A stretch of 59,663 nucleotides of DNA from an uncultured bacterium. GTDB lineage: Bacteria; Fidelibacterota; Marinisomatia; Marinisomatales; UBA1611. Of the stretch, positions 1 to 59,663 are shown one piece after another. The notes under the pieces are model-generated. The model made no database searches and was not told the origin of the DNA. It saw nothing but the letters and a program-made list of their open reading frames with translations. The position numbers and the translations under genes were made by a program. The stretch is from NCBI GenBank assembly GCA_965660855.1, contig CBFIBM010000012.1, forward strand, positions 1 through 59,663, in the 5' to 3' direction. Position 1 is the stretch's first letter. Each line of letters begins with the position of its first letter.

Positions 1-2153
1 AAATTCCAAGTAGTCAATCCTTTGAAAATCTAGTAGATGAGCTCACATTGCAAGCTGAATTTATCATCGAGCAAATTCCACCTACTCAATATAGTTTGAT
101 TGCTAGAAGAGATTTTGTTGGGAATCCATATGGGGAAAGGCATCACTTCCAAATCGACATAAGAAATGATGGATCTATATATTTTAGTACGTTGCATAAT
201 CAATATGATTTGCATTCGGCACAAGTTGCAACACCACCAAATTTAATTCAGGAAGGAATCTTATATAATTTGTCAATCACTTTTGATAATGGTGTGATAA
301 ATTTTTATTTAAATGGTGAAAATATTCATAGTGAAGATTTTGGATATAGGGAATTATATCCTAATCAACATTGGGTAAATTTCGGAAGAGTACATAGAGC
401 AGGAGGACAACCATTTTTTGGTGAATTTGCAGGTAATATTAGCAAGGTATCAATTTGGGATTATGAATTATCTCAGGACGAAATTCAGTTGAACATATCT
501 ACGCCTATAAACGGTAGTGAAGCCGGTCTTGTTGGATACTGGGATTTCAATGAAGGAGAAGGTATTACCTTAACGGATTTAAGTAGTAATGGTAATAATG
601 GAACGATTCATGGAGCGACCTGGGAATCTTCCTCTTCCACTGTATTAAGTGGTACTCCAAGTTTATCGGATGGAGGGTTACATGCTATTGTTTTAAGTGC
701 GGATGATGGGAATGGTGGTATTGGCACTCAGAGTTACACCCTTGCAGTAAGTTTACATAGCTTAGAAGTCTCCGGTGAGTCTGGCTTCCGTATGTTCTCC
801 AGTCCCGTATCGGGTTTAATTTATGAGGACCTTTTAGACGAGTTATGGACACAAGGAGCTCTAGGTTCAGACAATCCTAACTCTAATCCAAATATATGGA
901 CGTTCGGGAATGAGTGGAACTCTGTAACAGATTTTAGTGCAGATGCACTAACTGCAGGAAAAGGTTTTTTGATTTATGTATATGCTGATACAGATTTTGA
1001 CGGTGTGGATGATCTTCCCGTTACCATAAGTATCGATGGTCCACAACAGCAATTAGGTATTTCTGTAACGACAGAACCGAGTGAGTGGAACATGATGGGG
1101 AATCCGTATGGTCTTGCTGTAGATATCACTCAAATGGTATCCGATAATGACGGACCATTTAACAAAACGGTGTATGCATTAGACCTTGATAATCCTGGTT
1201 ATAAGTTTCATAATGGTAATATAGGTACGATTGATGATGGAGAGATTAAGCCTTTTGAAGGTTTTTGGATTCAAGCAACTGAAAGTGGAAATACATTCCA
1301 GTTTACAGAACAAAGTATTAAAAAAGGAAGTGTAAGCGCTCCTAGTAGAACGACTACAGATGGTTCTAATGGTCATGCTGTTTTCACCTTTAGCAATGGT
1401 ACGTATAGTAGTTCTACTTATTTATCTTTTACTCCTGAAGGAGAGATTAACTTGGACCCAGCAGATGCAGATCGACTGGTTCCTATGTCTTTAGTAGAAC
1501 ATTTAACAAGCATGATTTATGAGTCGAATAAATCATTAGCGATTAACAATTTACCTCTGGACCTTACTACGGATCTTACGATGGCTATGGATGTGATGAT
1601 GCTTACTCCTGACAATGACAATGGCTATGCGACTCAAGCAGAACAAATTGAATTTAGCTGGGATATATCGAATTTACCTGAAGGGATTACGCTTGGGTTG
1701 ACTGATAATGTGACTGGACAAGCAATACATCTAACGGAAGGTGTATCTACGGGCATTTCTACTGTGAATAAAGGTAGCTTTGAAACAGCTGGAGGTTTTA
1801 TGGGAACTTATCCAGCGGTAGGCGAGTCTCAGTTCACATTAACGGTTTATGGTATTACAACTGCTGCTATAAATGACGAAATCCTTCCGGAGCGTGTTAC
1901 CTTAAATGGAGCATATCCAAATCCATTTAATCCAAGTACAGTTATTAGTTTTGATCTAAAGGATGCGGATATGGTCTCTTTAGATATATTTGACGTTACT
2001 GGAAGACAGGTTGCGACACTGGTCCATGAATATATGGTGCCAGGTAATCATCAGGTAAGTTGGAACCCTGGGAATCTTTCTTCTGGATTGTATTTGGTGA
2101 ATCTGGTCGTTGGAATAGAAACATTTAATCAAAAAATAACGTATATTAAATAG
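1..2153 (+). CDS. Large secreted protein, 5'-truncated: LamG-like jellyroll, Ig-like segment, C-terminal FlgD-Ig/T9SS type A-like sorting domain
   Basis: Frame is open from position 3 (IPSSQSFENLVDELTLQ...), so the TTG at 48 is not the real start. Motifs LVGYWDFNEGEG..DLSSNGNNGTIHGATW (LamG end) and YPNPFNPST...DVTGRQV...LSSGLY (C-terminal tag). Confidence 0.8.
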   Translation, partial: IPSSQSFENLVDELTLQAEFIIEQIPPTQYSLIARRDFVGNPYGERHHFQIDIRNDGSIYFSTLHNQYDLHSAQVATPPNLIQEGILYNLSITFDNGVINFYLNGENIHSEDFGYRELYPNQHWVNFGRVHRAGGQPFFGEFAGNISKVSIWDYELSQDEIQLNISTPINGSEAGLVGYWDFNEGEGITLTDLSSNGNNGTIHGATWESSSSTVLSGTPSLSDGGLHAIVLSADDGNGGIGTQSYTLAVSLHSLEVSGESGFRMFSSPVSGLIYEDLLDELWTQGALGSDNPNSNPNIWTFGNEWNSVTDFSADALTAGKGFLIYVYADTDFDGVDDLPVTISIDGPQQQLGISVTTEPSEWNMMGNPYGLAVDITQMVSDNDGPFNKTVYALDLDNPGYKFHNGNIGTIDDGEIKPFEGFWIQATESGNTFQFTEQSIKKGSVSAPSRTTTDGSNGHAVFTFSNGTYSSSTYLSFTPEGEINLDPADADRLVPMSLVEHLTSMIYESNKSLAINNLPLDLTTDLTMAMDVMMLTPDNDNGYATQAEQIEFSWDISNLPEGITLGLTDNVTGQAIHLTEGVSTGISTVNKGSFETAGGFMGTYPAVGESQFTLTVYGITTAAINDEILPERVTLNGAYPNPFNPSTVISFDLKDADMVSLDIFDVTGRQVATLVHEYMVPGNHQVSWNPGNLSSGLYLVNLVVGIETFNQKITYIK

Positions 2154-2159
2154 GAAAAT

Positions 2160-2336
2160 ATGATGAATAAGAAACTTATTACTCTCTTGGTTGTTGCATT
2201 CAGCATGCTGACCATTGTTCTTGCTCAGGATCCGCCTGCGCTACCGACACCTCCTAATCAAGGTCCTATAGGTGGCATGGTTTGGTTGGCATTTGGTGGT
2301 CTTCTTCTAGCAGTGAAAAAGTATTTTAATAAATAA
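2160..2336 (+). CDS. 58-aa small protein: signal peptide, Pro-rich linker, PID-CTERM-like transmembrane/basic tail (absent from the ORF track)
   Basis: Hand translation MMNKKLITLLVVAFSMLTIVLAQDPPALPTPPNQGPIGGMVWLAFGGLLLAVKKYFNK*; AGGA upstream of the ATG; fills the intergenic gap. Confidence 0.75.
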   Translation: MMNKKLITLLVVAFSMLTIVLAQDPPALPTPPNQGPIGGMVWLAFGGLLLAVKKYFNK

Positions 2337-2360
2337 TATTATCGTAATAAAGGTATAGCT

Positions 2361-2804
2361 ATGAAAAAAATATATATAATCTCTATCTTCGCAATGGGTA
2401 TGCTATATGCTCAAGATGAAGAATTAGATCTTGATGCAATGTGGGACAACACAGTCTGGAACGAAATTGAAGAAGTTACTACTAAAGAATATGAAGTAGA
2501 AAAAGTCACGACGGTTGCTGGGGTGCGTGGAGCAGAAGCTGAGGATGAGGCTCTTCATCATTTGTACTACAGGCAATCAATGAAAGGGCCAAGTGAAATT
2601 CAGCTCAATAAAGCCTTGGGTAAACTTTTAAACACATTAACTGTATTAAAAGAAAAAAACCCAGAAAATAAAAAGATTCCAGAGGTAACTCACTATGTAA
2701 TTCAAATTTATAAAAAATTAAATAATAAAGCGAAAGCAAGTGAGCTAGAAACAGAACTGCTAGCTTCCGCACCAGATTCTAAGTGGGCAAAATTTTATAA
2801 ATAA
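2361..2804 (+). CDS. Hypothetical secreted protein with acidic N-terminus, TTVAGVRG motif and TPR-like helical C-terminus
   Basis: Signal peptide MKKIYIISIFAMGMLYA; AAGGT RBS; followed by a terminator. Confidence 0.7.
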   Translation: MKKIYIISIFAMGMLYAQDEELDLDAMWDNTVWNEIEEVTTKEYEVEKVTTVAGVRGAEAEDEALHHLYYRQSMKGPSEIQLNKALGKLLNTLTVLKEKNPENKKIPEVTHYVIQIYKKLNNKAKASELETELLASAPDSKWAKFYK

Positions 2805-2830
2805 TAAGTAACAAATTTTAATACCAATCT

Positions 2831-2858
2831 AAAGGGGTTTTTTCAAACCCCTTTTTTT
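2831..2858 (+). terminator. Rho-independent terminator
   Basis: AAAGGGGTTT-TTTC-AAACCCCTTT hairpin followed by a T run. Confidence 0.85.
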
Positions 2859-2873
2859 ATCAGGAAATAATAA

Positions 2874-3758
2874 ATGAAAGATATAACATTACTTGTAATG
2901 GCAGCAGGAATGGGTTCAAGATACGGTGGGTTAAAGCAATTAGAGCCAATTGGTCCTCATGGTGAAACTATTATTGACTATTCTATATATGATGCAATAG
3001 AAGCAGAATTCTCTAAAGTTGTATTTATTATTAGAAAGGATTTTGAAAATTTATTCAAAGAGAAAATCTCTGATAAATTTTCAGATAGAATAAAAATTGA
3101 ATTTGCCTTTCAAGATATTAACCATCTACCAAAAGATTTTTCTTGTCCAAGCAATAGACTAAAACCATGGGGTACAGGGCATGCTATCCTTTCAGCAGAA
3201 GAGTTAATTAATGAACCCTTTGTTGTTATAAATGGTGATGACTTCTATGGAAGAAAAACATTTAAAGTTGTAGCAGATTATTATCAAGAAGAATCGAGAA
3301 AGTTTTCAATGGTTTCATTTCGTTTGGATAATACACTATCTTCAAATGGTTCTGTAAGTCGAGGTCTTTGTACCGTGATTGATCAAGAGCTAAGAACTGT
3401 TGTTGAGACACACGGATTAGAGGTTGCTAAGGATAGAATAATTTCTGATAATAAAGAGTTCGTTTTCGATGGAAGCGAGAAGGTTTCTATGAATGTTTGG
3501 GGATTTACACCTAGTTTATTTAAATACTTGAATGAGATGTTTATTGACTTTCTTAAACATGAAGGAAATGAGTTAAAAAGTGAATTTTTGATTCCGACAG
3601 TGGTAAATAATTTGATTCAATCAAAAAAAGAAACAGTTCATGTTTTAAATAGTGATGAAAATTGGTTTGGTGTAACCTATAAGGAAGATCATCCTTCTGT
3701 TGTAGTAAAAATTAAAGATCTGATTTCTCATGGAGTATACCCTCAAAGATTATTTTAA
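2874..3758 (+). CDS. Sugar-phosphate nucleotidyltransferase family protein
   Basis: MAAGMGSRYGGLKQ, KPWGTGHA, INGDDFYG motifs. Confidence 0.85.
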   Translation: MKDITLLVMAAGMGSRYGGLKQLEPIGPHGETIIDYSIYDAIEAEFSKVVFIIRKDFENLFKEKISDKFSDRIKIEFAFQDINHLPKDFSCPSNRLKPWGTGHAILSAEELINEPFVVINGDDFYGRKTFKVVADYYQEESRKFSMVSFRLDNTLSSNGSVSRGLCTVIDQELRTVVETHGLEVAKDRIISDNKEFVFDGSEKVSMNVWGFTPSLFKYLNEMFIDFLKHEGNELKSEFLIPTVVNNLIQSKKETVHVLNSDENWFGVTYKEDHPSVVVKIKDLISHGVYPQRLF

Positions 3759-3787
3759 ATCAATTTTCATTTCTATTTGATTAATAA

Positions 3788-4615
3788 ATGAAAATATCTG
3801 TAATAATACCAACATTTAACAGATCTAAAATGATTGGCAGGGCTATAAATTCAATTTTAAAGCAAACCTATAAACCTTATGAAATAATAATTGTGGATGA
3901 TGGTTCAACTGATGAAACAAAACACTTCATTCACGATGAATATCCAACAATTAAATACTTCTGTCAATCAAGAAGCGGTGTGAGTAAAGCTAGAAATAGA
4001 GGCATAGTAGAATCTAAGGGGGATTGGATAGCTTTTTTGGATTCGGATGATGAATGGCTTCCAAATAAATTAGAAAAACAAAAAGAAAATTTGAAACAAA
4101 ACCCTACTATCCTTGTCTCTCATACAAACGAAATTTGGATTAGAAATGGAGTTCGTGTTAATCAAATGAAGAAACATCAAAAATATGGTGGTTATATTTT
4201 TGATAAATGTCTTGAATTTTGTCGCATGTCTCCATCTTCAATCATGATACATAGAAACGTTTTTGAGAGTATTGGAAATTTTGATGAGGATCTTTCGGTA
4301 TGTGAAGATTATGATTTATGGATTAGAGTTGCATCAAAATATCATGTAACATATTTAGAAACCCCTTTCATAAAAAAGTATGGAGGCCATAAAGATCAGT
4401 TGTCGAAAGTTGAAAATGGTATTGAACATTTTAGGATACAATCATTGGAAAAAATTTTAGCATCAAAAATGTTAACAAAAGAACAAACTACTGATGCTAA
4501 AGAAGTCTTATTGAAGAAACTTTCCATATATTCAAATGGATTAAAAAAACGTAATAAATTAGAAGAATTAGCATTGGTGAAAAAAAAGATTCTAAATTGG
4601 ACTATTACCTTATAA
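3788..4615 (+). CDS. Glycosyltransferase family 2
   Basis: ISVIIPTFNR, VDDGSTD, FLDSDD, EDYDLW motifs. Confidence 0.9.
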   Translation: MKISVIIPTFNRSKMIGRAINSILKQTYKPYEIIIVDDGSTDETKHFIHDEYPTIKYFCQSRSGVSKARNRGIVESKGDWIAFLDSDDEWLPNKLEKQKENLKQNPTILVSHTNEIWIRNGVRVNQMKKHQKYGGYIFDKCLEFCRMSPSSIMIHRNVFESIGNFDEDLSVCEDYDLWIRVASKYHVTYLETPFIKKYGGHKDQLSKVENGIEHFRIQSLEKILASKMLTKEQTTDAKEVLLKKLSIYSNGLKKRNKLEELALVKKKILNWTITL

Positions 4616-4694
4616 ATAATCTATATTATAGATCGATATTATAACAAATTGCTTAATTAAAGCTGTTTGTTCTAAAAAGTACCATGGAGAACGT

Positions 4695-7600
4695 ATGAGA
4701 CCAATACTAAAAGCATTAATTAGCGCTTTTTTATTTTCACCTATTGCCTTACTGGCTGAGTGGGTTTCCATAAGTTCAGATGAACCAGCAAAATCACAAT
4801 GGTTTGTAAATGAGACTGTAGATAATGAGATTCAGGTAGAGTTCATATTACATGGCTACAACATAGAAAAAATGAAGAATGGAAAGAAAAAGATTTCATT
4901 TCCCGGGAGTGTACCTATGCTTGAGAATGGAGCTCCTGATTTACCTTTGAATGCCAAATCCATAATTATTCCAAATTTATTAAACATGAAGTTTTCAATC
5001 ATTGAGGCGGAATATATTGATATAGAAATTGAAAATATAATTTCTTCTAAAGGAAATATTACTAGGGATATTGATCCGAATTCGATCCCTCATACTTATG
5101 GTGATGCATACGAAAAAGATGAATGGTACCCCAAAGAAATAGTATACATGAGAGAACCTTATATAATGCGTTCTACAAGGGGTCAGGCAATTGTAATGCA
5201 GCCGGTTCAGTATAATCCAATACAAAAGGTAGCGAGAATATATTTTAAGATTATTATAAAAGTTGAACCGGATCAAAACAACCCGATTAATCCATTATTG
5301 GTTATTCCTTCTAAATCCGGTTCTCGAGAGTTTGAACAGATGTATAAAGATCATTTCATTAATTACAATATGACGGACAGGTATGATATATTAACAGAGC
5401 AGGGATCAATGTTAGTAATAAGTCATGGTGATTTTATTGAAGAAATGCAGACTTTTGTCGATTGGAAAAATTACAAAGGTATACCAACAGAAATAATTGA
5501 TGTTGCAGAAATTGGTGATGTAGATCAGATGGCTCAATATATTTCAGATCATTATTATGCTAATGGAACGGCTTTTGTCCTATTAGTAGGAGATATCGGC
5601 CAAATTGAGTCAATCCGAAGATCTGATGGTGCAGGTTCAAATAGTCCTTCAGATAATACATTTTCTTTTGTTGCCGGTAATGACTATTACCCTGATTTGA
5701 TAATTGGAAGATTTTCAGGTGAGAATACTGGGCATATTCAAACGATGGTAAATAGAACTATATTATATGAAATGAATCCTAATCTTAATTCTAATTGGTT
5801 TAAAAAAGGTAGCGGGTTTGCATCTAATCAGGGACCCGGAGATGATAATGAAACTGATCTAGAACATTTAAATAATATTAGAGACTTATTACTGGATTAT
5901 ACCTACATAGAAATAGATCAAGTGTACGATCCTAGTGGCACAGTTGCAGATGGAGAAGCTGCAATTAATGATGGGAGATCTCTAATTAATTACACCGGTC
6001 ACGGATCCAATAGTTCATGGGGTAATGGTTGCCCAATGAATAGTACTGATGTTGATGGTCTTGAAAATACAGGTAAATGGCCTTTTATATGGTCAGTTGC
6101 ATGTGTAAATGGTGAATTTCATTTAGGGACTTGTTTTGCAGAAACTTGGTTAAGAGCAACAGATTCTGAAGGTAACCCCACTGGAGCAATCGGTACTCTG
6201 ATGTCTACGGTCAACCAAGGATGGAATCCTCCAATGGAAGGGCAAGACGAAATGAATGCCATTTTTGTTGAATCCTACTCAGAAAATATTAAGAGAACAT
6301 TTGGTGGTATATCATTTAATGGAATGAATAAAATGAATGATAGTTATGGTTCTGCAGGATATGATGAGACATTTTACTGGACACTTTTTGGAGATCCTTC
6401 AGTTGTACTTAGATCTGATACCCCATCAGAAATGACTGTGTCTCATGATGATGTGCTTATCATCGGTGCAACAGAGATGACGTTTAATACAGATCAGAGT
6501 GGTGCTTTAGTCGCAGTTTCTAAAGATGATATACTTCTAGCTTCGACCTATACAGATGCTTCTGGTTTTGCGATTCTTGCTTTTGAAAATGAAATTGAAG
6601 TTCCTGGAGAATTAAATATTGTTGTTACAGCATACAATAAGTTACCGTATGAAACTTCAATTAATGCAATTGCACCTGAGGGTGCATATATTTTGATGAA
6701 TAATTTATCAATTATTAATTCCTTGGAAGAAGATCAATTGATATTTGGTGGACAAGCTCAAATTTATGTAACAATTCAAAATGTGGGGCAAGATACATCC
6801 TCTACGTTAACAGTTACACTTGATAACAGCGATGGCTCATTCAATATTTTGAATAATGGAATAATCGTTGAAACTATGTTTCCGGACACCGAAACAATTG
6901 TTGGGCCTTTTGGTATAGAAGTGAATTGGAATATTGAAAATGGATCAGAGGCAGAACTACAATTTTCAATTGAAGATGAATCCCATGCATGGGACTATTC
7001 AACAACTAGAACTGTATTCTCTCCTGATTTTCAAACGGATATGTTGAATATATTCGATGGTGGTAATGGTATTTTTGATCCAGGTGAAACCGTGTTTTTA
7101 GAGATCTCTTTGAAGAATATAGGTGGCGCTTCACTAATGAATCCAAATTTTAGTATTACATCATCTGATCCATATATTATTTTTAGTGACCCAGTTTATG
7201 ATGATCAAATAATCTGGAATAACATTCCAGGAGAAAGTAATATAATGACTTTGAGTATAGAGGTTTCAGCTTCATTAGAAACTCCAATAGGACATACTGC
7301 AATAGCTGGACTTATCATTGGGTCAAACGGTACAAATTATCAACATATATATTCTCTCCCTGTAACAATAGGGTTAATGACAGAAGGATTTGAAACTGGA
7401 AATTTTTCATCCTACGCATGGGAACATTCAGGCAACTCTGATTGGACTACTAATGCAGATTCATACGTAGGAAATTTTTCTGCCATGTCTGGTGATATTG
7501 GCCATAATCAAAGTTCAGAACTTTCGATTGATATGAATATAATTTATGGTGGTGAATTAACTTTTTGGGCAAAAACATCCTCAGAATCTGGTGACTATTT

Positions 7601-7985
7601 AGAATTTTATATTGATGATCAACCTCAGAATTTAATGATTGGTGGAGATACTGATTGGAATGAGTATAGTGTTATTTTACCAATGGGTGAACACTCATTG
7701 CGCTGGGCATACATTAAAGATGAAGCAACAAGTTATGGACAAGATTGTGCTTGGCTCGATGGAATTGAATTTCCTGTGGGTGCAGTTCCTCCTCTAAATA
7801 TTAATTTTGGTGATGTGAATAATGATAACATTGTTAACGTGCTAGATGTAATTGTTACAGTAAACTATCTAATTGGTTATCTTGAGTTTGATCAGGAGCA
7901 GACACAAAATGCTGATATGAATTTAGATGGCACAGTTTCAATCAATGATATTCTTATGATAGTAGAAAGTGTTCTGGCTGAATAA
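4695..7985 (+). CDS. Gingipain-type cysteine peptidase (C25) with propeptide, Ig-like domains and C-terminal dockerin type I-like domain
   Basis: Signal peptide; VLLVGD, NYTGHG (His), SVACVNG (Cys), LFGDP; C-terminal GDVNNDNIVNVLD...ADMNLDGTVSINDI duplicated Ca loop. Confidence 0.9.
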   Translation: MRPILKALISAFLFSPIALLAEWVSISSDEPAKSQWFVNETVDNEIQVEFILHGYNIEKMKNGKKKISFPGSVPMLENGAPDLPLNAKSIIIPNLLNMKFSIIEAEYIDIEIENIISSKGNITRDIDPNSIPHTYGDAYEKDEWYPKEIVYMREPYIMRSTRGQAIVMQPVQYNPIQKVARIYFKIIIKVEPDQNNPINPLLVIPSKSGSREFEQMYKDHFINYNMTDRYDILTEQGSMLVISHGDFIEEMQTFVDWKNYKGIPTEIIDVAEIGDVDQMAQYISDHYYANGTAFVLLVGDIGQIESIRRSDGAGSNSPSDNTFSFVAGNDYYPDLIIGRFSGENTGHIQTMVNRTILYEMNPNLNSNWFKKGSGFASNQGPGDDNETDLEHLNNIRDLLLDYTYIEIDQVYDPSGTVADGEAAINDGRSLINYTGHGSNSSWGNGCPMNSTDVDGLENTGKWPFIWSVACVNGEFHLGTCFAETWLRATDSEGNPTGAIGTLMSTVNQGWNPPMEGQDEMNAIFVESYSENIKRTFGGISFNGMNKMNDSYGSAGYDETFYWTLFGDPSVVLRSDTPSEMTVSHDDVLIIGATEMTFNTDQSGALVAVSKDDILLASTYTDASGFAILAFENEIEVPGELNIVVTAYNKLPYETSINAIAPEGAYILMNNLSIINSLEEDQLIFGGQAQIYVTIQNVGQDTSSTLTVTLDNSDGSFNILNNGIIVETMFPDTETIVGPFGIEVNWNIENGSEAELQFSIEDESHAWDYSTTRTVFSPDFQTDMLNIFDGGNGIFDPGETVFLEISLKNIGGASLMNPNFSITSSDPYIIFSDPVYDDQIIWNNIPGESNIMTLSIEVSASLETPIGHTAIAGLIIGSNGTNYQHIYSLPVTIGLMTEGFETGNFSSYAWEHSGNSDWTTNADSYVGNFSAMSGDIGHNQSSELSIDMNIIYGGELTFWAKTSSESGDYLEFYIDDQPQNLMIGGDTDWNEYSVILPMGEHSLRWAYIKDEATSYGQDCAWLDGIEFPVGAVPPLNINFGDVNNDNIVNVLDVIVTVNYLIGYLEFDQEQTQNADMNLDGTVSINDILMIVESVLAE

Positions 7986-8035
7986 AGTTTATTAAAAGCT
8001 ATACTTCCTCACTTGCCTATATCTCATACTGATAA

Positions 8036-8710
8036 TTGAATGAAACACTAACAACGACTTCAGTATTTTTATTGGGCTGTTTGCATTCTTTTGAACCGGG
8101 ACATGGGAAGACCTTTTTACTTGCATACAGCGTTGGTGGGCAATTGAATTTTAGGAAAATTTTACTTCTGACATTCAGCTTGTTAATCTCTCATTTTTTA
8201 GTTTTAAGTATTATTTCATTAATATTTAATATGTTGATAACTGAGTTTAAAGAAAGTCTTGTTCATGAATTTTCACATTTAATTGCACCAGTTTTTATCC
8301 TGATATTTGGTTTTTTTGTTTTTGGAAGAGCAATGTATAAAAAGAATCACCATCACTCAGATGATTGTGGTCATCAGCATGGGAAAATCCCTAAATCAAA
8401 AATGGAAAGTCCAATAACTGTTGGGTTGTTAACTGGAATGCTTCCTTGTGCTTCCTCTTTAGCTGTTGTTATGATGACAGGAATGAATATTTCATTTATT
8501 TCTATCCTTAACTTTATCTTTATATATGTATTGGGGATTGCATTTGTATTATTTTCCATCGTAGTGACTTTTAATTATACTAAAAATATTTTCACACAAC
8601 GTTTTGGTAATTTTTCAAAACGATTGAACCCTGAACTTTTAAGTGGTTCTTTGATTATTTTTGTGGGTTTATTCTATCTAAGTCATAATTGGTTTGGACA
8701 CAGCCACTGA
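8036..8710 (+). CDS. Ni/Co transporter, RcnA/NicO-like membrane protein
   Basis: LGCLHSFEPGHGKT motif, His-rich loop HHHSDDCGHQH, GMLPCAS motif. Confidence 0.8.
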   Translation: MNETLTTTSVFLLGCLHSFEPGHGKTFLLAYSVGGQLNFRKILLLTFSLLISHFLVLSIISLIFNMLITEFKESLVHEFSHLIAPVFILIFGFFVFGRAMYKKNHHHSDDCGHQHGKIPKSKMESPITVGLLTGMLPCASSLAVVMMTGMNISFISILNFIFIYVLGIAFVLFSIVVTFNYTKNIFTQRFGNFSKRLNPELLSGSLIIFVGLFYLSHNWFGHSH

Positions 8711-8743
8711 TAATTTATTTTAAAGTTTTAAATAAAGACTTGT

Positions 8744-11134
8744 ATGCGAATCATAAAAAGAATTTTTATTATCACGGCCTTAATCTTTTTTAATATTAGT
8801 TTATCGCAAAGAGAATATCTAAAAGATATTAATATTTCTGAGTTAAGTCGCAAAACTATTTATGCTAAAAAAATAAGTTCTTCTCCAATAATTGATGGTC
8901 TTTTAGATAAAGAAATATGGGATTCTTCTATGATAACAACTGATTTTTTTCAGATAGAACCAAAAGAACTTTCACCTCCATCAGAGCCCACGTCGGTTCG
9001 TATATTATATGATAATAAATCAATTTACGTATTTATTGAAGCTTTTGATTCAAGGCCAGATGATATTAAAAAGACTTTAGTCCGAAGGGATAGTTGGATG
9101 GATGGTTTTTCAAATAATGCAGATTGGGTTGGGATATCCATAGATTCAAAAAATGATGATTATAATGGTATTTTTTTTGGAGTCAATTCATCTGGAGCTA
9201 AAATTGATGTAGCTGTTTCGGGCGATGATCAATATGATCTTACATGGGATGGAGTTTGGGACGTTTCGGTAGCCTTAAATAAAAAAAGTTGGACAGCTGA
9301 ATTTGAATTACCTTTATTTTTATTTCAATATGAAAATAAACCTAATATGGAGTGGGGAATTCAAGTACAGCGAGGCCTTCATCGATTACAAGAAACTATT
9401 AGTTGGCCTGGGAAACCAAAAACAGTAAGAGGAATAGTTTTACCATATGGGGTTTTAAAAGGGCTTTCTGACCTACCAAAACAAAGTCAGTTAGAAGTAA
9501 TTCCATATCTTTTATCAGGGAAGCAAGAAGATTATAAATTAAGCTTAGGGCTTGATGCTAGATACAGCTTAACTACAAATTCAATAATGAGAGCAACGAT
9601 TAATCCTGATTTTGGACAAGTTGAAGCAGATCCTTCAGTTGTCAATTTAACTGCATTTGAAACATTTTATGAAGAAAAGAGACCTTTTTTTACGGAAGGA
9701 TTAGATTTTTTTAGACAAAGAATAAATTTATTTAATTCGCGAAGGATTGGGAAGAGTCCGAGTTATAATATTCCTGATAATGGAGAATTAGAAGATGTTT
9801 CAGATTTTACTAAAATTTTAGGTGCAACCAAAATTATGGGTACCTCGAATTCAGGTATTAACTATGGTTTTATCGGTGCAGTAACTTCTGAAGAAAAAGG
9901 AAAATTAATAGACTCCACAATTGTAAAAAATCATATTATTGAACCACAAACATATTATTCAATTGGTAGGTTTGAGTTTCCTATACTTAATAGTATTTCT
10001 CGCTTTGGCTTAATGGGAACTAATGTTTCACGAAGAGATACATCTGATGCAACTGTCTATGGCGGTGACTGGGATCTGGGGTTTTTTGATAACAAACTTT
10101 TTTCAAAAGGTCAGTTAGTAACTTCTAATTCTAACGGTATTTTAGGAAGTGCATTTAGGTTTAATGTTGGTTATTTAGATCCAATTTGGTGGGGAATTCG
10201 TTTTTGGTTTGGAACTCTTGATAATAACTTTAATGTAAATGATTTAGGTTACTCTAGGAGGAATAATTATTCTTGGTCAGGCGCAATGGTAGAATTTAGA
10301 AGGCAGGAGCCTAATAATTTATTTATTAATAATGAATTAAAATTTTTTTATAAACATTCTTGGAATGGAGATAAAGATATTCTTGAAAAAGAAATCGAAT
10401 TTAAAAGTAATAATTTACTTAAAAATTATTGGAATATTAGTCTTGGTGGGGGATATGAGTTTACAGCTCTTAATGATGAGAATTTATTTCAAGATGAGGA
10501 TGCATGGGTTTATGAAACTGAATCAAAAGCACGTGCAGGCATAAATTTCAAGACAGATAGAAGAAAAAATATAATTTTAGGCGGAGGAAATGGGTTTGGA
10601 TTTGGAAAAAATAGAGGTTGGGGCTACCGACGAGAATTAGAATTAAAATATAAACCGTTTGAATCTTTAATGATAGAAGCACAACTAACAGAAGATTTCA
10701 GTCCTAATGCGATGCAATATGTTGAAGTTTTGAGATACAATAATGATACTGTTAGGGTTTATGCTGAATCAAAACTTTTAACTAGAGATTTGTCATTGCG
10801 ACTAAATTGGACATTTACTCCTGAGATGACATTACAATGCTATGTTCAACCTTTTTTTGCCAGTATGGAATATGAAAATTTTTCTCGTTTGGAATATGAA
10901 AAAAGTGCTAGTTTAATTTCATATCCATTTTTATTTGAAAATGAAAATCCAAATTTTAAATATTCAAATTCAATAGGAACTTTTGTTTTTAGGTGGGAAT
11001 ACAGATCTGGAAGTACAATTTATTTAGTCTATAATTTGAATCAGGAAAATTCATATTCATTTACAACAAAAGATTGGACTTTGACAAACAAAAATGCAGT
11101 TTACTTTAAAATAAATTATTGGTATAAAAATTAA
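8744..11134 (+). CDS. CBM9-like + DUF5916 outer-membrane protein
   Basis: PIIDGLLD..W, WTAEFELP, TINPDFGQVEAD, FYEEKRPFF motifs; aromatic beta-barrel-like C-terminus. Confidence 0.8.
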   Translation: MRIIKRIFIITALIFFNISLSQREYLKDINISELSRKTIYAKKISSSPIIDGLLDKEIWDSSMITTDFFQIEPKELSPPSEPTSVRILYDNKSIYVFIEAFDSRPDDIKKTLVRRDSWMDGFSNNADWVGISIDSKNDDYNGIFFGVNSSGAKIDVAVSGDDQYDLTWDGVWDVSVALNKKSWTAEFELPLFLFQYENKPNMEWGIQVQRGLHRLQETISWPGKPKTVRGIVLPYGVLKGLSDLPKQSQLEVIPYLLSGKQEDYKLSLGLDARYSLTTNSIMRATINPDFGQVEADPSVVNLTAFETFYEEKRPFFTEGLDFFRQRINLFNSRRIGKSPSYNIPDNGELEDVSDFTKILGATKIMGTSNSGINYGFIGAVTSEEKGKLIDSTIVKNHIIEPQTYYSIGRFEFPILNSISRFGLMGTNVSRRDTSDATVYGGDWDLGFFDNKLFSKGQLVTSNSNGILGSAFRFNVGYLDPIWWGIRFWFGTLDNNFNVNDLGYSRRNNYSWSGAMVEFRRQEPNNLFINNELKFFYKHSWNGDKDILEKEIEFKSNNLLKNYWNISLGGGYEFTALNDENLFQDEDAWVYETESKARAGINFKTDRRKNIILGGGNGFGFGKNRGWGYRRELELKYKPFESLMIEAQLTEDFSPNAMQYVEVLRYNNDTVRVYAESKLLTRDLSLRLNWTFTPEMTLQCYVQPFFASMEYENFSRLEYEKSASLISYPFLFENENPNFKYSNSIGTFVFRWEYRSGSTIYLVYNLNQENSYSFTTKDWTLTNKNAVYFKINYWYKN

Positions 11135-11140
11135 ATTTAG

Positions 11141-11845
11141 ATGTTAATTGATATAATAAATATTATTAAAGCTCTCCCTAGTCAGCACCTTATTTTTGGT
11201 GTAATTAGTACTGTACTATGCATTGCTGTCGCGTGGGTCTATAGTAAAAGTTCTGAAAAGTTAAAGAAAATTATAATTCAAGCTACCTCTTATCTTGTTA
11301 TATTTAATGAGATTGCATTTCAAATAAATATGCTGTTTTATGGTATATGGTCATACAGAACTTCATTACCTCTAGAAATGTGTTATATATCTGCTCTATT
11401 GATACCATTTTACAGTAAAAATAATACTTCAAGAATATTGAAAACTTGGTTTTTCTTTGCAGGTTTTTGTGGGTCACTCTTTGCATTCATTAATACAAAC
11501 TTATCTGAGTTCGAACAAATATACATATCCATACATTATTTTTTTGCTCATGGATTGGTTATATTTATCGCATTTAGTATTATTGTAGATGGCTATAGAC
11601 CTACCTGGGGAGACTATTTTGAGGTAATTAAATGGACTACAGTATTAGTCATAAGTATAGTAATAATTAATGTTGTACTTAAAAGTAACTATATGTTTAC
11701 ATTTGAAAAACCTGATGGAGTTAATTTTACACTATTAATGCCAGACTGGCCTTATTATTTTTTGATTATGTTATTTATTGGTTTATCATCATATACTGTA
11801 ATGATGTGTTTTAAATTTATTCCATTAAATAAAAATCGCTCATAA
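11141..11845 (+). CDS. YwaF/TIGR02206 family integral membrane protein
   Basis: LPLEMC, YFFAHG, NYMF, WPYY motifs; multiple TM segments. Confidence 0.75.
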   Translation: MLIDIINIIKALPSQHLIFGVISTVLCIAVAWVYSKSSEKLKKIIIQATSYLVIFNEIAFQINMLFYGIWSYRTSLPLEMCYISALLIPFYSKNNTSRILKTWFFFAGFCGSLFAFINTNLSEFEQIYISIHYFFAHGLVIFIAFSIIVDGYRPTWGDYFEVIKWTTVLVISIVIINVVLKSNYMFTFEKPDGVNFTLLMPDWPYYFLIMLFIGLSSYTVMMCFKFIPLNKNRS

Positions 11846-11853
11846 CGCTCATA
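11834..11853 (+). promoter_or_regulatory. Tandem direct-repeat operator candidate, box 1 (AATCGCTCATAACGCTCATA), upstream of TTGCAT-N17-TAACTT
   Basis: Near-identical to boxes at 20641, 22200 and 26375; precedes the DUF2878-cfa operon; overlaps the stop codon of the upstream gene. Confidence 0.8.
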
Positions 11854-11891
11854 TTTATTGCATCTTAAATATTTACTAAATAACTTTACAA

Positions 11892-12410
11892 GTGAGTAAA
11901 TATAAAGTATTTAATATAGTAGGTTTCCAAATTAGTTGGTGGATTTGTGTTCTTTCAGCAACTACTGAAATGGCATATTTTGGCCCCCTTGTTATGGCTA
12001 TATTCATTATAATACATTTCTGGAAATTTACTGATAGTATTAATGAGTTAAAATTGATAGCTATTTTTGGAGTTCTAGGAACTATAGTAGACACTATGTT
12101 CATGCATTTAGGGCTTCTTAGTTATGATGGATTATATTCAAAAGATATTTTAATTGCACCCTTATGGATTACAGCTATGTGGTGCGGCTTTTCAGCAACA
12201 ATTAATCACTCTATGCATTGGTTAAATAATAAATGGATGCTTTCATTTGTTTTAGGATTGGTGTTTGGTCCACTTTCTTATATAACCGGTGAAAAATTTG
12301 GTGCGATTAGCTTTACTGTAGATATAAAAATTATAATAGTCGTTCTCGCAATTGTCTGGGGATTAAGTATTCCTTCTATATATTGGGTAAATAATAAATT
12401 GGATAATTAA
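11892..12410 (+). CDS. DUF2878 family membrane protein
   Basis: NIVGFQISWWICV, PLWITAMW, FGPLSY..G motifs; typical cfa-operon neighbour. Confidence 0.8.
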   Translation: MSKYKVFNIVGFQISWWICVLSATTEMAYFGPLVMAIFIIIHFWKFTDSINELKLIAIFGVLGTIVDTMFMHLGLLSYDGLYSKDILIAPLWITAMWCGFSATINHSMHWLNNKWMLSFVLGLVFGPLSYITGEKFGAISFTVDIKIIIVVLAIVWGLSIPSIYWVNNKLDN

Positions 12411-12414
12411 TAAA

Positions 12415-13116
12415 ATGAGATGCATTATTAAATTAATTTTCTCTTCTATTATATTAACTGCGAATATTTATCCTGAAGTATTATATAATAGCTCCTATGA
12501 TTTATTAAAATTATTAATTGAAAAAACAGGGTGGGTAAATGATGGTGAGGAAAATGGATTCTCACTAAGTAAGAAGCTGATCAAAAACAAAGATCTTTAT
12601 GCTTTAAGAGTACAAAAGAAAGTTGGATTCTCACCTGATATAATTCAAGAAATCTTAATAGACGTGAATAATTATGATCAGTTTTTATCAAAATCTAATA
12701 ATATTAAATCGTATGAATTGAACAGGTCTAATAAATGGGTTGATGCATATCAATTTATCGAAAATAATATTCCATTCTTAGATAATCGTGAATACTGCTT
12801 CAGGATATCTAAAGAAGGTTTAGATGATAGTGATAAAATATCTCTAGTGCATTGGTATTTACTTGAGAAAAATTATTATGATACGTCACATTTAGTAAAG
12901 AATAATAAGTCAATTTATTTAAATTACGGGGCTGGTTTATGGCTGGCAGAAGAACAAATTGACCAGTCTGTTATGATATCATATATTATTTATATTGACC
13001 CTGGTGGATCTATTCCAGACTTTTTAATAGATAAAGCTAATAGAGTTAGCCTTGTTAATATATTAGAAGATACTATAATAGAAGCAAATAGAAGGATAAA
13101 TTTAAAAAATAGTTAG
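12415..13116 (+). CDS. START/SRPBCC lipid-binding domain protein (exported)
   Basis: PFLDNREY and YIDPGGSIPDFL START-like motifs; N-terminal signal-like segment. Confidence 0.65.
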   Translation: MRCIIKLIFSSIILTANIYPEVLYNSSYDLLKLLIEKTGWVNDGEENGFSLSKKLIKNKDLYALRVQKKVGFSPDIIQEILIDVNNYDQFLSKSNNIKSYELNRSNKWVDAYQFIENNIPFLDNREYCFRISKEGLDDSDKISLVHWYLLEKNYYDTSHLVKNNKSIYLNYGAGLWLAEEQIDQSVMISYIIYIDPGGSIPDFLIDKANRVSLVNILEDTIIEANRRINLKNS

Positions 13117-13664
13117 TGATGATAAAGCTACTACATTCCTCTTTTTTATATTTGTTGGTAACCTTAATCAGTTGCAATGAACCTTATAAAGATTTTAAAA
13201 AGGATGAAATGGAAACTGTAGAATATGTAGACATTGATAAGTTCATGGGTGATTGGTATGTCATAGCAAACATCCCAACATTTATTGAAAAAGAAGCTTC
13301 AAATGCAATTGAATCCTACAAATTAGATAAAGAAGGAAATATTGCAACAACTTTTACCTTTTTTAAAAAGTCCTCGCCCGACAAAATTGTTAAATACACA
13401 CCTAAAGGATTTATTGTAAATAAAAAAACAAATGCTGAATGGAGAATGCAATTTTTATGGCCCTTTAAGGCTAAGTTTTTGATTATTGATTTAGATGAAA
13501 ATTATGAAACCACTGTGATTGGCCATCCAAGCAGAAACTATGTCTGGATCATGGCTAGGAATCCAATAATTGAAGATTCTAAATATAGATCTATTATTGA
13601 TAATCTTTTATTAATTGGTTATGATATAAGTAAAATCAAGAAAGTACCCCAGAAGTGGAATTAA
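13116..13664 (+). CDS. blc: Bacterial lipocalin (lipoprotein)
   Basis: LISC lipobox; VDIDKFMGDWYVIA, FLWPF, YVWIMAR motifs. Confidence 0.9.
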   Translation: MMIKLLHSSFLYLLVTLISCNEPYKDFKKDEMETVEYVDIDKFMGDWYVIANIPTFIEKEASNAIESYKLDKEGNIATTFTFFKKSSPDKIVKYTPKGFIVNKKTNAEWRMQFLWPFKAKFLIIDLDENYETTVIGHPSRNYVWIMARNPIIEDSKYRSIIDNLLLIGYDISKIKKVPQKWN

Positions 13665-13692
13665 ATACTTTAATTTGATTTATGGCTTCAAT

Positions 13693-14943
13693 ATGAAAAT
13701 TGCAATTATTGGTTCGGGTATATCAGGTCTCACAAGTGCATACCTTTTAAGCAGAAAAAATGATGTTACCGTATTTGAGAAAAATAATTATATAGGTGGT
13801 CACACGCACACACATGAGTTAGAATTTAATGGTCATACTCATTTTGTTGATTCAGGTTTTATTGTGTATAACGAACGAACATATCCAAATTTCATAAAAA
13901 TATTGAATCAGTTAAATGTTGATCGCCAGATTACTAGGATGGGGTTTAGTGTAAAATCAAAAGATAATAATTTAGAGTATGCGGGTCACTCTCTTAATGG
14001 TTTATTTGCACAAAGATCAAATTTATTGAATCCTTCTTATTTGAATATGCTATTGAGTATGTTAAGGTTCAATAAAGAATCGCGAAACGATTTGAATTCT
14101 ATGAAAACAAGTCTGACCCTTGGAGAATATTTAAAAAAAAATCATTATCCAGATATTTTTATCCAAAATTTTATCATACCGATTGGTGCAGCAGTTTGGT
14201 CTACTGTTCCTAACCTTATGATGGAAATGCCTGCCATATTTTTTATAAGATTCTTTGAAAATCATGGGATGCTTCAAATAATAGATCGCCCAAAATGGTG
14301 GGTAATAAAAAATGGTTCCAAATCTTATGTTGAAAAAATTATAAGTAACTTTAGAGATAAAATACGTTTATCAAATCCAGTCAAAAATGTAAAAAGAATT
14401 GATGGAAAAATTATAATTGCTTCAGGGAAAGATAACATTATAGAGGAAGAGTTTGATTCAGTGGTTTTTGCCACTCATAGTAACCAATCTTTAAAGCTTC
14501 TTGAAAAACCTTCAGCTCTTGAAAAAGAGATTTTAGGTGCTATACCATATCAAAATAATAGAGCATTGCTACATTATGATGAGTCAATTTTACCTAAAAG
14601 AAAAAATGCATGGTCTAGTTGGAATTATAATCTGGACCGTGATGAAGATAAACCTGTATCACTGACTTACAACATGAATATATTACAAGGTTTAGATTCT
14701 ACTAGAACATATTGCGTATCCTTAAACAGTGACGATCTGATTGATAAATCAAAAGTAATAAAGAAGTTAGATTATGAGCACCCTCTTTTTACACTTGAAG
14801 GCGTGGAAGCGCAAAAAAGAAAACACCAGATTAGTGGTGTAAACAATACTTATTATTGTGGTGCATATTGGAGAAATGGATTCCACGAAGATGGAGTAGT
14901 GAGTGCCCTAGATGTCTGTAAAAGTTTCGGAGAGTATTTATGA
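13693..14943 (+). CDS. FAD-dependent oxidoreductase, amine-oxidase family (UfaD-like fatty-acyl desaturase)
   Basis: MKIAIIGSGISGL Rossmann motif (ATG 13693 preferred over TTG 13675); VDSGFIVYNERTYPNF; CGAYWRNGFHEDG; adjacent to DUF1365 and cfa. Confidence 0.85.
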   Translation: MKIAIIGSGISGLTSAYLLSRKNDVTVFEKNNYIGGHTHTHELEFNGHTHFVDSGFIVYNERTYPNFIKILNQLNVDRQITRMGFSVKSKDNNLEYAGHSLNGLFAQRSNLLNPSYLNMLLSMLRFNKESRNDLNSMKTSLTLGEYLKKNHYPDIFIQNFIIPIGAAVWSTVPNLMMEMPAIFFIRFFENHGMLQIIDRPKWWVIKNGSKSYVEKIISNFRDKIRLSNPVKNVKRIDGKIIIASGKDNIIEEEFDSVVFATHSNQSLKLLEKPSALEKEILGAIPYQNNRALLHYDESILPKRKNAWSSWNYNLDRDEDKPVSLTYNMNILQGLDSTRTYCVSLNSDDLIDKSKVIKKLDYEHPLFTLEGVEAQKRKHQISGVNNTYYCGAYWRNGFHEDGVVSALDVCKSFGEYL

Positions 14944-15719
14944 GTTTATCAATCAAAAGTTATATTTATTCTGGGAAAATTCAGCACAGAAGGTACTCTC
15001 CTTTTAAACATTTTTTTACGTATCCGTTATTCTTTGCATATATAGATTTAGATACGATTAGCTCCACCCTTAAAAAGTCATGGTTTTGGAATATTGATAA
15101 ACCTGCAGTTATTTCATTTAATAGAAAAGACTATCATGGTGATAATCATGCAGAATTATCATCGTCAGTTCGGGAGACTATTTTTAAGAAAACTGGTAAT
15201 ATGCCAAGTGGTCCAATAAGACTTCTAACCCACCTGAGATATTTTGGATATTGTTTTAATCCTGTAAGTTTCTATTATTGCTTTGATAAAGAAGATACTG
15301 ATTTAGAGTATATTTTGGCGGAGGTTACAAATACACCTTGGAAAGAGAGATTTGCATATGTAATTGATAAAAAATCAGAAAAAGATAAAATTGCTTTTGA
15401 TATTGATTTAAAAAAAGAATTACACGTTAGTCCTTTCTGGGGAATGGATCATGATTATAGATGGGTATTCTCTAATCCCGAAGAAAAGCTATTTGTTAAT
15501 ATGAAAAATTATAGAAACGGATCTAAGGTTTTTGATGCTACTTTAAGCTTAGATCGAAGTTCTTTTTCAAAAACTTCACTTTTAAAGCAAATATCTAGAT
15601 TTCCTTTCATCACTATAGTTGTAGTCTTTAGAATCCATTTGCATGCGGCGATATTGTGGCTTAGAAGAGCCCCTTTTTTTGTGCACCCTAGTAAGTTAAA
15701 TCATGAAGAGAAGGATTAA
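14940..15719 (+). CDS. DUF1365 family protein (UfaO-like)
   Basis: HRRY.P..H.F.Y, FNPVSFYYC, AEVTNTPW, LHVSPF motifs. Confidence 0.9.
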   Translation: MSLSIKSYIYSGKIQHRRYSPFKHFFTYPLFFAYIDLDTISSTLKKSWFWNIDKPAVISFNRKDYHGDNHAELSSSVRETIFKKTGNMPSGPIRLLTHLRYFGYCFNPVSFYYCFDKEDTDLEYILAEVTNTPWKERFAYVIDKKSEKDKIAFDIDLKKELHVSPFWGMDHDYRWVFSNPEEKLFVNMKNYRNGSKVFDATLSLDRSSFSKTSLLKQISRFPFITIVVVFRIHLHAAILWLRRAPFFVHPSKLNHEEKD

Positions 15720-15721
15720 TA

Positions 15722-16993
15722 ATGAGTGATGATTATCAACTAAAAGAACTTGCAGAGTCAGTTAAGAATCAAAAAAAATCTACATTTTTATCTTCAATAT
15801 TTAAAAAAGCCCTCTTTGATAAGTTCAAATTAATCGATGTAGGGTTCATTGAACTGAAAGATGGGTCAAATACGTTTATATTTGGTGATAAATCCGACAG
15901 CCTGAAAACATCAATTACGATTCATTCTCAAGAATTTTATGTTCTCCTTGGTAGTGGTGGTACGATGGGTGTCTCTGAAGCGTATATGGCTGGATATTGG
16001 AGTTCTTCAGATCTTGTAGCTTTATTACGAATTGTTCTTAAAAATAGATCTGTATTAGATTCTCTGGATTCTGGAATAGCAAAATTGATCCAACCAGTGA
16101 ATAAACAGATTCATAAAAGTAGACAAAATACTTTAAGAGGTAGTAAGAGCAATATTTTAGCACACTACGACCTGAGTAATGAATTTTACAGTTTGTGGCT
16201 AGATTCAACGATGACATATTCATGTGGATATTTTAATAATAAGGATTCTAGTTTGAAAGATGCTTCAATTGAAAAAATTGACAGAATTTGTAGGAAATTA
16301 AAACTTTCAAAAGAAGACTCACTGCTTGAAATTGGAACTGGTTGGGGGAGTTTCTCTGCTCATGCAGCAGAGAATTATGGTTGCAGTATTGTTACTACAA
16401 CTATTTCAGATGCCCAATACAGATATGCTGATAAACTATTTAAAGAAAAGGACCTTTCATCTAAAATCCAATTGTTGAATATGGATTACAGAAAATTAGA
16501 TGGAGAATATGACAAAATTGTCTCGATTGAAATGATTGAAGCTGTAGGCTATCAATATATCCCCGCATATTTACAAAAGATTGATTCACTACTTAAATCT
16601 AATGGTAAAGCTTTAATACAAGGTATAACATATAATGATCAAAGCTTCGAGAACTATAAGAATTCTGTTGATTTTATTAAGAAATATATATTCCCAGGTT
16701 CATGTCTTATTTCCCTATCTCAAGTTTTAGATGTAATTAAAATTCAGACAAGTATGGCACTAGTAGATATGGAAGATATAACCATACATTATGCAGAAAC
16801 TTTAAAATGTTGGAGAGAAAATTTTTTTAAAGTACTTCCTGATATAAAAAATTTAGGTTTTTCAGATTCTTTTATAAGAATGTGGGAATTTTATTTTGTA
16901 TTTTGCGAGGCTGGGTTTTTAGAGAGGAATATAGGAGATGTTCAATTAGTTTTTGCAAAAGAAGATGCGAGAGATATAAGGATTAATTACTAA
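15722..16993 (+). CDS. cfa: Cyclopropane-fatty-acyl-phospholipid synthase family SAM methyltransferase (UfaM/CfaS-like)
   Basis: NILAHYDLSNEFY, MTYSC, LEIGTGWG, SIEMIEAVG, YIFPG, HYAETL motifs. Confidence 0.9.
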   Translation: MSDDYQLKELAESVKNQKKSTFLSSIFKKALFDKFKLIDVGFIELKDGSNTFIFGDKSDSLKTSITIHSQEFYVLLGSGGTMGVSEAYMAGYWSSSDLVALLRIVLKNRSVLDSLDSGIAKLIQPVNKQIHKSRQNTLRGSKSNILAHYDLSNEFYSLWLDSTMTYSCGYFNNKDSSLKDASIEKIDRICRKLKLSKEDSLLEIGTGWGSFSAHAAENYGCSIVTTTISDAQYRYADKLFKEKDLSSKIQLLNMDYRKLDGEYDKIVSIEMIEAVGYQYIPAYLQKIDSLLKSNGKALIQGITYNDQSFENYKNSVDFIKKYIFPGSCLISLSQVLDVIKIQTSMALVDMEDITIHYAETLKCWRENFFKVLPDIKNLGFSDSFIRMWEFYFVFCEAGFLERNIGDVQLVFAKEDARDIRINY

Positions 16994-16995
16994 AG

Positions 16996-18030
16996 ATGAT
17001 AAAATCATTAATACAATTAGCTGAAAAAGGTATTCTACCTGATTTTTTAATTAGATTTGGAATAAGAAAATTATCAAAAGTACGTTTAGATAGAGCCAAA
17101 TACTCAACAAAAGAAGAAGTAGCCAAATGGCATCAAGATTGGGTTTCAATTCTCAAAAAAAGTCCAGTTGCTCTTGTTCCTGAAAAAGCAAATGAACAAC
17201 ATTATGAAGTTCCGCCATTATTTTTTGAATATTGCTTAGGGCCTAACCTTAAGTATAGTTCTGGTTATTGGCCGGATTATGTAAATACCTTAGAAGAATC
17301 AGAAGTTGCAATGCTTGAGTTGTCATGCGAAAGAGCAAAAATACAAGACGGAAATATGATTCTAGAATTAGGCTGTGGTTGGGGCTCCCTAACTTGTTTT
17401 ATGGCTAAAAAATACCCTAAGAGTCAGATTACCGCTGTAAGTAACTCCAAGGATCAAAAAAAATATATATTAAAGAGATGTGCTGAAAATCAAATTGAAA
17501 ATGTTAATGTTATTACTGCTGATATGAATGATTTTGAAATTAAGGAAAAGTATGACAACGTTATTTCTATCGAGATGTTTGAGCATATGCGTAATTATAA
17601 AAAATTATTATCAAAGATTTCAAATTTTCTTAATAAAAAAGGATCACTTTTCATCCATATTTTCACACATGAATTTCTTGCTTATCCTTTTGAAAATGAA
17701 GGTGATGGCGATTGGATGGCAAGAGAATTTTTTAGTGGTGGGATGATGCCCTCTCATAATTTATTACTATATTTCCAAGATGATTTAAAAATTGATCATG
17801 TTTGGAGGTTGTCAGGGAAGCATTATGAAAAAACTTCATTAGCTTGGTTAAAAGAAATGGATAAGAATAAGAAAAATATAATCGAAATTTTTAAAGAAAC
17901 TTATGGTGAAAAAAATGCTAAAATATGGTTCCAGAGATGGCGTATTTTCTATTTGTCTTGTGAACAACTTTTTGGTTACAACAATGGAACTGAATGGGGA
18001 GTTTCACATTATCGGTTTGTGAAAAATTAA
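16996..18030 (+). CDS. Second CFA-related SAM methyltransferase (coclaurine N-methyltransferase-like subfamily)
   Basis: ANEQHYEVP, LKYS, LELGCGWGS, SIEMFEHMRN, WFQRWR motifs. Confidence 0.85.
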   Translation: MIKSLIQLAEKGILPDFLIRFGIRKLSKVRLDRAKYSTKEEVAKWHQDWVSILKKSPVALVPEKANEQHYEVPPLFFEYCLGPNLKYSSGYWPDYVNTLEESEVAMLELSCERAKIQDGNMILELGCGWGSLTCFMAKKYPKSQITAVSNSKDQKKYILKRCAENQIENVNVITADMNDFEIKEKYDNVISIEMFEHMRNYKKLLSKISNFLNKKGSLFIHIFTHEFLAYPFENEGDGDWMAREFFSGGMMPSHNLLLYFQDDLKIDHVWRLSGKHYEKTSLAWLKEMDKNKKNIIEIFKETYGEKNAKIWFQRWRIFYLSCEQLFGYNNGTEWGVSHYRFVKN

Positions 18031-18045
18031 ACTACTAAAATTTTT

Positions 18046-18762
18046 ATGTACATAGCTCTATTTATTTTCTTTCATTGGTACTTTTCTTTGTTTTTTCAAA
18101 CATTCTTTCTCCATAGATATGCTTCGCATAACATGTTTAAAATGAGTCCTTTATGGGAAAAAATATTTTTTTCTCTAACATTTATTTTCCAAGGTTCTTC
18201 ATTTTTGAATCCTGCCGCATATGCCATAATGCACAGACGCCATCACTCACACACTGATACTGAAAAAGATCCTCATTCACCGTTATATATTACTAATATA
18301 ATATCTTTTAACCTTGCTACGGCCCTAAGGTATAGAGAATTAGTTGTAGATTTAAAGAAAGGGAATATCTCTGAGAAAAATTTACCTAGATGGAAGTTTA
18401 TTGAAAATTTAGGTGAATCTTTGATCGTAAGAGCCGTTTTTATATTATTATATTTTTTATTTTATTTGGAGTTCGCAAACTCAAAATGGTATTTTATTTT
18501 TTTGCCAATAAATATTTTTATGGGACCAATTCATGGATTTATAGTTAATTGGTTTGGACATAAAACTGGATATAGAAACTTTAATGACTTGAATGATAAC
18601 TCTAAAAATTCTTTACCATTAGATTTTTTAATGATGGGTGAGTTATACCAAAATAATCATCATAAAAAGCCAAATGATTTAAATTTTGCTAAAAATTGGT
18701 TTGAGTTTGATTTTGGTTATATAATATCAAATATTTTAAGAAAAATAAAGGTGATATATTGA
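18046..18762 (+). CDS. Acyl-CoA/acyl-lipid desaturase (delta-9-like)
   Basis: His boxes HRYASH, HRRHH, QNNHH; DPHSP. Confidence 0.9.
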   Translation: MYIALFIFFHWYFSLFFQTFFLHRYASHNMFKMSPLWEKIFFSLTFIFQGSSFLNPAAYAIMHRRHHSHTDTEKDPHSPLYITNIISFNLATALRYRELVVDLKKGNISEKNLPRWKFIENLGESLIVRAVFILLYFLFYLEFANSKWYFIFLPINIFMGPIHGFIVNWFGHKTGYRNFNDLNDNSKNSLPLDFLMMGELYQNNHHKKPNDLNFAKNWFEFDFGYIISNILRKIKVIY

Positions 18763-19661
18763 AAATAAAAAACCATAATTTTAAAGATTATTCCTCTATT
18801 CTATTTATTTTTATCTTTTCCTGTCTGCTTTCATATGGGATAGGGATAGGGTCTCAGACATTATCTTATTTTGGGCTTCCTGTAGTTTTTATAACTATGT
18901 TATTAAGCTATACCTTACATTGGATCGCGTTTATACCTGCATATTTATTTAAAACTGAAAAATTTTATGATATTTTAGGTACAATTGCATATTTATCCGT
19001 TACTGGTTTAGCAATTTATTTTACGCTTTATTTATCCGAAGAAAAATTACAATCACGATCAATTTTTGTTGCCTCTTTAGTGATTATTTGGGCATTGCGT
19101 TTGGGTATTTTTCTATTGATACGTGTATTAAAAAATGGTGAAGATCGAAGGTTTAGAGAGCCAATGCAATCATTCTCGAAATTTTTACTTTGGTGGAGTA
19201 TGTCTGCATTTTGGGTGTTTTTAACTACTTTAAATGCAATAACAATGTTAACAAATAACTTTGATTCAATTTTCGATATTTTTTTTATAATTGGATTAAT
19301 ATTTTGGTTTGTCGGGTTTAGTATTGAACTGATCTCGGATGAACAGAAAAGAAAATTTAAATTGAATCCTAAAAATAATGAAAATTTTATTTCTAACGGA
19401 CTGTGGAGTTATTCAAGACATCCAAATTATTTTGGTGAAATTATACTTTGGATAGGTATTTCAATTATGTCCTTACCAACTTTAGTGGGATTACAATTCT
19501 TAAGTTTAATTAGTCCAGTTTTTATTTATCTTCTTTTAACAAGAATTAGCGGTGTGAACTTGCTTGAAGAAAGAGCTGATAGTAAATGGGGAAATCAAAA
19601 AGACTACCAAGAGTATAAAAGAAAAACACCAATATTAATTCCTTTTAAAAATACTTTATAA
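18759..19661 (+). CDS. DUF1295 (steroid 5-alpha-reductase-like) membrane protein
   Basis: EKFYD, WALRLG, EDRRF, GLWSYSRHPNYFGE motifs. Confidence 0.88.
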   Translation: MKIKNHNFKDYSSILFIFIFSCLLSYGIGIGSQTLSYFGLPVVFITMLLSYTLHWIAFIPAYLFKTEKFYDILGTIAYLSVTGLAIYFTLYLSEEKLQSRSIFVASLVIIWALRLGIFLLIRVLKNGEDRRFREPMQSFSKFLLWWSMSAFWVFLTTLNAITMLTNNFDSIFDIFFIIGLIFWFVGFSIELISDEQKRKFKLNPKNNENFISNGLWSYSRHPNYFGEIILWIGISIMSLPTLVGLQFLSLISPVFIYLLLTRISGVNLLEERADSKWGNQKDYQEYKRKTPILIPFKNTL

Positions 19662-20249
19662 TTGTTTAAGTCTATTCCTAGTAAACCTTTTTGGATAATC
19701 ATAGTCATTTTTCTTAGTTGGAGAGATACGTTAATGGCAATAGAGACACCTGAGCATAAATTATTAAGAAAAAATCAAAAAATTGAAATAAGAGAATATA
19801 ATTCTTCTGTAATAGCAAGGACTTTTGTATATGATAATTACAGAGAAGCTTCTAGCACGGGTTTTAGAAGAATTGCAAATTTTATTTTTGGAGGTAATAA
19901 TAAAAATCAAAGTATAGAAATGACTGCACCTGTAATTATTTCAAAAAATATAAAAAAAAATGGACATGAAATATTTTTTTTTATGCCAAAAAAATATGAA
20001 TTAGATGAATTACCAAAACCAAACTTGGAGAGTGTTAAACTAGAAGAAATAATCATAGGAAAAGTTGCGGCTATAAGTTTTGGGGGCTGGGCTACAGAAA
20101 AAAACGTAAGTTTTTATACAGAAAAGTTAAAACAATATTTAAAATTAAATAATTATGAAACGATTGGAAATTTCATGGTTGCGCAATATAATTCACCTTG
20201 GGCAATTCCTCCGTTTAGAAAAAATGAAATCCTTGTTAAAATTAATTAA
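19662..20249 (+). CDS. SOUL heme-binding protein (alternative start ATG 19734)
   Basis: IETP, EIREY, GFRRIANFIFGGN, IEMTAPV, RKNEI motifs. Confidence 0.9.
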   Translation: MFKSIPSKPFWIIIVIFLSWRDTLMAIETPEHKLLRKNQKIEIREYNSSVIARTFVYDNYREASSTGFRRIANFIFGGNNKNQSIEMTAPVIISKNIKKNGHEIFFFMPKKYELDELPKPNLESVKLEEIIIGKVAAISFGGWATEKNVSFYTEKLKQYLKLNNYETIGNFMVAQYNSPWAIPPFRKNEILVKIN

Positions 20250-20295
20250 TCTCAATTAAACTTGGACATTAAACAATCCAATAATAGGAATAGGT

Positions 20296-20631
20296 ATGAA
20301 TTTTGAATCTATAATTGATGCTTTGAAAATAATTGCTGCTGTTGCTGTTTTTTTTGTTTGGGTCGTTAGATACGCGAATATAAAAAAAGAGTTTGAAAAA
20401 TTTGGCTTCCCTAGCTGGTTTAGGGATATGATTGGTATACTTAAAATCTCTTTTACTGTTATGCTTCAATCGTTGAACGAACAAATAGTACTTCTAGGTG
20501 CTTTTGGAATTGTTTTTTTGATGAGTGGAGCAATATTAACTCATATTAAAGTAAAAAATCCTGTGAAAGAAATGCTTCCAGCTATTGCAATGATTTCAAT
20601 TGGATTGATTATTCTATACTCCTCGCTTTAG
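20296..20631 (+). CDS. DoxX-like small membrane protein
   Basis: EFEKFGFPSWF..IG.LK, MSGAILTHIKVKNP....PA motifs. Confidence 0.75.
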   Translation: MNFESIIDALKIIAAVAVFFVWVVRYANIKKEFEKFGFPSWFRDMIGILKISFTVMLQSLNEQIVLLGAFGIVFLMSGAILTHIKVKNPVKEMLPAIAMISIGLIILYSSL

Positions 20632-20640
20632 TTCTTTGAA

Positions 20641-20660
20641 AATCGCTCATAACGCTTATA
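20641..20660 (+). promoter_or_regulatory. Tandem direct-repeat operator candidate, box 2 (AATCGCTCATAACGCTTATA), upstream of TTGTTA-N17-TATGTT
   Basis: 19/20 identical to box 1; intergenic, 29 nt upstream of the -10-like hexamer at 20690. Confidence 0.8.
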
Positions 20661-20719
20661 AAATATTTGTTAAATTTATCGTTAATACTTATGTTTTGAC
20701 ATAAGATTAGGTATAAAAT

Positions 20720-21193
20720 ATGACATTCCAACAAAAAGTATTTTTAAATAATATTCAGCCCTTAGATGTAATTAGGTCTTTTCATGATCACAATTTTGTA
20801 GAATTTCTTATTTCAGGCCAGCCCGTTAAAATAAATACTTGGAAAGGTATAGATAATAACAAAACCGCTTCTTTCTCATTTTGGTTTTTTGGATGGAGAA
20901 CAATGAATGTTGTCCACGAAAATTATCAGGTAAGTCGTGAAAAATTACATTTTGAAGATCACGGAACAGAGTTACCATTTGGTTTACTAGAATGGAAGCA
21001 TCAACACATTGTAAAACCATATAAAAATGGATCTATTATTGTAGACAATGTTACTATGGATAAATCTACAATTAAGAAAAAATATCTAATCTACCCAATC
21101 ATGATATTTCCAATTTTTATTAGAAGAATCACATATAAAATTTGGTTTTATTTTTTAGAAGGTAAAAAGTGGAGTTCATTTAAATCATTATGA
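20720..21193 (+). CDS. SRPBCC-like (cyclase/ligand-binding) protein
   Basis: F.D.G..LPFGL..W.H.H......GS.I.D.V pattern. Confidence 0.65.
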   Translation: MTFQQKVFLNNIQPLDVIRSFHDHNFVEFLISGQPVKINTWKGIDNNKTASFSFWFFGWRTMNVVHENYQVSREKLHFEDHGTELPFGLLEWKHQHIVKPYKNGSIIVDNVTMDKSTIKKKYLIYPIMIFPIFIRRITYKIWFYFLEGKKWSSFKSL

Positions 21194-21681
21194 AATTATT
21201 TTTTAAAACATCTGTTTGTTTCTTATTTATTTTAAGTATTTTATTTCCTAAATCAAAATCATCGTACTCAAGTATTCATAATACATGGAGATCAAAGAGT
21301 GATTCAAGATACAAAGTTTGGTTTCAGGATTGGTCTAGTTATACTAGATTATTTTTAACAATCAATGAAGATACAATTTCTGTTCAACCAAATAAATATG
21401 CCGCTGTAAATAGAAAGAAACCCTATTTATTCCCCAAGCCATATAAAAAAGTTCTTAAAAGACAACTTATTGGAAATATTGAATGGAATGACAAACCGTT
21501 ATGGAATGATGGGCATGTAAACACCTTTAAGTATATAGTAGATCGTTCAAATCCAAAGTCATCTTTGCCTATTGTTTTCGAGGGTTTATCTGTGAAGGAT
21601 AATGGTGTTTTACGACTTGAACTTGTTTCTGGTCCAGACTTAAAATATCATATGGAATTGATTCCGACGAGTGTTGAGTAA
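21190..21681 (+). CDS. Hypothetical exported protein
   Basis: ATGA overlap with the upstream gene; N-terminal hydrophobic segment; no family recognised. Confidence 0.6.
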   Translation: MKLFFKTSVCFLFILSILFPKSKSSYSSIHNTWRSKSDSRYKVWFQDWSSYTRLFLTINEDTISVQPNKYAAVNRKKPYLFPKPYKKVLKRQLIGNIEWNDKPLWNDGHVNTFKYIVDRSNPKSSLPIVFEGLSVKDNGVLRLELVSGPDLKYHMELIPTSVE

Positions 21682-21696
21682 TTTTAGACTCTAAGT

Positions 21697-22218
21697 GTGA
21701 ATAAAAAAAAAACGTGTTTTAAAAGTTCCATATTATCTGTAAATCAGGAGGTTAGTAAAAGTTTTCCTCAAAAAAAGATAATAACGATTGATGCCCCGAA
21801 TTGGGTAAATATAATTCCTTTCACACCATCTAATGAGATAGTTTTTATAAAACAACATCGGTATGGAGTGAATAATAAAACTTTAGAAATTCCTGGTGGA
21901 ATGGTAGATAAGGGTGAAAGTTCATATGAATCTGCGACTAGAGAACTACTAGAAGAAACGGGCTTTCAATCAACAAGAGTATTTAAATTAGGGAAGATAT
22001 CTCCAAACCCAGCTTTGTTTTCAAACTATGTCACTAGTTACGTTGCTTATGGAGTAAAAAAATTAGATTATTACTGTGAAGAAGAAAATATAACGACTAA
22101 GTTAATTCACTTGTCAAAAGTAAATAATTTAATAAGGTCAGGAAAAATAGACCACGCACTAGTTGTCGCAGCCTTCTTTCTCTTCAATATTAGAAATAAA
22201 AACGCTCAAAACGCTTAA
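21697..22218 (+). CDS. NUDIX hydrolase (ADP-ribose pyrophosphatase-like)
   Basis: Nudix box PGGMVDKGESSYESATRELLEETG; SPNPA. Confidence 0.9.
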   Translation: MNKKKTCFKSSILSVNQEVSKSFPQKKIITIDAPNWVNIIPFTPSNEIVFIKQHRYGVNNKTLEIPGGMVDKGESSYESATRELLEETGFQSTRVFKLGKISPNPALFSNYVTSYVAYGVKKLDYYCEEENITTKLIHLSKVNNLIRSGKIDHALVVAAFFLFNIRNKNAQNA

Positions 22219-22219
22219 A
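22200..22219 (+). promoter_or_regulatory. Tandem direct-repeat operator candidate, box 3 (AAACGCTCAAAACGCTTAAA), upstream of TTGACT-N18-TATATT
   Basis: Same CGCTYA 9-bp repeat, encoded within the last codons of the NUDIX gene; 29 nt upstream of TATATT at 22249. Confidence 0.78.
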
Positions 22220-22276
22220 AAAGCTTGACTTCTATTTTAACTTTTATCTATATTTAATTAAGTAATAGGAGTTTTT

Positions 22277-22558
22277 ATGAGTATTCTACAAGCAGTATCA
22301 CAAGGTGCAGACCTTAAACATGCAAATGAAAAGAGAGAAGTAAAAAACAATTTTGATGCCCGAAAAGCAGATCAAGATTTAAGAGCTTGTCCTTCCTGCA
22401 GAGCGGTGTGGGAGATTATGGTTTTTAATCAGACTGTTGACTATAAATATTACCATAATTTTCCACGATATGGTAAGAAGAAGGGTGTCTGCCCAAGTTG
22501 CGCAATAAGAACAAAAAATAAATATTATCATAATAAAGAGGTATTGGATCCCTCATGA
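22277..22558 (+). CDS. Hypothetical protein with two CPSC motifs (possible Zn ribbon)
   Basis: Strong AGGAG RBS; ACPSCR...VCPSCA. Confidence 0.7.
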   Translation: MSILQAVSQGADLKHANEKREVKNNFDARKADQDLRACPSCRAVWEIMVFNQTVDYKYYHNFPRYGKKKGVCPSCAIRTKNKYYHNKEVLDPS

Positions 22559-22857
22559 GTTTATCATTTATCGATCATATTGCTGTCGAGTCAAACGATA
22601 TAAGTAAATCAGTAGAATGGTATTCTCAAAAATTTGATTGTGAAATCAAACATCAAGATGATACCTGGGCCCTTTTAGGGTTTGATAATATTTCACTTGC
22701 TCTTGTAACGCCCGGAGAACATCCGCCTCACATCGCTATTCATGATGATAAAATTATTGGTTCAAATGAAAGGAAAATACATAGAGACGGAATTGGGTAT
22801 ATCTATAAAGAAGATCCGGATACCAATGTTGTAGAATTGATTGACACAAAAACTTGA
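22555..22857 (+). CDS. VOC/glyoxalase family protein
   Basis: IDHIAV..DISKSVEWY, HIAI, YKEDPDTNVVELI motifs. Confidence 0.85.
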   Translation: MSLSFIDHIAVESNDISKSVEWYSQKFDCEIKHQDDTWALLGFDNISLALVTPGEHPPHIAIHDDKIIGSNERKIHRDGIGYIYKEDPDTNVVELIDTKT

Positions 22858-22880
22858 TTATGGTTAGCGTTCAGATTATA

Positions 22881-23036
22881 ATGGAAAAAAATTACTGTAT
22901 ACTTTCCGCATTTGATGAAGATGCGCATGAGCTTGCCGGAAAAGTACAAGACTTACTAGGACAAGGATGGATAATATCAGGTGGTATTGCATCCTTAAAT
23001 AGTAAATTATATCAAACTATGGTCAAAGGATTGTGA
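22881..23036 (+). CDS. Small DUF1737-like protein (ORF track starts it at 22854)
   Basis: Y.IL......L...V...L..GW...GG.......YQ.MVK pattern. Confidence 0.55.
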   Translation: MEKNYCILSAFDEDAHELAGKVQDLLGQGWIISGGIASLNSKLYQTMVKGL

Positions 23037-23734
23037 TGAGTGTTTTGATTATTGGTGCCGCAGGTGGCATCGGAACCGTACTGGTTGACGACTTAGTAGA
23101 CCTTTCTTTCAATCTCCTCCTTGGGTATAGGTCTAATAAGCCCGTATCCAAATCTGCTGAGTCTCAACCGGTTGATGGTGAAAATTTTCAATCTGTACAT
23201 GATTTTGTGCAATATGGTTTAGATAAATTTGGTAAGATTGATGGTATAGTCAATTTAGCTGGAAACTTGGTTTTAAAACCAGCTCATCGATGTAGTGAGG
23301 ATGAATTTGATCAGACTATAGGTAAAAATTTAAAGTCTTCATTTGCTGTAGTAAAAGCAGTAGGTTCCCTCTTAGAAAACTGTTCTGTAGTTTTGTTGTC
23401 CACTGCAGCTGCAGGTATAGGTCTTGCTAACCATGAGTTGATTTCATCTGCGAAATCTGGGGTAGAAGGTCTTGTTAAATCAGCTTCAAAAACTTACGCA
23501 CGAAAAAACATAAGATTTAATAGCGTTGCACCTGGATTAATCTCGACTCCTCTTTCCTCCAAAATCATTAGTAACCCGATTGCATTAAAAGCTAGTGAAA
23601 AAATGCATGCACTTGGTAGAATAGGAGAGCCAAAAGATATTTCTAATATGATACAATTTTTGATAAGTCCCCAAAATAATTGGATAACAGGGCAAAATTT
23701 TGTTATAGACGGTGGTTTATCATCAACAAAATAA
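23033..23734 (+). CDS. Short-chain dehydrogenase/reductase
   Basis: GAAGGIG, NLAG, VAPGL, ITGQ...DGG motifs; catalytic YxxxK is atypical (ISSAK). Confidence 0.88.
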   Translation: MMSVLIIGAAGGIGTVLVDDLVDLSFNLLLGYRSNKPVSKSAESQPVDGENFQSVHDFVQYGLDKFGKIDGIVNLAGNLVLKPAHRCSEDEFDQTIGKNLKSSFAVVKAVGSLLENCSVVLLSTAAAGIGLANHELISSAKSGVEGLVKSASKTYARKNIRFNSVAPGLISTPLSSKIISNPIALKASEKMHALGRIGEPKDISNMIQFLISPQNNWITGQNFVIDGGLSSTK

Positions 23735-23762
23735 TAACTAATCTAAAATAATAGGAAAAGTA

Positions 23763-24089
23763 ATGAAAAAAGTAGCTTTAAGAAAGAATAGATTTAACAA
23801 AAAAGAATTCTCCGAAACTAGCTGGACCGAAAAGTCAAAAAATCTAGGTGAATATATTTTTAGAAGAATATCCTTAGATCAATCAGATAAAGGATTAAAA
23901 GAAATTAGACCTCGCCACATTTTGAGTGGTTTGATTATCAGCAGCAAAGAAATCCAGCAATATGTATGTGATTACTTGGATTTATTAGAAAGTCAGAAGA
24001 TTGATACCGTTGATATTACAGGAATAGAGAATTTTAAAGATTTTAATTTAGATAACTACTTGGATAGTATAACTATTCCGAAATCATAA
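23763..24089 (+). CDS. Hypothetical protein
   Basis: AGGA RBS, co-oriented, fills the gap; no family recognised. Confidence 0.6.
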   Translation: MKKVALRKNRFNKKEFSETSWTEKSKNLGEYIFRRISLDQSDKGLKEIRPRHILSGLIISSKEIQQYVCDYLDLLESQKIDTVDITGIENFKDFNLDNYLDSITIPKS

Positions 24090-24111
24090 ATATCTATATT
24101 GAATTTTAAAA

Positions 24112-24693
24112 ATGAATTTTAAAAGGTTTATTATGATAGCAAGTATTACTACAATATTTACAGGATTCTTTTCATTAATATTTTCAAAAAGTACTCTAGC
24201 TGCTAAATCTGGAGAGGTATCAAATAGCTCGATCTATGAGATGAAGCTTAAGTTAAATAATGGAGATTTGATTTCCCTAAGTAAATTCAAAGGGAAAAAA
24301 TTGATGTTTGTAAATGTGGCTTCTAGATGTGGATTTACTTCTCAGTACAAAAAGCTTCAACAACTTTATGAGAAAAAAAATGATGTTCTAGAAATAATTG
24401 CAATTCCGTGCAATGATTTTGGTCGTCAAGAGCCTGGAAGTGCAGAAGATATTAAAAGGTTCTGTGAATCAAACTATAAAGTAACATTTACCATAGCAGA
24501 TAAACAAAATATAAAATCAAGGACTAGAAGTGAATTGTATAATTGGTTATCTGATCCGGCTTTAAATGGGTGGAATGATCAACTACCTTCTTGGAATTTT
24601 TGTAAATATCTCATAGACGAAAATGGTGAATTAACGCATTTTTTTAAAAGTAATGTTGATCCGGTTGGCGAAAAAATATTTCCTTTGATTTAA
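24112..24693 (+). CDS. gpx: Glutathione peroxidase (Cys type), N-terminal signal/anchor
   Basis: VNVASRCGFTSQY, PCNDFGRQEPG, WNFCKYLID motifs. Confidence 0.92.
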   Translation: MNFKRFIMIASITTIFTGFFSLIFSKSTLAAKSGEVSNSSIYEMKLKLNNGDLISLSKFKGKKLMFVNVASRCGFTSQYKKLQQLYEKKNDVLEIIAIPCNDFGRQEPGSAEDIKRFCESNYKVTFTIADKQNIKSRTRSELYNWLSDPALNGWNDQLPSWNFCKYLIDENGELTHFFKSNVDPVGEKIFPLI

Positions 24694-24712
24694 TCTCCCA
24701 TACTGTAATTGA

Positions 24713-24880
24713 TTGAAAAAAAAATTCTTACCAAAAAAGATTTGTCCGATATGTAATTTTAGTTTTTCTTGGCGTAAAAAGTGGGTTAGGAATTGGGAAG
24801 ATGTAAAATATTGTAGCCAAAAGTGCAGAATTAATAGAGTTAAGATCATCAAAAATGAAAATCATCTTAATTTATCCTAA
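24713..24880 (+). CDS. DUF2256 small Cys-rich protein (absent from the ORF track)
   Basis: Hand translation from [42 protein letters not shown]...; typical neighbour of photolyase genes. Confidence 0.85.
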
Positions 24881-26339
24881 TCAATTATATAGCAATCACC
24901 CGGCTCTTAGAAAAGATCAAAAAATAGTTATAGTTGAGGATCCTCTTTTTTTTGGGGATCAACAATATCCATTAAATTTTCATAAGAAAAAACTGCTACT
25001 TCACTTCGCTTCAATCAAATCTTATAAAGAAGAATTAAAGAATAGGGGATATGATGTAGAAATATATCCTCATGAAAAATTAAGAGGTAAGAATTATAAT
25101 ATTTCAATGTTAAAATCAATGAATATATCGGAAATATCTCTAGCAGATGTTGTTGATTACACATTAGAAAAAAGGCTTGTAAATGCTGCAAAGGCTTTAA
25201 ATATTAAAATTAAGTGGTTTGATACACCAGGTTTTATACTCACTAGCGAAGAAGTCAATAGAGAGTTTAAAAATAAAAAAAAGCATCTAATGAATACCTT
25301 TTATATAAATCAGCGTAAGAAATTAAATATACTATTGGATGAAAATTATAATCCCATTGGAGGAAAATGGAGTTTTGATTCAGAAAATAGGAAAAAATTA
25401 CCAAAAAAAACTATAATACCATTAATTAAAAAAATAGAATTTGATAAAAAAACATTAAACTATTCTACAGATAAGATAAATAAATATTTTAATAAAAACC
25501 TAGGTTCAATAGAAGGGTTTAACTTCCCGGTGACGAGGTTGCAAGCACGGGAATCTTTCAAAGATTTTTTATATCACAGATTGGAATTATTTGGGACTTA
25601 CGAAGATGCCATTTCAAAAGATAACAACTTTTTATTCCATGGAGTTATAACTCCATACCTTAATATAGGTTTAATGACGCCAAAAGAAGTTATAAACGAC
25701 GTCATGGATTTTGCAGAGCAAAATCATGTACCTATTAATTCCTTAGAAGGTTTTATCCGCCAAGTTATTGGATGGAGAGAGTTTATTCGTGGCATATACA
25801 TTATGGATGGGGTAAAGCAAAGAAATAGTAATTTTTGGAATTTTAAAAAAGAAGTACCCGAGTCATTTTATAATGCAAAGACAGGTCTAGTTCCATTAGA
25901 TAATGCAATAAATAGATGCCTAGAAACTGGATACACTCATCATATAGAGAGGTTAATGATATTAGGTAATATTATGGTACTTTTGGAGATTAATCCTAAA
26001 TCTGTTTATAATTGGTTCATGGAATTTTTCATTGATTCCTATGATTGGGTAATGGTGCCTAATATTTACGGAATGAGTCAATTTTCTGATGGAGGTTTGA
26101 TGTCCACTAAACCATATATCAGTGGGAGTAATTACATCTTAAAAATGAGTGATTATAAAAAAGAAGAGTGGACTGAAACTTGGGATGCTCTTTATTGGAA
26201 CTTTATAAACAAGAATAGGTCCTTCTTTAAAAAGAATCCTAGAATGAGTATGATGGTTTCAATGTACGATAAGCAGTTGGAAAAGAAAAAAGTAAAAGAT
26301 TATAAAATTGTACAAAAATATTTCAAAACTATTTTTTAA
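24855..26339 (+). CDS. Bacterial cryptochrome/(6-4) photolyase, PhrB/CryB-related, lacking FeS cysteines
   Basis: [55 protein letters not shown] motifs. Confidence 0.9.
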
Positions 26340-26374
26340 TAAAAACAAGTGATAGACTTAAGTATTTTTATAAG

Positions 26375-26394
26375 TAAAGCTCATAACGCTCATT
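26375..26394 (+). promoter_or_regulatory. Tandem direct-repeat operator candidate, box 4 (TAAAGCTCATAACGCTCATT), upstream of the regulator gene
   Basis: GCTCATAACGCTCAT core identical to box 1; 29 nt upstream of TATATT at 26424. Confidence 0.8.
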
Positions 26395-26434
26395 TTCTAT
26401 TTTAATATAATATGATTATGTTGTATATTTTAAT

Positions 26435-27334
26435 ATGAGATATTTAAGTTCAAATGATGTTGCAGAAATTTTAGGCGTAAATATTTCTACCCTTAAAAGA
26501 TGGACAGATAACAAAACGATACAATGTACGAAAACGCCTGGTGGGCATAGAAAGTTTACTATGAAACATGTTAGAGAGTTTTATAAAACTAATAAAAAGT
26601 CAACAAAGAATCTTGGTTTAGGTCTCGAAAAATTAAAACACAAACGTATCTTTGATTTAATCAATAAAGAAAAGTACAAAGATTTAGCAGAGATTTTAGC
26701 TGACTCTAGCATTGAGTCAGATGAATTAAGTGTAAATACAATTATTAATGGATTGTATATGAAAGGGGCATCCGTTCAAATGATTTGTGATGAAGTCATT
26801 GAACCTGGTAGTATGATAGTTGAAAATGCTCTTAGAAAAAATTATCTTAGTCACGCTGAAGCATTTATTAGCAGAAAAATGATTACCCGTAGTGTTGAAA
26901 TTTTAAATATCAATAAACCAAATGATTCATCAAACTCTAAGAATGCGCTTTGTGTCAATTTCGAAGATAATTTACCAGATTTAGGTGTTGTAATGTCTGA
27001 AGCTGTCTTAAGACATATTGGTTATAATGTATTTAATACTGGCTCTCATGCTGAACTTGGAAATCTTGAAACTGTAATAGAGAAAAAAGATATAAATCTT
27101 ATATTATTTTATTTGTGTGATATGCAATGTTGCATGGCTACTGTTCAAAAAAATATGAAAAAAACTGAAGGTCAAGTGGAAAATATCATCTCCATTGTAA
27201 ATAAATTTGATGATATCCAAGTAATCTTTGGTGGGTCGGGCCTTCATTTGATGCCAAATGTCCAAAATAAGATAGGCCTTACTTTCAACACATTTTCTGA
27301 TTTAAAAAACGTATTTACCAATTCTAATTCATAA
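26435..27334 (+). CDS. CarH/LitR-like transcriptional regulator: BldC/Xis-type MerR HTH + degenerate cobalamin-binding fold
   Basis: DVAEILGVNISTLKRW...KTPGGHRKF HTH; helical bundle (ICDEVIEP...) and Rossmann part (DLG...LRHIGYNVFNTG, VIFGG). Confidence 0.85.
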   Translation: MRYLSSNDVAEILGVNISTLKRWTDNKTIQCTKTPGGHRKFTMKHVREFYKTNKKSTKNLGLGLEKLKHKRIFDLINKEKYKDLAEILADSSIESDELSVNTIINGLYMKGASVQMICDEVIEPGSMIVENALRKNYLSHAEAFISRKMITRSVEILNINKPNDSSNSKNALCVNFEDNLPDLGVVMSEAVLRHIGYNVFNTGSHAELGNLETVIEKKDINLILFYLCDMQCCMATVQKNMKKTEGQVENIISIVNKFDDIQVIFGGSGLHLMPNVQNKIGLTFNTFSDLKNVFTNSNS

Positions 27335-27346
27335 TTAAACTAAATT

Positions 27347-28681
27347 GTGAGTAGGATTAGGATTCTAAAGAATGGCATTCATTCAGGTAAATCAGTTTTA
27401 TATTGGATGATAAGAGATAAAAGAGCTAATGATAATTACGCACTTTTAACAGCCCAAAATTTAGCTATTAAGCATAATGCTTCTCTTATAGTCTGTTATC
27501 AATATATTGGAAACTTCCCAAAAGGTAATTTGAGGCAATATGAATTTTTGTTACAAGGTTTAAAAGAGACCTCAGAATTATTAAACCAACATAACATAGA
27601 TTTTTACTTATTACAAGGACCTGCTAATAAAGTATTACCAAAGTTAATTAATGAAAAATCAGTTGGATCGATGGTTGTTGATTATAGCCCACTGAAAATT
27701 TATAAAAAACGAATCAAAAGGGTTTTAGAAAAACTTTCTCTACCTGTATGCCAAGTGGACACGCACAATATTGTACCTGTATGGATAAGTTCTGATAAAA
27801 AAGAGTTTGCAGCACATACAATTCGGAAAAAAATAAATAGTAGATTGAATGATTACTTATCAGATATTCCAAAACTAGTAAATCATCCGATCAAATTAAA
27901 AAATAATTTTAATAAGATTTCATGGCATACTTTAAGTGAAAAATTAAATATTAACAAAAACATAAAATCAGTTGATTGGATAAAGCCAGGTGAAAAAGAA
28001 GCATTTGATAGATTAAAGAAATTAATAACATCACTAAAGGATTATCACCTAAAGCGCAATAATCCAACAATTAATGGTTTAAGTAATTTAAGCCCTTATT
28101 TTCATTTTGGGCACATTTCACCTCAGAGAGTCGCATATGAAATTTATCATTCTTATCTTCCAGAAGAAGATAAAAATACATTTCTTGAAGAGATGATAAT
28201 TCGTAGAGAATTAGCAGATAACTTTTGTGAATATGAAAATAATTATGATTTTTTTGAGGGATTTCATCCTTGGGCTCAAAAAACGTTGAATGAACATCGA
28301 AACGATGAAAGAGAATATGTATATGCTCCCCAACAATTTGAAGAAGCAAAAACCCATGATCCTTTATGGAATGCAGCACAAAATCAGATGGTTCACTTGG
28401 GAAAAATGCATGGTTATATGAGGATGTATTGGGCCAAAAAAATATTAGAATGGACACCCAACCCCGAAATTGCAATGCAAATTGCAATTGATTTAAATGA
28501 TAAATATGAACTAGATGGAAGGGATCCAAGTGGTTATACAGGAGTTGCATGGAGTATAGGGGGTGTTCATGACAGAGCTTGGTTTGAAAGACCTGTATTT
28601 GGAAAAATTAGATTTATGAATTATAATGGATGTAAATCTAAGTTTAATGTTAAACAGTACATTGAAATGAATAATTATTAA
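27347..28681 (+). CDS. phrB: Class II CPD photolyase
   Basis: YWMIRDKR..DN, QVDTHN, LSPYFHFGHIS, RRELADNF, MHGYMRMYWAKKILEW, DGRDP motifs. Confidence 0.95.
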   Translation: MSRIRILKNGIHSGKSVLYWMIRDKRANDNYALLTAQNLAIKHNASLIVCYQYIGNFPKGNLRQYEFLLQGLKETSELLNQHNIDFYLLQGPANKVLPKLINEKSVGSMVVDYSPLKIYKKRIKRVLEKLSLPVCQVDTHNIVPVWISSDKKEFAAHTIRKKINSRLNDYLSDIPKLVNHPIKLKNNFNKISWHTLSEKLNINKNIKSVDWIKPGEKEAFDRLKKLITSLKDYHLKRNNPTINGLSNLSPYFHFGHISPQRVAYEIYHSYLPEEDKNTFLEEMIIRRELADNFCEYENNYDFFEGFHPWAQKTLNEHRNDEREYVYAPQQFEEAKTHDPLWNAAQNQMVHLGKMHGYMRMYWAKKILEWTPNPEIAMQIAIDLNDKYELDGRDPSGYTGVAWSIGGVHDRAWFERPVFGKIRFMNYNGCKSKFNVKQYIEMNNY

Positions 28682-28713
28682 ATATTTTCCAAGAATATTT
28701 ATGAGTTGAATGA

Positions 28714-29316
28714 ATGAGTCATAAAGAAAACACCGTTCAGTTTTGGGATGAAATGTATGTATCTCAGAATACAGGTTGGGATTTAGATGGACCAACACCA
28801 GTCTTTGAAAAAATATCAAAAACTATCTCTAAAGGTAAAGTTTGTATCCTTGGGTGTGGAAGAGGATATGATGCTGTAATGTTTGCAGAAAATGATTTTA
28901 AGGTCACCGCAGTAGATTTTGCTCCTGAGGCAATTAAATCATTAAATAAACTTATAAATAAAAAGAAAGTAAACTTAACAGTTTTACAAGAAGATATTTT
29001 CAACTTAGAAGAACAATTCTTCGAATATTTTGATTATGTGATTGAGCAAACATGTTTTTGTGCTATTCATCCAACTCGTAGGTTGGATTATGCTCATTTA
29101 GTAACAAATATTCTAAAAAAAAATGGTAGATTGATCGGCTTATGGTTACCGTTAAATAAAAAAATCTCAGAAGGAGGTCCACCATATGGAACTTCAGTCA
29201 AAGAGGTAAAATCCTATTTTAAGAACCTATGGGAAGTAGAAATAGAAGAGTTTCCAGAATTATCCGTATCGTCAAGGATGAACAAGGAAAAGTTAATTAT
29301 TTTTAAAAAATTATGA
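28714..29316 (+). CDS. Thiopurine/thiol/halide S-methyltransferase family (TPMT-like)
   Basis: WDLDGPTP, LGCGRGYD, EQTCFCAIHP, GGPPY motifs. Confidence 0.85.
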   Translation: MSHKENTVQFWDEMYVSQNTGWDLDGPTPVFEKISKTISKGKVCILGCGRGYDAVMFAENDFKVTAVDFAPEAIKSLNKLINKKKVNLTVLQEDIFNLEEQFFEYFDYVIEQTCFCAIHPTRRLDYAHLVTNILKKNGRLIGLWLPLNKKISEGGPPYGTSVKEVKSYFKNLWEVEIEEFPELSVSSRMNKEKLIIFKKL

Positions 29317-29341
29317 TGATTTTTTATAGTTAATTTTAAGA

Positions 29342-30121
29342 ATGGATAGAGACTTAGATTTAGCAACTAAAGCTGCAATTGAGGCTGGAAAAGTAATTCT
29401 TAAATATTACAAATCTGAATATGAAGTTAGAGAAAAGTCTCACCATAACCCTGTTACAACTGCAGATCATGCTTCAAATGAAGTCTTAAAAAAGATTTTA
29501 TTAAATGAGCGGTCCAACTATGGTTGGCTTTCTGAAGAAACAGTTGACTCCCCTGATCGATTAACAAAAGAATATGTTTGGGTTGTCGATCCTATAGATG
29601 GAACAAAAGAATTCATAGAAGGAATACCAAATTTTGTTGTAAGTATTGGATTAGTACAAAATGAAAACACTATTTTAGGTGTTTTATTCAACCCTGTAAC
29701 AAAAGAGATTTTTACAGGGATAAAAGAGAGAGGTGCTTACTTAAATGGGAAAAAAATCCAATGTAATAAAGTCCTGAATATTTCTGATATGGTTATTTTG
29801 AATAGTCGTTCAGAAAGTAAAAGAGGATTATGGGATCCCTTTAATAATATTTTTGGTTCTTTAAAAGCAGTTGGATCGGTAGCCTACAAACTGGGTCTTA
29901 CAGCTGCTGGTAAATCTGATATTTTTGCATCTTTAAGGCCTAAAAATGAATGGGATATTTGTGCTGGGAATTGCATTATTGATGAAGCTGGTGGAAAGTT
30001 AATCGATTTAAATGGTAAACAAAGAAAATATAATCAGTTAAATACCTTGATTACTCCAGGATTAATTGCTGGAGATAAATCTGCTGTTGATAAAACATTA
30101 AATATTTTAAAAGGAAAATGA
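29342..30121 (+). CDS. cysQ: 3'(2'),5'-bisphosphate nucleotidase / inositol monophosphatase family
   Basis: PVTTAD, LSEE, WVVDPIDGTKEF, EWDICAG motifs. Confidence 0.8.
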   Translation: MDRDLDLATKAAIEAGKVILKYYKSEYEVREKSHHNPVTTADHASNEVLKKILLNERSNYGWLSEETVDSPDRLTKEYVWVVDPIDGTKEFIEGIPNFVVSIGLVQNENTILGVLFNPVTKEIFTGIKERGAYLNGKKIQCNKVLNISDMVILNSRSESKRGLWDPFNNIFGSLKAVGSVAYKLGLTAAGKSDIFASLRPKNEWDICAGNCIIDEAGGKLIDLNGKQRKYNQLNTLITPGLIAGDKSAVDKTLNILKGK

Positions 30122-30756
30122 AATTTATTTCAAAAGATATTGAAAGCTATTGCGGTGAACATTCTTTGAATGACTCTAAACTTTTATCAGATTTAACAAA
30201 AAGCACTTGGGAGTCAGAAAAATTTCCTCAGATGATTTCAGGACCTTTAGTTGGTGGTTTACTCCAGCTATTAATTAAAATTTCAAATGCAAAAAACATT
30301 CTTGAAATTGGTATGTTTACAGGATACAGTGCATTAAAAATGGCAGAAGCACTTCCTGAAGGGGGTTTTATTCATACTTGTGAAGAGAATAGCGATTATA
30401 TTCAAACAGCAAAAACTTGGATAAAAAAATCAAATTTGAAAGAAAAAATTATTATTCACGAGGGTAAAGCTATTAAGACTCTAAATGAATTTAATCTGAA
30501 TTCCTTTGATTTTTGTTTTATTGATGCCGATAAAATTAATTATCCATACTACTTGGAAAAATGTTTAGATGTATTACGATTAGGTGGTTTAGCTGTCTTC
30601 GACAATATGTTATGGAGTGGTGAGGTTCTATCACCAGTGGATGATGATGCAAAAGCTTTAAGAGAAACCGCAATTTTAATTAGAAATAACCCTAATTTAG
30701 AACCGCTATTATTACCTGTACGTGATGGCGTAATGATTTTTAGAAAAATAGGATAG
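30118..30756 (+). CDS. Class I SAM O-methyltransferase (caffeoyl-CoA OMT-like)
   Basis: LEIGMFTGYS, FIDADK, DNMLWSG, RDG motifs. Confidence 0.88.
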   Translation: MKFISKDIESYCGEHSLNDSKLLSDLTKSTWESEKFPQMISGPLVGGLLQLLIKISNAKNILEIGMFTGYSALKMAEALPEGGFIHTCEENSDYIQTAKTWIKKSNLKEKIIIHEGKAIKTLNEFNLNSFDFCFIDADKINYPYYLEKCLDVLRLGGLAVFDNMLWSGEVLSPVDDDAKALRETAILIRNNPNLEPLLLPVRDGVMIFRKIG

Positions 30757-30765
30757 TGAAAAGTA

Positions 30766-31725
30766 ATGTTAGAGACTTCAAATAATACTATAAAGTGTTT
30801 AGATAAAGGATTTGTCAGACTTGTAGACTCCATGGGTGGAGATGATGCGATTGTTCAAGCGGCACGAGTAAGTTATGGAAAAGGAACTAGTAAGGTATCT
30901 CAAGATAGAGGTTTAATTAGATATCTTATGAGACATCGTCATACAACACCACTAGAAATGGTCGAGTTTAAGTTTCATTGTAAAATGCCAATCTTTGTTG
31001 CAAGGCAATGGGTAAGGCACAGAACTGCAAATATAAATGAGTACTCGCTAAGGTATTCCGAGGCTAGAGATGAATTTTATATTCCAAATAAAGAGCATAT
31101 ACAATTTCAGAGTACTTTAAATAAACAAGGTCGAATGGGTGCTGTCTCAGATGAATTAAAGAATAAAGTACAAGATTATTTTCAAGAAATTTCAGATAGA
31201 AGTTTTGAAATATATTCAGAGCTGAATCAAGCAGGTGTTGCGAGGGAACTTGCAAGAGCATTATTACCTGTGAATCTTTATACCGAGTGGTATTGGAAAA
31301 ATGATTTGCATAATTTATTGCACTTTGTAGGTTTACGATCAGATAGTCATGCACAATACGAGATACGTGTTTTCTCAGATGCAATGGCTGAATCAATAAA
31401 AGCAGTTGCTCCATTTGCTTGGGAAGCATATCAAGACTATGCAGTGAGAGGTTTAAGGTTTTCAAGAATTGAGCAAGGAATTTTAGAGAAAAATTTACCT
31501 AATAGAGTAATAGATGATTTAGTTGGAGATGTTGATTATCAAATTACAGCATCAATTCACAGTAATAAACCAAGAGAAGAAAGAGACCTTTACCCTTTAT
31601 ATCAAAAACAAGGCGGAACAGATACTCTAGAAGATTTTAACCTTAAATGGGAATCTGGCGAAGTTAAAACGGGTAATGTTCGTGAATTACGAGAGTTTAA
31701 AGAAAAGTTAAACTCTTTAAAATAA
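30766..31725 (+). CDS. thyX: FAD-dependent thymidylate synthase
   Basis: AARVSY, HTTPLE, RQWVRHRTANINEYSLRYS, ARELAR, HAQYEIR motifs. Confidence 0.95.
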   Translation: MLETSNNTIKCLDKGFVRLVDSMGGDDAIVQAARVSYGKGTSKVSQDRGLIRYLMRHRHTTPLEMVEFKFHCKMPIFVARQWVRHRTANINEYSLRYSEARDEFYIPNKEHIQFQSTLNKQGRMGAVSDELKNKVQDYFQEISDRSFEIYSELNQAGVARELARALLPVNLYTEWYWKNDLHNLLHFVGLRSDSHAQYEIRVFSDAMAESIKAVAPFAWEAYQDYAVRGLRFSRIEQGILEKNLPNRVIDDLVGDVDYQITASIHSNKPREERDLYPLYQKQGGTDTLEDFNLKWESGEVKTGNVRELREFKEKLNSLK

Positions 31726-31759
31726 TTTGGAATAAATCATATTATTGATGGGTTTTTAA

Positions 31760-33967
31760 TTGTTTAATCGCGCAGAAATAGTAGATAAGAATTTCACGCG
31801 GAGGTTAAATTCCAATGATTTTCCTCAGTCACGTATTAATGTAAAATATAATGATTTAGGTTTTAATAAAAAAAAAATAATTCAAATATTTGAATCTCAA
31901 ATTTCAAGTCGACATATTGATCTAAAAGCACGTATAATGAAAGAAGCTGGTGATTGCTTTTATACCATAGGAAGCTCAGGACATGAAGGAAATGCGGTAT
32001 TCGGTCATATTTTCCCTTATACTGATATGGCTTTTTTACATTATAGAAGCGGTCCTTTTTTTATTGAAAGATCAAGGCAAATAAATAATTCCACTCCTAT
32101 CTATGATTTAGCTCTTTCTTTTGTAGCATCTTCTGAAGATCCTATAAGTGGAGGCAGGCACAAAGTCTTCGGAAGTAAATTATTAAATATCCCGCCACAA
32201 ACCAGCACTATAGCCAGTCATCTGCCCAAGGCAGTTGGGACTGCCTATTCGATTGATAGAGGATTAAATTTAGGACTTAAAGAAAACAACCTTAATCCTA
32301 ATAGTATTATTTTATGTAGTTTTGGAGATGCAAGTGCTAATCATGCTTCGGCATTAAGTGCGATTAATACCGCCTGTTGGATAAAAGATAAAGGTGGGCA
32401 TGTACCCATAATATTTATTTGTGAAGATAATGGGACAGGAATTTCTGTTAAGACAGAGGAACACTGGATTGAACAAAATTTTTCTAATAAAGCAGGATTG
32501 AACTATATTAAAACTGATGGTTTAAATATATTTGATTTGATTTTACAAACTTATAAAGCAGAAAAAATATCAAGGATTAAGAGGGAACCTGTTTTTTTAC
32601 ATATGAAAACAGTTCGTTTAATGGGGCATGCCGGATCAGATGTAGAATCCGGATATAAGGATTTAAAACAAATTGAAGAAATAGAGTTTAATGATCCATT
32701 ACTCCATACGGCTAAACTACTAATTGAAAATAGAATATTAAGCAAAAATGATATTTTAGACATCTATGAAGAATCTAGAAATCAAATTAAGCATGTTTTT
32801 AATTATTCAATTAGTAGACCAAAGTTAAAAACTGCTATGGAAGTAATGAGTTCGATTATTCAAAATAAGAAGTCGAATCCAATACCTGAGAAACCAAAAG
32901 AAGAAGTAAGAGTTAAAATATTTGGGAAAGAATATTCTCGAATAAAAACACCACAGCATATGGCTAAGTTAATTAATTATGCTTTGTATGATATTTTAAT
33001 TAGGTATTCTAATACAGTAATATTTGGAGAAGATGTTGCCGTAAAAGGGGGAGTCTATAATGTTACATCAGATCTTCATAAAAAATTTGGAGTAAGACGA
33101 GTTTTTGATAGTCCATTAGATGAAACTTCAATTATTGGTTTTGCAATAGGTTTTGGGCACAATGGTTTTATACCAATACCTGAAATTCAATTCTTAGCTT
33201 ATTTTCATAATGCTGAAGATCAACTCAGGGGAGAGGCTGCAACATTGCCATTTTTTTCTAAAGGTCAATTCACAAACCCAATAATATTAAGAATTCCTGG
33301 TTTAGCCTATCAAAAAGGTTTTGGTGGTCACTTTCACAATGATAATTCATTAACGATTTTTAGAGATATACCTGGAGTTATTCTTGCGGTTCCTTCGAAT
33401 GGATCAGACGCTGTAAAAATGTTAAGAACATCTGTGAAAGAAGCTGTAAAAAATGGAAGAATAGTTGTATTTATCGAGCCAATTGCTCTATATATGACTA
33501 AAGATCTATATAAACCTAAGGATAAAAAATGGACTTTTAAATATCCTGAACCAGATGAAGAGATTCCATTAGGAAATTTAAAATCATACGGTGAAGGAAA
33601 TTGTCTAACAATTATTTCCTATGGAAACGGTTTATATCTATCACTTCAAGCACAAAAGTTAATCGAAGAAAAATTAAATAAAAAAATAAAAGTTATAGAT
33701 TTAAGGTGGCTATCAGATATCAACTATTCAGTACTTATTGATGAAATAAGTACCTGTACAAAGATTTTAATTGTGGATGAATGCCGTAGGAAGGGGTCTT
33801 ATGGTGAAGGGATGTTTTATGAATTGTACAAAAGAATAAATAGAGACGTTAAAATTAAACTTCATGCAGCAAAAAATAGTTTTATACCCTTAGGTGAATC
33901 TGCTACAGTAACATTACCCAGTAAAGACTCAATATTTAAAATAGCTATTAAATTTATTAATGAGTAG
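31760..33967 (+). CDS. Fused 2-oxoacid dehydrogenase E1 alpha/beta (ThDP-dependent)
   Basis: FGDAS...CEDN ThDP motif, RLMGH, FGEDV, PLDET, EIQFLAY, GGHFH, VIDLRWL motifs. Confidence 0.9.
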   Translation: MFNRAEIVDKNFTRRLNSNDFPQSRINVKYNDLGFNKKKIIQIFESQISSRHIDLKARIMKEAGDCFYTIGSSGHEGNAVFGHIFPYTDMAFLHYRSGPFFIERSRQINNSTPIYDLALSFVASSEDPISGGRHKVFGSKLLNIPPQTSTIASHLPKAVGTAYSIDRGLNLGLKENNLNPNSIILCSFGDASANHASALSAINTACWIKDKGGHVPIIFICEDNGTGISVKTEEHWIEQNFSNKAGLNYIKTDGLNIFDLILQTYKAEKISRIKREPVFLHMKTVRLMGHAGSDVESGYKDLKQIEEIEFNDPLLHTAKLLIENRILSKNDILDIYEESRNQIKHVFNYSISRPKLKTAMEVMSSIIQNKKSNPIPEKPKEEVRVKIFGKEYSRIKTPQHMAKLINYALYDILIRYSNTVIFGEDVAVKGGVYNVTSDLHKKFGVRRVFDSPLDETSIIGFAIGFGHNGFIPIPEIQFLAYFHNAEDQLRGEAATLPFFSKGQFTNPIILRIPGLAYQKGFGGHFHNDNSLTIFRDIPGVILAVPSNGSDAVKMLRTSVKEAVKNGRIVVFIEPIALYMTKDLYKPKDKKWTFKYPEPDEEIPLGNLKSYGEGNCLTIISYGNGLYLSLQAQKLIEEKLNKKIKVIDLRWLSDINYSVLIDEISTCTKILIVDECRRKGSYGEGMFYELYKRINRDVKIKLHAAKNSFIPLGESATVTLPSKDSIFKIAIKFINE

Positions 33968-34973
33968 AACTAGAATAATCGTTATCGCACCTGGCCGAGG
34001 AGCTTATACCAGAGAAACGTCAGGTTATTTAAATGAATATGGAAAGACAGCTGAGCCAGATATAAAATGGATGGACAATATTAGGTCAGAAAAAGGATAT
34101 AGATCATTAACCGAACTTGATAGTTTACCTTTTAAAACAAAAATACATATGTTAGGAGAAAATGCATCTACTTTAATCTATGGATGTAGCCTATCTGATT
34201 TTTTATCTATTGATCGGGAAAAATATAAAATTGTTGGAGTTCTAGGCAACTCTATGGGATGGTATACCGCTCTTGTTTTAAGTGGAGCAATTTCAATAAA
34301 AAATGGATTTTATTTAATTCAAAGAATGGGATCAATGATGGAAAAAAATATTAAAGGTGGTCAAATTATTTATCCTATTATAGATGAAAACTGGATAATC
34401 AGTAGAAATAAACAAGATTTAGTTTTAAAACTAATTAATGAATCAGGTGCTTATGTATCAATTAACTTAGGAGGCTATATTGTCATAGGTGGAAGTCAAA
34501 AAGCATTAGACATGCTGTTAAAAAAGCTTCCTTCAATAGATGATTTTCCATTTCAGATTCCACTTCATGCTGCATTCCATACACCTTTAATGAGTGAAGT
34601 TTCAAAAATTGCTTTAGAAAAAATTCCACTATCTTATTTTAAAGAACCGAAAATACCCTTGATTAATGGGCAGGGACATATTTATATGCCTTACAGCGCA
34701 GATAGAGATGAATTGAGAAATTATACATTAACAAATCAAGTATTAAGACCCTATAATTTTACAGTCTCTATTGAAGTCGCATTAAAAGAATTTTGCCCAG
34801 ATAATATAGTTTTACTAGGGCCTGGAAATACTTTGGGTGGATCAATAGGACAAACCTTAATCAAAAATAATTGGCTTAATATCAAATCAAAAGAGAGCTT
34901 TATCCAATTACAAAAACAAAAACCATTTCTTATTTCTATGGGGGATAAAAAACAAAGGAGTTATTTATCTTAA
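33960..34973 (+). CDS. Divergent ACP S-malonyltransferase-like acyltransferase
   Basis: APGRG (cf. FPGQG), GNSMG nucleophile elbow, AAFHTPLM, LLGPG motifs. Confidence 0.8.
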   Translation: MSRTRIIVIAPGRGAYTRETSGYLNEYGKTAEPDIKWMDNIRSEKGYRSLTELDSLPFKTKIHMLGENASTLIYGCSLSDFLSIDREKYKIVGVLGNSMGWYTALVLSGAISIKNGFYLIQRMGSMMEKNIKGGQIIYPIIDENWIISRNKQDLVLKLINESGAYVSINLGGYIVIGGSQKALDMLLKKLPSIDDFPFQIPLHAAFHTPLMSEVSKIALEKIPLSYFKEPKIPLINGQGHIYMPYSADRDELRNYTLTNQVLRPYNFTVSIEVALKEFCPDNIVLLGPGNTLGGSIGQTLIKNNWLNIKSKESFIQLQKQKPFLISMGDKKQRSYLS

Positions 34974-36088
34974 AAGATAGAAATATTGAAATACTTGATT
35001 CAACTTTAAGAGAGGGTGAGCAGGCACCAGGTGTTTTCTTCACAATAGATCAAAAAGTAAAAATTGCTAAAGAGCTAGATCTTTTTGGTATTGATTTTAT
35101 TGAGATTGGACATCCTGCAGTTTCTCCAGACATCTATGAGGCTGTTGAAGCACTAAACTCGTTGAACTTAAAAGCAAATAAAATAGCACATGGTAGAAGT
35201 TCGAAATCAGATATTAACGATGCGAAGATATTAGGAATTGAATGGATTGGTATATTTTATGGAACCTCATCTTTAAGTAGAAAATATAAATACAACGTAA
35301 ATAAATCAGAGTGTCTTAAGCAAATTGAAAAAGCAGTAATGTATGCAAAAGATCAAGGATTAAAAGTAAGGTTCACAGCCGAAGATGCAAGTCGAACCGA
35401 ACTAGACTTTTTAATTAGAATAGGAACTTTAGTACAAAATTCAGGTGCTGATAGGTTTAGTTTTGCAGATACAGTAGGATGTCTAACTCCAACAAAAATA
35501 AAATTTATAATTTCACGATTATCCAAAGAACTTGATATACCAATTCATGTACATTGCCATAATGATTTCGGTATGGCAACAGCAAATTCTCTTTCTTCGG
35601 TTGAAAGTGGGGCTCAATGTGTTGATGTTTCAATTAATGGACTTGGTGAAAGATGCGGAATTGCTCCTCTTTCGGAGGTTGTGACAGCCTTAGGAAGTCT
35701 CTATAAAATTGAAGGTAAAAATTGGAAGTTCAAAATGCTTCCAGAATTAACAAATAATATTGAAAAGATATCCAACTATAACTCAAAAGTTAATCAACCA
35801 ATTATTGGTAAAAATGCTTTCATTCATAAAGCAGGTCTTCACACAAGCAGTGTTTTAAAAAACCCCATTACTTATGAGCCTTTCCCACCGGAGATAATTA
35901 ATAGGAAAAGAAAAATACAAATTAATAAGTTTACGGGATTGTCTACTTTAAAAGAAAAGCTTAGGCTACTTGATTTTATATTGAACGATAAAGAATTGAG
36001 ATTGGTATTAAGTAAAATAAAATCGTTTACAAACAAAAATAATTGGTCTGAGAAAGAGCTAATTAAGCTTGTCAATACGATTAAATAG
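34967..36088 (+). CDS. Homocitrate synthase / DRE-TIM metallolyase (LeuA family, no regulatory domain); probable non-canonical ATC start
   Basis: Frame is open upstream of the track start (35162) and contains DSTLREGEQ; also RFTAEDASR, ADTVG, HCHNDFG, GLGERCG, HKAGLH. AAGGAG lies 6 nt before ATC 34967. Confidence 0.85.
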   Translation: MLKDRNIEILDSTLREGEQAPGVFFTIDQKVKIAKELDLFGIDFIEIGHPAVSPDIYEAVEALNSLNLKANKIAHGRSSKSDINDAKILGIEWIGIFYGTSSLSRKYKYNVNKSECLKQIEKAVMYAKDQGLKVRFTAEDASRTELDFLIRIGTLVQNSGADRFSFADTVGCLTPTKIKFIISRLSKELDIPIHVHCHNDFGMATANSLSSVESGAQCVDVSINGLGERCGIAPLSEVVTALGSLYKIEGKNWKFKMLPELTNNIEKISNYNSKVNQPIIGKNAFIHKAGLHTSSVLKNPITYEPFPPEIINRKRKIQINKFTGLSTLKEKLRLLDFILNDKELRLVLSKIKSFTNKNNWSEKELIKLVNTIK

Positions 36089-36503
36089 ACTTATAAGTTT
36101 GAATTTGTTTTATGGCTGAAAGACCAACTTCATAACCTTTATTATTTTTATCATTCATCGATCTAAGTATTGCAAGTTCCTTAGTTTGGCAAGTTAAAAT
36201 ACCAAATAAAATTGGAATCAAGCTTTGTATTGTAATTTGCATCATACCTTTAGAAACAGCATCGCAAATAAATTTATAATGGTCTGTGTCACCTTGAATA
36301 ACACACCCGAGTGTGATAATTGCTTCATATTCTTGTTTTTTTACTAATAAATTTGTAGTGGCTGGTATTTCAAATGCTCCGGGTACTTCAAATATTTTAA
36401 TTTGATTTTCAGAAATATTTTTTTCTTCAAGCGCTTTTATGCAACCTTCAAGTAAGCCAGTCGTTACAGTTGAATTAAAAGTGCTTTTAATTATTGCGAT
36501 CAT
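36081..36503 (-). CDS. ribH: 6,7-dimethyl-8-ribityllumazine synthase
   Basis: VPGAFEIP, LGCVIQGDTDHY, FGILT, NKGYE motifs. Confidence 0.95.
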   Translation of the reverse strand: MIAIIKSTFNSTVTTGLLEGCIKALEEKNISENQIKIFEVPGAFEIPATTNLLVKKQEYEAIITLGCVIQGDTDHYKFICDAVSKGMMQITIQSLIPILFGILTCQTKELAILRSMNDKNNKGYEVGLSAIKQIQTYKSI

Positions 36504-37699
36504 TGATCTAAAAGATGTCCAAGTTTATTTTTCTTTGTATTGAGGTAGTTTTTATTATTTGCACTTGCTGTAATCTCTATTGGCTCACGAGAAATTATTT
36601 CAAGACCATGTCCTTTCAAACCAATAAGCTTTTTTGGATTATTCGTTAAAACTGTAATTTTTGTGACTCCAAGGTTTTTAAGAATTTGTGCGCCAACGCC
36701 ATAGTCTCTGAGGTCGGGCTTAAAACCTAACTTTTCATTTGCCTCTACAGTATCAAGTCCCTCTTCTTGTAACTTGTATGCTTTAATTTTGTGTTTTAAT
36801 CCAATCCCCCGTCCCTCTTGTTTGAGGTAGACTATAATACCGGAACCATTTTCATTGATAGATTGCATTGCTGCGTCTAGTTGATCCCCGCAGTCACATC
36901 GAAGAGAGTGGAACACATCTCCTGTTAAACATTCAGAGTGCATTCGAACTAGGACTGATTCTTCTGATAAAAAATCACCTTTAGTCAGCGCAAGATGGGA
37001 ATAGTTATCAAAGATATCTTCGTAGAGATGGAGTTGGAAGTCTCCAAATTTTGTGGGTAATTTTATTTCTTCTATTTTTTCTACTAGTTTTTGTGTTTTG
37101 CGACGAAAATGAATTAAGTCATCAATTGATATAATCTTCAGAGAATGTTTTGCTGCAAATTTTTGCAAAGAATTACCACGAGACATAGATCCATCATCAT
37201 CCATTATTTCACAAATCACACCGCTTGGCTTTAATCCTGCTAATAGGGAGAGGTCTATACTAGCTTCTGTATGACCGGCTCTCCTTAAAACACCACCATC
37301 TTTTCCAATAATTGGGAAAATATGGCCAGGTCTAGCGAGATCTTTTGCTTTTGATTTGTTATGTATTAATACTCGAATTGTTTCAGATCTATCAAAAGCT
37401 GATATACCAGTAGTTGTATTATCCTTAGCATCAACACTTATTGTAAAGTTAGTTTCATGTAAGCTTGTATTTTTATTTTGAACTAATTCAAGATCGAGTT
37501 CTGTAGCACGTTCTCTCGTAAGAGATACACATATTAAACCTCGACCTTCTTTAGCCATAAAATTGATTTTTTCAGGAGTTACTAATTCAGAAGCCATTAC
37601 AAGATCGCCCTCATTTTCTCGATCTTTACTATCTACAACTATTATTTGCTTACCATTTCTGATATCTTCAACTGCCGATTCAATAGAACTAAACTTCAT
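36500..37699 (-). CDS. ribBA: Bifunctional DHBP synthase / GTP cyclohydrolase II
   Basis: DRENEGD, RPGHIFP, RAGHTEA, HSECLTGD, RCDCG, QEGRGIGL, LTNNP motifs. Confidence 0.97.
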   Translation of the reverse strand: MKFSSIESAVEDIRNGKQIIVVDSKDRENEGDLVMASELVTPEKINFMAKEGRGLICVSLTRERATELDLELVQNKNTSLHETNFTISVDAKDNTTTGISAFDRSETIRVLIHNKSKAKDLARPGHIFPIIGKDGGVLRRAGHTEASIDLSLLAGLKPSGVICEIMDDDGSMSRGNSLQKFAAKHSLKIISIDDLIHFRRKTQKLVEKIEEIKLPTKFGDFQLHLYEDIFDNYSHLALTKGDFLSEESVLVRMHSECLTGDVFHSLRCDCGDQLDAAMQSINENGSGIIVYLKQEGRGIGLKHKIKAYKLQEEGLDTVEANEKLGFKPDLRDYGVGAQILKNLGVTKITVLTNNPKKLIGLKGHGLEIISREPIEITASANNKNYLNTKKNKLGHLLDQ

Positions 37700-37701
37700 T
37701 A

Positions 37702-38289
37702 TTAAGCTCCAGTTAGACTTTCTAGGTACTTACCAAGAATATCTACTTCTACATTAATAACATCACCAACTTCTTTTTTATCCCAACTAGTAATATCCAA
37801 GGTATGTGGAATAAGTGCTATCGAAAAATAATCTTCGGTTTTATCTGCAATAGTTAAACTGATCCCATCTAAACATATAGAACCTTTTTTAACAATATAT
37901 TTTTCAATAGACTTTTTCAATTCAAACTTCCAAACTGAAGATTTATTCTTATTTTTTATGTCAATTATTTTTGTAACTGTATCAATATGACCTTGGACAA
38001 CATGTCCACCCATTCTAGATGTTGGCAGAAGTGCTCTTTCAAGGTTGACTAATGTATTCTCATTCCAATTTTTTGCATCTGTTCTATCAAGAGTTTCATT
38101 AACAAGTTGAACTTTAAATAATTTTTTTTTTATTCCCGTTACGGTTAAGCATATGCCGGAGCAGGAAATACTATCATTAATTTTTAAATCAGATATGACT
38201 AATGAACCTTCTATTGTCATTTCTAGACCATCATAATTAGGTGTAATTTTTTTAATTACACCAACTTCTTCTACTATACCAGTAAACAT
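37702..38289 (-). CDS. ribE: Riboflavin synthase (alpha chain)
   Basis: MFTGIVEE, GICLTV, VNLERAL, GGHVVQGH, DGISLT motifs. Confidence 0.97.
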   Translation of the reverse strand: MFTGIVEEVGVIKKITPNYDGLEMTIEGSLVISDLKINDSISCSGICLTVTGIKKKLFKVQLVNETLDRTDAKNWNENTLVNLERALLPTSRMGGHVVQGHIDTVTKIIDIKNKNKSSVWKFELKKSIEKYIVKKGSICLDGISLTIADKTEDYFSIALIPHTLDITSWDKKEVGDVINVEVDILGKYLESLTGA

Positions 38290-38293
38290 ATTC

Positions 38294-39298
38294 TCATCTA
38301 TGGTAAGTGATTTTTATATCATCACCAAATTTTTCAATTCTATTTACTTTTAAATTAATATTATCATTTATGCCTTTGAAACCTTTATAAAGTGTACGCC
38401 CTTTTCCAATAAGTTTAGGAGCATAATATATTTGTAATTCATCAAATAGATTGGAATCAATAAAATGAGAAATAGTCTCTCCACCACCCTCAATATATAA
38501 AGATTGGATTGATTCTTTGTAAAGCATATTTAATATAATTTCTACGTTATTTAAAGGATTTTCACCTAATATATCTTCAGAAAATACTATTGGATTATGG
38601 TTAAATACATTTTCTTTCTTACTTAATTTTTTACCTATATCTATTATAACGATTTTTGGATCTCTTCCAAATCCATGACTTGTAAGTGTTGGATTATCCT
38701 CCAATATTGTTTTAGTTCCAACCATTATTGCATCGCAATTAGACCTCATCTTATAATTTGAATTCCTCGAATCTTTATTAGTTATCCATTTTGATAAACC
38801 ATCTTCTTCAGCAATATTTCCATTTAATGTTGATGCTATTTTTAAAATCACATATGGTCTTTTCTTTTCAAAAAATGTAAAAAATCGTCTATTAATCTTC
38901 CTTGCATCTTCTGAGCAAACCCCGTGAGAGACTTTGATTCCTTTCTTTGATAACAATTTAGATCCATTCGAAGCTTTGGGATTAATATCTTTATTTGCTA
39001 TTACAATATTTTTGAAGGTGATATTATCAATAATAGTAGTACAAGGATCTGTCTTCCCTCTGTGTGAACAGGGTTCAAGAGTAACATAAAGGGTGCAGCC
39101 TTTATATTTTTTATCTAACCTTTTGATGGCATCGACCTCAGCATGATCGCCACCGTATCTTTGGGTATGTCCTCTACTCACGATTGAATCTTTATAAACA
39201 ATAATAGCGCCAACTTTAGGATTCGGATACACTTCCGGACCTGATTTTTTAGCCTCTAAAATAGCTTCTTGCATATATTTTATATCATTTTCACACAT
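38294..39298 (-). CDS. ribD: Riboflavin biosynthesis deaminase/reductase
   Basis: PNPKVG, HAE, TLEPCSH...PC, DNP.L, IEGG motifs. Confidence 0.95.
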   Translation of the reverse strand: MCENDIKYMQEAILEAKKSGPEVYPNPKVGAIIVYKDSIVSRGHTQRYGGDHAEVDAIKRLDKKYKGCTLYVTLEPCSHRGKTDPCTTIIDNITFKNIVIANKDINPKASNGSKLLSKKGIKVSHGVCSEDARKINRRFFTFFEKKRPYVILKIASTLNGNIAEEDGLSKWITNKDSRNSNYKMRSNCDAIMVGTKTILEDNPTLTSHGFGRDPKIVIIDIGKKLSKKENVFNHNPIVFSEDILGENPLNNVEIILNMLYKESIQSLYIEGGGETISHFIDSNLFDELQIYYAPKLIGKGRTLYKGFKGINDNINLKVNRIEKFGDDIKITYHR

Positions 39299-39377
39299 TT
39301 TTTTACCTTAAAATGAATAAACGTTGATTTTTAAACTATATTTTAGTCTTAATATTAACAAATAAATATGGACAATT

Positions 39378-40550
39378 ATGAAAGCTTACGGACCTGATTT
39401 TTATAATATTACAGATTTGTTAACATCTGAAGAATTATTAGTACAGCAAACAACATATGAATTTGTTAAAAATGAATTTATGCCATTAATACAAGAACAT
39501 CACGACAACGGAACTTTTCCATTTGAGTTAATACCGAAATTAGGTGAGCTAGGTCTGATTGGTTCTGCTTTACCTGAGGAATCAGGAGGATCTGGTGTAA
39601 GTAATATTGCTTATGGATTGATTTTACATGAATTAGAGAGAGGAGACACAGGTTTGAGGTCTTTTGCGAGCGTTCAAGGTGCTTTGGTAATGTACCCCAT
39701 TCATCAATATGGATCTACAGACCAGAAGAAAAAATGGCTAAGAAGTTTAGGTCTGGGTGAGAAAATTGGATGTTTTGGTTTAACGGAACCTAATTATGGA
39801 TCTAACCCTGGAGGTATGGTAACTAGATGTGTCAAAGATGGAGATGATTGGATCATTAATGGTAGTAAAATGTGGATAACGAATGGTTCAATTGCAGATG
39901 TTGCAGTGGTTTGGGCAAAAGATGAGGATGGAATAATAAGAGGCTTCTTAATTGAAAAAGGTATGGAAGGTTTTTCTTCTAGTGATTTGCATGGGAAACT
40001 AAGTTTGCGAGCATCTATTACATCTGAATTATCATTTAATAATGTAAGAGTTCCTGACTCTTCGAGATTGCCAAATATTGAAGGATTGAAAGGACCATTA
40101 AGTTGCTTAACTCAAGCGAGATATGGCATAGCATGGGGGATGGTTGGTGCAGCCACAGACTGCTATAATATAGCTGTAAATTATGCTAAAGACAGGAAAC
40201 AATTTTCCAAACCAATTGCTGGTTACCAATTAACACAAGCAAAACTAGCGGACATGGCTACTAGAATAACTGAAGCTCAATTATTAGTATATCGATTAGG
40301 GCAGCTAAAAGATGAAAATAAGATGACCTTTCAGCAAGTCTCAATGGCAAAGAGAAATAATTGTTCTATCGCAAGAGACATAGCTAGAACTTCAAGAGAA
40401 ATTTTAGGTGGTAATGGTATTATGGGCGAATATTCACCTATAAGGCATATGGTGAATATCGAATCGGTTTATACCTATGAAGGCACTCATGAGATGCACA
40501 CTCTTATTCTTGGTCAAGAGATAACAGGTATTCCAGCGTACGATAATTAA
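39378..40550 (+). CDS. gcdH: Acyl-CoA dehydrogenase, glutaryl-CoA dehydrogenase-like
   Basis: FGLTEPNYGS, KMWITN, LSLRASIT, GPLSCL..ARYGIAWG, TYEGTH motifs. Confidence 0.8.
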   Translation: MKAYGPDFYNITDLLTSEELLVQQTTYEFVKNEFMPLIQEHHDNGTFPFELIPKLGELGLIGSALPEESGGSGVSNIAYGLILHELERGDTGLRSFASVQGALVMYPIHQYGSTDQKKKWLRSLGLGEKIGCFGLTEPNYGSNPGGMVTRCVKDGDDWIINGSKMWITNGSIADVAVVWAKDEDGIIRGFLIEKGMEGFSSSDLHGKLSLRASITSELSFNNVRVPDSSRLPNIEGLKGPLSCLTQARYGIAWGMVGAATDCYNIAVNYAKDRKQFSKPIAGYQLTQAKLADMATRITEAQLLVYRLGQLKDENKMTFQQVSMAKRNNCSIARDIARTSREILGGNGIMGEYSPIRHMVNIESVYTYEGTHEMHTLILGQEITGIPAYDN

Positions 40551-40604
40551 GTATTAAATACTAATTATTAACAAAATAATTTATGTCAGTAGAGGCCTAA
40601 CATC

Positions 40605-41765
40605 GTGTTTCTTATTTTTGTTGTCCTAGTCTTATTCACAATACACGGGTATGTAATTTTTAGAACTTTACCAATCTTTGGGTTTAATAACAATCCCTCC
40701 ATTCTTTTAGTTTTTATTACAGCGGTAGTAAGCTTTTTGCCAATACTCCCTCCTATTTTAAGGATGATGGGGTTTGAAAATAGAGCCATTGATAAATTCT
40801 CTTTAATCGGATATACAAGTTTTGGTTTTTTTTCATTTACTTTTATGATTTTTCTTTTCAGAGATTTATTTATCATAATTATAAATATAATTGAAAATTT
40901 TTTCAAAGTTTCATTACCTGTAGATCATACAAAAAGAGACTTCTTAATCAAAATGAGTAGCCTAGCGATACTAAGTTCCAGTAGCATTGGTACAGCATGT
41001 GGTTTTTATAATAGTAGGAAAGGTCCCATAATAAAAAGGCAAGAAATTTTTTTAAAAAACCTTCCAAAACAATTTGAGGACTTTACTATTGCACAAATTT
41101 CAGATCTACATGTAGGTCCTACAATTAAAAAACCATATGTATTAAATGTATTAAATGAAATATCAAAAGTTAATCCTGACATGATTGCAGTAACTGGAGA
41201 TTTGATTGATGGATCTGTTGATCATTTGAAGAAAGATTTAGAACCATTTATGGATCTTTCTGCACCATATGGTACTTATTTTGTTACAGGAAACCATGAA
41301 TATTATTCAGGAGTAGATCAATGGCTTGATGAAACTGACCGACTTGGAATGATTAACCTCGTTAATTCAAATACAAAAATTATTAAAACCAATTCAGAAA
41401 TAGTTTTAGCTGGTATAACAGATTATAGAGCACACCAAATTAAAAAAAGTCATCGGTCGAATCCGGAATTAGCACTAAAAAACATCCCAAATGATAAAAT
41501 TAAAATATTATTAGCTCATCAACCAAACAGTATTTATGCCGTAAATAAAGCAGGTGCAGATTTACAGTTATCTGGGCATACTCATGGAGGCCAATTTTGG
41601 CCGTTTAACTATCCCACGAGCCTTGTAAATGCATATTTGTCTGGACTTCATAATCATAATGGGACACAAATATATGTTAATAGCGGTACCGGGTATTGGG
41701 GACCACCTTTGAGATTAGGTGTTCCTTCAGAAATAACTCTGATTCGCCTAAAAAGTAAAGTTTGA
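40605..41765 (+). CDS. Membrane-anchored metallophosphoesterase (YkuE-like)
   Basis: DLH, GDLID, GNHE, LAHQP, SGHTHGGQ motifs; N-terminal TM helices. Confidence 0.9.
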   Translation: MFLIFVVLVLFTIHGYVIFRTLPIFGFNNNPSILLVFITAVVSFLPILPPILRMMGFENRAIDKFSLIGYTSFGFFSFTFMIFLFRDLFIIIINIIENFFKVSLPVDHTKRDFLIKMSSLAILSSSSIGTACGFYNSRKGPIIKRQEIFLKNLPKQFEDFTIAQISDLHVGPTIKKPYVLNVLNEISKVNPDMIAVTGDLIDGSVDHLKKDLEPFMDLSAPYGTYFVTGNHEYYSGVDQWLDETDRLGMINLVNSNTKIIKTNSEIVLAGITDYRAHQIKKSHRSNPELALKNIPNDKIKILLAHQPNSIYAVNKAGADLQLSGHTHGGQFWPFNYPTSLVNAYLSGLHNHNGTQIYVNSGTGYWGPPLRLGVPSEITLIRLKSKV

Positions 41766-41799
41766 TAGATTTTAATAATTTTCAGAGTTAGCTTTTAAC

Positions 41800-42753
41800 A
41801 TGAAACGAAGAGATTTTTTTAAAGCAAGTGCAATAGGTTTAGCAGCTCATAAATCAATTATTAAAGCAAATCGAATAGAAACATCATTAAATAGCCCAGT
41901 TATACTCTCAACCTGGAACTTTGGTTTAAAGGCAAATGTCCAGGCTGAAAAAGCTTTGAAAAACGGTGGAAATGCAATGGATGCAGCTGAAAAAGCTGCA
42001 ATGGATGCTGAGTCAGATGAAGAAAATAATTCAGTTGGCATTGGAGGAGCACCTGATGAAGAAGGAAATGTAACCTTGGACGCATGTGTTATGGATTCTT
42101 CAGGAAATGCAGGTTCGGTTGCGTTCTTGCAAAATATCAAACACCCTGTATCAGTAGCCCGAAAAGTAATGGAAGAAACAAAACATGTTATGCTCGTTGG
42201 TGAAGGAGCTCGTCAATTTGCAGTTTTAAAGGGTTTTAAAGAGGTTGACCTATTGACGAAAAAATCAAAAAAAGAATGGGAAAAATGGCTCAAAACTCGA
42301 AGAGAAATGACGCCACATGAAACTCATGACACAATTTCAGTGCTTGTACAAGATAAAAAAGGGGACTTAGCTGGAGCTTGCACTACAAGTGGATGGGCCT
42401 ATAAAATGCACGGTCGTGTTGGAGATAGTCCAATAATTGGTTCGGGCTTATTCGTTGATAATGAAATTGGGTCAGCCGCGGCAACAGGGCTTGGGGAAGA
42501 GGTGATAAAGACAAATGGAAGTTTTCTTGTTGTGGAATTAATGAGACAGGGTAGAAGCCCTATGGAAGCATGTGAAGAAGCACTGCAAAGAGTAATAAAA
42601 AGACACAATGGTTCTCCAGATTTTCAAATTGGATACATAGCTCTTAGGAAAGATGGTGAAGTTGGTGCTGCTTGTTTAAAATGGAATTTTGATTATGCTT
42701 TATCTAAAAATGGGTTAAATAAAATTTATAATGTAAATGGAATGCTCAAATAA
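41800..42753 (+). CDS. N(4)-(beta-N-acetylglucosaminyl)-L-asparaginase (Ntn hydrolase) with Tat signal
   Basis: KRRDFF Tat motif; HDTI autocleavage site; GRVGDSPI; ATG.GE. Confidence 0.9.
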   Translation: MKRRDFFKASAIGLAAHKSIIKANRIETSLNSPVILSTWNFGLKANVQAEKALKNGGNAMDAAEKAAMDAESDEENNSVGIGGAPDEEGNVTLDACVMDSSGNAGSVAFLQNIKHPVSVARKVMEETKHVMLVGEGARQFAVLKGFKEVDLLTKKSKKEWEKWLKTRREMTPHETHDTISVLVQDKKGDLAGACTTSGWAYKMHGRVGDSPIIGSGLFVDNEIGSAAATGLGEEVIKTNGSFLVVELMRQGRSPMEACEEALQRVIKRHNGSPDFQIGYIALRKDGEVGAACLKWNFDYALSKNGLNKIYNVNGMLK

Positions 42754-43606
42754 TTTGAGGTTGCGAAATTGTATGTTTGACTTGTTTCTTAAGTTTACCA
42801 ATTACCTTGTTTTTCAACTCAATATTCTCTTTTATCGAATCCCATAATTTTATTCTATACTGGAGAGCATGTTCTCCAACTTTTAGGGCTTCTGTCCATT
42901 TGTTAATATCATCGCCACACAACTCATGCATCATTTCCAGTGCCAAAGGGCCATGTGTATCTCCATCAATTTCTATATGTCTATCAAGGTAGTATTTTAA
43001 ATTTGAGTACTTTTTATTTTTTGGATCTAATTCTTTAATAATTTTAATAAATATTTCAGGAATAACATCTTCTCGCCCATATGTGAAAGCTGCAGCAGTG
43101 AGGTGAGGTTTATTTTTTTTGATAATACTAAATGTATAATTCACAAATTCTTTTATTTTATCATCCGCTTTAATTCTATTTAATGCTTGTTCTACATCTA
43201 GACCTTGTTCTAAAAAATTTAAAAATTCATTTATATTTTTTCTATCAGCATTTATTTCATCCATTGATTCTAAATACATTGAAAAGTGACTTTTAGGTAT
43301 GTTATTCATATCTAAATCACTTTCTTCGACTTGAACAATTTCATTAATGAATCTAGTTAATTTTGCATTTTTTTTAGGAAGCCATGGTAACTTTACCCCT
43401 GTGAGGTTATTTTGTAGCGATTTTAATAATGACATAAAATCCCAAACAGCAAATACATGAGATTCCATAAAAGAACGGATATCTTGAATGTCTTTCAGAA
43501 GATGATACAAATCATGGTTTTTAAGTTTATCTAATAGATGAGATCTATTACATTTTGAAATACTAAGGAGTTTATCAATTTTATAACTTTTTTTACTTGA
43601 AGACAT
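42746..43606 (-). CDS. DUF3050 family protein (heme-oxygenase-like fold)
   Basis: FMESHVFAVWDFMSLLK.LQ, INEIV..EESD, GREDVIP, YLDRHIEIDGDTHGP motifs. Confidence 0.85.
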   Translation of the reverse strand: MSSSKKSYKIDKLLSISKCNRSHLLDKLKNHDLYHLLKDIQDIRSFMESHVFAVWDFMSLLKSLQNNLTGVKLPWLPKKNAKLTRFINEIVQVEESDLDMNNIPKSHFSMYLESMDEINADRKNINEFLNFLEQGLDVEQALNRIKADDKIKEFVNYTFSIIKKNKPHLTAAAFTYGREDVIPEIFIKIIKELDPKNKKYSNLKYYLDRHIEIDGDTHGPLALEMMHELCGDDINKWTEALKVGEHALQYRIKLWDSIKENIELKNKVIGKLKKQVKHTISQPQII

Positions 43607-43671
43607 TGTTTTGTACTAATTTTTAGGTTTAAAATTAAAAATTAGAAGTAACTCTAGTCAAATGTTTCAGT

Positions 43672-44439
43672 CTAAGTTGTATAATCTATAGTAATTGATG
43701 GGAACTCTTTAATTTGGTTTTCAATTTCAACTTTAGCAAATCCTTTATCGCTTATACCTTTAAAAACACCGCTTTCAGAATCATTCATATATTTAAACTT
43801 AATTTTTTTATTTAAGTGATAACAATAGTCTAACCATTGATTTGTAACGGACGAAAGGTTATTAAAAACCTGCTCAAAATAGGTAGTAATTATTGCAGAA
43901 ATAAGTTCTCGTTGGTTTGGATAACCTGATTCAATCAATAATGAAGTTGCAATATTTTGGATACCTTGATTGAGATCGCTTTTTTGATCGTTTACGTTTA
44001 AACCAATACCAATTACCATTTCTGTTATTTTATTCTTTTGGACTCGACTTTCACATAATATTCCACCACATTTTTTACTATTTAATAATATATCATTAGG
44101 CCATTTTAGTTGAGGTTTAAAACTTCTATTTTTTAAAGTTTTTGCTACAGCTAATCCAGCGGCGAGAGGTACTAATAAAGCTTGTTCAATTGTAATTTCA
44201 TTTTTAATAATTATAGACATTGCGAGACTTTTACTTGGGCTCATATACCAATCATTATTATCACGACCTTTTCCAGAGAACTGATTATCCGTTATTACTA
44301 TGGTACCGTGGTCAGCTTCACCAGTATTAATCAATTCCCAGGCTTCTTCATTCGTCGATCCTATTCTTTGGTAATATTCTATTTTCTTACCAAAAACCTT
44401 TGTTCTAAGATTTGTTTGGATAAGGTTGGTAAATATCAT
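43672..44439 (-). CDS. birA: Biotin protein ligase (no HTH)
   Basis: STN, Q..GKGR, KWPND, KCGGILCE, GIGLNV motifs. Confidence 0.92.
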   Translation of the reverse strand: MIFTNLIQTNLRTKVFGKKIEYYQRIGSTNEEAWELINTGEADHGTIVITDNQFSGKGRDNNDWYMSPSKSLAMSIIIKNEITIEQALLVPLAAGLAVAKTLKNRSFKPQLKWPNDILLNSKKCGGILCESRVQKNKITEMVIGIGLNVNDQKSDLNQGIQNIATSLLIESGYPNQRELISAIITTYFEQVFNNLSSVTNQWLDYCYHLNKKIKFKYMNDSESGVFKGISDKGFAKVEIENQIKEFPSITIDYTT

Positions 44440-45020
44440 ATGTCTAAAAATAAGTATCTCAATTGAAAATAAGCAAAACTAATTGAAAATAATGTACCAA
44501 TCAATACTTGCATTAGCGTGTGTGCTTTTAAGTATAATCTTGACAGACATAATGTTAGTATTAACAAAAACATGGAAATTGGATAATGTATACCATTTAG
44601 CCATAAAGCGACTAAGGGACCTCCTAAACCAATCATGTGAATTGAAATTTTCCATTTTTTAGTAATAATCCATACCAATGCTGTATTTAATGAATAGCAA
44701 AACATTAGTCCCTGAATAATTAAAGGTGTGTTAAAAAATTGTAATAATAAGAAACCCAAACCATGATATATTACACCTAATGAGATTAGAAGTAATCGCT
44801 CCTCTCTAATTTTTCCATTATAATCAGAGAGTTGACCAATGTATTTTAGATAGATTGCAGAAAATAAAACTAGAAAAGCTGGAATTATTGATAAAATAAT
44901 AATTAAAAAATTGTCTTTGCATAAACTGAAAGAAAGAAATAAAAAAGTACTTAATTCAACAATAAATGGATGAAGAATCAGTGAAAATAAATTTGCAATT
45001 TTTTGTATATACTTAATAAT
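44436..45020 (-). CDS. PAP2-like integral membrane protein; start uncertain (frame open to 45023, no ATG/GTG/TTG before 44759)
   Basis: C-terminal WKISIH, SRLYLKAHT..QV..G; upstream in-frame extension KIANLFSLILHPF...REERL with TM segments. Confidence 0.65.
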   Translation of the reverse strand: MIKYIQKIANLFSLILHPFIVELSTFLFLSFSLCKDNFLIIILSIIPAFLVLFSAIYLKYIGQLSDYNGKIREERLLLISLGVIYHGLGFLLLQFFNTPLIIQGLMFCYSLNTALVWIITKKWKISIHMIGLGGPLVALWLNGIHYPISMFLLILTLCLSRLYLKAHTLMQVLIGTLFSISFAYFQLRYLFLDI

Positions 45021-45023
45021 AAA

Positions 45024-46508
45024 TTAATACTCGCCAAAAATAGACCTAAGACTATCTGAAATTTCGCCTAAGGTACAATCGTTCTTAATACACTTAATTA
45101 TTGGGGGTATTATATTCTCACCATTTTGTGAACATTTTTTCAATTTTTCCAGTCGCTCTTTTACTTGAATATTATTTCTTTTTTGTTTGAATAGATTAAG
45201 AGATTTTATCTGAGTCTTTACTTTTTTTAAGTCAATTTTTTGCAAAGTAGGTTCTGTTTCGTCATGATCTTTATATTTATTCACACCAACAATTATTTTT
45301 TCATCATTTTCAATCTTTTTTTGATATTCATATGCACTTGAGGAAATTGCATTTTCGATATACCCATTTTCAATTGCAGAAATTGCTCCTCCTATTTTGT
45401 CAATATCGCTAATAATATTAAATGTTTCTTTAACGTATTTATCAGTCATCTCTTCGATTAAATAACTTCCGCCAAATGGGTCTGGATGATTTACTATTTC
45501 TGACTCGTAGGCAATTATTTGTTGTGTTCTAAGAGCTATTTTTGCAGACCTATCTGAAGGTAAAGAAAGTGCCTCGTCCATCCCATTTGTATGTAGAGAT
45601 TGAGTTCCTCCCATTACTGCAGAAAGAGCTTGGATCGTAGTTCTTATTATATTGTTTTCAATATTTGAGGCGGTTAGTGTTGATCCAGCAGTTTGAGTAT
45701 GAAAACGAAACAGTAATGATTTTTTTTCCTTTACACCAAAACGATCTTTCAATATTTTTGCCCAAATTTCTCTTGCAGCACGGAATTTTGCTATTTCTTC
45801 TAGGAAGCCATTATGTGCATTTAAAAAAAATGATATTCTTTGACAAAAGATATTAGGATCCAATCCTTTATCAATACCAGCTTGAACATATGCAATTGCA
45901 TTAGAAAAAGTAAAGCCTAATTCTTGTCCAGCGCTACTTCCAGCTTCTCTAATATGATATCCTGAAATTGAAATAGTATTCCATTTTGGTAAATTTGTTT
46001 CACAGAACTCAAAAATATCTGTTACCATTTTTAAAGATGGTGCAGGAGGGTAAATATAAGTTCCTCTTGCAAAATATTCTTTGAGAATATCATTTTGTAA
46101 TGTACCTTGTAAGTTTTTGATTTTTATATTTCTCTTTTCTGCAAGTGAAATATAAAAACTAAGTATGATTGGCGCAGTTGCATTTATTGTCATTGATGTA
46201 GATACTTTATCTAAAGGTATGTCTTGAAATAAATCTTCTATATTTTCGGAAAAAGAAATGGGAACTCCGACCTTTCCAACTTCACCTTCTGCTAAATAAT
46301 GATCTGAATCATATCCAATTTGAGTTGGAAGATCAAATGCTATGGATAATCCTTTTACACCATTTTTAAGTAAATATTTAAATCTTTTGTTTGATTCTTC
46401 TGCTGTAGTAAATCCTGCATATTGACGCATAGTCCATAACTTATCTCTATACATATTTTTATAGAGGCCTCTTCTAAATGGGAAATCACCTGGCGCATTT
46501 TTAGGCAT
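45024..46508 (-). CDS. Methylmalonyl-CoA mutase, substrate-binding (large) subunit; B12 domain not fused
   Basis: WTMRQYAGF, AFDLPTQ, QNDILKEY.ARG, ISGYHIREAG, HTQT, QSLHTN; Tyr/Arg determinants fit MCM rather than ICM. Confidence 0.92.
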   Translation of the reverse strand: MPKNAPGDFPFRRGLYKNMYRDKLWTMRQYAGFTTAEESNKRFKYLLKNGVKGLSIAFDLPTQIGYDSDHYLAEGEVGKVGVPISFSENIEDLFQDIPLDKVSTSMTINATAPIILSFYISLAEKRNIKIKNLQGTLQNDILKEYFARGTYIYPPAPSLKMVTDIFEFCETNLPKWNTISISGYHIREAGSSAGQELGFTFSNAIAYVQAGIDKGLDPNIFCQRISFFLNAHNGFLEEIAKFRAAREIWAKILKDRFGVKEKKSLLFRFHTQTAGSTLTASNIENNIIRTTIQALSAVMGGTQSLHTNGMDEALSLPSDRSAKIALRTQQIIAYESEIVNHPDPFGGSYLIEEMTDKYVKETFNIISDIDKIGGAISAIENGYIENAISSSAYEYQKKIENDEKIIVGVNKYKDHDETEPTLQKIDLKKVKTQIKSLNLFKQKRNNIQVKERLEKLKKCSQNGENIIPPIIKCIKNDCTLGEISDSLRSIFGEY

Positions 46509-47242
46509 TATATTCCCCTTTCCTTTTTAATTTTTTGGTAGGCATCGTTCACAGATTTGAATTTTTCTTCAGCAAGAACCTGCATCTCTTGGCCAAGGTG
46601 AGAAACTTTGTCCGGATGATATTTATTCGCCATTTTTCTGAAAGCTTTTTTTAGATTGCCATCGCTTACTTCAGGACTAACTTCTAAAATTTTATAAGCA
46701 GATTTTTTATTATCAAAAAACATTGCTTTAATTGATTCAAAATCGTTTCGATTAATATTTAAATAATTTGATATTGTAAAAATTATTTTTATTTCATCCT
46801 GATGAACATGACCATCTGCTGCTGAAAGGCCAAATAACACATGTACTAGTTGTAATCTGCTGGGGTGATCCATTGAACGTTGTATTTGTTTGCAAACATC
46901 TTTAAGGGGATAATCTTGATCTAATATATCTTTTAATATTGGCATAAGTTCTTTTGCCTGTTGTAAACCAAATTGTTGTTTTAAAAACTCTTTAACATAA
47001 TTTAATTCAGATTTTAATAACTGCCCATCCGCTTTCATTACCTTTGCAAATAAGACAAGTATAGATATAATAAAATCTGCTGGTTTTGTTTTAGATCTAT
47101 TTGCATTATTGTGATCACTATTTAACCAATTATTAGATTGTTCATCACTAAGTGATGCAATTGTATAACCAAAGATTGCTCCTATGGGCCCACCAAAAGC
47201 CCAACCTAGGCCACTCCAAAATAATTTTTTATTTAATGACAT
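46508..47242 (-). CDS. DjlA-like co-chaperone (TM + TerB + DnaJ)
   Basis: GWAFGGPIGA, MKADG, C-terminal J-domain with HPD. Confidence 0.88.
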   Translation of the reverse strand: MSLNKKLFWSGLGWAFGGPIGAIFGYTIASLSDEQSNNWLNSDHNNANRSKTKPADFIISILVLFAKVMKADGQLLKSELNYVKEFLKQQFGLQQAKELMPILKDILDQDYPLKDVCKQIQRSMDHPSRLQLVHVLFGLSAADGHVHQDEIKIIFTISNYLNINRNDFESIKAMFFDNKKSAYKILEVSPEVSDGNLKKAFRKMANKYHPDKVSHLGQEMQVLAEEKFKSVNDAYQKIKKERGI

Positions 47243-47344
47243 ATAAAACCTTTTTTAATACGTTTAAATATTACGCAAATTAATTTGTTAATTGGAGAAT
47301 CGTGAACCAGTTTTTATGTTTTTAGTAAGTTACTATATTTATGT

Positions 47345-47893
47345 ATGAAAATTACATGGAGAATGAGATTTTTATTTTGGTGGTATCTCGATTTTAATTA
47401 CAAAATTCCTAACGATGAAATTTTTAAAATTCATAAATCTGGTGAAGGAATAAAGAAGCTACTTTTTTTTCTTCCGCTTGAAAAGAAAAATGCACAATTA
47501 GCATCATATTTTATTAAAAAATCTGAAAAAGAAAATAATATTGAAAGAAATTATTTTATTCATGAAAAAGCTCTTGAATACTATTCTGAGAATATTTTGG
47601 GTGATTCAATAATCTATAATGATGATGATCTAAACTTTTTTGGTATTTTAAAAACAACATCAATAATTAATCAAATCAATAAAAAAAATTATGATGCTTT
47701 AGTAGACCTGAACCAAAATTATAACAGGTTGATATCATTAATTTGTTTAAAGTTAGATATACCTATTAGGATTGGATTTAAATCGCCACTAGCTGATAAT
47801 CTTTATACTTTAATAGTAGAATCTTCAAAAAAAAGTTTTTTAGAAAAGAATTATAAAATGATTGAAAATCTTTTAAATATTGATCATGGCTAA
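47345..47893 (+). CDS. Hypothetical protein (YDALVDL...RIGF, resembling the N-terminal fold of GT9-like proteins)
   Basis: 182-aa ORF filling the gap; weak motif resemblance only. Confidence 0.6.
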   Translation: MKITWRMRFLFWWYLDFNYKIPNDEIFKIHKSGEGIKKLLFFLPLEKKNAQLASYFIKKSEKENNIERNYFIHEKALEYYSENILGDSIIYNDDDLNFFGILKTTSIINQINKKNYDALVDLNQNYNRLISLICLKLDIPIRIGFKSPLADNLYTLIVESSKKSFLEKNYKMIENLLNIDHG

Positions 47894-47963
47894 TATTTAA
47901 GTATTAATTTTCATGTTTTGGAAAAATAATTAACAATTAAATTATATTTTATATTGAAAAGTA

Positions 47964-47992
47964 TTGCCAACACTCAAACACTAAACTATATT
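47964..47992 (+). promoter_or_regulatory. Sigma70-like promoter TTGCCA-N17-TATATT
   Basis: Consensus-like hexamers with 17-nt spacing, 27 nt before ATG 48020. Confidence 0.55.
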
Positions 47993-48019
47993 GTCCGCCG
48001 GTTTTAGAGAGAAAAATAT

Positions 48020-48418
48020 ATGTTAGAAGGCTTAATCTGCCCAGCTTGTGAAAATACTATTGAAGAGATAGATTTGAGGGATTCATTCAAATGTCCTCAT
48101 TGTTCTACTGACTTAAAGGATAGGAAATATTTAGATTTCCTTGAATTTTTGATGGCTAATGGAATCGTTGAAAACTTAGACTTTTTTGATCAAGAGGTTT
48201 ACAGTGATGATGTTGAAGATTTAGATCAAACTGTAACTGAAGAAGGTGATCCTAGCGAGTACGAAAAGAAAAAAGATCTATTTAATATTTATGAAAATGA
48301 ACTTCATCCTAATAAAGTTGAAGAAAATGATGGTATAAAAGATTACACCCAGTTTGATGGAATAAATGATGATTGGGAAGAATTCAATGAAAGAGAAACT
48401 TCAGCAAAAAGCACTTAG
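48020..48418 (+). CDS. Hypothetical Zn-ribbon protein with acidic tail
   Basis: CPAC...CPHC; D/E-rich C-terminus. Confidence 0.7.
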   Translation: MLEGLICPACENTIEEIDLRDSFKCPHCSTDLKDRKYLDFLEFLMANGIVENLDFFDQEVYSDDVEDLDQTVTEEGDPSEYEKKKDLFNIYENELHPNKVEENDGIKDYTQFDGINDDWEEFNERETSAKST

Positions 48419-48425
48419 ATATAAA

Positions 48426-48752
48426 ATGGATAAAGATAAAAAAAATATTAAACAAATTAATATTGAGCTAGATGAAAAAGTTAGCTCTGGTGAGTATTCA
48501 AATTTTGTTGTTGTAACACATTCGCAAGCTGAATTTATAATGGATTTTACAAGAATTTTACCTGGTGTTCCTAAAGCAAAAGTTCATTCAAGAGTTATCA
48601 TGGCGCCGCAGCATGCAAAAGCCTTTCTCGGTGCATTAAATGAAAATATAAAGAAATTCGAATCAAAACATGGTGAGATTTCAATGCCAAAAAAAAATGA
48701 AGGATTACCTCCATTTAATATTAAAGCATCAGACGAAGGTTTACCGAATTAA
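48426..48752 (+). CDS. DUF3467 family protein
   Basis: INIELDE...GEYSN...HS..EF..DF...PG.PKAKV.SR..P.HAK; ATG 48426 preferred over 48366. Confidence 0.85.
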   Translation: MDKDKKNIKQINIELDEKVSSGEYSNFVVVTHSQAEFIMDFTRILPGVPKAKVHSRVIMAPQHAKAFLGALNENIKKFESKHGEISMPKKNEGLPPFNIKASDEGLPN

Positions 48753-49352
48753 CTTTTTGAAGTTTGGATTGGTTGTTTCGTACCATACCCATGAATTACC
48801 TTTTTTTAGCTCTCTAACTTTTATATTGTTCCAGATAGTTAATATAAACCAACCAATTATATATCCTATAAGTGCTCCAAGTAAAACATCTCCAGGGAAA
48901 TGAACGCCAACATAAACTCTTGAAAATGCAATCAATGATGCAAGAATAAATAGAATTGTTTTAGATCTGTTGTAAAAGAAAGATAATATTGTTGCAAATG
49001 CAAACATATTTGCAGCATGGTTTGAAGGCATGCTCCATTTTCCTCCTTTTTTAACTAATAAGTTTAATCCATCTAATTCGAGGTGAGATGGGCGAACTCT
49101 TTCTATAAATGGTTTAATATATTGAGCACAAACAAAGTCTGTTAAACTCAGAGTTATTATTAATATTATGAGTGTTACTCTTCCCTTTTTTTTAGCGAAA
49201 GTACATAAGGCTATTATTAATAAAGCTATAGGGAGTATCCAATTGTCTTCGTTGGTAATGAATGGCATAAATATATCAAAAATTGAGTTAGATAAATATT
49301 TATGAACCCATAGAAGAATTTTATGATCTAAAATATTAATCTTTTCTATCAT
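48741..49352 (-). CDS. PAP2 family phosphatase
   Basis: K....R.RP, PSNHA, SRVYVGVHFPGD motifs. Confidence 0.9.
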   Translation of the reverse strand: MIEKINILDHKILLWVHKYLSNSIFDIFMPFITNEDNWILPIALLIIALCTFAKKKGRVTLIILIITLSLTDFVCAQYIKPFIERVRPSHLELDGLNLLVKKGGKWSMPSNHAANMFAFATILSFFYNRSKTILFILASLIAFSRVYVGVHFPGDVLLGALIGYIIGWFILTIWNNIKVRELKKGNSWVWYETTNPNFKKLIR

Positions 49353-49365
49353 TTATATAGTGTTA

Positions 49366-50355
49366 TCAAAGTTTGACAATTACTCTTCCTTTCTGTTTAC
49401 CAACTAAAATTTTATTTATTTCAGGAAGCAAATTATCAAGAGTTACAATTTTACATAGTTTTTTTAAATTTTTTATTTTCCATTTATTAGAAAAATTTAC
49501 CCATACAGTCTTTTTTTCGTTTAAAGCTGCTTCTGCAGAATCGATCCCAATCAATGAATTACCACGTAAAATAAATGGGAAAACAGTTGTTTTAAATTTT
49601 GGATTTGAGACATTACCACATGCTATAACTATTCCTTTATAACGCATTTTTGTTAATATTGAGGATAAAATATCACCGCCTGCTACATCAATTGCAGCAT
49701 CATATAAACTTTTATTTAATGGGGATTTAGTATTCTCTAAAAAATTTCTACGTGATATAATATTAGCAGCACCTAGATATTTTAAAAAATCATGTGATGT
49801 ATTTTTTCCAGTAATTGCCGTAACATTTGCTCCAAGGGATGATAAAATAGTTACTGCAAGACTACCCACACCTCCAGAAGCTCCAGTTACTAGTATATCT
49901 AAATCTTTAATTTGTAACTTTTGGTTAATTGAATTTATTGAAAGACCTGCAGTGAGTCCTGCTGTACCAATTATCATTGCTTCTTTTGTAGATAAATTTG
50001 GAGGACATTTTACTATCCAGTCATCCGGTACTCGAATATATTGTCCAAACCCTCCAGCTGTATTCATTCCTAAATCAAAGCCTGTTATAATTACTTTAGT
50101 TCCTTTGGGATAAGAATTATTTGAGGATTCTTCAATAACTCCTGCTGCATCAATACCAGGAGTATGCGGATAAGATTTTGTTATACCTGGGACTCCTGTT
50201 GCAGATAAAGCATCTTTATAGTTTAATGATGAATATTCAACTTTAACTAAAGTATTATGCTTTGGTAAATCATTTATAGGTTTTTCTACAACTTGGTTTA
50301 TGAAATTACCATTCTTATCGCAAGATGTTATTAGTGCTTGAAAAACTTTTGGCAT
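49366..50355 (-). CDS. acuI: YhdH/AcuI family oxidoreductase (acryloyl-CoA reductase-like)
   Basis: YSSLNYKDAL, PGID, IGTAGLTA, VTGASGGVG, PFILRG..L.GIDS; ATG 50355 preferred as start. Confidence 0.85.
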   Translation of the reverse strand: MPKVFQALITSCDKNGNFINQVVEKPINDLPKHNTLVKVEYSSLNYKDALSATGVPGITKSYPHTPGIDAAGVIEESSNNSYPKGTKVIITGFDLGMNTAGGFGQYIRVPDDWIVKCPPNLSTKEAMIIGTAGLTAGLSINSINQKLQIKDLDILVTGASGGVGSLAVTILSSLGANVTAITGKNTSHDFLKYLGAANIISRRNFLENTKSPLNKSLYDAAIDVAGGDILSSILTKMRYKGIVIACGNVSNPKFKTTVFPFILRGNSLIGIDSAEAALNEKKTVWVNFSNKWKIKNLKKLCKIVTLDNLLPEINKILVGKQKGRVIVKL

Positions 50356-50359
50356 TAAA

Positions 50360-51163
50360 CTAATCGTTATCCCAAAATGGTTTTCTTTTTTCAAAAAAAG
50401 AAGCTAATCCATCTTTTCCTTCATTACTATGAATACTCTTTGAAAAAAGGTCTGCTGCTTTTTCAATATTAATCTCTTCACCAGAAGCAATAAATTTTTT
50501 TGTTAAAGAAATTGATCCAGGGGCACATTTATTCACACTATTTTTAATATCAATTAAGTGTTGATCTATATCTTTTTTATTTTTGGCTAAATAATCTATC
50601 ATTCCCATTTCGTATCCTTTCTGTCCATCAAAAACATTCCCAAGTAATAAAAGATTTTTTCCCCTTGTAAACCCAATTCGCTTTAGGACATAAGGTGCAA
50701 TTTGAGCGGGTATGAGACCTAACTTAGTCTCCGTGAGTGCATATTTAGAATCATTCATGCTTATTATGAAATCAGAGGCACATGCGATACCAAATGCTCC
50801 AGCCATTGCTGCCCCTTCAACAATCGATACTGTAATTTGTGGAGTCTTGCTGATTTGTTCAAAAAGAGATCCAATTTGCGTACTCATTTTTAAAGCTAGA
50901 GTGTGTGATTTATTTGTTGATTCAGTAATCTCTTTAATATTTTTTAAATCAGCTCCAGCACAAAAAATACCACCTTTTCCTCTGAAAACAATTCCCCGAA
51001 TTGTAGAGTTTCGTTCGACTGAGGATAAAGTAAGCTTGATGTCATTAATAAGATCTTCAGATAATGCATTTTTCTTTTCAGGTCTATTAAACCAAATATT
51101 CAACCAACTATTTTCTAACTTTAGTATAAGATTTTTAGTATCTGGTAAATTTTCATTAATCAT
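50360..51163 (-). CDS. Enoyl-CoA hydratase (AtuE/methylglutaconyl-CoA hydratase-like)
   Basis: NRPEKKNAL, FCAGAD, LTETKLGLIPAQI, EG..G..SF.EKRKP.W motifs. Confidence 0.85.
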   Translation of the reverse strand: MINENLPDTKNLILKLENSWLNIWFNRPEKKNALSEDLINDIKLTLSSVERNSTIRGIVFRGKGGIFCAGADLKNIKEITESTNKSHTLALKMSTQIGSLFEQISKTPQITVSIVEGAAMAGAFGIACASDFIISMNDSKYALTETKLGLIPAQIAPYVLKRIGFTRGKNLLLLGNVFDGQKGYEMGMIDYLAKNKKDIDQHLIDIKNSVNKCAPGSISLTKKFIASGEEINIEKAADLFSKSIHSNEGKDGLASFFEKRKPFWDND

Positions 51164-51178
51164 GTTTCTTCTTCTTTT

Positions 51179-52975
51179 TTAAAATAGTTTACTTGCTAAA
51201 TGGCTAGTGATAGGAATTTCATATTCAAGGATTTGTTGTGCATAAGCTTTTCCTTGTGGGTCAATGTTTAAACTTGCCATTCCACCACCACCTAGAGAAT
51301 GCTTTAATAAAAAATTAATTCCTGAAATTCCTGGAACGTCCCAAACTTTAATATCTCCTTTCAAGACATGGTTAAAATAAGTAGAGAGGTTAGTAGAGGT
51401 TAAAGCATTTTTAATAAAAGGTAAATATTCAGGTTTTCTTGCTATTATGCCTATATTAGCATGATCTCCTTTATCACCGCTTCTGGCATAAGCTAATTTT
51501 ATCAATGGTACAGAACTATCAAGATTGAGACCCTCCACAGTTGAGTTAAACTTAATCTTAGTTTTATTAATTATAATTTTGTTATTTTTCTTATAAGGAT
51601 GTATTAAAGATTTTTCATTATTTATATCAAAACCCATACTCACTAGGTTTTTATCAAGTAAAAAAGATTGTAAATGGATAGATTGAGAAACTTTGGGCCT
51701 TCCACCCATATAATTCATAACTCCGGGTGTCATTCCCGTCACCGCCTGGGCAATTTCTTTTGAAAAAAGGATAAGAGCTTCTTTTTTAAGATGTTTTGCC
51801 ATTATTCTTAGAACAATTTCTTTTGAGTTTTTATTTACATTCTTGGGACCATAAATAGAGTTTGTACCAATTAAATCAAACTTAATTTCACTAAATGGAT
51901 CAAGATTGTTTTTTTTAAGGATTCTACTAGTTTTATTGAAAATTGCTTCCGCGATAATTTGACCTTTCTTTTCTGCTTTTAATCCACCAATTACAAGTTT
52001 ACCAATAACATTATACCCATTCATATAGGTAACAGATATTTTATATTTATTTGAAGGAGGTAGTCCTTTTGCATTTTTAACCTGAACAATATTATCACCA
52101 ATTTCTTTAATCGTTACTTCAGAAAAATCACAAATAACATCCGGAAGGAGGTATTTAGATGGATCACCTATTTCATATAAAAATTGCTCAGCAACAGTTC
52201 CAAAGCTAACAAGACCTCCAGTTCTAGGTGGTTTACTAACCGTAAATTCTCCATTGTGTTCTACCTCAACAATAGGGAAACCAATATTTTCAAAACCTTT
52301 TATCTCCTCCCAGTCCGTGAAGTTACCGCCAGTACATTGTGCACCACATTCAATGATATGTCCAGCAAGGCTTCCCTGTGCCAAGTAGTCATAGTCATCA
52401 TATTTCCACTTAAATTCATGAATAAGCGGTCCTAAAACCATCGCGCTATCCACACATCTACCAGTTATAATAATATCAGCACCTTTTTTTAATGCAGCGG
52501 CTATTCCCTGCGCTCCAAGATATGCATTTATACTTAAAATATTTTCAGCTAGTGTTTCATTTGTATCAATTTCTCTTAAATCCAACTTTTTTAATTCATC
52601 TAGATTATTTATTAAATCATCACCAAAAACAATCGCAATTTTTAAATCAACTCCAATTTTTTTTGATTCCTCGACTAGTATTGACCTACATGCTTCAGGG
52701 TTAATCCCTCCAGCATTAGATATTATTTTAATTTTTTTTGAATGAATGTCTTTGAGTAATGGAGTAAGCTGTGTTACAAAATCAGTAGCATATCCTAGAT
52801 TTGGATTTTTTAATTTTGAACCTGCTAAAATAGACATACTAACCTCAGCTAAAAAATCAAAAACTAAATAGTCAATATTATCATCATCCACAAGCTGCTT
52901 TGCGGCTGTTGAAGTATCACCCCAAAAACCGGAAGCACATCCAATTTTCACTTTTTTATTTTTTACCTTTGTCAT
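51179..52975 (-). CDS. atuA: Acyclic terpene utilization AtuA family protein
   Basis: SGFWGD, DFLAEVSM, NAYLGA, ITGR..D, GHIIECGAQCTGGN, ARSGDKGD, LGGGG...DPQGK motifs. Confidence 0.92.
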   Translation of the reverse strand: MTKVKNKKVKIGCASGFWGDTSTAAKQLVDDDNIDYLVFDFLAEVSMSILAGSKLKNPNLGYATDFVTQLTPLLKDIHSKKIKIISNAGGINPEACRSILVEESKKIGVDLKIAIVFGDDLINNLDELKKLDLREIDTNETLAENILSINAYLGAQGIAAALKKGADIIITGRCVDSAMVLGPLIHEFKWKYDDYDYLAQGSLAGHIIECGAQCTGGNFTDWEEIKGFENIGFPIVEVEHNGEFTVSKPPRTGGLVSFGTVAEQFLYEIGDPSKYLLPDVICDFSEVTIKEIGDNIVQVKNAKGLPPSNKYKISVTYMNGYNVIGKLVIGGLKAEKKGQIIAEAIFNKTSRILKKNNLDPFSEIKFDLIGTNSIYGPKNVNKNSKEIVLRIMAKHLKKEALILFSKEIAQAVTGMTPGVMNYMGGRPKVSQSIHLQSFLLDKNLVSMGFDINNEKSLIHPYKKNNKIIINKTKIKFNSTVEGLNLDSSVPLIKLAYARSGDKGDHANIGIIARKPEYLPFIKNALTSTNLSTYFNHVLKGDIKVWDVPGISGINFLLKHSLGGGGMASLNIDPQGKAYAQQILEYEIPITSHLASKLF

Positions 52976-53004
52976 TCTCTTATTTTCCCTGCATCATGAG
53001 AAAT

Positions 53005-54249
53005 TTAATCTTTAAATGATTTTTTATTTTTTATCATTTTCTGAAGTAATTCTGGAGGTGAGAATCTTCTTCCATATTTTTTTTCAAGATATTTAGACCG
53101 ATCTAAAAAGTCTTGTAAACCATATTTATTAGCAAACTCTAATATGCCACCTGTTTCTTTAGGGAATCCCCATCCTAATATACTCCCAATGTTTGCATCA
53201 GTTATAGATTCTATGATATTTTCTTCAATACAGCGAATTGTTTCAATTACCTGTGAGAAATATAAACGATCAGTAATGTCATTATCTGATAATTTATTGT
53301 TAGAAATTGGGAAATATCTTTTTAATTCTGGCCATAGAAATTTTTTCTTACCTTTATTATATTCATAAAAACCTCCACCGCTTAATCTACCAGTCCGGTT
53401 AAGGTCTTCAATCATAATTCTCATCACTTGAGTCCAAGAAGCATTGACTGTTTTTGATTTTTTTCGAAGCGTTGATCTTATTTTAGCAGCAAGAGAAATA
53501 CTTATTTCATCTAAAATAGCAAGTGGACCAGTAGGATATCCAGCTTTTTTACTAAGATTTTCAATTCTTTCTGGATCTACACCTTCATATAGTAGAGCCA
53601 TACCTTCGCAAGTATATCGTTCAAATACTCGGGTTGTATAAAACCCGATACCATCATTGACAATTATTGGGGTTTTGCCAATATTTTCAACATAGTTATA
53701 GGCCTGAGAAAGAGTCTGTGGACTTGTGCTCTTACCTTTGATAATTTCTACCAATTTCATCCTATGGACAGGAGAAAAAAAATGTAGTCCCAAGAATTTA
53801 TCAGGTCTTTTAGAATTCTTTGCTAATTCTGTGATTGGTAGTGTAGATGTATTAGAGGCAAAAATAGCATGAGGTTTCATTACTTTTTCAGCTTCCATTA
53901 TTACTTGTTTTTTTATTTCATAATCTTCAAACACTGCTTCAATAATTATATCGCATTCTTTAAGGTGGCTATAATTTGAGGTTGGTAAAATTTTAGAGAG
54001 TACTTTTTTTGATATTTGAAAATCGTAAAACCCATTTTTTACACCATTTTTAAGTATGTTTTTTATAGAACCAAGGCCCTCATCAGCTTTTTTTTGACTA
54101 GAATCTAGCATAATTACATTATTGCCATTCAGAGCAGAGACAAAAGCAATTCCATGCCCCATTAGTCCTGATCCCAAAATTCCAATTTTAAAAACTTCAT
54201 GAACATTTGTTTCTTTTGATATAATCTTATTTAAGTTAGTTTTATTCAT
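53005..54249 (-). CDS. 3-hydroxyacyl-CoA dehydrogenase (FadJ/FadB C-terminal-type, no hydratase domain)
   Basis: LGSGLMGHGIA, IEAVFED, ASNTSTLPI, GLHFFSPV, GSILGWGFP motifs. Confidence 0.88.
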   Translation of the reverse strand: MNKTNLNKIISKETNVHEVFKIGILGSGLMGHGIAFVSALNGNNVIMLDSSQKKADEGLGSIKNILKNGVKNGFYDFQISKKVLSKILPTSNYSHLKECDIIIEAVFEDYEIKKQVIMEAEKVMKPHAIFASNTSTLPITELAKNSKRPDKFLGLHFFSPVHRMKLVEIIKGKSTSPQTLSQAYNYVENIGKTPIIVNDGIGFYTTRVFERYTCEGMALLYEGVDPERIENLSKKAGYPTGPLAILDEISISLAAKIRSTLRKKSKTVNASWTQVMRIMIEDLNRTGRLSGGGFYEYNKGKKKFLWPELKRYFPISNNKLSDNDITDRLYFSQVIETIRCIEENIIESITDANIGSILGWGFPKETGGILEFANKYGLQDFLDRSKYLEKKYGRRFSPPELLQKMIKNKKSFKD

Positions 54250-54398
54250 AGAATATATTTTTTGAAATTATTGTATTATAATCTAACCTAAATCTTATAC
54301 TCATATTTAAAAAATATAATGAACTGATGATCGCTCTTTCTATTTACGAAAAAAAAATATTTAGAGGGAAGGAACTAATAAAAATTAGTTGAGCTAAA

Positions 54399-57300
54399 TT
54401 AAAAGCTAGTTTGTAAACGAATCAATGAAACTCTACCTAGACTTGGCCCACCAACAATCTCAGTATGGTAATGGTTTAGAAGGTTATTAATAGTTAAGTT
54501 GATTTTTAAATTTTTATTTATTTCATAACCAAGATGTAAATCATTTATAAAATAGGGTTTAATATCTCCAAAATAAATTCCAGAAGACCATTGATAGCCA
54601 TCAACGTAACGAGTATTTAATGAACAGGTAACAGGCCATTTTCGAGGTTTATAATTAAGTTTTAGTCCAGCTTTATGTCTTGGGGCATTAATTGGATCTT
54701 TATTTTTAGTTACCGGATTATAAAACTCGGTCATTCCTAAATAAGAATAGTTTAGATCTATAGTCCATTCAGGATGGAAGAGGTAAGTTAAACTTCCATC
54801 AAAACCCCACATATCGACTTCTCCATAATTAATATATCCAACAACAACTGGAGGTGCAAACCCTGGTATAGTATCCATGGCAGTTACTCCTTGAATTCCA
54901 TTTCTCCAATTATCAAAAGATTCATCATAATCTTCTTTGTCATTAATAATATCATTATCAAGATCATCAATAGTATTGATAATACCATTATCATTGTAGT
55001 CTGTCTCTAAAACTTCTTTTTCTACTACAATAGGTGTAATAAATGTTACAGGACTTATAAAGCTTGAATAATGACTAGTATACACATCCAAAGTAGCATA
55101 TAAAAGTGGGTTAATACGACCTTTATAACCCAGTTCCCACGATGTCACAACCTCAGCTTCTAGTTCGGGAAGATCTTTGACACTCTTACTATAAAATCCA
55201 TCAATTCTAGGATCAGTCGAAGGATAAAAATAAATACTTTCATCTGTATCAACTGGTTTATGTATAAATTCTTCTGTACTATAAAAATAAGGGTTATCCA
55301 AAGTATCTCGTGGAAAAACATAGCCGCCGCTTGCTCCTCTGGCGTAGACTTTGAAAATTGAAACTCTTGTTACAAATAGATCAAGGAAAAGTGCTTGATT
55401 AGTAGGTGTATTAAAAGCTTTTGCCCAAGTCAGTCTGAAATTTTGATTGTCTTTTGGACGATATACTAATCCAACCTTTGGTGATACCTGAAGTCCCGAG
55501 GTCCCCTTTGAATTGAAGCTCCAATCCAAAGGACTATAGCCAGAACCATATTGTTGATTATTAAACTCTACTAAGTTTGTTAACCGATCATGAATATCCA
55601 ATCTGGTAGCTTGAATGATTTCCCATTTAGGATTTATCTTCCAATTTAATTGATAATAAGCACCAAGTTCATTTACAGTATATTTATTATCTTCAGAGGC
55701 TTCATCGATCCCTTCATCAATATTTTCGTCAATCTTTCCATCTTTATCGTTATCAATTCCATCTGCAAAAACCACAAAAATTTGACCTCCAAGCCACTTT
55801 ACACCAGGTTCTAATATATCACCTTCATCATAGGTAGAATTTTGATTTTCATCAATATAGTCTGGAATACCATTACTATTTAAATCTTCAAAATCATCAC
55901 TATCGCCATCATTATCAATTCCATCTGCTATAGCATTCAAAACATTATCAATTGAATCAATTAATGTCCCAGTAGGGGTACCATTACTCGTACTCCACTT
56001 TGTATATCTTTCTCCATCATCATACCATGTATTATCGTTTTTATCATCAAATATATAAGGGGAACCTGCTTCACCATTATTATTATTATCCTTACGGTCA
56101 GTAAGGTCTTTATCCGATAAAATAGACCCACGAGTATCAGGAAGTGTTAAAAAATAATCAAGACCCCACACAAACCTTACTTTATCTTCAAAAAAAGTAT
56201 TTACGTGTTGTAATTGAGCACTGAACTTTTTTGAACGATCATAAATTATACTTCCTGTAGCTAGATTTCTTGTCGGGCTTTGGCTGTCTCCTGAATAACT
56301 ACTATTTAAGTAACTTTGGAAAAATAAGTTTTTATAACGTGCTCTGGCTTGATAATATCTATATACCCAACCATCTGCAAGATATCGAGCGATTCCGGTA
56401 ATATTTATATTTCTTGCCCAAGCATATCCATGAGATAAGCTGATACTTGCATCATCATTAGGCTCCCAATCAAGGCGTAAATCATATCTTAAATTTCGAA
56501 CATTGAATTCTGGATAATCATTAATTCCATCATCATTAGCATCTTTATACTTATTAGGTAATCCTCCATAGTTCACAGAAAAGTCTTGCTCGTCTCTCTC
56601 ATCAACCCCTACTTCATTTGGACTAGGAAGTCCATCTCCATCTAGGTCATTAAATATAAACTGTTCCCATATACCATTTCCATTAACATCAGTAAAAGAT
56701 TCTCCATCCCAGACGCCGTTACCCTCACCATAGTCGCCAGTACCATTGTCTCTATCAATTCCAAAATCTAGTAAAAACTCTGCGGGGTTCCAGATACCAT
56801 TTCCATTCTCATCTGTGAAAGCTTCACCTTCATCCCAGGTATTATTCCCATTTAGATCTTCAAAAGGTTCATGATTATCCCATGAACCGTCACCATCTGA
56901 ATCAATAAAAGCTTCTGAGACATTAGCTTCAAAACTACCGTTTCCATTTAAATCAATAAACTCTTCTTCTGGGATACTAAAAGGGTTATACTGAGAGTCT
57001 ATGTATAAACCCCAGTCACCATCATCATCAAGGCCATTACTCCCAAGATTATCATTGAATATTCCATTCCCATTCGTATCGAAAACTATATTACCTTCAG
57101 AATCGTAGGTATAATCCCCAAACCCAGATTTATGATAAAAATCAGTTGCTTCATAGCTGCTATCAGGACTAAAAAATTGAGAGGTATTTACTACTCCAGG
57201 TGCATTACTTTCAAATCGATCTAACCAGGCAGACCCGAGCTCATCAGGTTCGTCAATAATACCATCACCATCATTATCGATACCATCATACCAAGCCTCA

Positions 57301-58562
57301 GCTTGATCATCTATTCCATTATCAATTAGTTCATCGATTGCACCATCACCATTATTATCAATACCATCTGCGTATGCATGTCCCAAACGGTCTTGCGTAA
57401 CGTACCATAGCATTACACCAGTTTCTGTTGTATATCTATTAAAAGGATCATTAGAAGCAAGATCAATCATTTCTTGAGTAATTAATGGAGATGCAGCCTC
57501 TCCATTTTGAGATATACCATCACCCCAATATTTTCCTACCCAATCTTCGTTTGCTCCATCAACATAATTTATCATTTCATTTGTAAATATCGGACTTCCA
57601 GATTCCCCAAGTATTCCACCGTCATCAACTCTGTTATGAATTAAATTAGGTCTACCTATAAAAACAGGGTCATGTCCCTCAAATTCATCTTCATTAAAAT
57701 GAGTCCAATCTTGACCGGATAGAGCAACTCCCGAAACTTTAAAGCCAAAATTTCCAATTTTATGAGCTGTTCGAAAAGTAAGTTTTTTTAATAAACTTGT
57801 ATTCTTTTGGTCAAGCATTCCACCTTGGATATTTAAACTTGTTCCTTGAGACCGTAAAGGTGAGCTCGTAACAATATTTAAAATACCACTATGCGCATTG
57901 GGTCCATAAAGAGCAGAGGCGGGACCAAGTACTACTTCTATTTGTTCTACATCCTCAAATGAAACTGGTATTACATTATAAGCGGTTAGTCTTAGAGATG
58001 GTACATTTGCCATGCGCCCATCTGTAAGTGTAAGCATTCTTGAACTAAAAGATGAATTAAATCCCCTTGCTGTAATATTATAACTATCAATTCCAGATTG
58101 AGTGAAATCAATTCCTTTTGTCCCTTTAATGTAATCTCCTAAGTTAGTATTACTTTCTCTTCGAATCTCACTCTTTGTGATAACAGAGATTGCAGCCGGA
58201 GCATCTTCAATACGCTCCTTCCTTCTTGACGCTGTAACAATATAAGTTTCAAGCTCTAAGACTTCAGGTTTTAAAGAGATATTTAATATTTTCTCTCCAG
58301 ATTCACCAATAAAAATCTCTTCTCTATATATTTCATATCCAATATATTGGACTTTAACAAAATTCTTTTCAAGTTTAATATTTTTAATAATAAAATTACC
58401 ATCAACATCACTTGCTGCACCCTGAGACGTATTCTCAATGATAATATTTGCACCAATAAGCGGTTTCATATTGGTGGAATCAAAGATTTTACCAGAAATT
58501 TGGAAGTTATTACTTAATACTATATTTACTATAAATAGGAGAGCGGAAGAATATTTTATCAT
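54399..58562 (-). CDS. TonB-dependent receptor with large Asp-rich repeat insertions
   Basis: N-terminal carboxypeptidase-regulatory-like domain (LIGANI...GAASDVDG.F), plug (VTASR, ARGF, IEVVLGPASALYG), C-terminal NNLLN...F. Confidence 0.9.
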   Translation of the reverse strand: MIKYSSALLFIVNIVLSNNFQISGKIFDSTNMKPLIGANIIIENTSQGAASDVDGNFIIKNIKLEKNFVKVQYIGYEIYREEIFIGESGEKILNISLKPEVLELETYIVTASRRKERIEDAPAAISVITKSEIRRESNTNLGDYIKGTKGIDFTQSGIDSYNITARGFNSSFSSRMLTLTDGRMANVPSLRLTAYNVIPVSFEDVEQIEVVLGPASALYGPNAHSGILNIVTSSPLRSQGTSLNIQGGMLDQKNTSLLKKLTFRTAHKIGNFGFKVSGVALSGQDWTHFNEDEFEGHDPVFIGRPNLIHNRVDDGGILGESGSPIFTNEMINYVDGANEDWVGKYWGDGISQNGEAASPLITQEMIDLASNDPFNRYTTETGVMLWYVTQDRLGHAYADGIDNNGDGAIDELIDNGIDDQAEAWYDGIDNDGDGIIDEPDELGSAWLDRFESNAPGVVNTSQFFSPDSSYEATDFYHKSGFGDYTYDSEGNIVFDTNGNGIFNDNLGSNGLDDDGDWGLYIDSQYNPFSIPEEEFIDLNGNGSFEANVSEAFIDSDGDGSWDNHEPFEDLNGNNTWDEGEAFTDENGNGIWNPAEFLLDFGIDRDNGTGDYGEGNGVWDGESFTDVNGNGIWEQFIFNDLDGDGLPSPNEVGVDERDEQDFSVNYGGLPNKYKDANDDGINDYPEFNVRNLRYDLRLDWEPNDDASISLSHGYAWARNINITGIARYLADGWVYRYYQARARYKNLFFQSYLNSSYSGDSQSPTRNLATGSIIYDRSKKFSAQLQHVNTFFEDKVRFVWGLDYFLTLPDTRGSILSDKDLTDRKDNNNNGEAGSPYIFDDKNDNTWYDDGERYTKWSTSNGTPTGTLIDSIDNVLNAIADGIDNDGDSDDFEDLNSNGIPDYIDENQNSTYDEGDILEPGVKWLGGQIFVVFADGIDNDKDGKIDENIDEGIDEASEDNKYTVNELGAYYQLNWKINPKWEIIQATRLDIHDRLTNLVEFNNQQYGSGYSPLDWSFNSKGTSGLQVSPKVGLVYRPKDNQNFRLTWAKAFNTPTNQALFLDLFVTRVSIFKVYARGASGGYVFPRDTLDNPYFYSTEEFIHKPVDTDESIYFYPSTDPRIDGFYSKSVKDLPELEAEVVTSWELGYKGRINPLLYATLDVYTSHYSSFISPVTFITPIVVEKEVLETDYNDNGIINTIDDLDNDIINDKEDYDESFDNWRNGIQGVTAMDTIPGFAPPVVVGYINYGEVDMWGFDGSLTYLFHPEWTIDLNYSYLGMTEFYNPVTKNKDPINAPRHKAGLKLNYKPRKWPVTCSLNTRYVDGYQWSSGIYFGDIKPYFINDLHLGYEINKNLKINLTINNLLNHYHTEIVGGPSLGRVSLIRLQTSF

Positions 58563-58571
58563 AATTTTTCA

Positions 58572-58611
58572 TAAAAATAAAAGCCTTACATCAGTAAGGC
58601 TTTTATTTTTA
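58572..58611. terminator. Perfect 18-bp-stem hairpin, bidirectional terminator-like
   Basis: TAAAAATAAAAGCCTTAC-ATCA-GTAAGGCTTTTATTTTTA. Confidence 0.85.
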
Positions 58612-58624
58612 GCATAGATTTGAT

Positions 58625-59663
58625 TTATTTCATTAGCAACATTTTACCATTTACGGTACGATCGTTTGATCGTATTTCGTAAAAGTAAACACCGGAAGAT
58701 ACTTTATTTCCAGCATTATCAACACCGTACCATGAAATATCATATGTACCTGCATTCATCATACCTTGATCTGCGGTGTATACCTTCTCTCCAGTAAGAG
58801 AGTATACATTAAGACTAACATTAGATAGCACTTCTGTTGAGAATTTAATTTTAGTTGAAGGGTTAAATGGGTTTGGATAATTACCATGTAACTTGAATTC
58901 AGATGATATCGGAGCATCTTCATCTACTTCTACAAATTGAGTGTTTACCCAATTAACAAGAACTCTTTGAGTGGTTACATCTCTAACGCATGCATTGTCA
59001 ACCTCTAATACTAGTCTTCCGGTTTCATCTTCGTCATTGTAGTCCCAACCAGAGTCATCTACTCCACATTCACCAGCACAGGCATCTTTAACCCCTAATA
59101 ATGTTGCTGTTGGACCTTTCTGTACAATAGCTCCGCAGAGGGTAGCATCACCAGTTTGTGTGAAACATTCTAAGAATTCAGCATTTAAAACTGAAGCTAC
59201 TCCATCTGCTATTACATCTGCAACAGCATCATCGACATAAATAGTAGCTACAGAGTCTGCAGCTGCTCTTATTGATGCTTCTACATCACTTGTCGCTCCA
59301 AATGCTGCAGCATAAACTTGAGAAAATACTCCTCCCGCTTCATACATATTATAGGTAAGAAAATAACCTGTTGGTGCAAAACCTTCATCTCCATTAAATG
59401 GAATTCCATCATCTCCATTAGGATCAAAGTAATAGACATGATTAGCTGCAACTAATCCAGCAGGTGTCGTATCACCTGTAGCAGGATTTACTTCATAAGT
59501 ATCTTCATCATCTGGATCAATGGTTTGTCCAGGTCCACCTACCATAGGGAAAGTTAATTCTTGTTCACCACCACCTGTCCATCCTAAGTCATACCACAAA
59601 TTTGTATCAGGGTGTACATAGGCAAGATATAATTCTGTGTTATTAATAGTTACCGTATCTGCG
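58625..59663 (-). CDS. Secreted protein with C-terminal FlgD-Ig/T9SS-like domain; N-terminus beyond the window edge
   Basis: Frame stays open to the window end; NYPNPFNPST...WYGVDNAGNKVSSGVYFY..GKMLLMK. Confidence 0.8.
   Translation of the reverse strand, partial: ADTVTINNTELYLAYVHPDTNLWYDLGWTGGGEQELTFPMVGGPGQTIDPDDEDTYEVNPATGDTTPAGLVAANHVYYFDPNGDDGIPFNGDEGFAPTGYFLTYNMYEAGGVFSQVYAAAFGATSDVEASIRAAADSVATIYVDDAVADVIADGVASVLNAEFLECFTQTGDATLCGAIVQKGPTATLLGVKDACAGECGVDDSGWDYNDEDETGRLVLEVDNACVRDVTTQRVLVNWVNTQFVEVDEDAPISSEFKLHGNYPNPFNPSTKIKFSTEVLSNVSLNVYSLTGEKVYTADQGMMNAGTYDISWYGVDNAGNKVSSGVYFYEIRSNDRTVNGKMLLMK

Follow-up and report, generated by a model that had tools for sequence, protein, structure and literature searches.

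Classical activators of the MerR family bind a palindromic operator inside a 19–20-bp spacer between the −35 and −10 hexamers and form a coiled-coil dimer. Closest to the locus described here are the CarH/LitR regulators, whose characterised members are repressors (PMC9758184, PMC8156234). The CarH operator, which overlaps the promoter, is made of the 11-bp unit nAnnTnnACAn in three or four copies, and CarA from Myxococcus xanthus is a CarH-like, B12-independent repressor which lacks the Wx9EH motif and dimerises through its B12-like domain (PMC8156234). The CarA operator begins at −70 and extends to −35, and repression is relieved by the light-induced partner CarS (PMC8156234). Class II LitR from Pseudomonas (PplR1, PmlR2) is also a B12-independent repressor, with light sensed by a separate protein (PMC9758184). 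BldC from Streptomyces binds a 9-bp direct repeat as head-to-tail protomers (PMC5859096).

Surface clades of Marinimicrobia (SAR406), an abundant and uncultured group, gained photolyases, rhodopsin and peroxide-stress genes (PMC6143742), and our literature searches found no regulator described for surface Marinimicrobia. We analyzed a 59,663-nt stretch of DNA (the window) that carries a gene island preceded at four points by a repeated box, and which offers a testable circuit for light and oxidative-stress defence in this group. The regulator encoded at 26435 has the CarH/LitR layout, lacks the B12 signatures and has a predicted operator of two 9-bp units.

The regulator at 26435

The regulator gene (26435..27334, + strand) encodes 299 amino acids that divide into a BldC/MerR-type winged HTH (residues 3–53), a four-helix bundle (~67–159) and a B12-type Rossmann domain (~170–295). 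As judged from an AF2 model (pLDDT 89.6), this is the three-part architecture of CarH/LitR proteins, shared with CarH/class I LitR from T. thermophilus (5C8D/5C8E/5C8F) and CtMerR (8JBS). The top Foldseek matches of the model are TtCarH 5c8f, 5c8e and 5c8d together with 8jbs (TM 0.83 by target length). By sequence the best PDB match is CtMerR 8jbs (E 7e-13); BldC and RacA match too, the HTH giving weak matches to BldC 6amk and 6ama. A regulator type outside CarH/LitR, which the earlier note implies, is not supported by the fold and layout, though the motifs that define CarH are absent. The LitR/CarH family in the wide sense (classes I–V, PMC9758184), marked by a LitR-type HTH at the N-terminus, a diverged C-terminal domain and control of light-inducible genes, is a candidate assignment: the HTH and the fold fit, and the predicted regulon is photoprotective by content.

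Pfam profiles HTH_17 and MerR_1 match the protein (MerR_1 at 30 bits, cut-off 21.6), and the B12-binding profile scores 18.2 bits, under its cut-off of 32.1. Among NCBIfam models the HTH is best matched by HTH_BldC at 35 bits, under the family cut-off of 77, while the CarH equivalog NF052513 reached 21.9 bits against a cut-off of 400. The residues aligned with Wx9EH are L133 and A143-F144, so that the motif is not in the regulator, and the cobalt-ligand histidine of ExHx2G is replaced by P181 (DNLPDLG) in alignments to 8jbs, to 1y80 and in our family alignment (A1). Unlike CarH, the regulator also carries a conserved 8-residue insertion with a CxxxCC motif (C228-x3-C232-C233). In A1, all nine B12-less sequences have leucine at the tryptophan position and eight of the nine lack the histidine of EH (P0130 keeps EH), and most of the other 39 sequences retain W and EH. 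Across loci, both W and EH are absent in 35/35 of the B12-less clade and retained in 45/45 canonical ones. By these comparisons, the regulator belongs to a clade that has kept the CarH scaffold and lost both B12 signatures.

We rejected assignment to CarH proper, the AdoCbl photoreceptor, on the absent Wx9EH, the absent cobalt-ligand histidine and the sub-threshold NF052513 score. BldC family membership was rejected because HTH_BldC falls below its cut-off and the protein is multi-domain; BldC is a DNA-binding domain alone, of 68 aa, whereas the regulator has two further domains. A classical MerR activator was rejected as well, since the predicted operator is built of direct repeats and lies upstream of −35, the spacers are 17–18 nt, and the model contains a four-helix bundle instead of a long coiled coil. 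CarA resembles the regulator in being CarH-like without Wx9EH, but it still has the canonical motif for B12 binding and is able to bind B12, its operator spans ~55 bp and takes two dimers, and no CarS-like protein was identified here.

A homodimer prediction, run without cofactor on our own alignment, scored 0.72 (best of 3 controls, 0.00), with runs agreeing in at least 68% of contacts and a partner pLDDT of at least 77. The predicted dimer is head-to-tail. Among proteins solved as one-chain pairs, 20 of 30 reached the mark that it passed, as did 1 of 23 whose structures are single chains. CarH dimers are solved, so the pass may reflect structures that the predictor had already learned.

Boxes, promoters and gene blocks

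The four 20-mer boxes listed in the earlier note are all present on the + strand, as are the TAnnnT hexamers that follow them. The box is built from two head-to-tail 9-bp units, wAACGCTCA, with a third unit at some DoxX promoters. Searching the window with GCTYANAACGCTYA and at most one mismatch yielded four matches, all on the + strand, at 11838, 20645, 22204 and 26379; shuffled windows averaged 0.08 matches and 0/100 held four. Written as GCTYAnAACGCTYA, the motif has 4 occurrences in the window, where 0.08 would be expected, and 6 in the whole 2.09-Mb genome. The claim that the box is confined to the island thus holds for the window and fails for the genome, as the 2,091,952-bp assembly contains six exact matches (0.15 expected, 0-order), two of them beyond the window at C10:3209 (+) and C6:23429 (−). 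One of these further copies is upstream of another photolyase/Fpg operon, and the other is inverted, just downstream of the putative −10 hexamer of a gene for a secreted DUF4397 protein. None of the six boxes is deep inside a gene, two reach no further than the final codons of an ORF, and five point toward photolyase or stress genes 42–118 nt away.

Box 1 (11834..11853, +; core 11838–11851, GCTCATAACGCTCA, two 9-bp units) precedes a putative promoter at 11858..11886 (+) made of TTGCAT at 11858, 17 nt and TAACTT at 11881. The block behind it (11892..20631, +) comprises 11 genes, encoding DUF2878, an unknown protein of 233 aa, lipocalin, amine oxidase, DUF1365, two CFA-synthase-like methyltransferases, fatty-acid desaturase, DUF1295, SOUL and DoxX, and is syntenic in seven relatives. 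Box 2 (20641..20660, +; core 20645–20658, GCTCATAACGCTTA) is followed by a predicted promoter at 20667..20695 (+; TTGTTA at 20667, 17 nt, TATGTT at 20690) and by a block at 20720..22218 (+) for unknown proteins of 157 and 163 aa and a NUDIX protein.

Box 3 (22200..22219, +; core 22204–22217, GCTCAAAACGCTTA) falls in the 3'-terminal 15 nt of the NUDIX ORF. Its predicted promoter (22225..22254, +) has TTGACT at 22225, 18 nt and TATATT at 22249, and stands before seven genes (22277..26339, +): a 93-aa CxxC...CxxC (Zn-ribbon) protein, a glyoxalase-like protein, a 60-aa protein, an SDR, a 108-aa protein, glutathione peroxidase and a DPRP-type cryptochrome/photolyase-related protein. One RNA-library contig starts at 22260, near this promoter, and others start at 26444–26450, near promoter 4, in 3 runs, weak hints from contigs that cannot show starts or levels. 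The ORFs upstream of boxes 1 and 3 (11141–11845 and 21697–22218) run into them by their last 8 and 15 nt, with the stop codons inside the boxes.

Box 4 (26375..26394, +; core 26379–26392, GCTCATAACGCTCA) ends 42 nt before the regulator ATG and is, by its position, the regulator's own predicted operator. The −10 of the predicted promoter (26401..26429, +; TTTAAT at 26401, 17 nt, TATATT at 26424) ends 5 nt short of the ATG, which makes a leaderless regulator mRNA probable. A class II CPD photolyase gene (27347..28681, +) follows in the same direction 12 nt after the regulator stop, and the two genes are adjacent in 15 of the 18 B12-less regulator loci compared. At all four boxes a −35-like hexamer lies 17–18 nt before the TAnnnT hexamer, and the boxes therefore end 6–8 nt upstream of −35; the earlier note had put them just upstream of the −35 position. 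Two of the four −35 hexamers, TTGTTA and TTTAAT, are weak. The promoters were read by eye with the sigma-70 consensus, which is not established for this phylum.

Conservation of the box and its tie to the regulator gene

Genome-wide and cross-species scans, suggested earlier as a check, bore out the motif. Among 61 relative genomes we found 56 box matches, compared with 11 for a reversed control pattern, and a match occurred in 22/36 genomes of the same family versus 3/24 outside it. All 13 relatives with a close regulator orthologue have the box, in agreement with the expected co-occurrence. The 17-kb island is syntenic in seven relatives. In six of these the locus spans the island in full, or lacks no more than its start, and there the boxes recur at the matching junctions. 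Counts across relatives overstate the support, because kin are not independent. What the comparison of genomes shows is a conserved motif, placed at promoters and tied to the regulator gene.

A box with up to two mismatches precedes the regulator gene in 35/35 B12-less loci, 41–43 nt before the start in 31 of them. It also occurs at 21 of 44 loci of canonical W/EH/H (B12-type) homologues, which by record title come from Marinimicrobia, Calditrichia, Fidelibacterota and others, usually as box-6 nt-TTGACA-N17-TATATT; within the same family, the box of B12-type homologues lies 37–43 nt before the ATG. From the presence of the box at both sets of loci, the link between regulator and box, and with it autoregulation, is well supported and very probably correct. 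Of the possible binders, the product of the gene at 26435 clearly stands out, as the earlier note had proposed, and the evidence supports the boxes as its conserved, promoter-associated operator.

We infer that the two 9-bp units would be read, in the manner of BldC, by a pair of winged-HTH domains from an oligomer. The analogy to BldC drawn in the earlier note is apt, given the 9-bp head-to-tail repeats, the variable repeat number (PMC5859096) and the HTH_BldC match, with the difference that the BldC repeat is AATTxxxx(C). CarH operators are likewise direct repeats and not palindromes, and the predicted targets again include the own gene and photoprotection genes; the operator here, however, has two 9-bp units placed 6–8 nt upstream of −35. 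It would define an operator type for CarH-like proteins, two units read BldC-style, unlike the 11-bp Thermus model and common to canonical B12-type homologues in several phyla. If so, the 9-bp direct repeat would be an undescribed type shared by a multi-phylum CarH subfamily.

Repression or activation

The reading that we consider probable, on comparative grounds, is that the boxes are the operator of the regulator and that this protein is a repressor relieved by light or photo-oxidative stress. It would repress its targets and its own gene, and derepression would turn on the photolyases, the cryptochrome-like protein, glutathione peroxidase and the fatty-acid-modifying block. Class II LitR controls a very similar regulon (photolyase, cryptochrome-like CryB, a fatty-acid-modifying enzyme and unknowns; PMC9758184), although it retains the four-helix bundle only, has a short LOV protein as partner and uses the operator TGTACA-N12-TGTACA, overlapping −35 or downstream of the start.

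The activator role proposed earlier appears less likely, because the box overlaps the predicted start site or the 5' leader in some lineages and because the family precedent is repression. The inverted box of the DUF4397 gene begins 5–6 nt after a −10-like hexamer in two genera. At two loci (L094, L108) 19 nt separate the box from the ATG of the 93-aa gene's orthologue downstream, leaving room for a promoter only upstream of it, and TATATT-5 nt-box was read by eye at six sites adjoining B12-type homologues. In the parts of the CarH/LitR literature available to our searches, no member was found described as an activator. The main promoters in the window have the box 6–8 nt upstream of −35 without overlap, which counts against repression.

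The strongest alternative keeps the same operator and regulator and makes the protein an activator, bound at about −58 to −43 and recruiting RNA polymerase. Light or oxidative stress would change the state of the protein, and repression would occur only where the box overlaps the start site (DUF4397). A box in fixed orientation and at fixed distance upstream of −35 is the classic signature of an activator contacting RNA polymerase; the gap to −35 is 6–8 nt at many promoters, across phyla, and a TTG starts 6–8 nt after the box in 46 of 113 contexts other than the own gene. The weak −35 hexamers of promoters 2 and 4, the latter being that of the regulator itself, point the same way. BldC reportedly acts as both an activator and a repressor. 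It is described as a pleiotropic regulator of development (PMC5859096). Against this, the 93-aa Zn-ribbon gene has its box at −50 here and in the 5' leader in L094/L108, such that an activator would give opposite logic in sister lineages. Many own promoters of B12-type homologues are near-consensus, TTGACA-N17-TATATT, and would not need an activator. We consider activation a serious but rather unlikely reading.

Other explanations of the box

Another factor, either a transcription factor or an alternative sigma, could bind the box, the CarH-like gene being merely one target. Nine family genomes (completeness 55–92%) have strict boxes without a detected regulator. However, these are incomplete MAGs, and in G027 the neighbouring DPRP gene runs off the contig end, putting the expected regulator site just past it; G027 is the only one of the nine so explained. 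The box ahead of the regulator gene in 35/35 B12-less and 21/44 B12-type loci also argues against another factor, as do boxed loci spanning several phyla, where the proteins share ~25–30% identity but a conserved HTH, and the fit of a 9-bp direct repeat to a BldC-type HTH. A different binder is improbable. That the boxes arose by chance, or belong to a repeat family without regulatory function (for example a mobile-element remnant), is exceedingly improbable. In its favour is only the low complexity of an AT-rich genome; against it stand the shuffles, the reversed-pattern control and the fact that, across genera and phyla, the boxes keep their position with respect to genes and promoter hexamers.

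Signal input

Having lost the AdoCbl signatures, the clade cannot sense light as CarH does. Under the repressor reading, we infer a signal of light or photo-oxidative stress, and candidates for the sensor would be the conserved cysteines clustered where B12 once bound, a different cofactor, or a second protein acting as partner. Tentatively, the regulator may be a CarH descendant in epipelagic SAR406 which swapped the B12 chromophore for the conserved cysteine cluster, senses photo-oxidative stress directly and kept the ancestral 9-bp operator. Residues C173 and C228-x3-C232-C233 in the former cofactor pocket would then act as the stress sensor, through thiol switching or by binding a metal, an Fe-S cluster or a tetrapyrrole. 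If true, it would add a new mode of sensing to the CarH/LitR family, in a group that is among the most abundant of the ocean's uncultured bacteria. A compact switch that needs no B12 and acts through such a box might also appeal to those who build genetic tools. Though the regulator has no BLUF domain, the SCHIC/B12-like sensor domains of AppA and AerR offer a likeness, in fold only, of a B12-type domain reused for another signal, and AppA 4hh0 and AerR 7te2 are also among the structural matches of the regulator model.

A direct-repeat box heads four gene blocks

Re-reading the sequence confirmed the four 20-mers of the earlier note, all on the + strand and beginning at 11834, 20641, 22200 and 26375 (boxes 1–4). 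The repeat unit, wAACGCTCA, recurs every 9 bp, and two units are usual; three occur in relatives, at some DoxX promoters and on contig C39 of G027. Inspection by eye for a further degenerate 9-bp unit (third or fourth) over the -35 gave no convincing match. With up to one mismatch allowed, the pattern GCTYANAACGCTYA has four matches in the 59,663 bases of the window, which are the same four boxes only. Shuffled windows averaged 0.08 matches, and four were reached in 0 of 100 shuffles. The assembly, of which the window is contig C12, comprises 2,091,952 bp in 81 contigs (31% G+C) and contains six exact matches versus 0.15 expected from base composition. Thus, the claim that the motif is confined to this island holds for the window, with its four matches, and fails for the genome, where two more lie on C10 and C6. 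The fifth match (C10:3209, +) is 52 nt ahead of a gene encoding a photolyase FAD-domain protein, which is followed by genes for an unknown protein, an MFS transporter, an Fpg glycosylase and a PNPOx-like protein. The sixth (C6:23429, -) is flanked on one side by an epimerase gene and on the other by a DUF4397 gene that also encodes a T9SS sorting domain. A loose genome scan (up to two mismatches) yielded 91 matches, mostly intragenic; none was convincing as a further site except a near-box at C14:134. This near-box, GCTCATAACGATCT (C14:134–147), sits at the contig start, has the usual AAAAC leader and is followed by a hairpin plus T-run.

Each of the four blocks is encoded on the + strand. Block 1 (11892–20631) opens with DUF2878, lipocalin, amine oxidase and DUF1365 genes and continues with two CFA-synthase-like enzymes, a desaturase, DUF1295, SOUL and DoxX. 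Block 2 (20720–22218) encodes two proteins without assigned function and a NUDIX hydrolase. Block 3 (22277–26339) begins with a 93-aa CxxC...CxxC protein and a glyoxalase-like protein, followed by an SDR, a glutathione peroxidase and the DPRP-type cryptochrome/photolyase relative. Block 4 (26435–28681) consists of the CarH-like regulator (26435–27334) and a class II CPD photolyase (TIGR00591, 574 bits). The ORFs upstream of boxes 1 and 3 extend into them by 8 and 15 nt, respectively, and the NUDIX stop codon falls within box 3. Among the syntenic islands compared, the NUDIX gene (21697–22218) is found only here and in a same-genus relative. The 93-aa protein (22277–22558, +), encoded by the first gene after box 3, has two CPSC motifs, is Zn-ribbon-like and had no match in Pfam or NCBIfam. 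No other protein of the island is as conserved: its identity is 75–92%, versus about 45–80% for its neighbours.

Box-controlled photolyase homologues of 364–396 aa (L001 on C10, 3275–4456; L029; L057, 7343–8533) align with photolyase models solely over the FAD-binding half, starting near model position 210. Judged by these matches, they are a conserved "short" photolyase-like protein. A rhodopsin gene is present in the genome at C4:3739–4377, with no strict box nearby. At L057 (G027:C43), 6038–8533, a rhodopsin gene is divergent from a boxed DUF2237–photolyase pair, and a near-box, GTTCATAACGCTCA, lies at L057:5926, past the 3' end of the rhodopsin gene and pointing into it. Epipelagic Marinimicrobia are described as having gained proteorhodopsin, photolyases and peroxide-stress genes, with no regulator named in the passages concerned (PMC6143742).

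Promoters and transcripts

The earlier note placed the boxes just upstream of the -35 position, and this stands: each box ends 6–8 nt before a -35-like hexamer, and a TAnnnT hexamer lies another 17–18 nt on. As read from the + strand, the -35-like and -10-like hexamers are TTGCAT (11858) and TAACTT (11881) for box 1, TTGTTA (20667) and TATGTT (20690) for box 2, TTGACT (22225) and TATATT (22249) for box 3, and TTTAAT (26401) and TATATT (26424) for box 4. Because -35-like hexamers precede them by 17–18 nt, the TAnnnT hexamers of that note are -10 elements. Reading the hexamers as Bacteroidota -33/-7 elements was rejected, as the promoters conform to TTGACA-N17-TATAAT and have AGGAG ribosome sites. 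The -10 of the regulator gene ends 5 nt ahead of its ATG, a spacing kept across the clade, and its mRNA is therefore probably leaderless.

In four RNA-library runs, contigs represent parts of each block; they indicate presence rather than starts, levels or co-expression. There are three weak hints among them: one contig begins at 22260, with the predicted start site near 22261; contigs of three runs begin at 26444–26450, with the regulator ATG at 26435; and two contigs bridge box 2.

The box is conserved with the regulator in relatives

We scanned 61 genomes (the genome under study and 60 relatives), using the reversed pattern as a control. The pattern matched 56 times versus 11 for the control. 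Matches were present in 22 of 36 same-family genomes and in 3 of 24 from other families of the order. Of the 61 genomes, 13 have a close regulator orthologue (57–78% identity); these belong to the same family, and each carries a box. Conversely, nine family genomes (completeness 55–92%) have a strict box and no detected regulator. One of these is G027, with seven boxes, in which the DPRP gene, the usual predecessor of the regulator gene, runs off the contig end; this explanation covers G027 alone, the other eight being without one. DPRP–regulator adjacency is not universal among the loci compared. Widening the sample to high-quality family genomes (16 genomes) gave nothing new.

Synteny extends over the whole 17-kb island in seven relatives. 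For six of them the locus compared takes in the entire island or lacks only its start, and in these six the boxes occupy the same junctions. The G027 island is divided among contigs, and its DUF2878 gene had no strict box ahead of it. Boxed genes in relatives, with the box mostly 40–90 nt before the start codon, include those for DUF2878, DoxX, 157/163-aa proteins, the 93-aa protein and the regulator, as well as photolyase FAD-domain genes, the DUF2237–photolyase pair and an NmrA-like gene.

We also compared 80 regulator loci from species genomes, 35 from the B12-less clade (marked by L/xF-Y/P plus CxxQCC) and 45 keeping the W/EH/H signatures of B12-type homologues. A box (up to two mismatches, within 130 nt upstream) is present at 35/35 B12-less loci, which supports the proposed link between regulator and box and a site at the regulator's own gene. 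It lies 41–43 nt before the start in 31 of these, while the other four deviate because the script chose a different start codon. A box (up to two mismatches) also occurs at 21 of the 44 W/EH/H loci with upstream sequence, usually as box-6 nt-TTGACA-N17-TATATT, and a GTGCAwATCGCTCA variant is found at five further W/EH/H loci. In same-family B12-type homologues, which are 27–29% identical overall, the box is 37–43 nt before their own ATG. The HTH motif VNxSTxKRW...GGHRKF is conserved in both groups. Mainly because this co-location persists across deep divergence, the boxes are very probably the operator of the CarH-like regulator. A BldC protomer is described as reading a 9-bp direct repeat head-to-tail (PMC5859096), which fits the period of the boxes, in contrast to the 11-bp units described for TtCarH (PMC8156234). 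At five B12-type loci (L129, L136, L143, L155 and L158), TTGTCAAGA, which is TTGACA on the opposite strand, flanks the own-promoter box upstream; therefore, one box may act for two divergently oriented promoters. These loci also have another box close by, after a TATATT hexamer.

The regulator is a CarH-like protein lacking the B12 signatures

Pfam HTH_17 and MerR_1 match regulator residues 3–53, while the B12-binding match is weak (18.2 bits vs a cut-off of 32.1). The top NCBIfam model is HTH_BldC (35 bits vs a cut-off of 77), and the CarH model scores 21.9 bits, far under its cut-off of 400. By sequence, the closest solved structure is CtMerR (8jbs, E 7e-13), described as a CarH-type AdoCbl photoreceptor (PMC11796333); RacA and BldC match the HTH in the same search. 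AlphaFold2 modelling from a 48-row alignment (pLDDT 89.6) yielded a wHTH followed by a helical bundle and a Rossmann domain. The model's top Foldseek matches are full-length TtCarH (5c8f, 5c8e, 5c8d) together with 8jbs (TM 0.83 by target), and AerR and the AppA SCHIC domain rank lower. CarH is defined, in the account cited, by Wx9EH plus an ExHx2G... motif (PMC8156234), whereas in alignments these positions of the regulator read L133, A143-F144 and P181. A clade-wide 8-residue insertion after strand 3 carries C228-x3-C232-C233, and from the flavodoxin-like topology we infer that this insertion and C173 would be located at the former lower-face site of the cofactor.

The homodimer prediction, with our own alignment as input, passed with a score of 0.72 (best of 3 controls, 0.00), contact agreement between runs of at least 68% and partner pLDDT of at least 77. 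The pass mark is reached by 20 of 30 proteins whose solved structure is a pair of one chain and by 1 of 23 proteins solved as single chains. The predicted interface sets bundle helix 139–163 against Rossmann residues 180–182 and 198–218; because CarH dimers are already solved, the prediction indicates likeness rather than proof.

Among the papers listed by literature searches, none dealt with this operator or, for Marinimicrobia or Calditrichota, with any regulator or operator of CarH/LitR type. In literature text, the box 14-mer had one match, in an unrelated plant-virus paper, and the 8-mer occurs in 938 papers; in the 15 listed, it was part of primers or unrelated. On the sequence evidence, boxes and regulator form a real, conserved regulon with an operator of undescribed type and a B12-less CarH-like sensor. 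The B12-less clade may be akin to LitR classes IV or V.

Candidate signals

Both the regulon content and the regulator's family point to light or photo-oxidative stress as the signal. AdoCbl is presumably used by the canonical relatives that share this operator, and the B12-less clade, judged from its residues, is unable to use it in the known way. Absence of B12 from the cell is unsupported as the cause of signature loss, since two other B12-binding-domain proteins in the genome score above the Pfam cut-off. The co-transcribed photolyase, a class II CPD enzyme, is unlikely to be the light sensor. The sensor may be the Cys cluster, a different cofactor or a partner protein.

Repression is favoured over activation

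With their fixed orientation and a gap of 6–8 nt to the -35, the boxes resemble the site of an activator, the role suggested in the earlier note. This role is nevertheless the less likely one, given boxes past the -10 or near the ATG elsewhere. At the DUF4397 gene, the inverted box begins 5–6 nt past a -10-like hexamer; the arrangement is TTGCAT-17-TTAATT-5-box on C6 and TTGACA-17-TTATAC-4-box in G027. At L094 and L108, from the B12-less clade, the box is 19 nt before the ATG of the 93-aa gene orthologue, and promoter room lies upstream of the box only. By eye, the neighbourhoods of B12-type homologues have TATATT-5 nt-box at six sites, and the homologues' own promoters are near-consensus. Additionally, the CarH/LitR family members characterised to date are repressors in the accounts cited (PMC9758184, PMC8156234). 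Repression accounts more simply for one mode of action shared by all lineages, and we therefore favour, with some reserve, a repressor. As a repressor, the regulator at -58 to -43 may block upstream contacts of RNA polymerase; alternatively, the rest of its oligomer might cover the -35.

The DUF4397 gene with its inverted box and T9SS sorting domain occurs in two genera (C6:23395–23471, L002; G027:C43, L057, 1590–1730). On C6, a 50-aa ORF lies 56 nt downstream of this inverted box, in the box's own direction.
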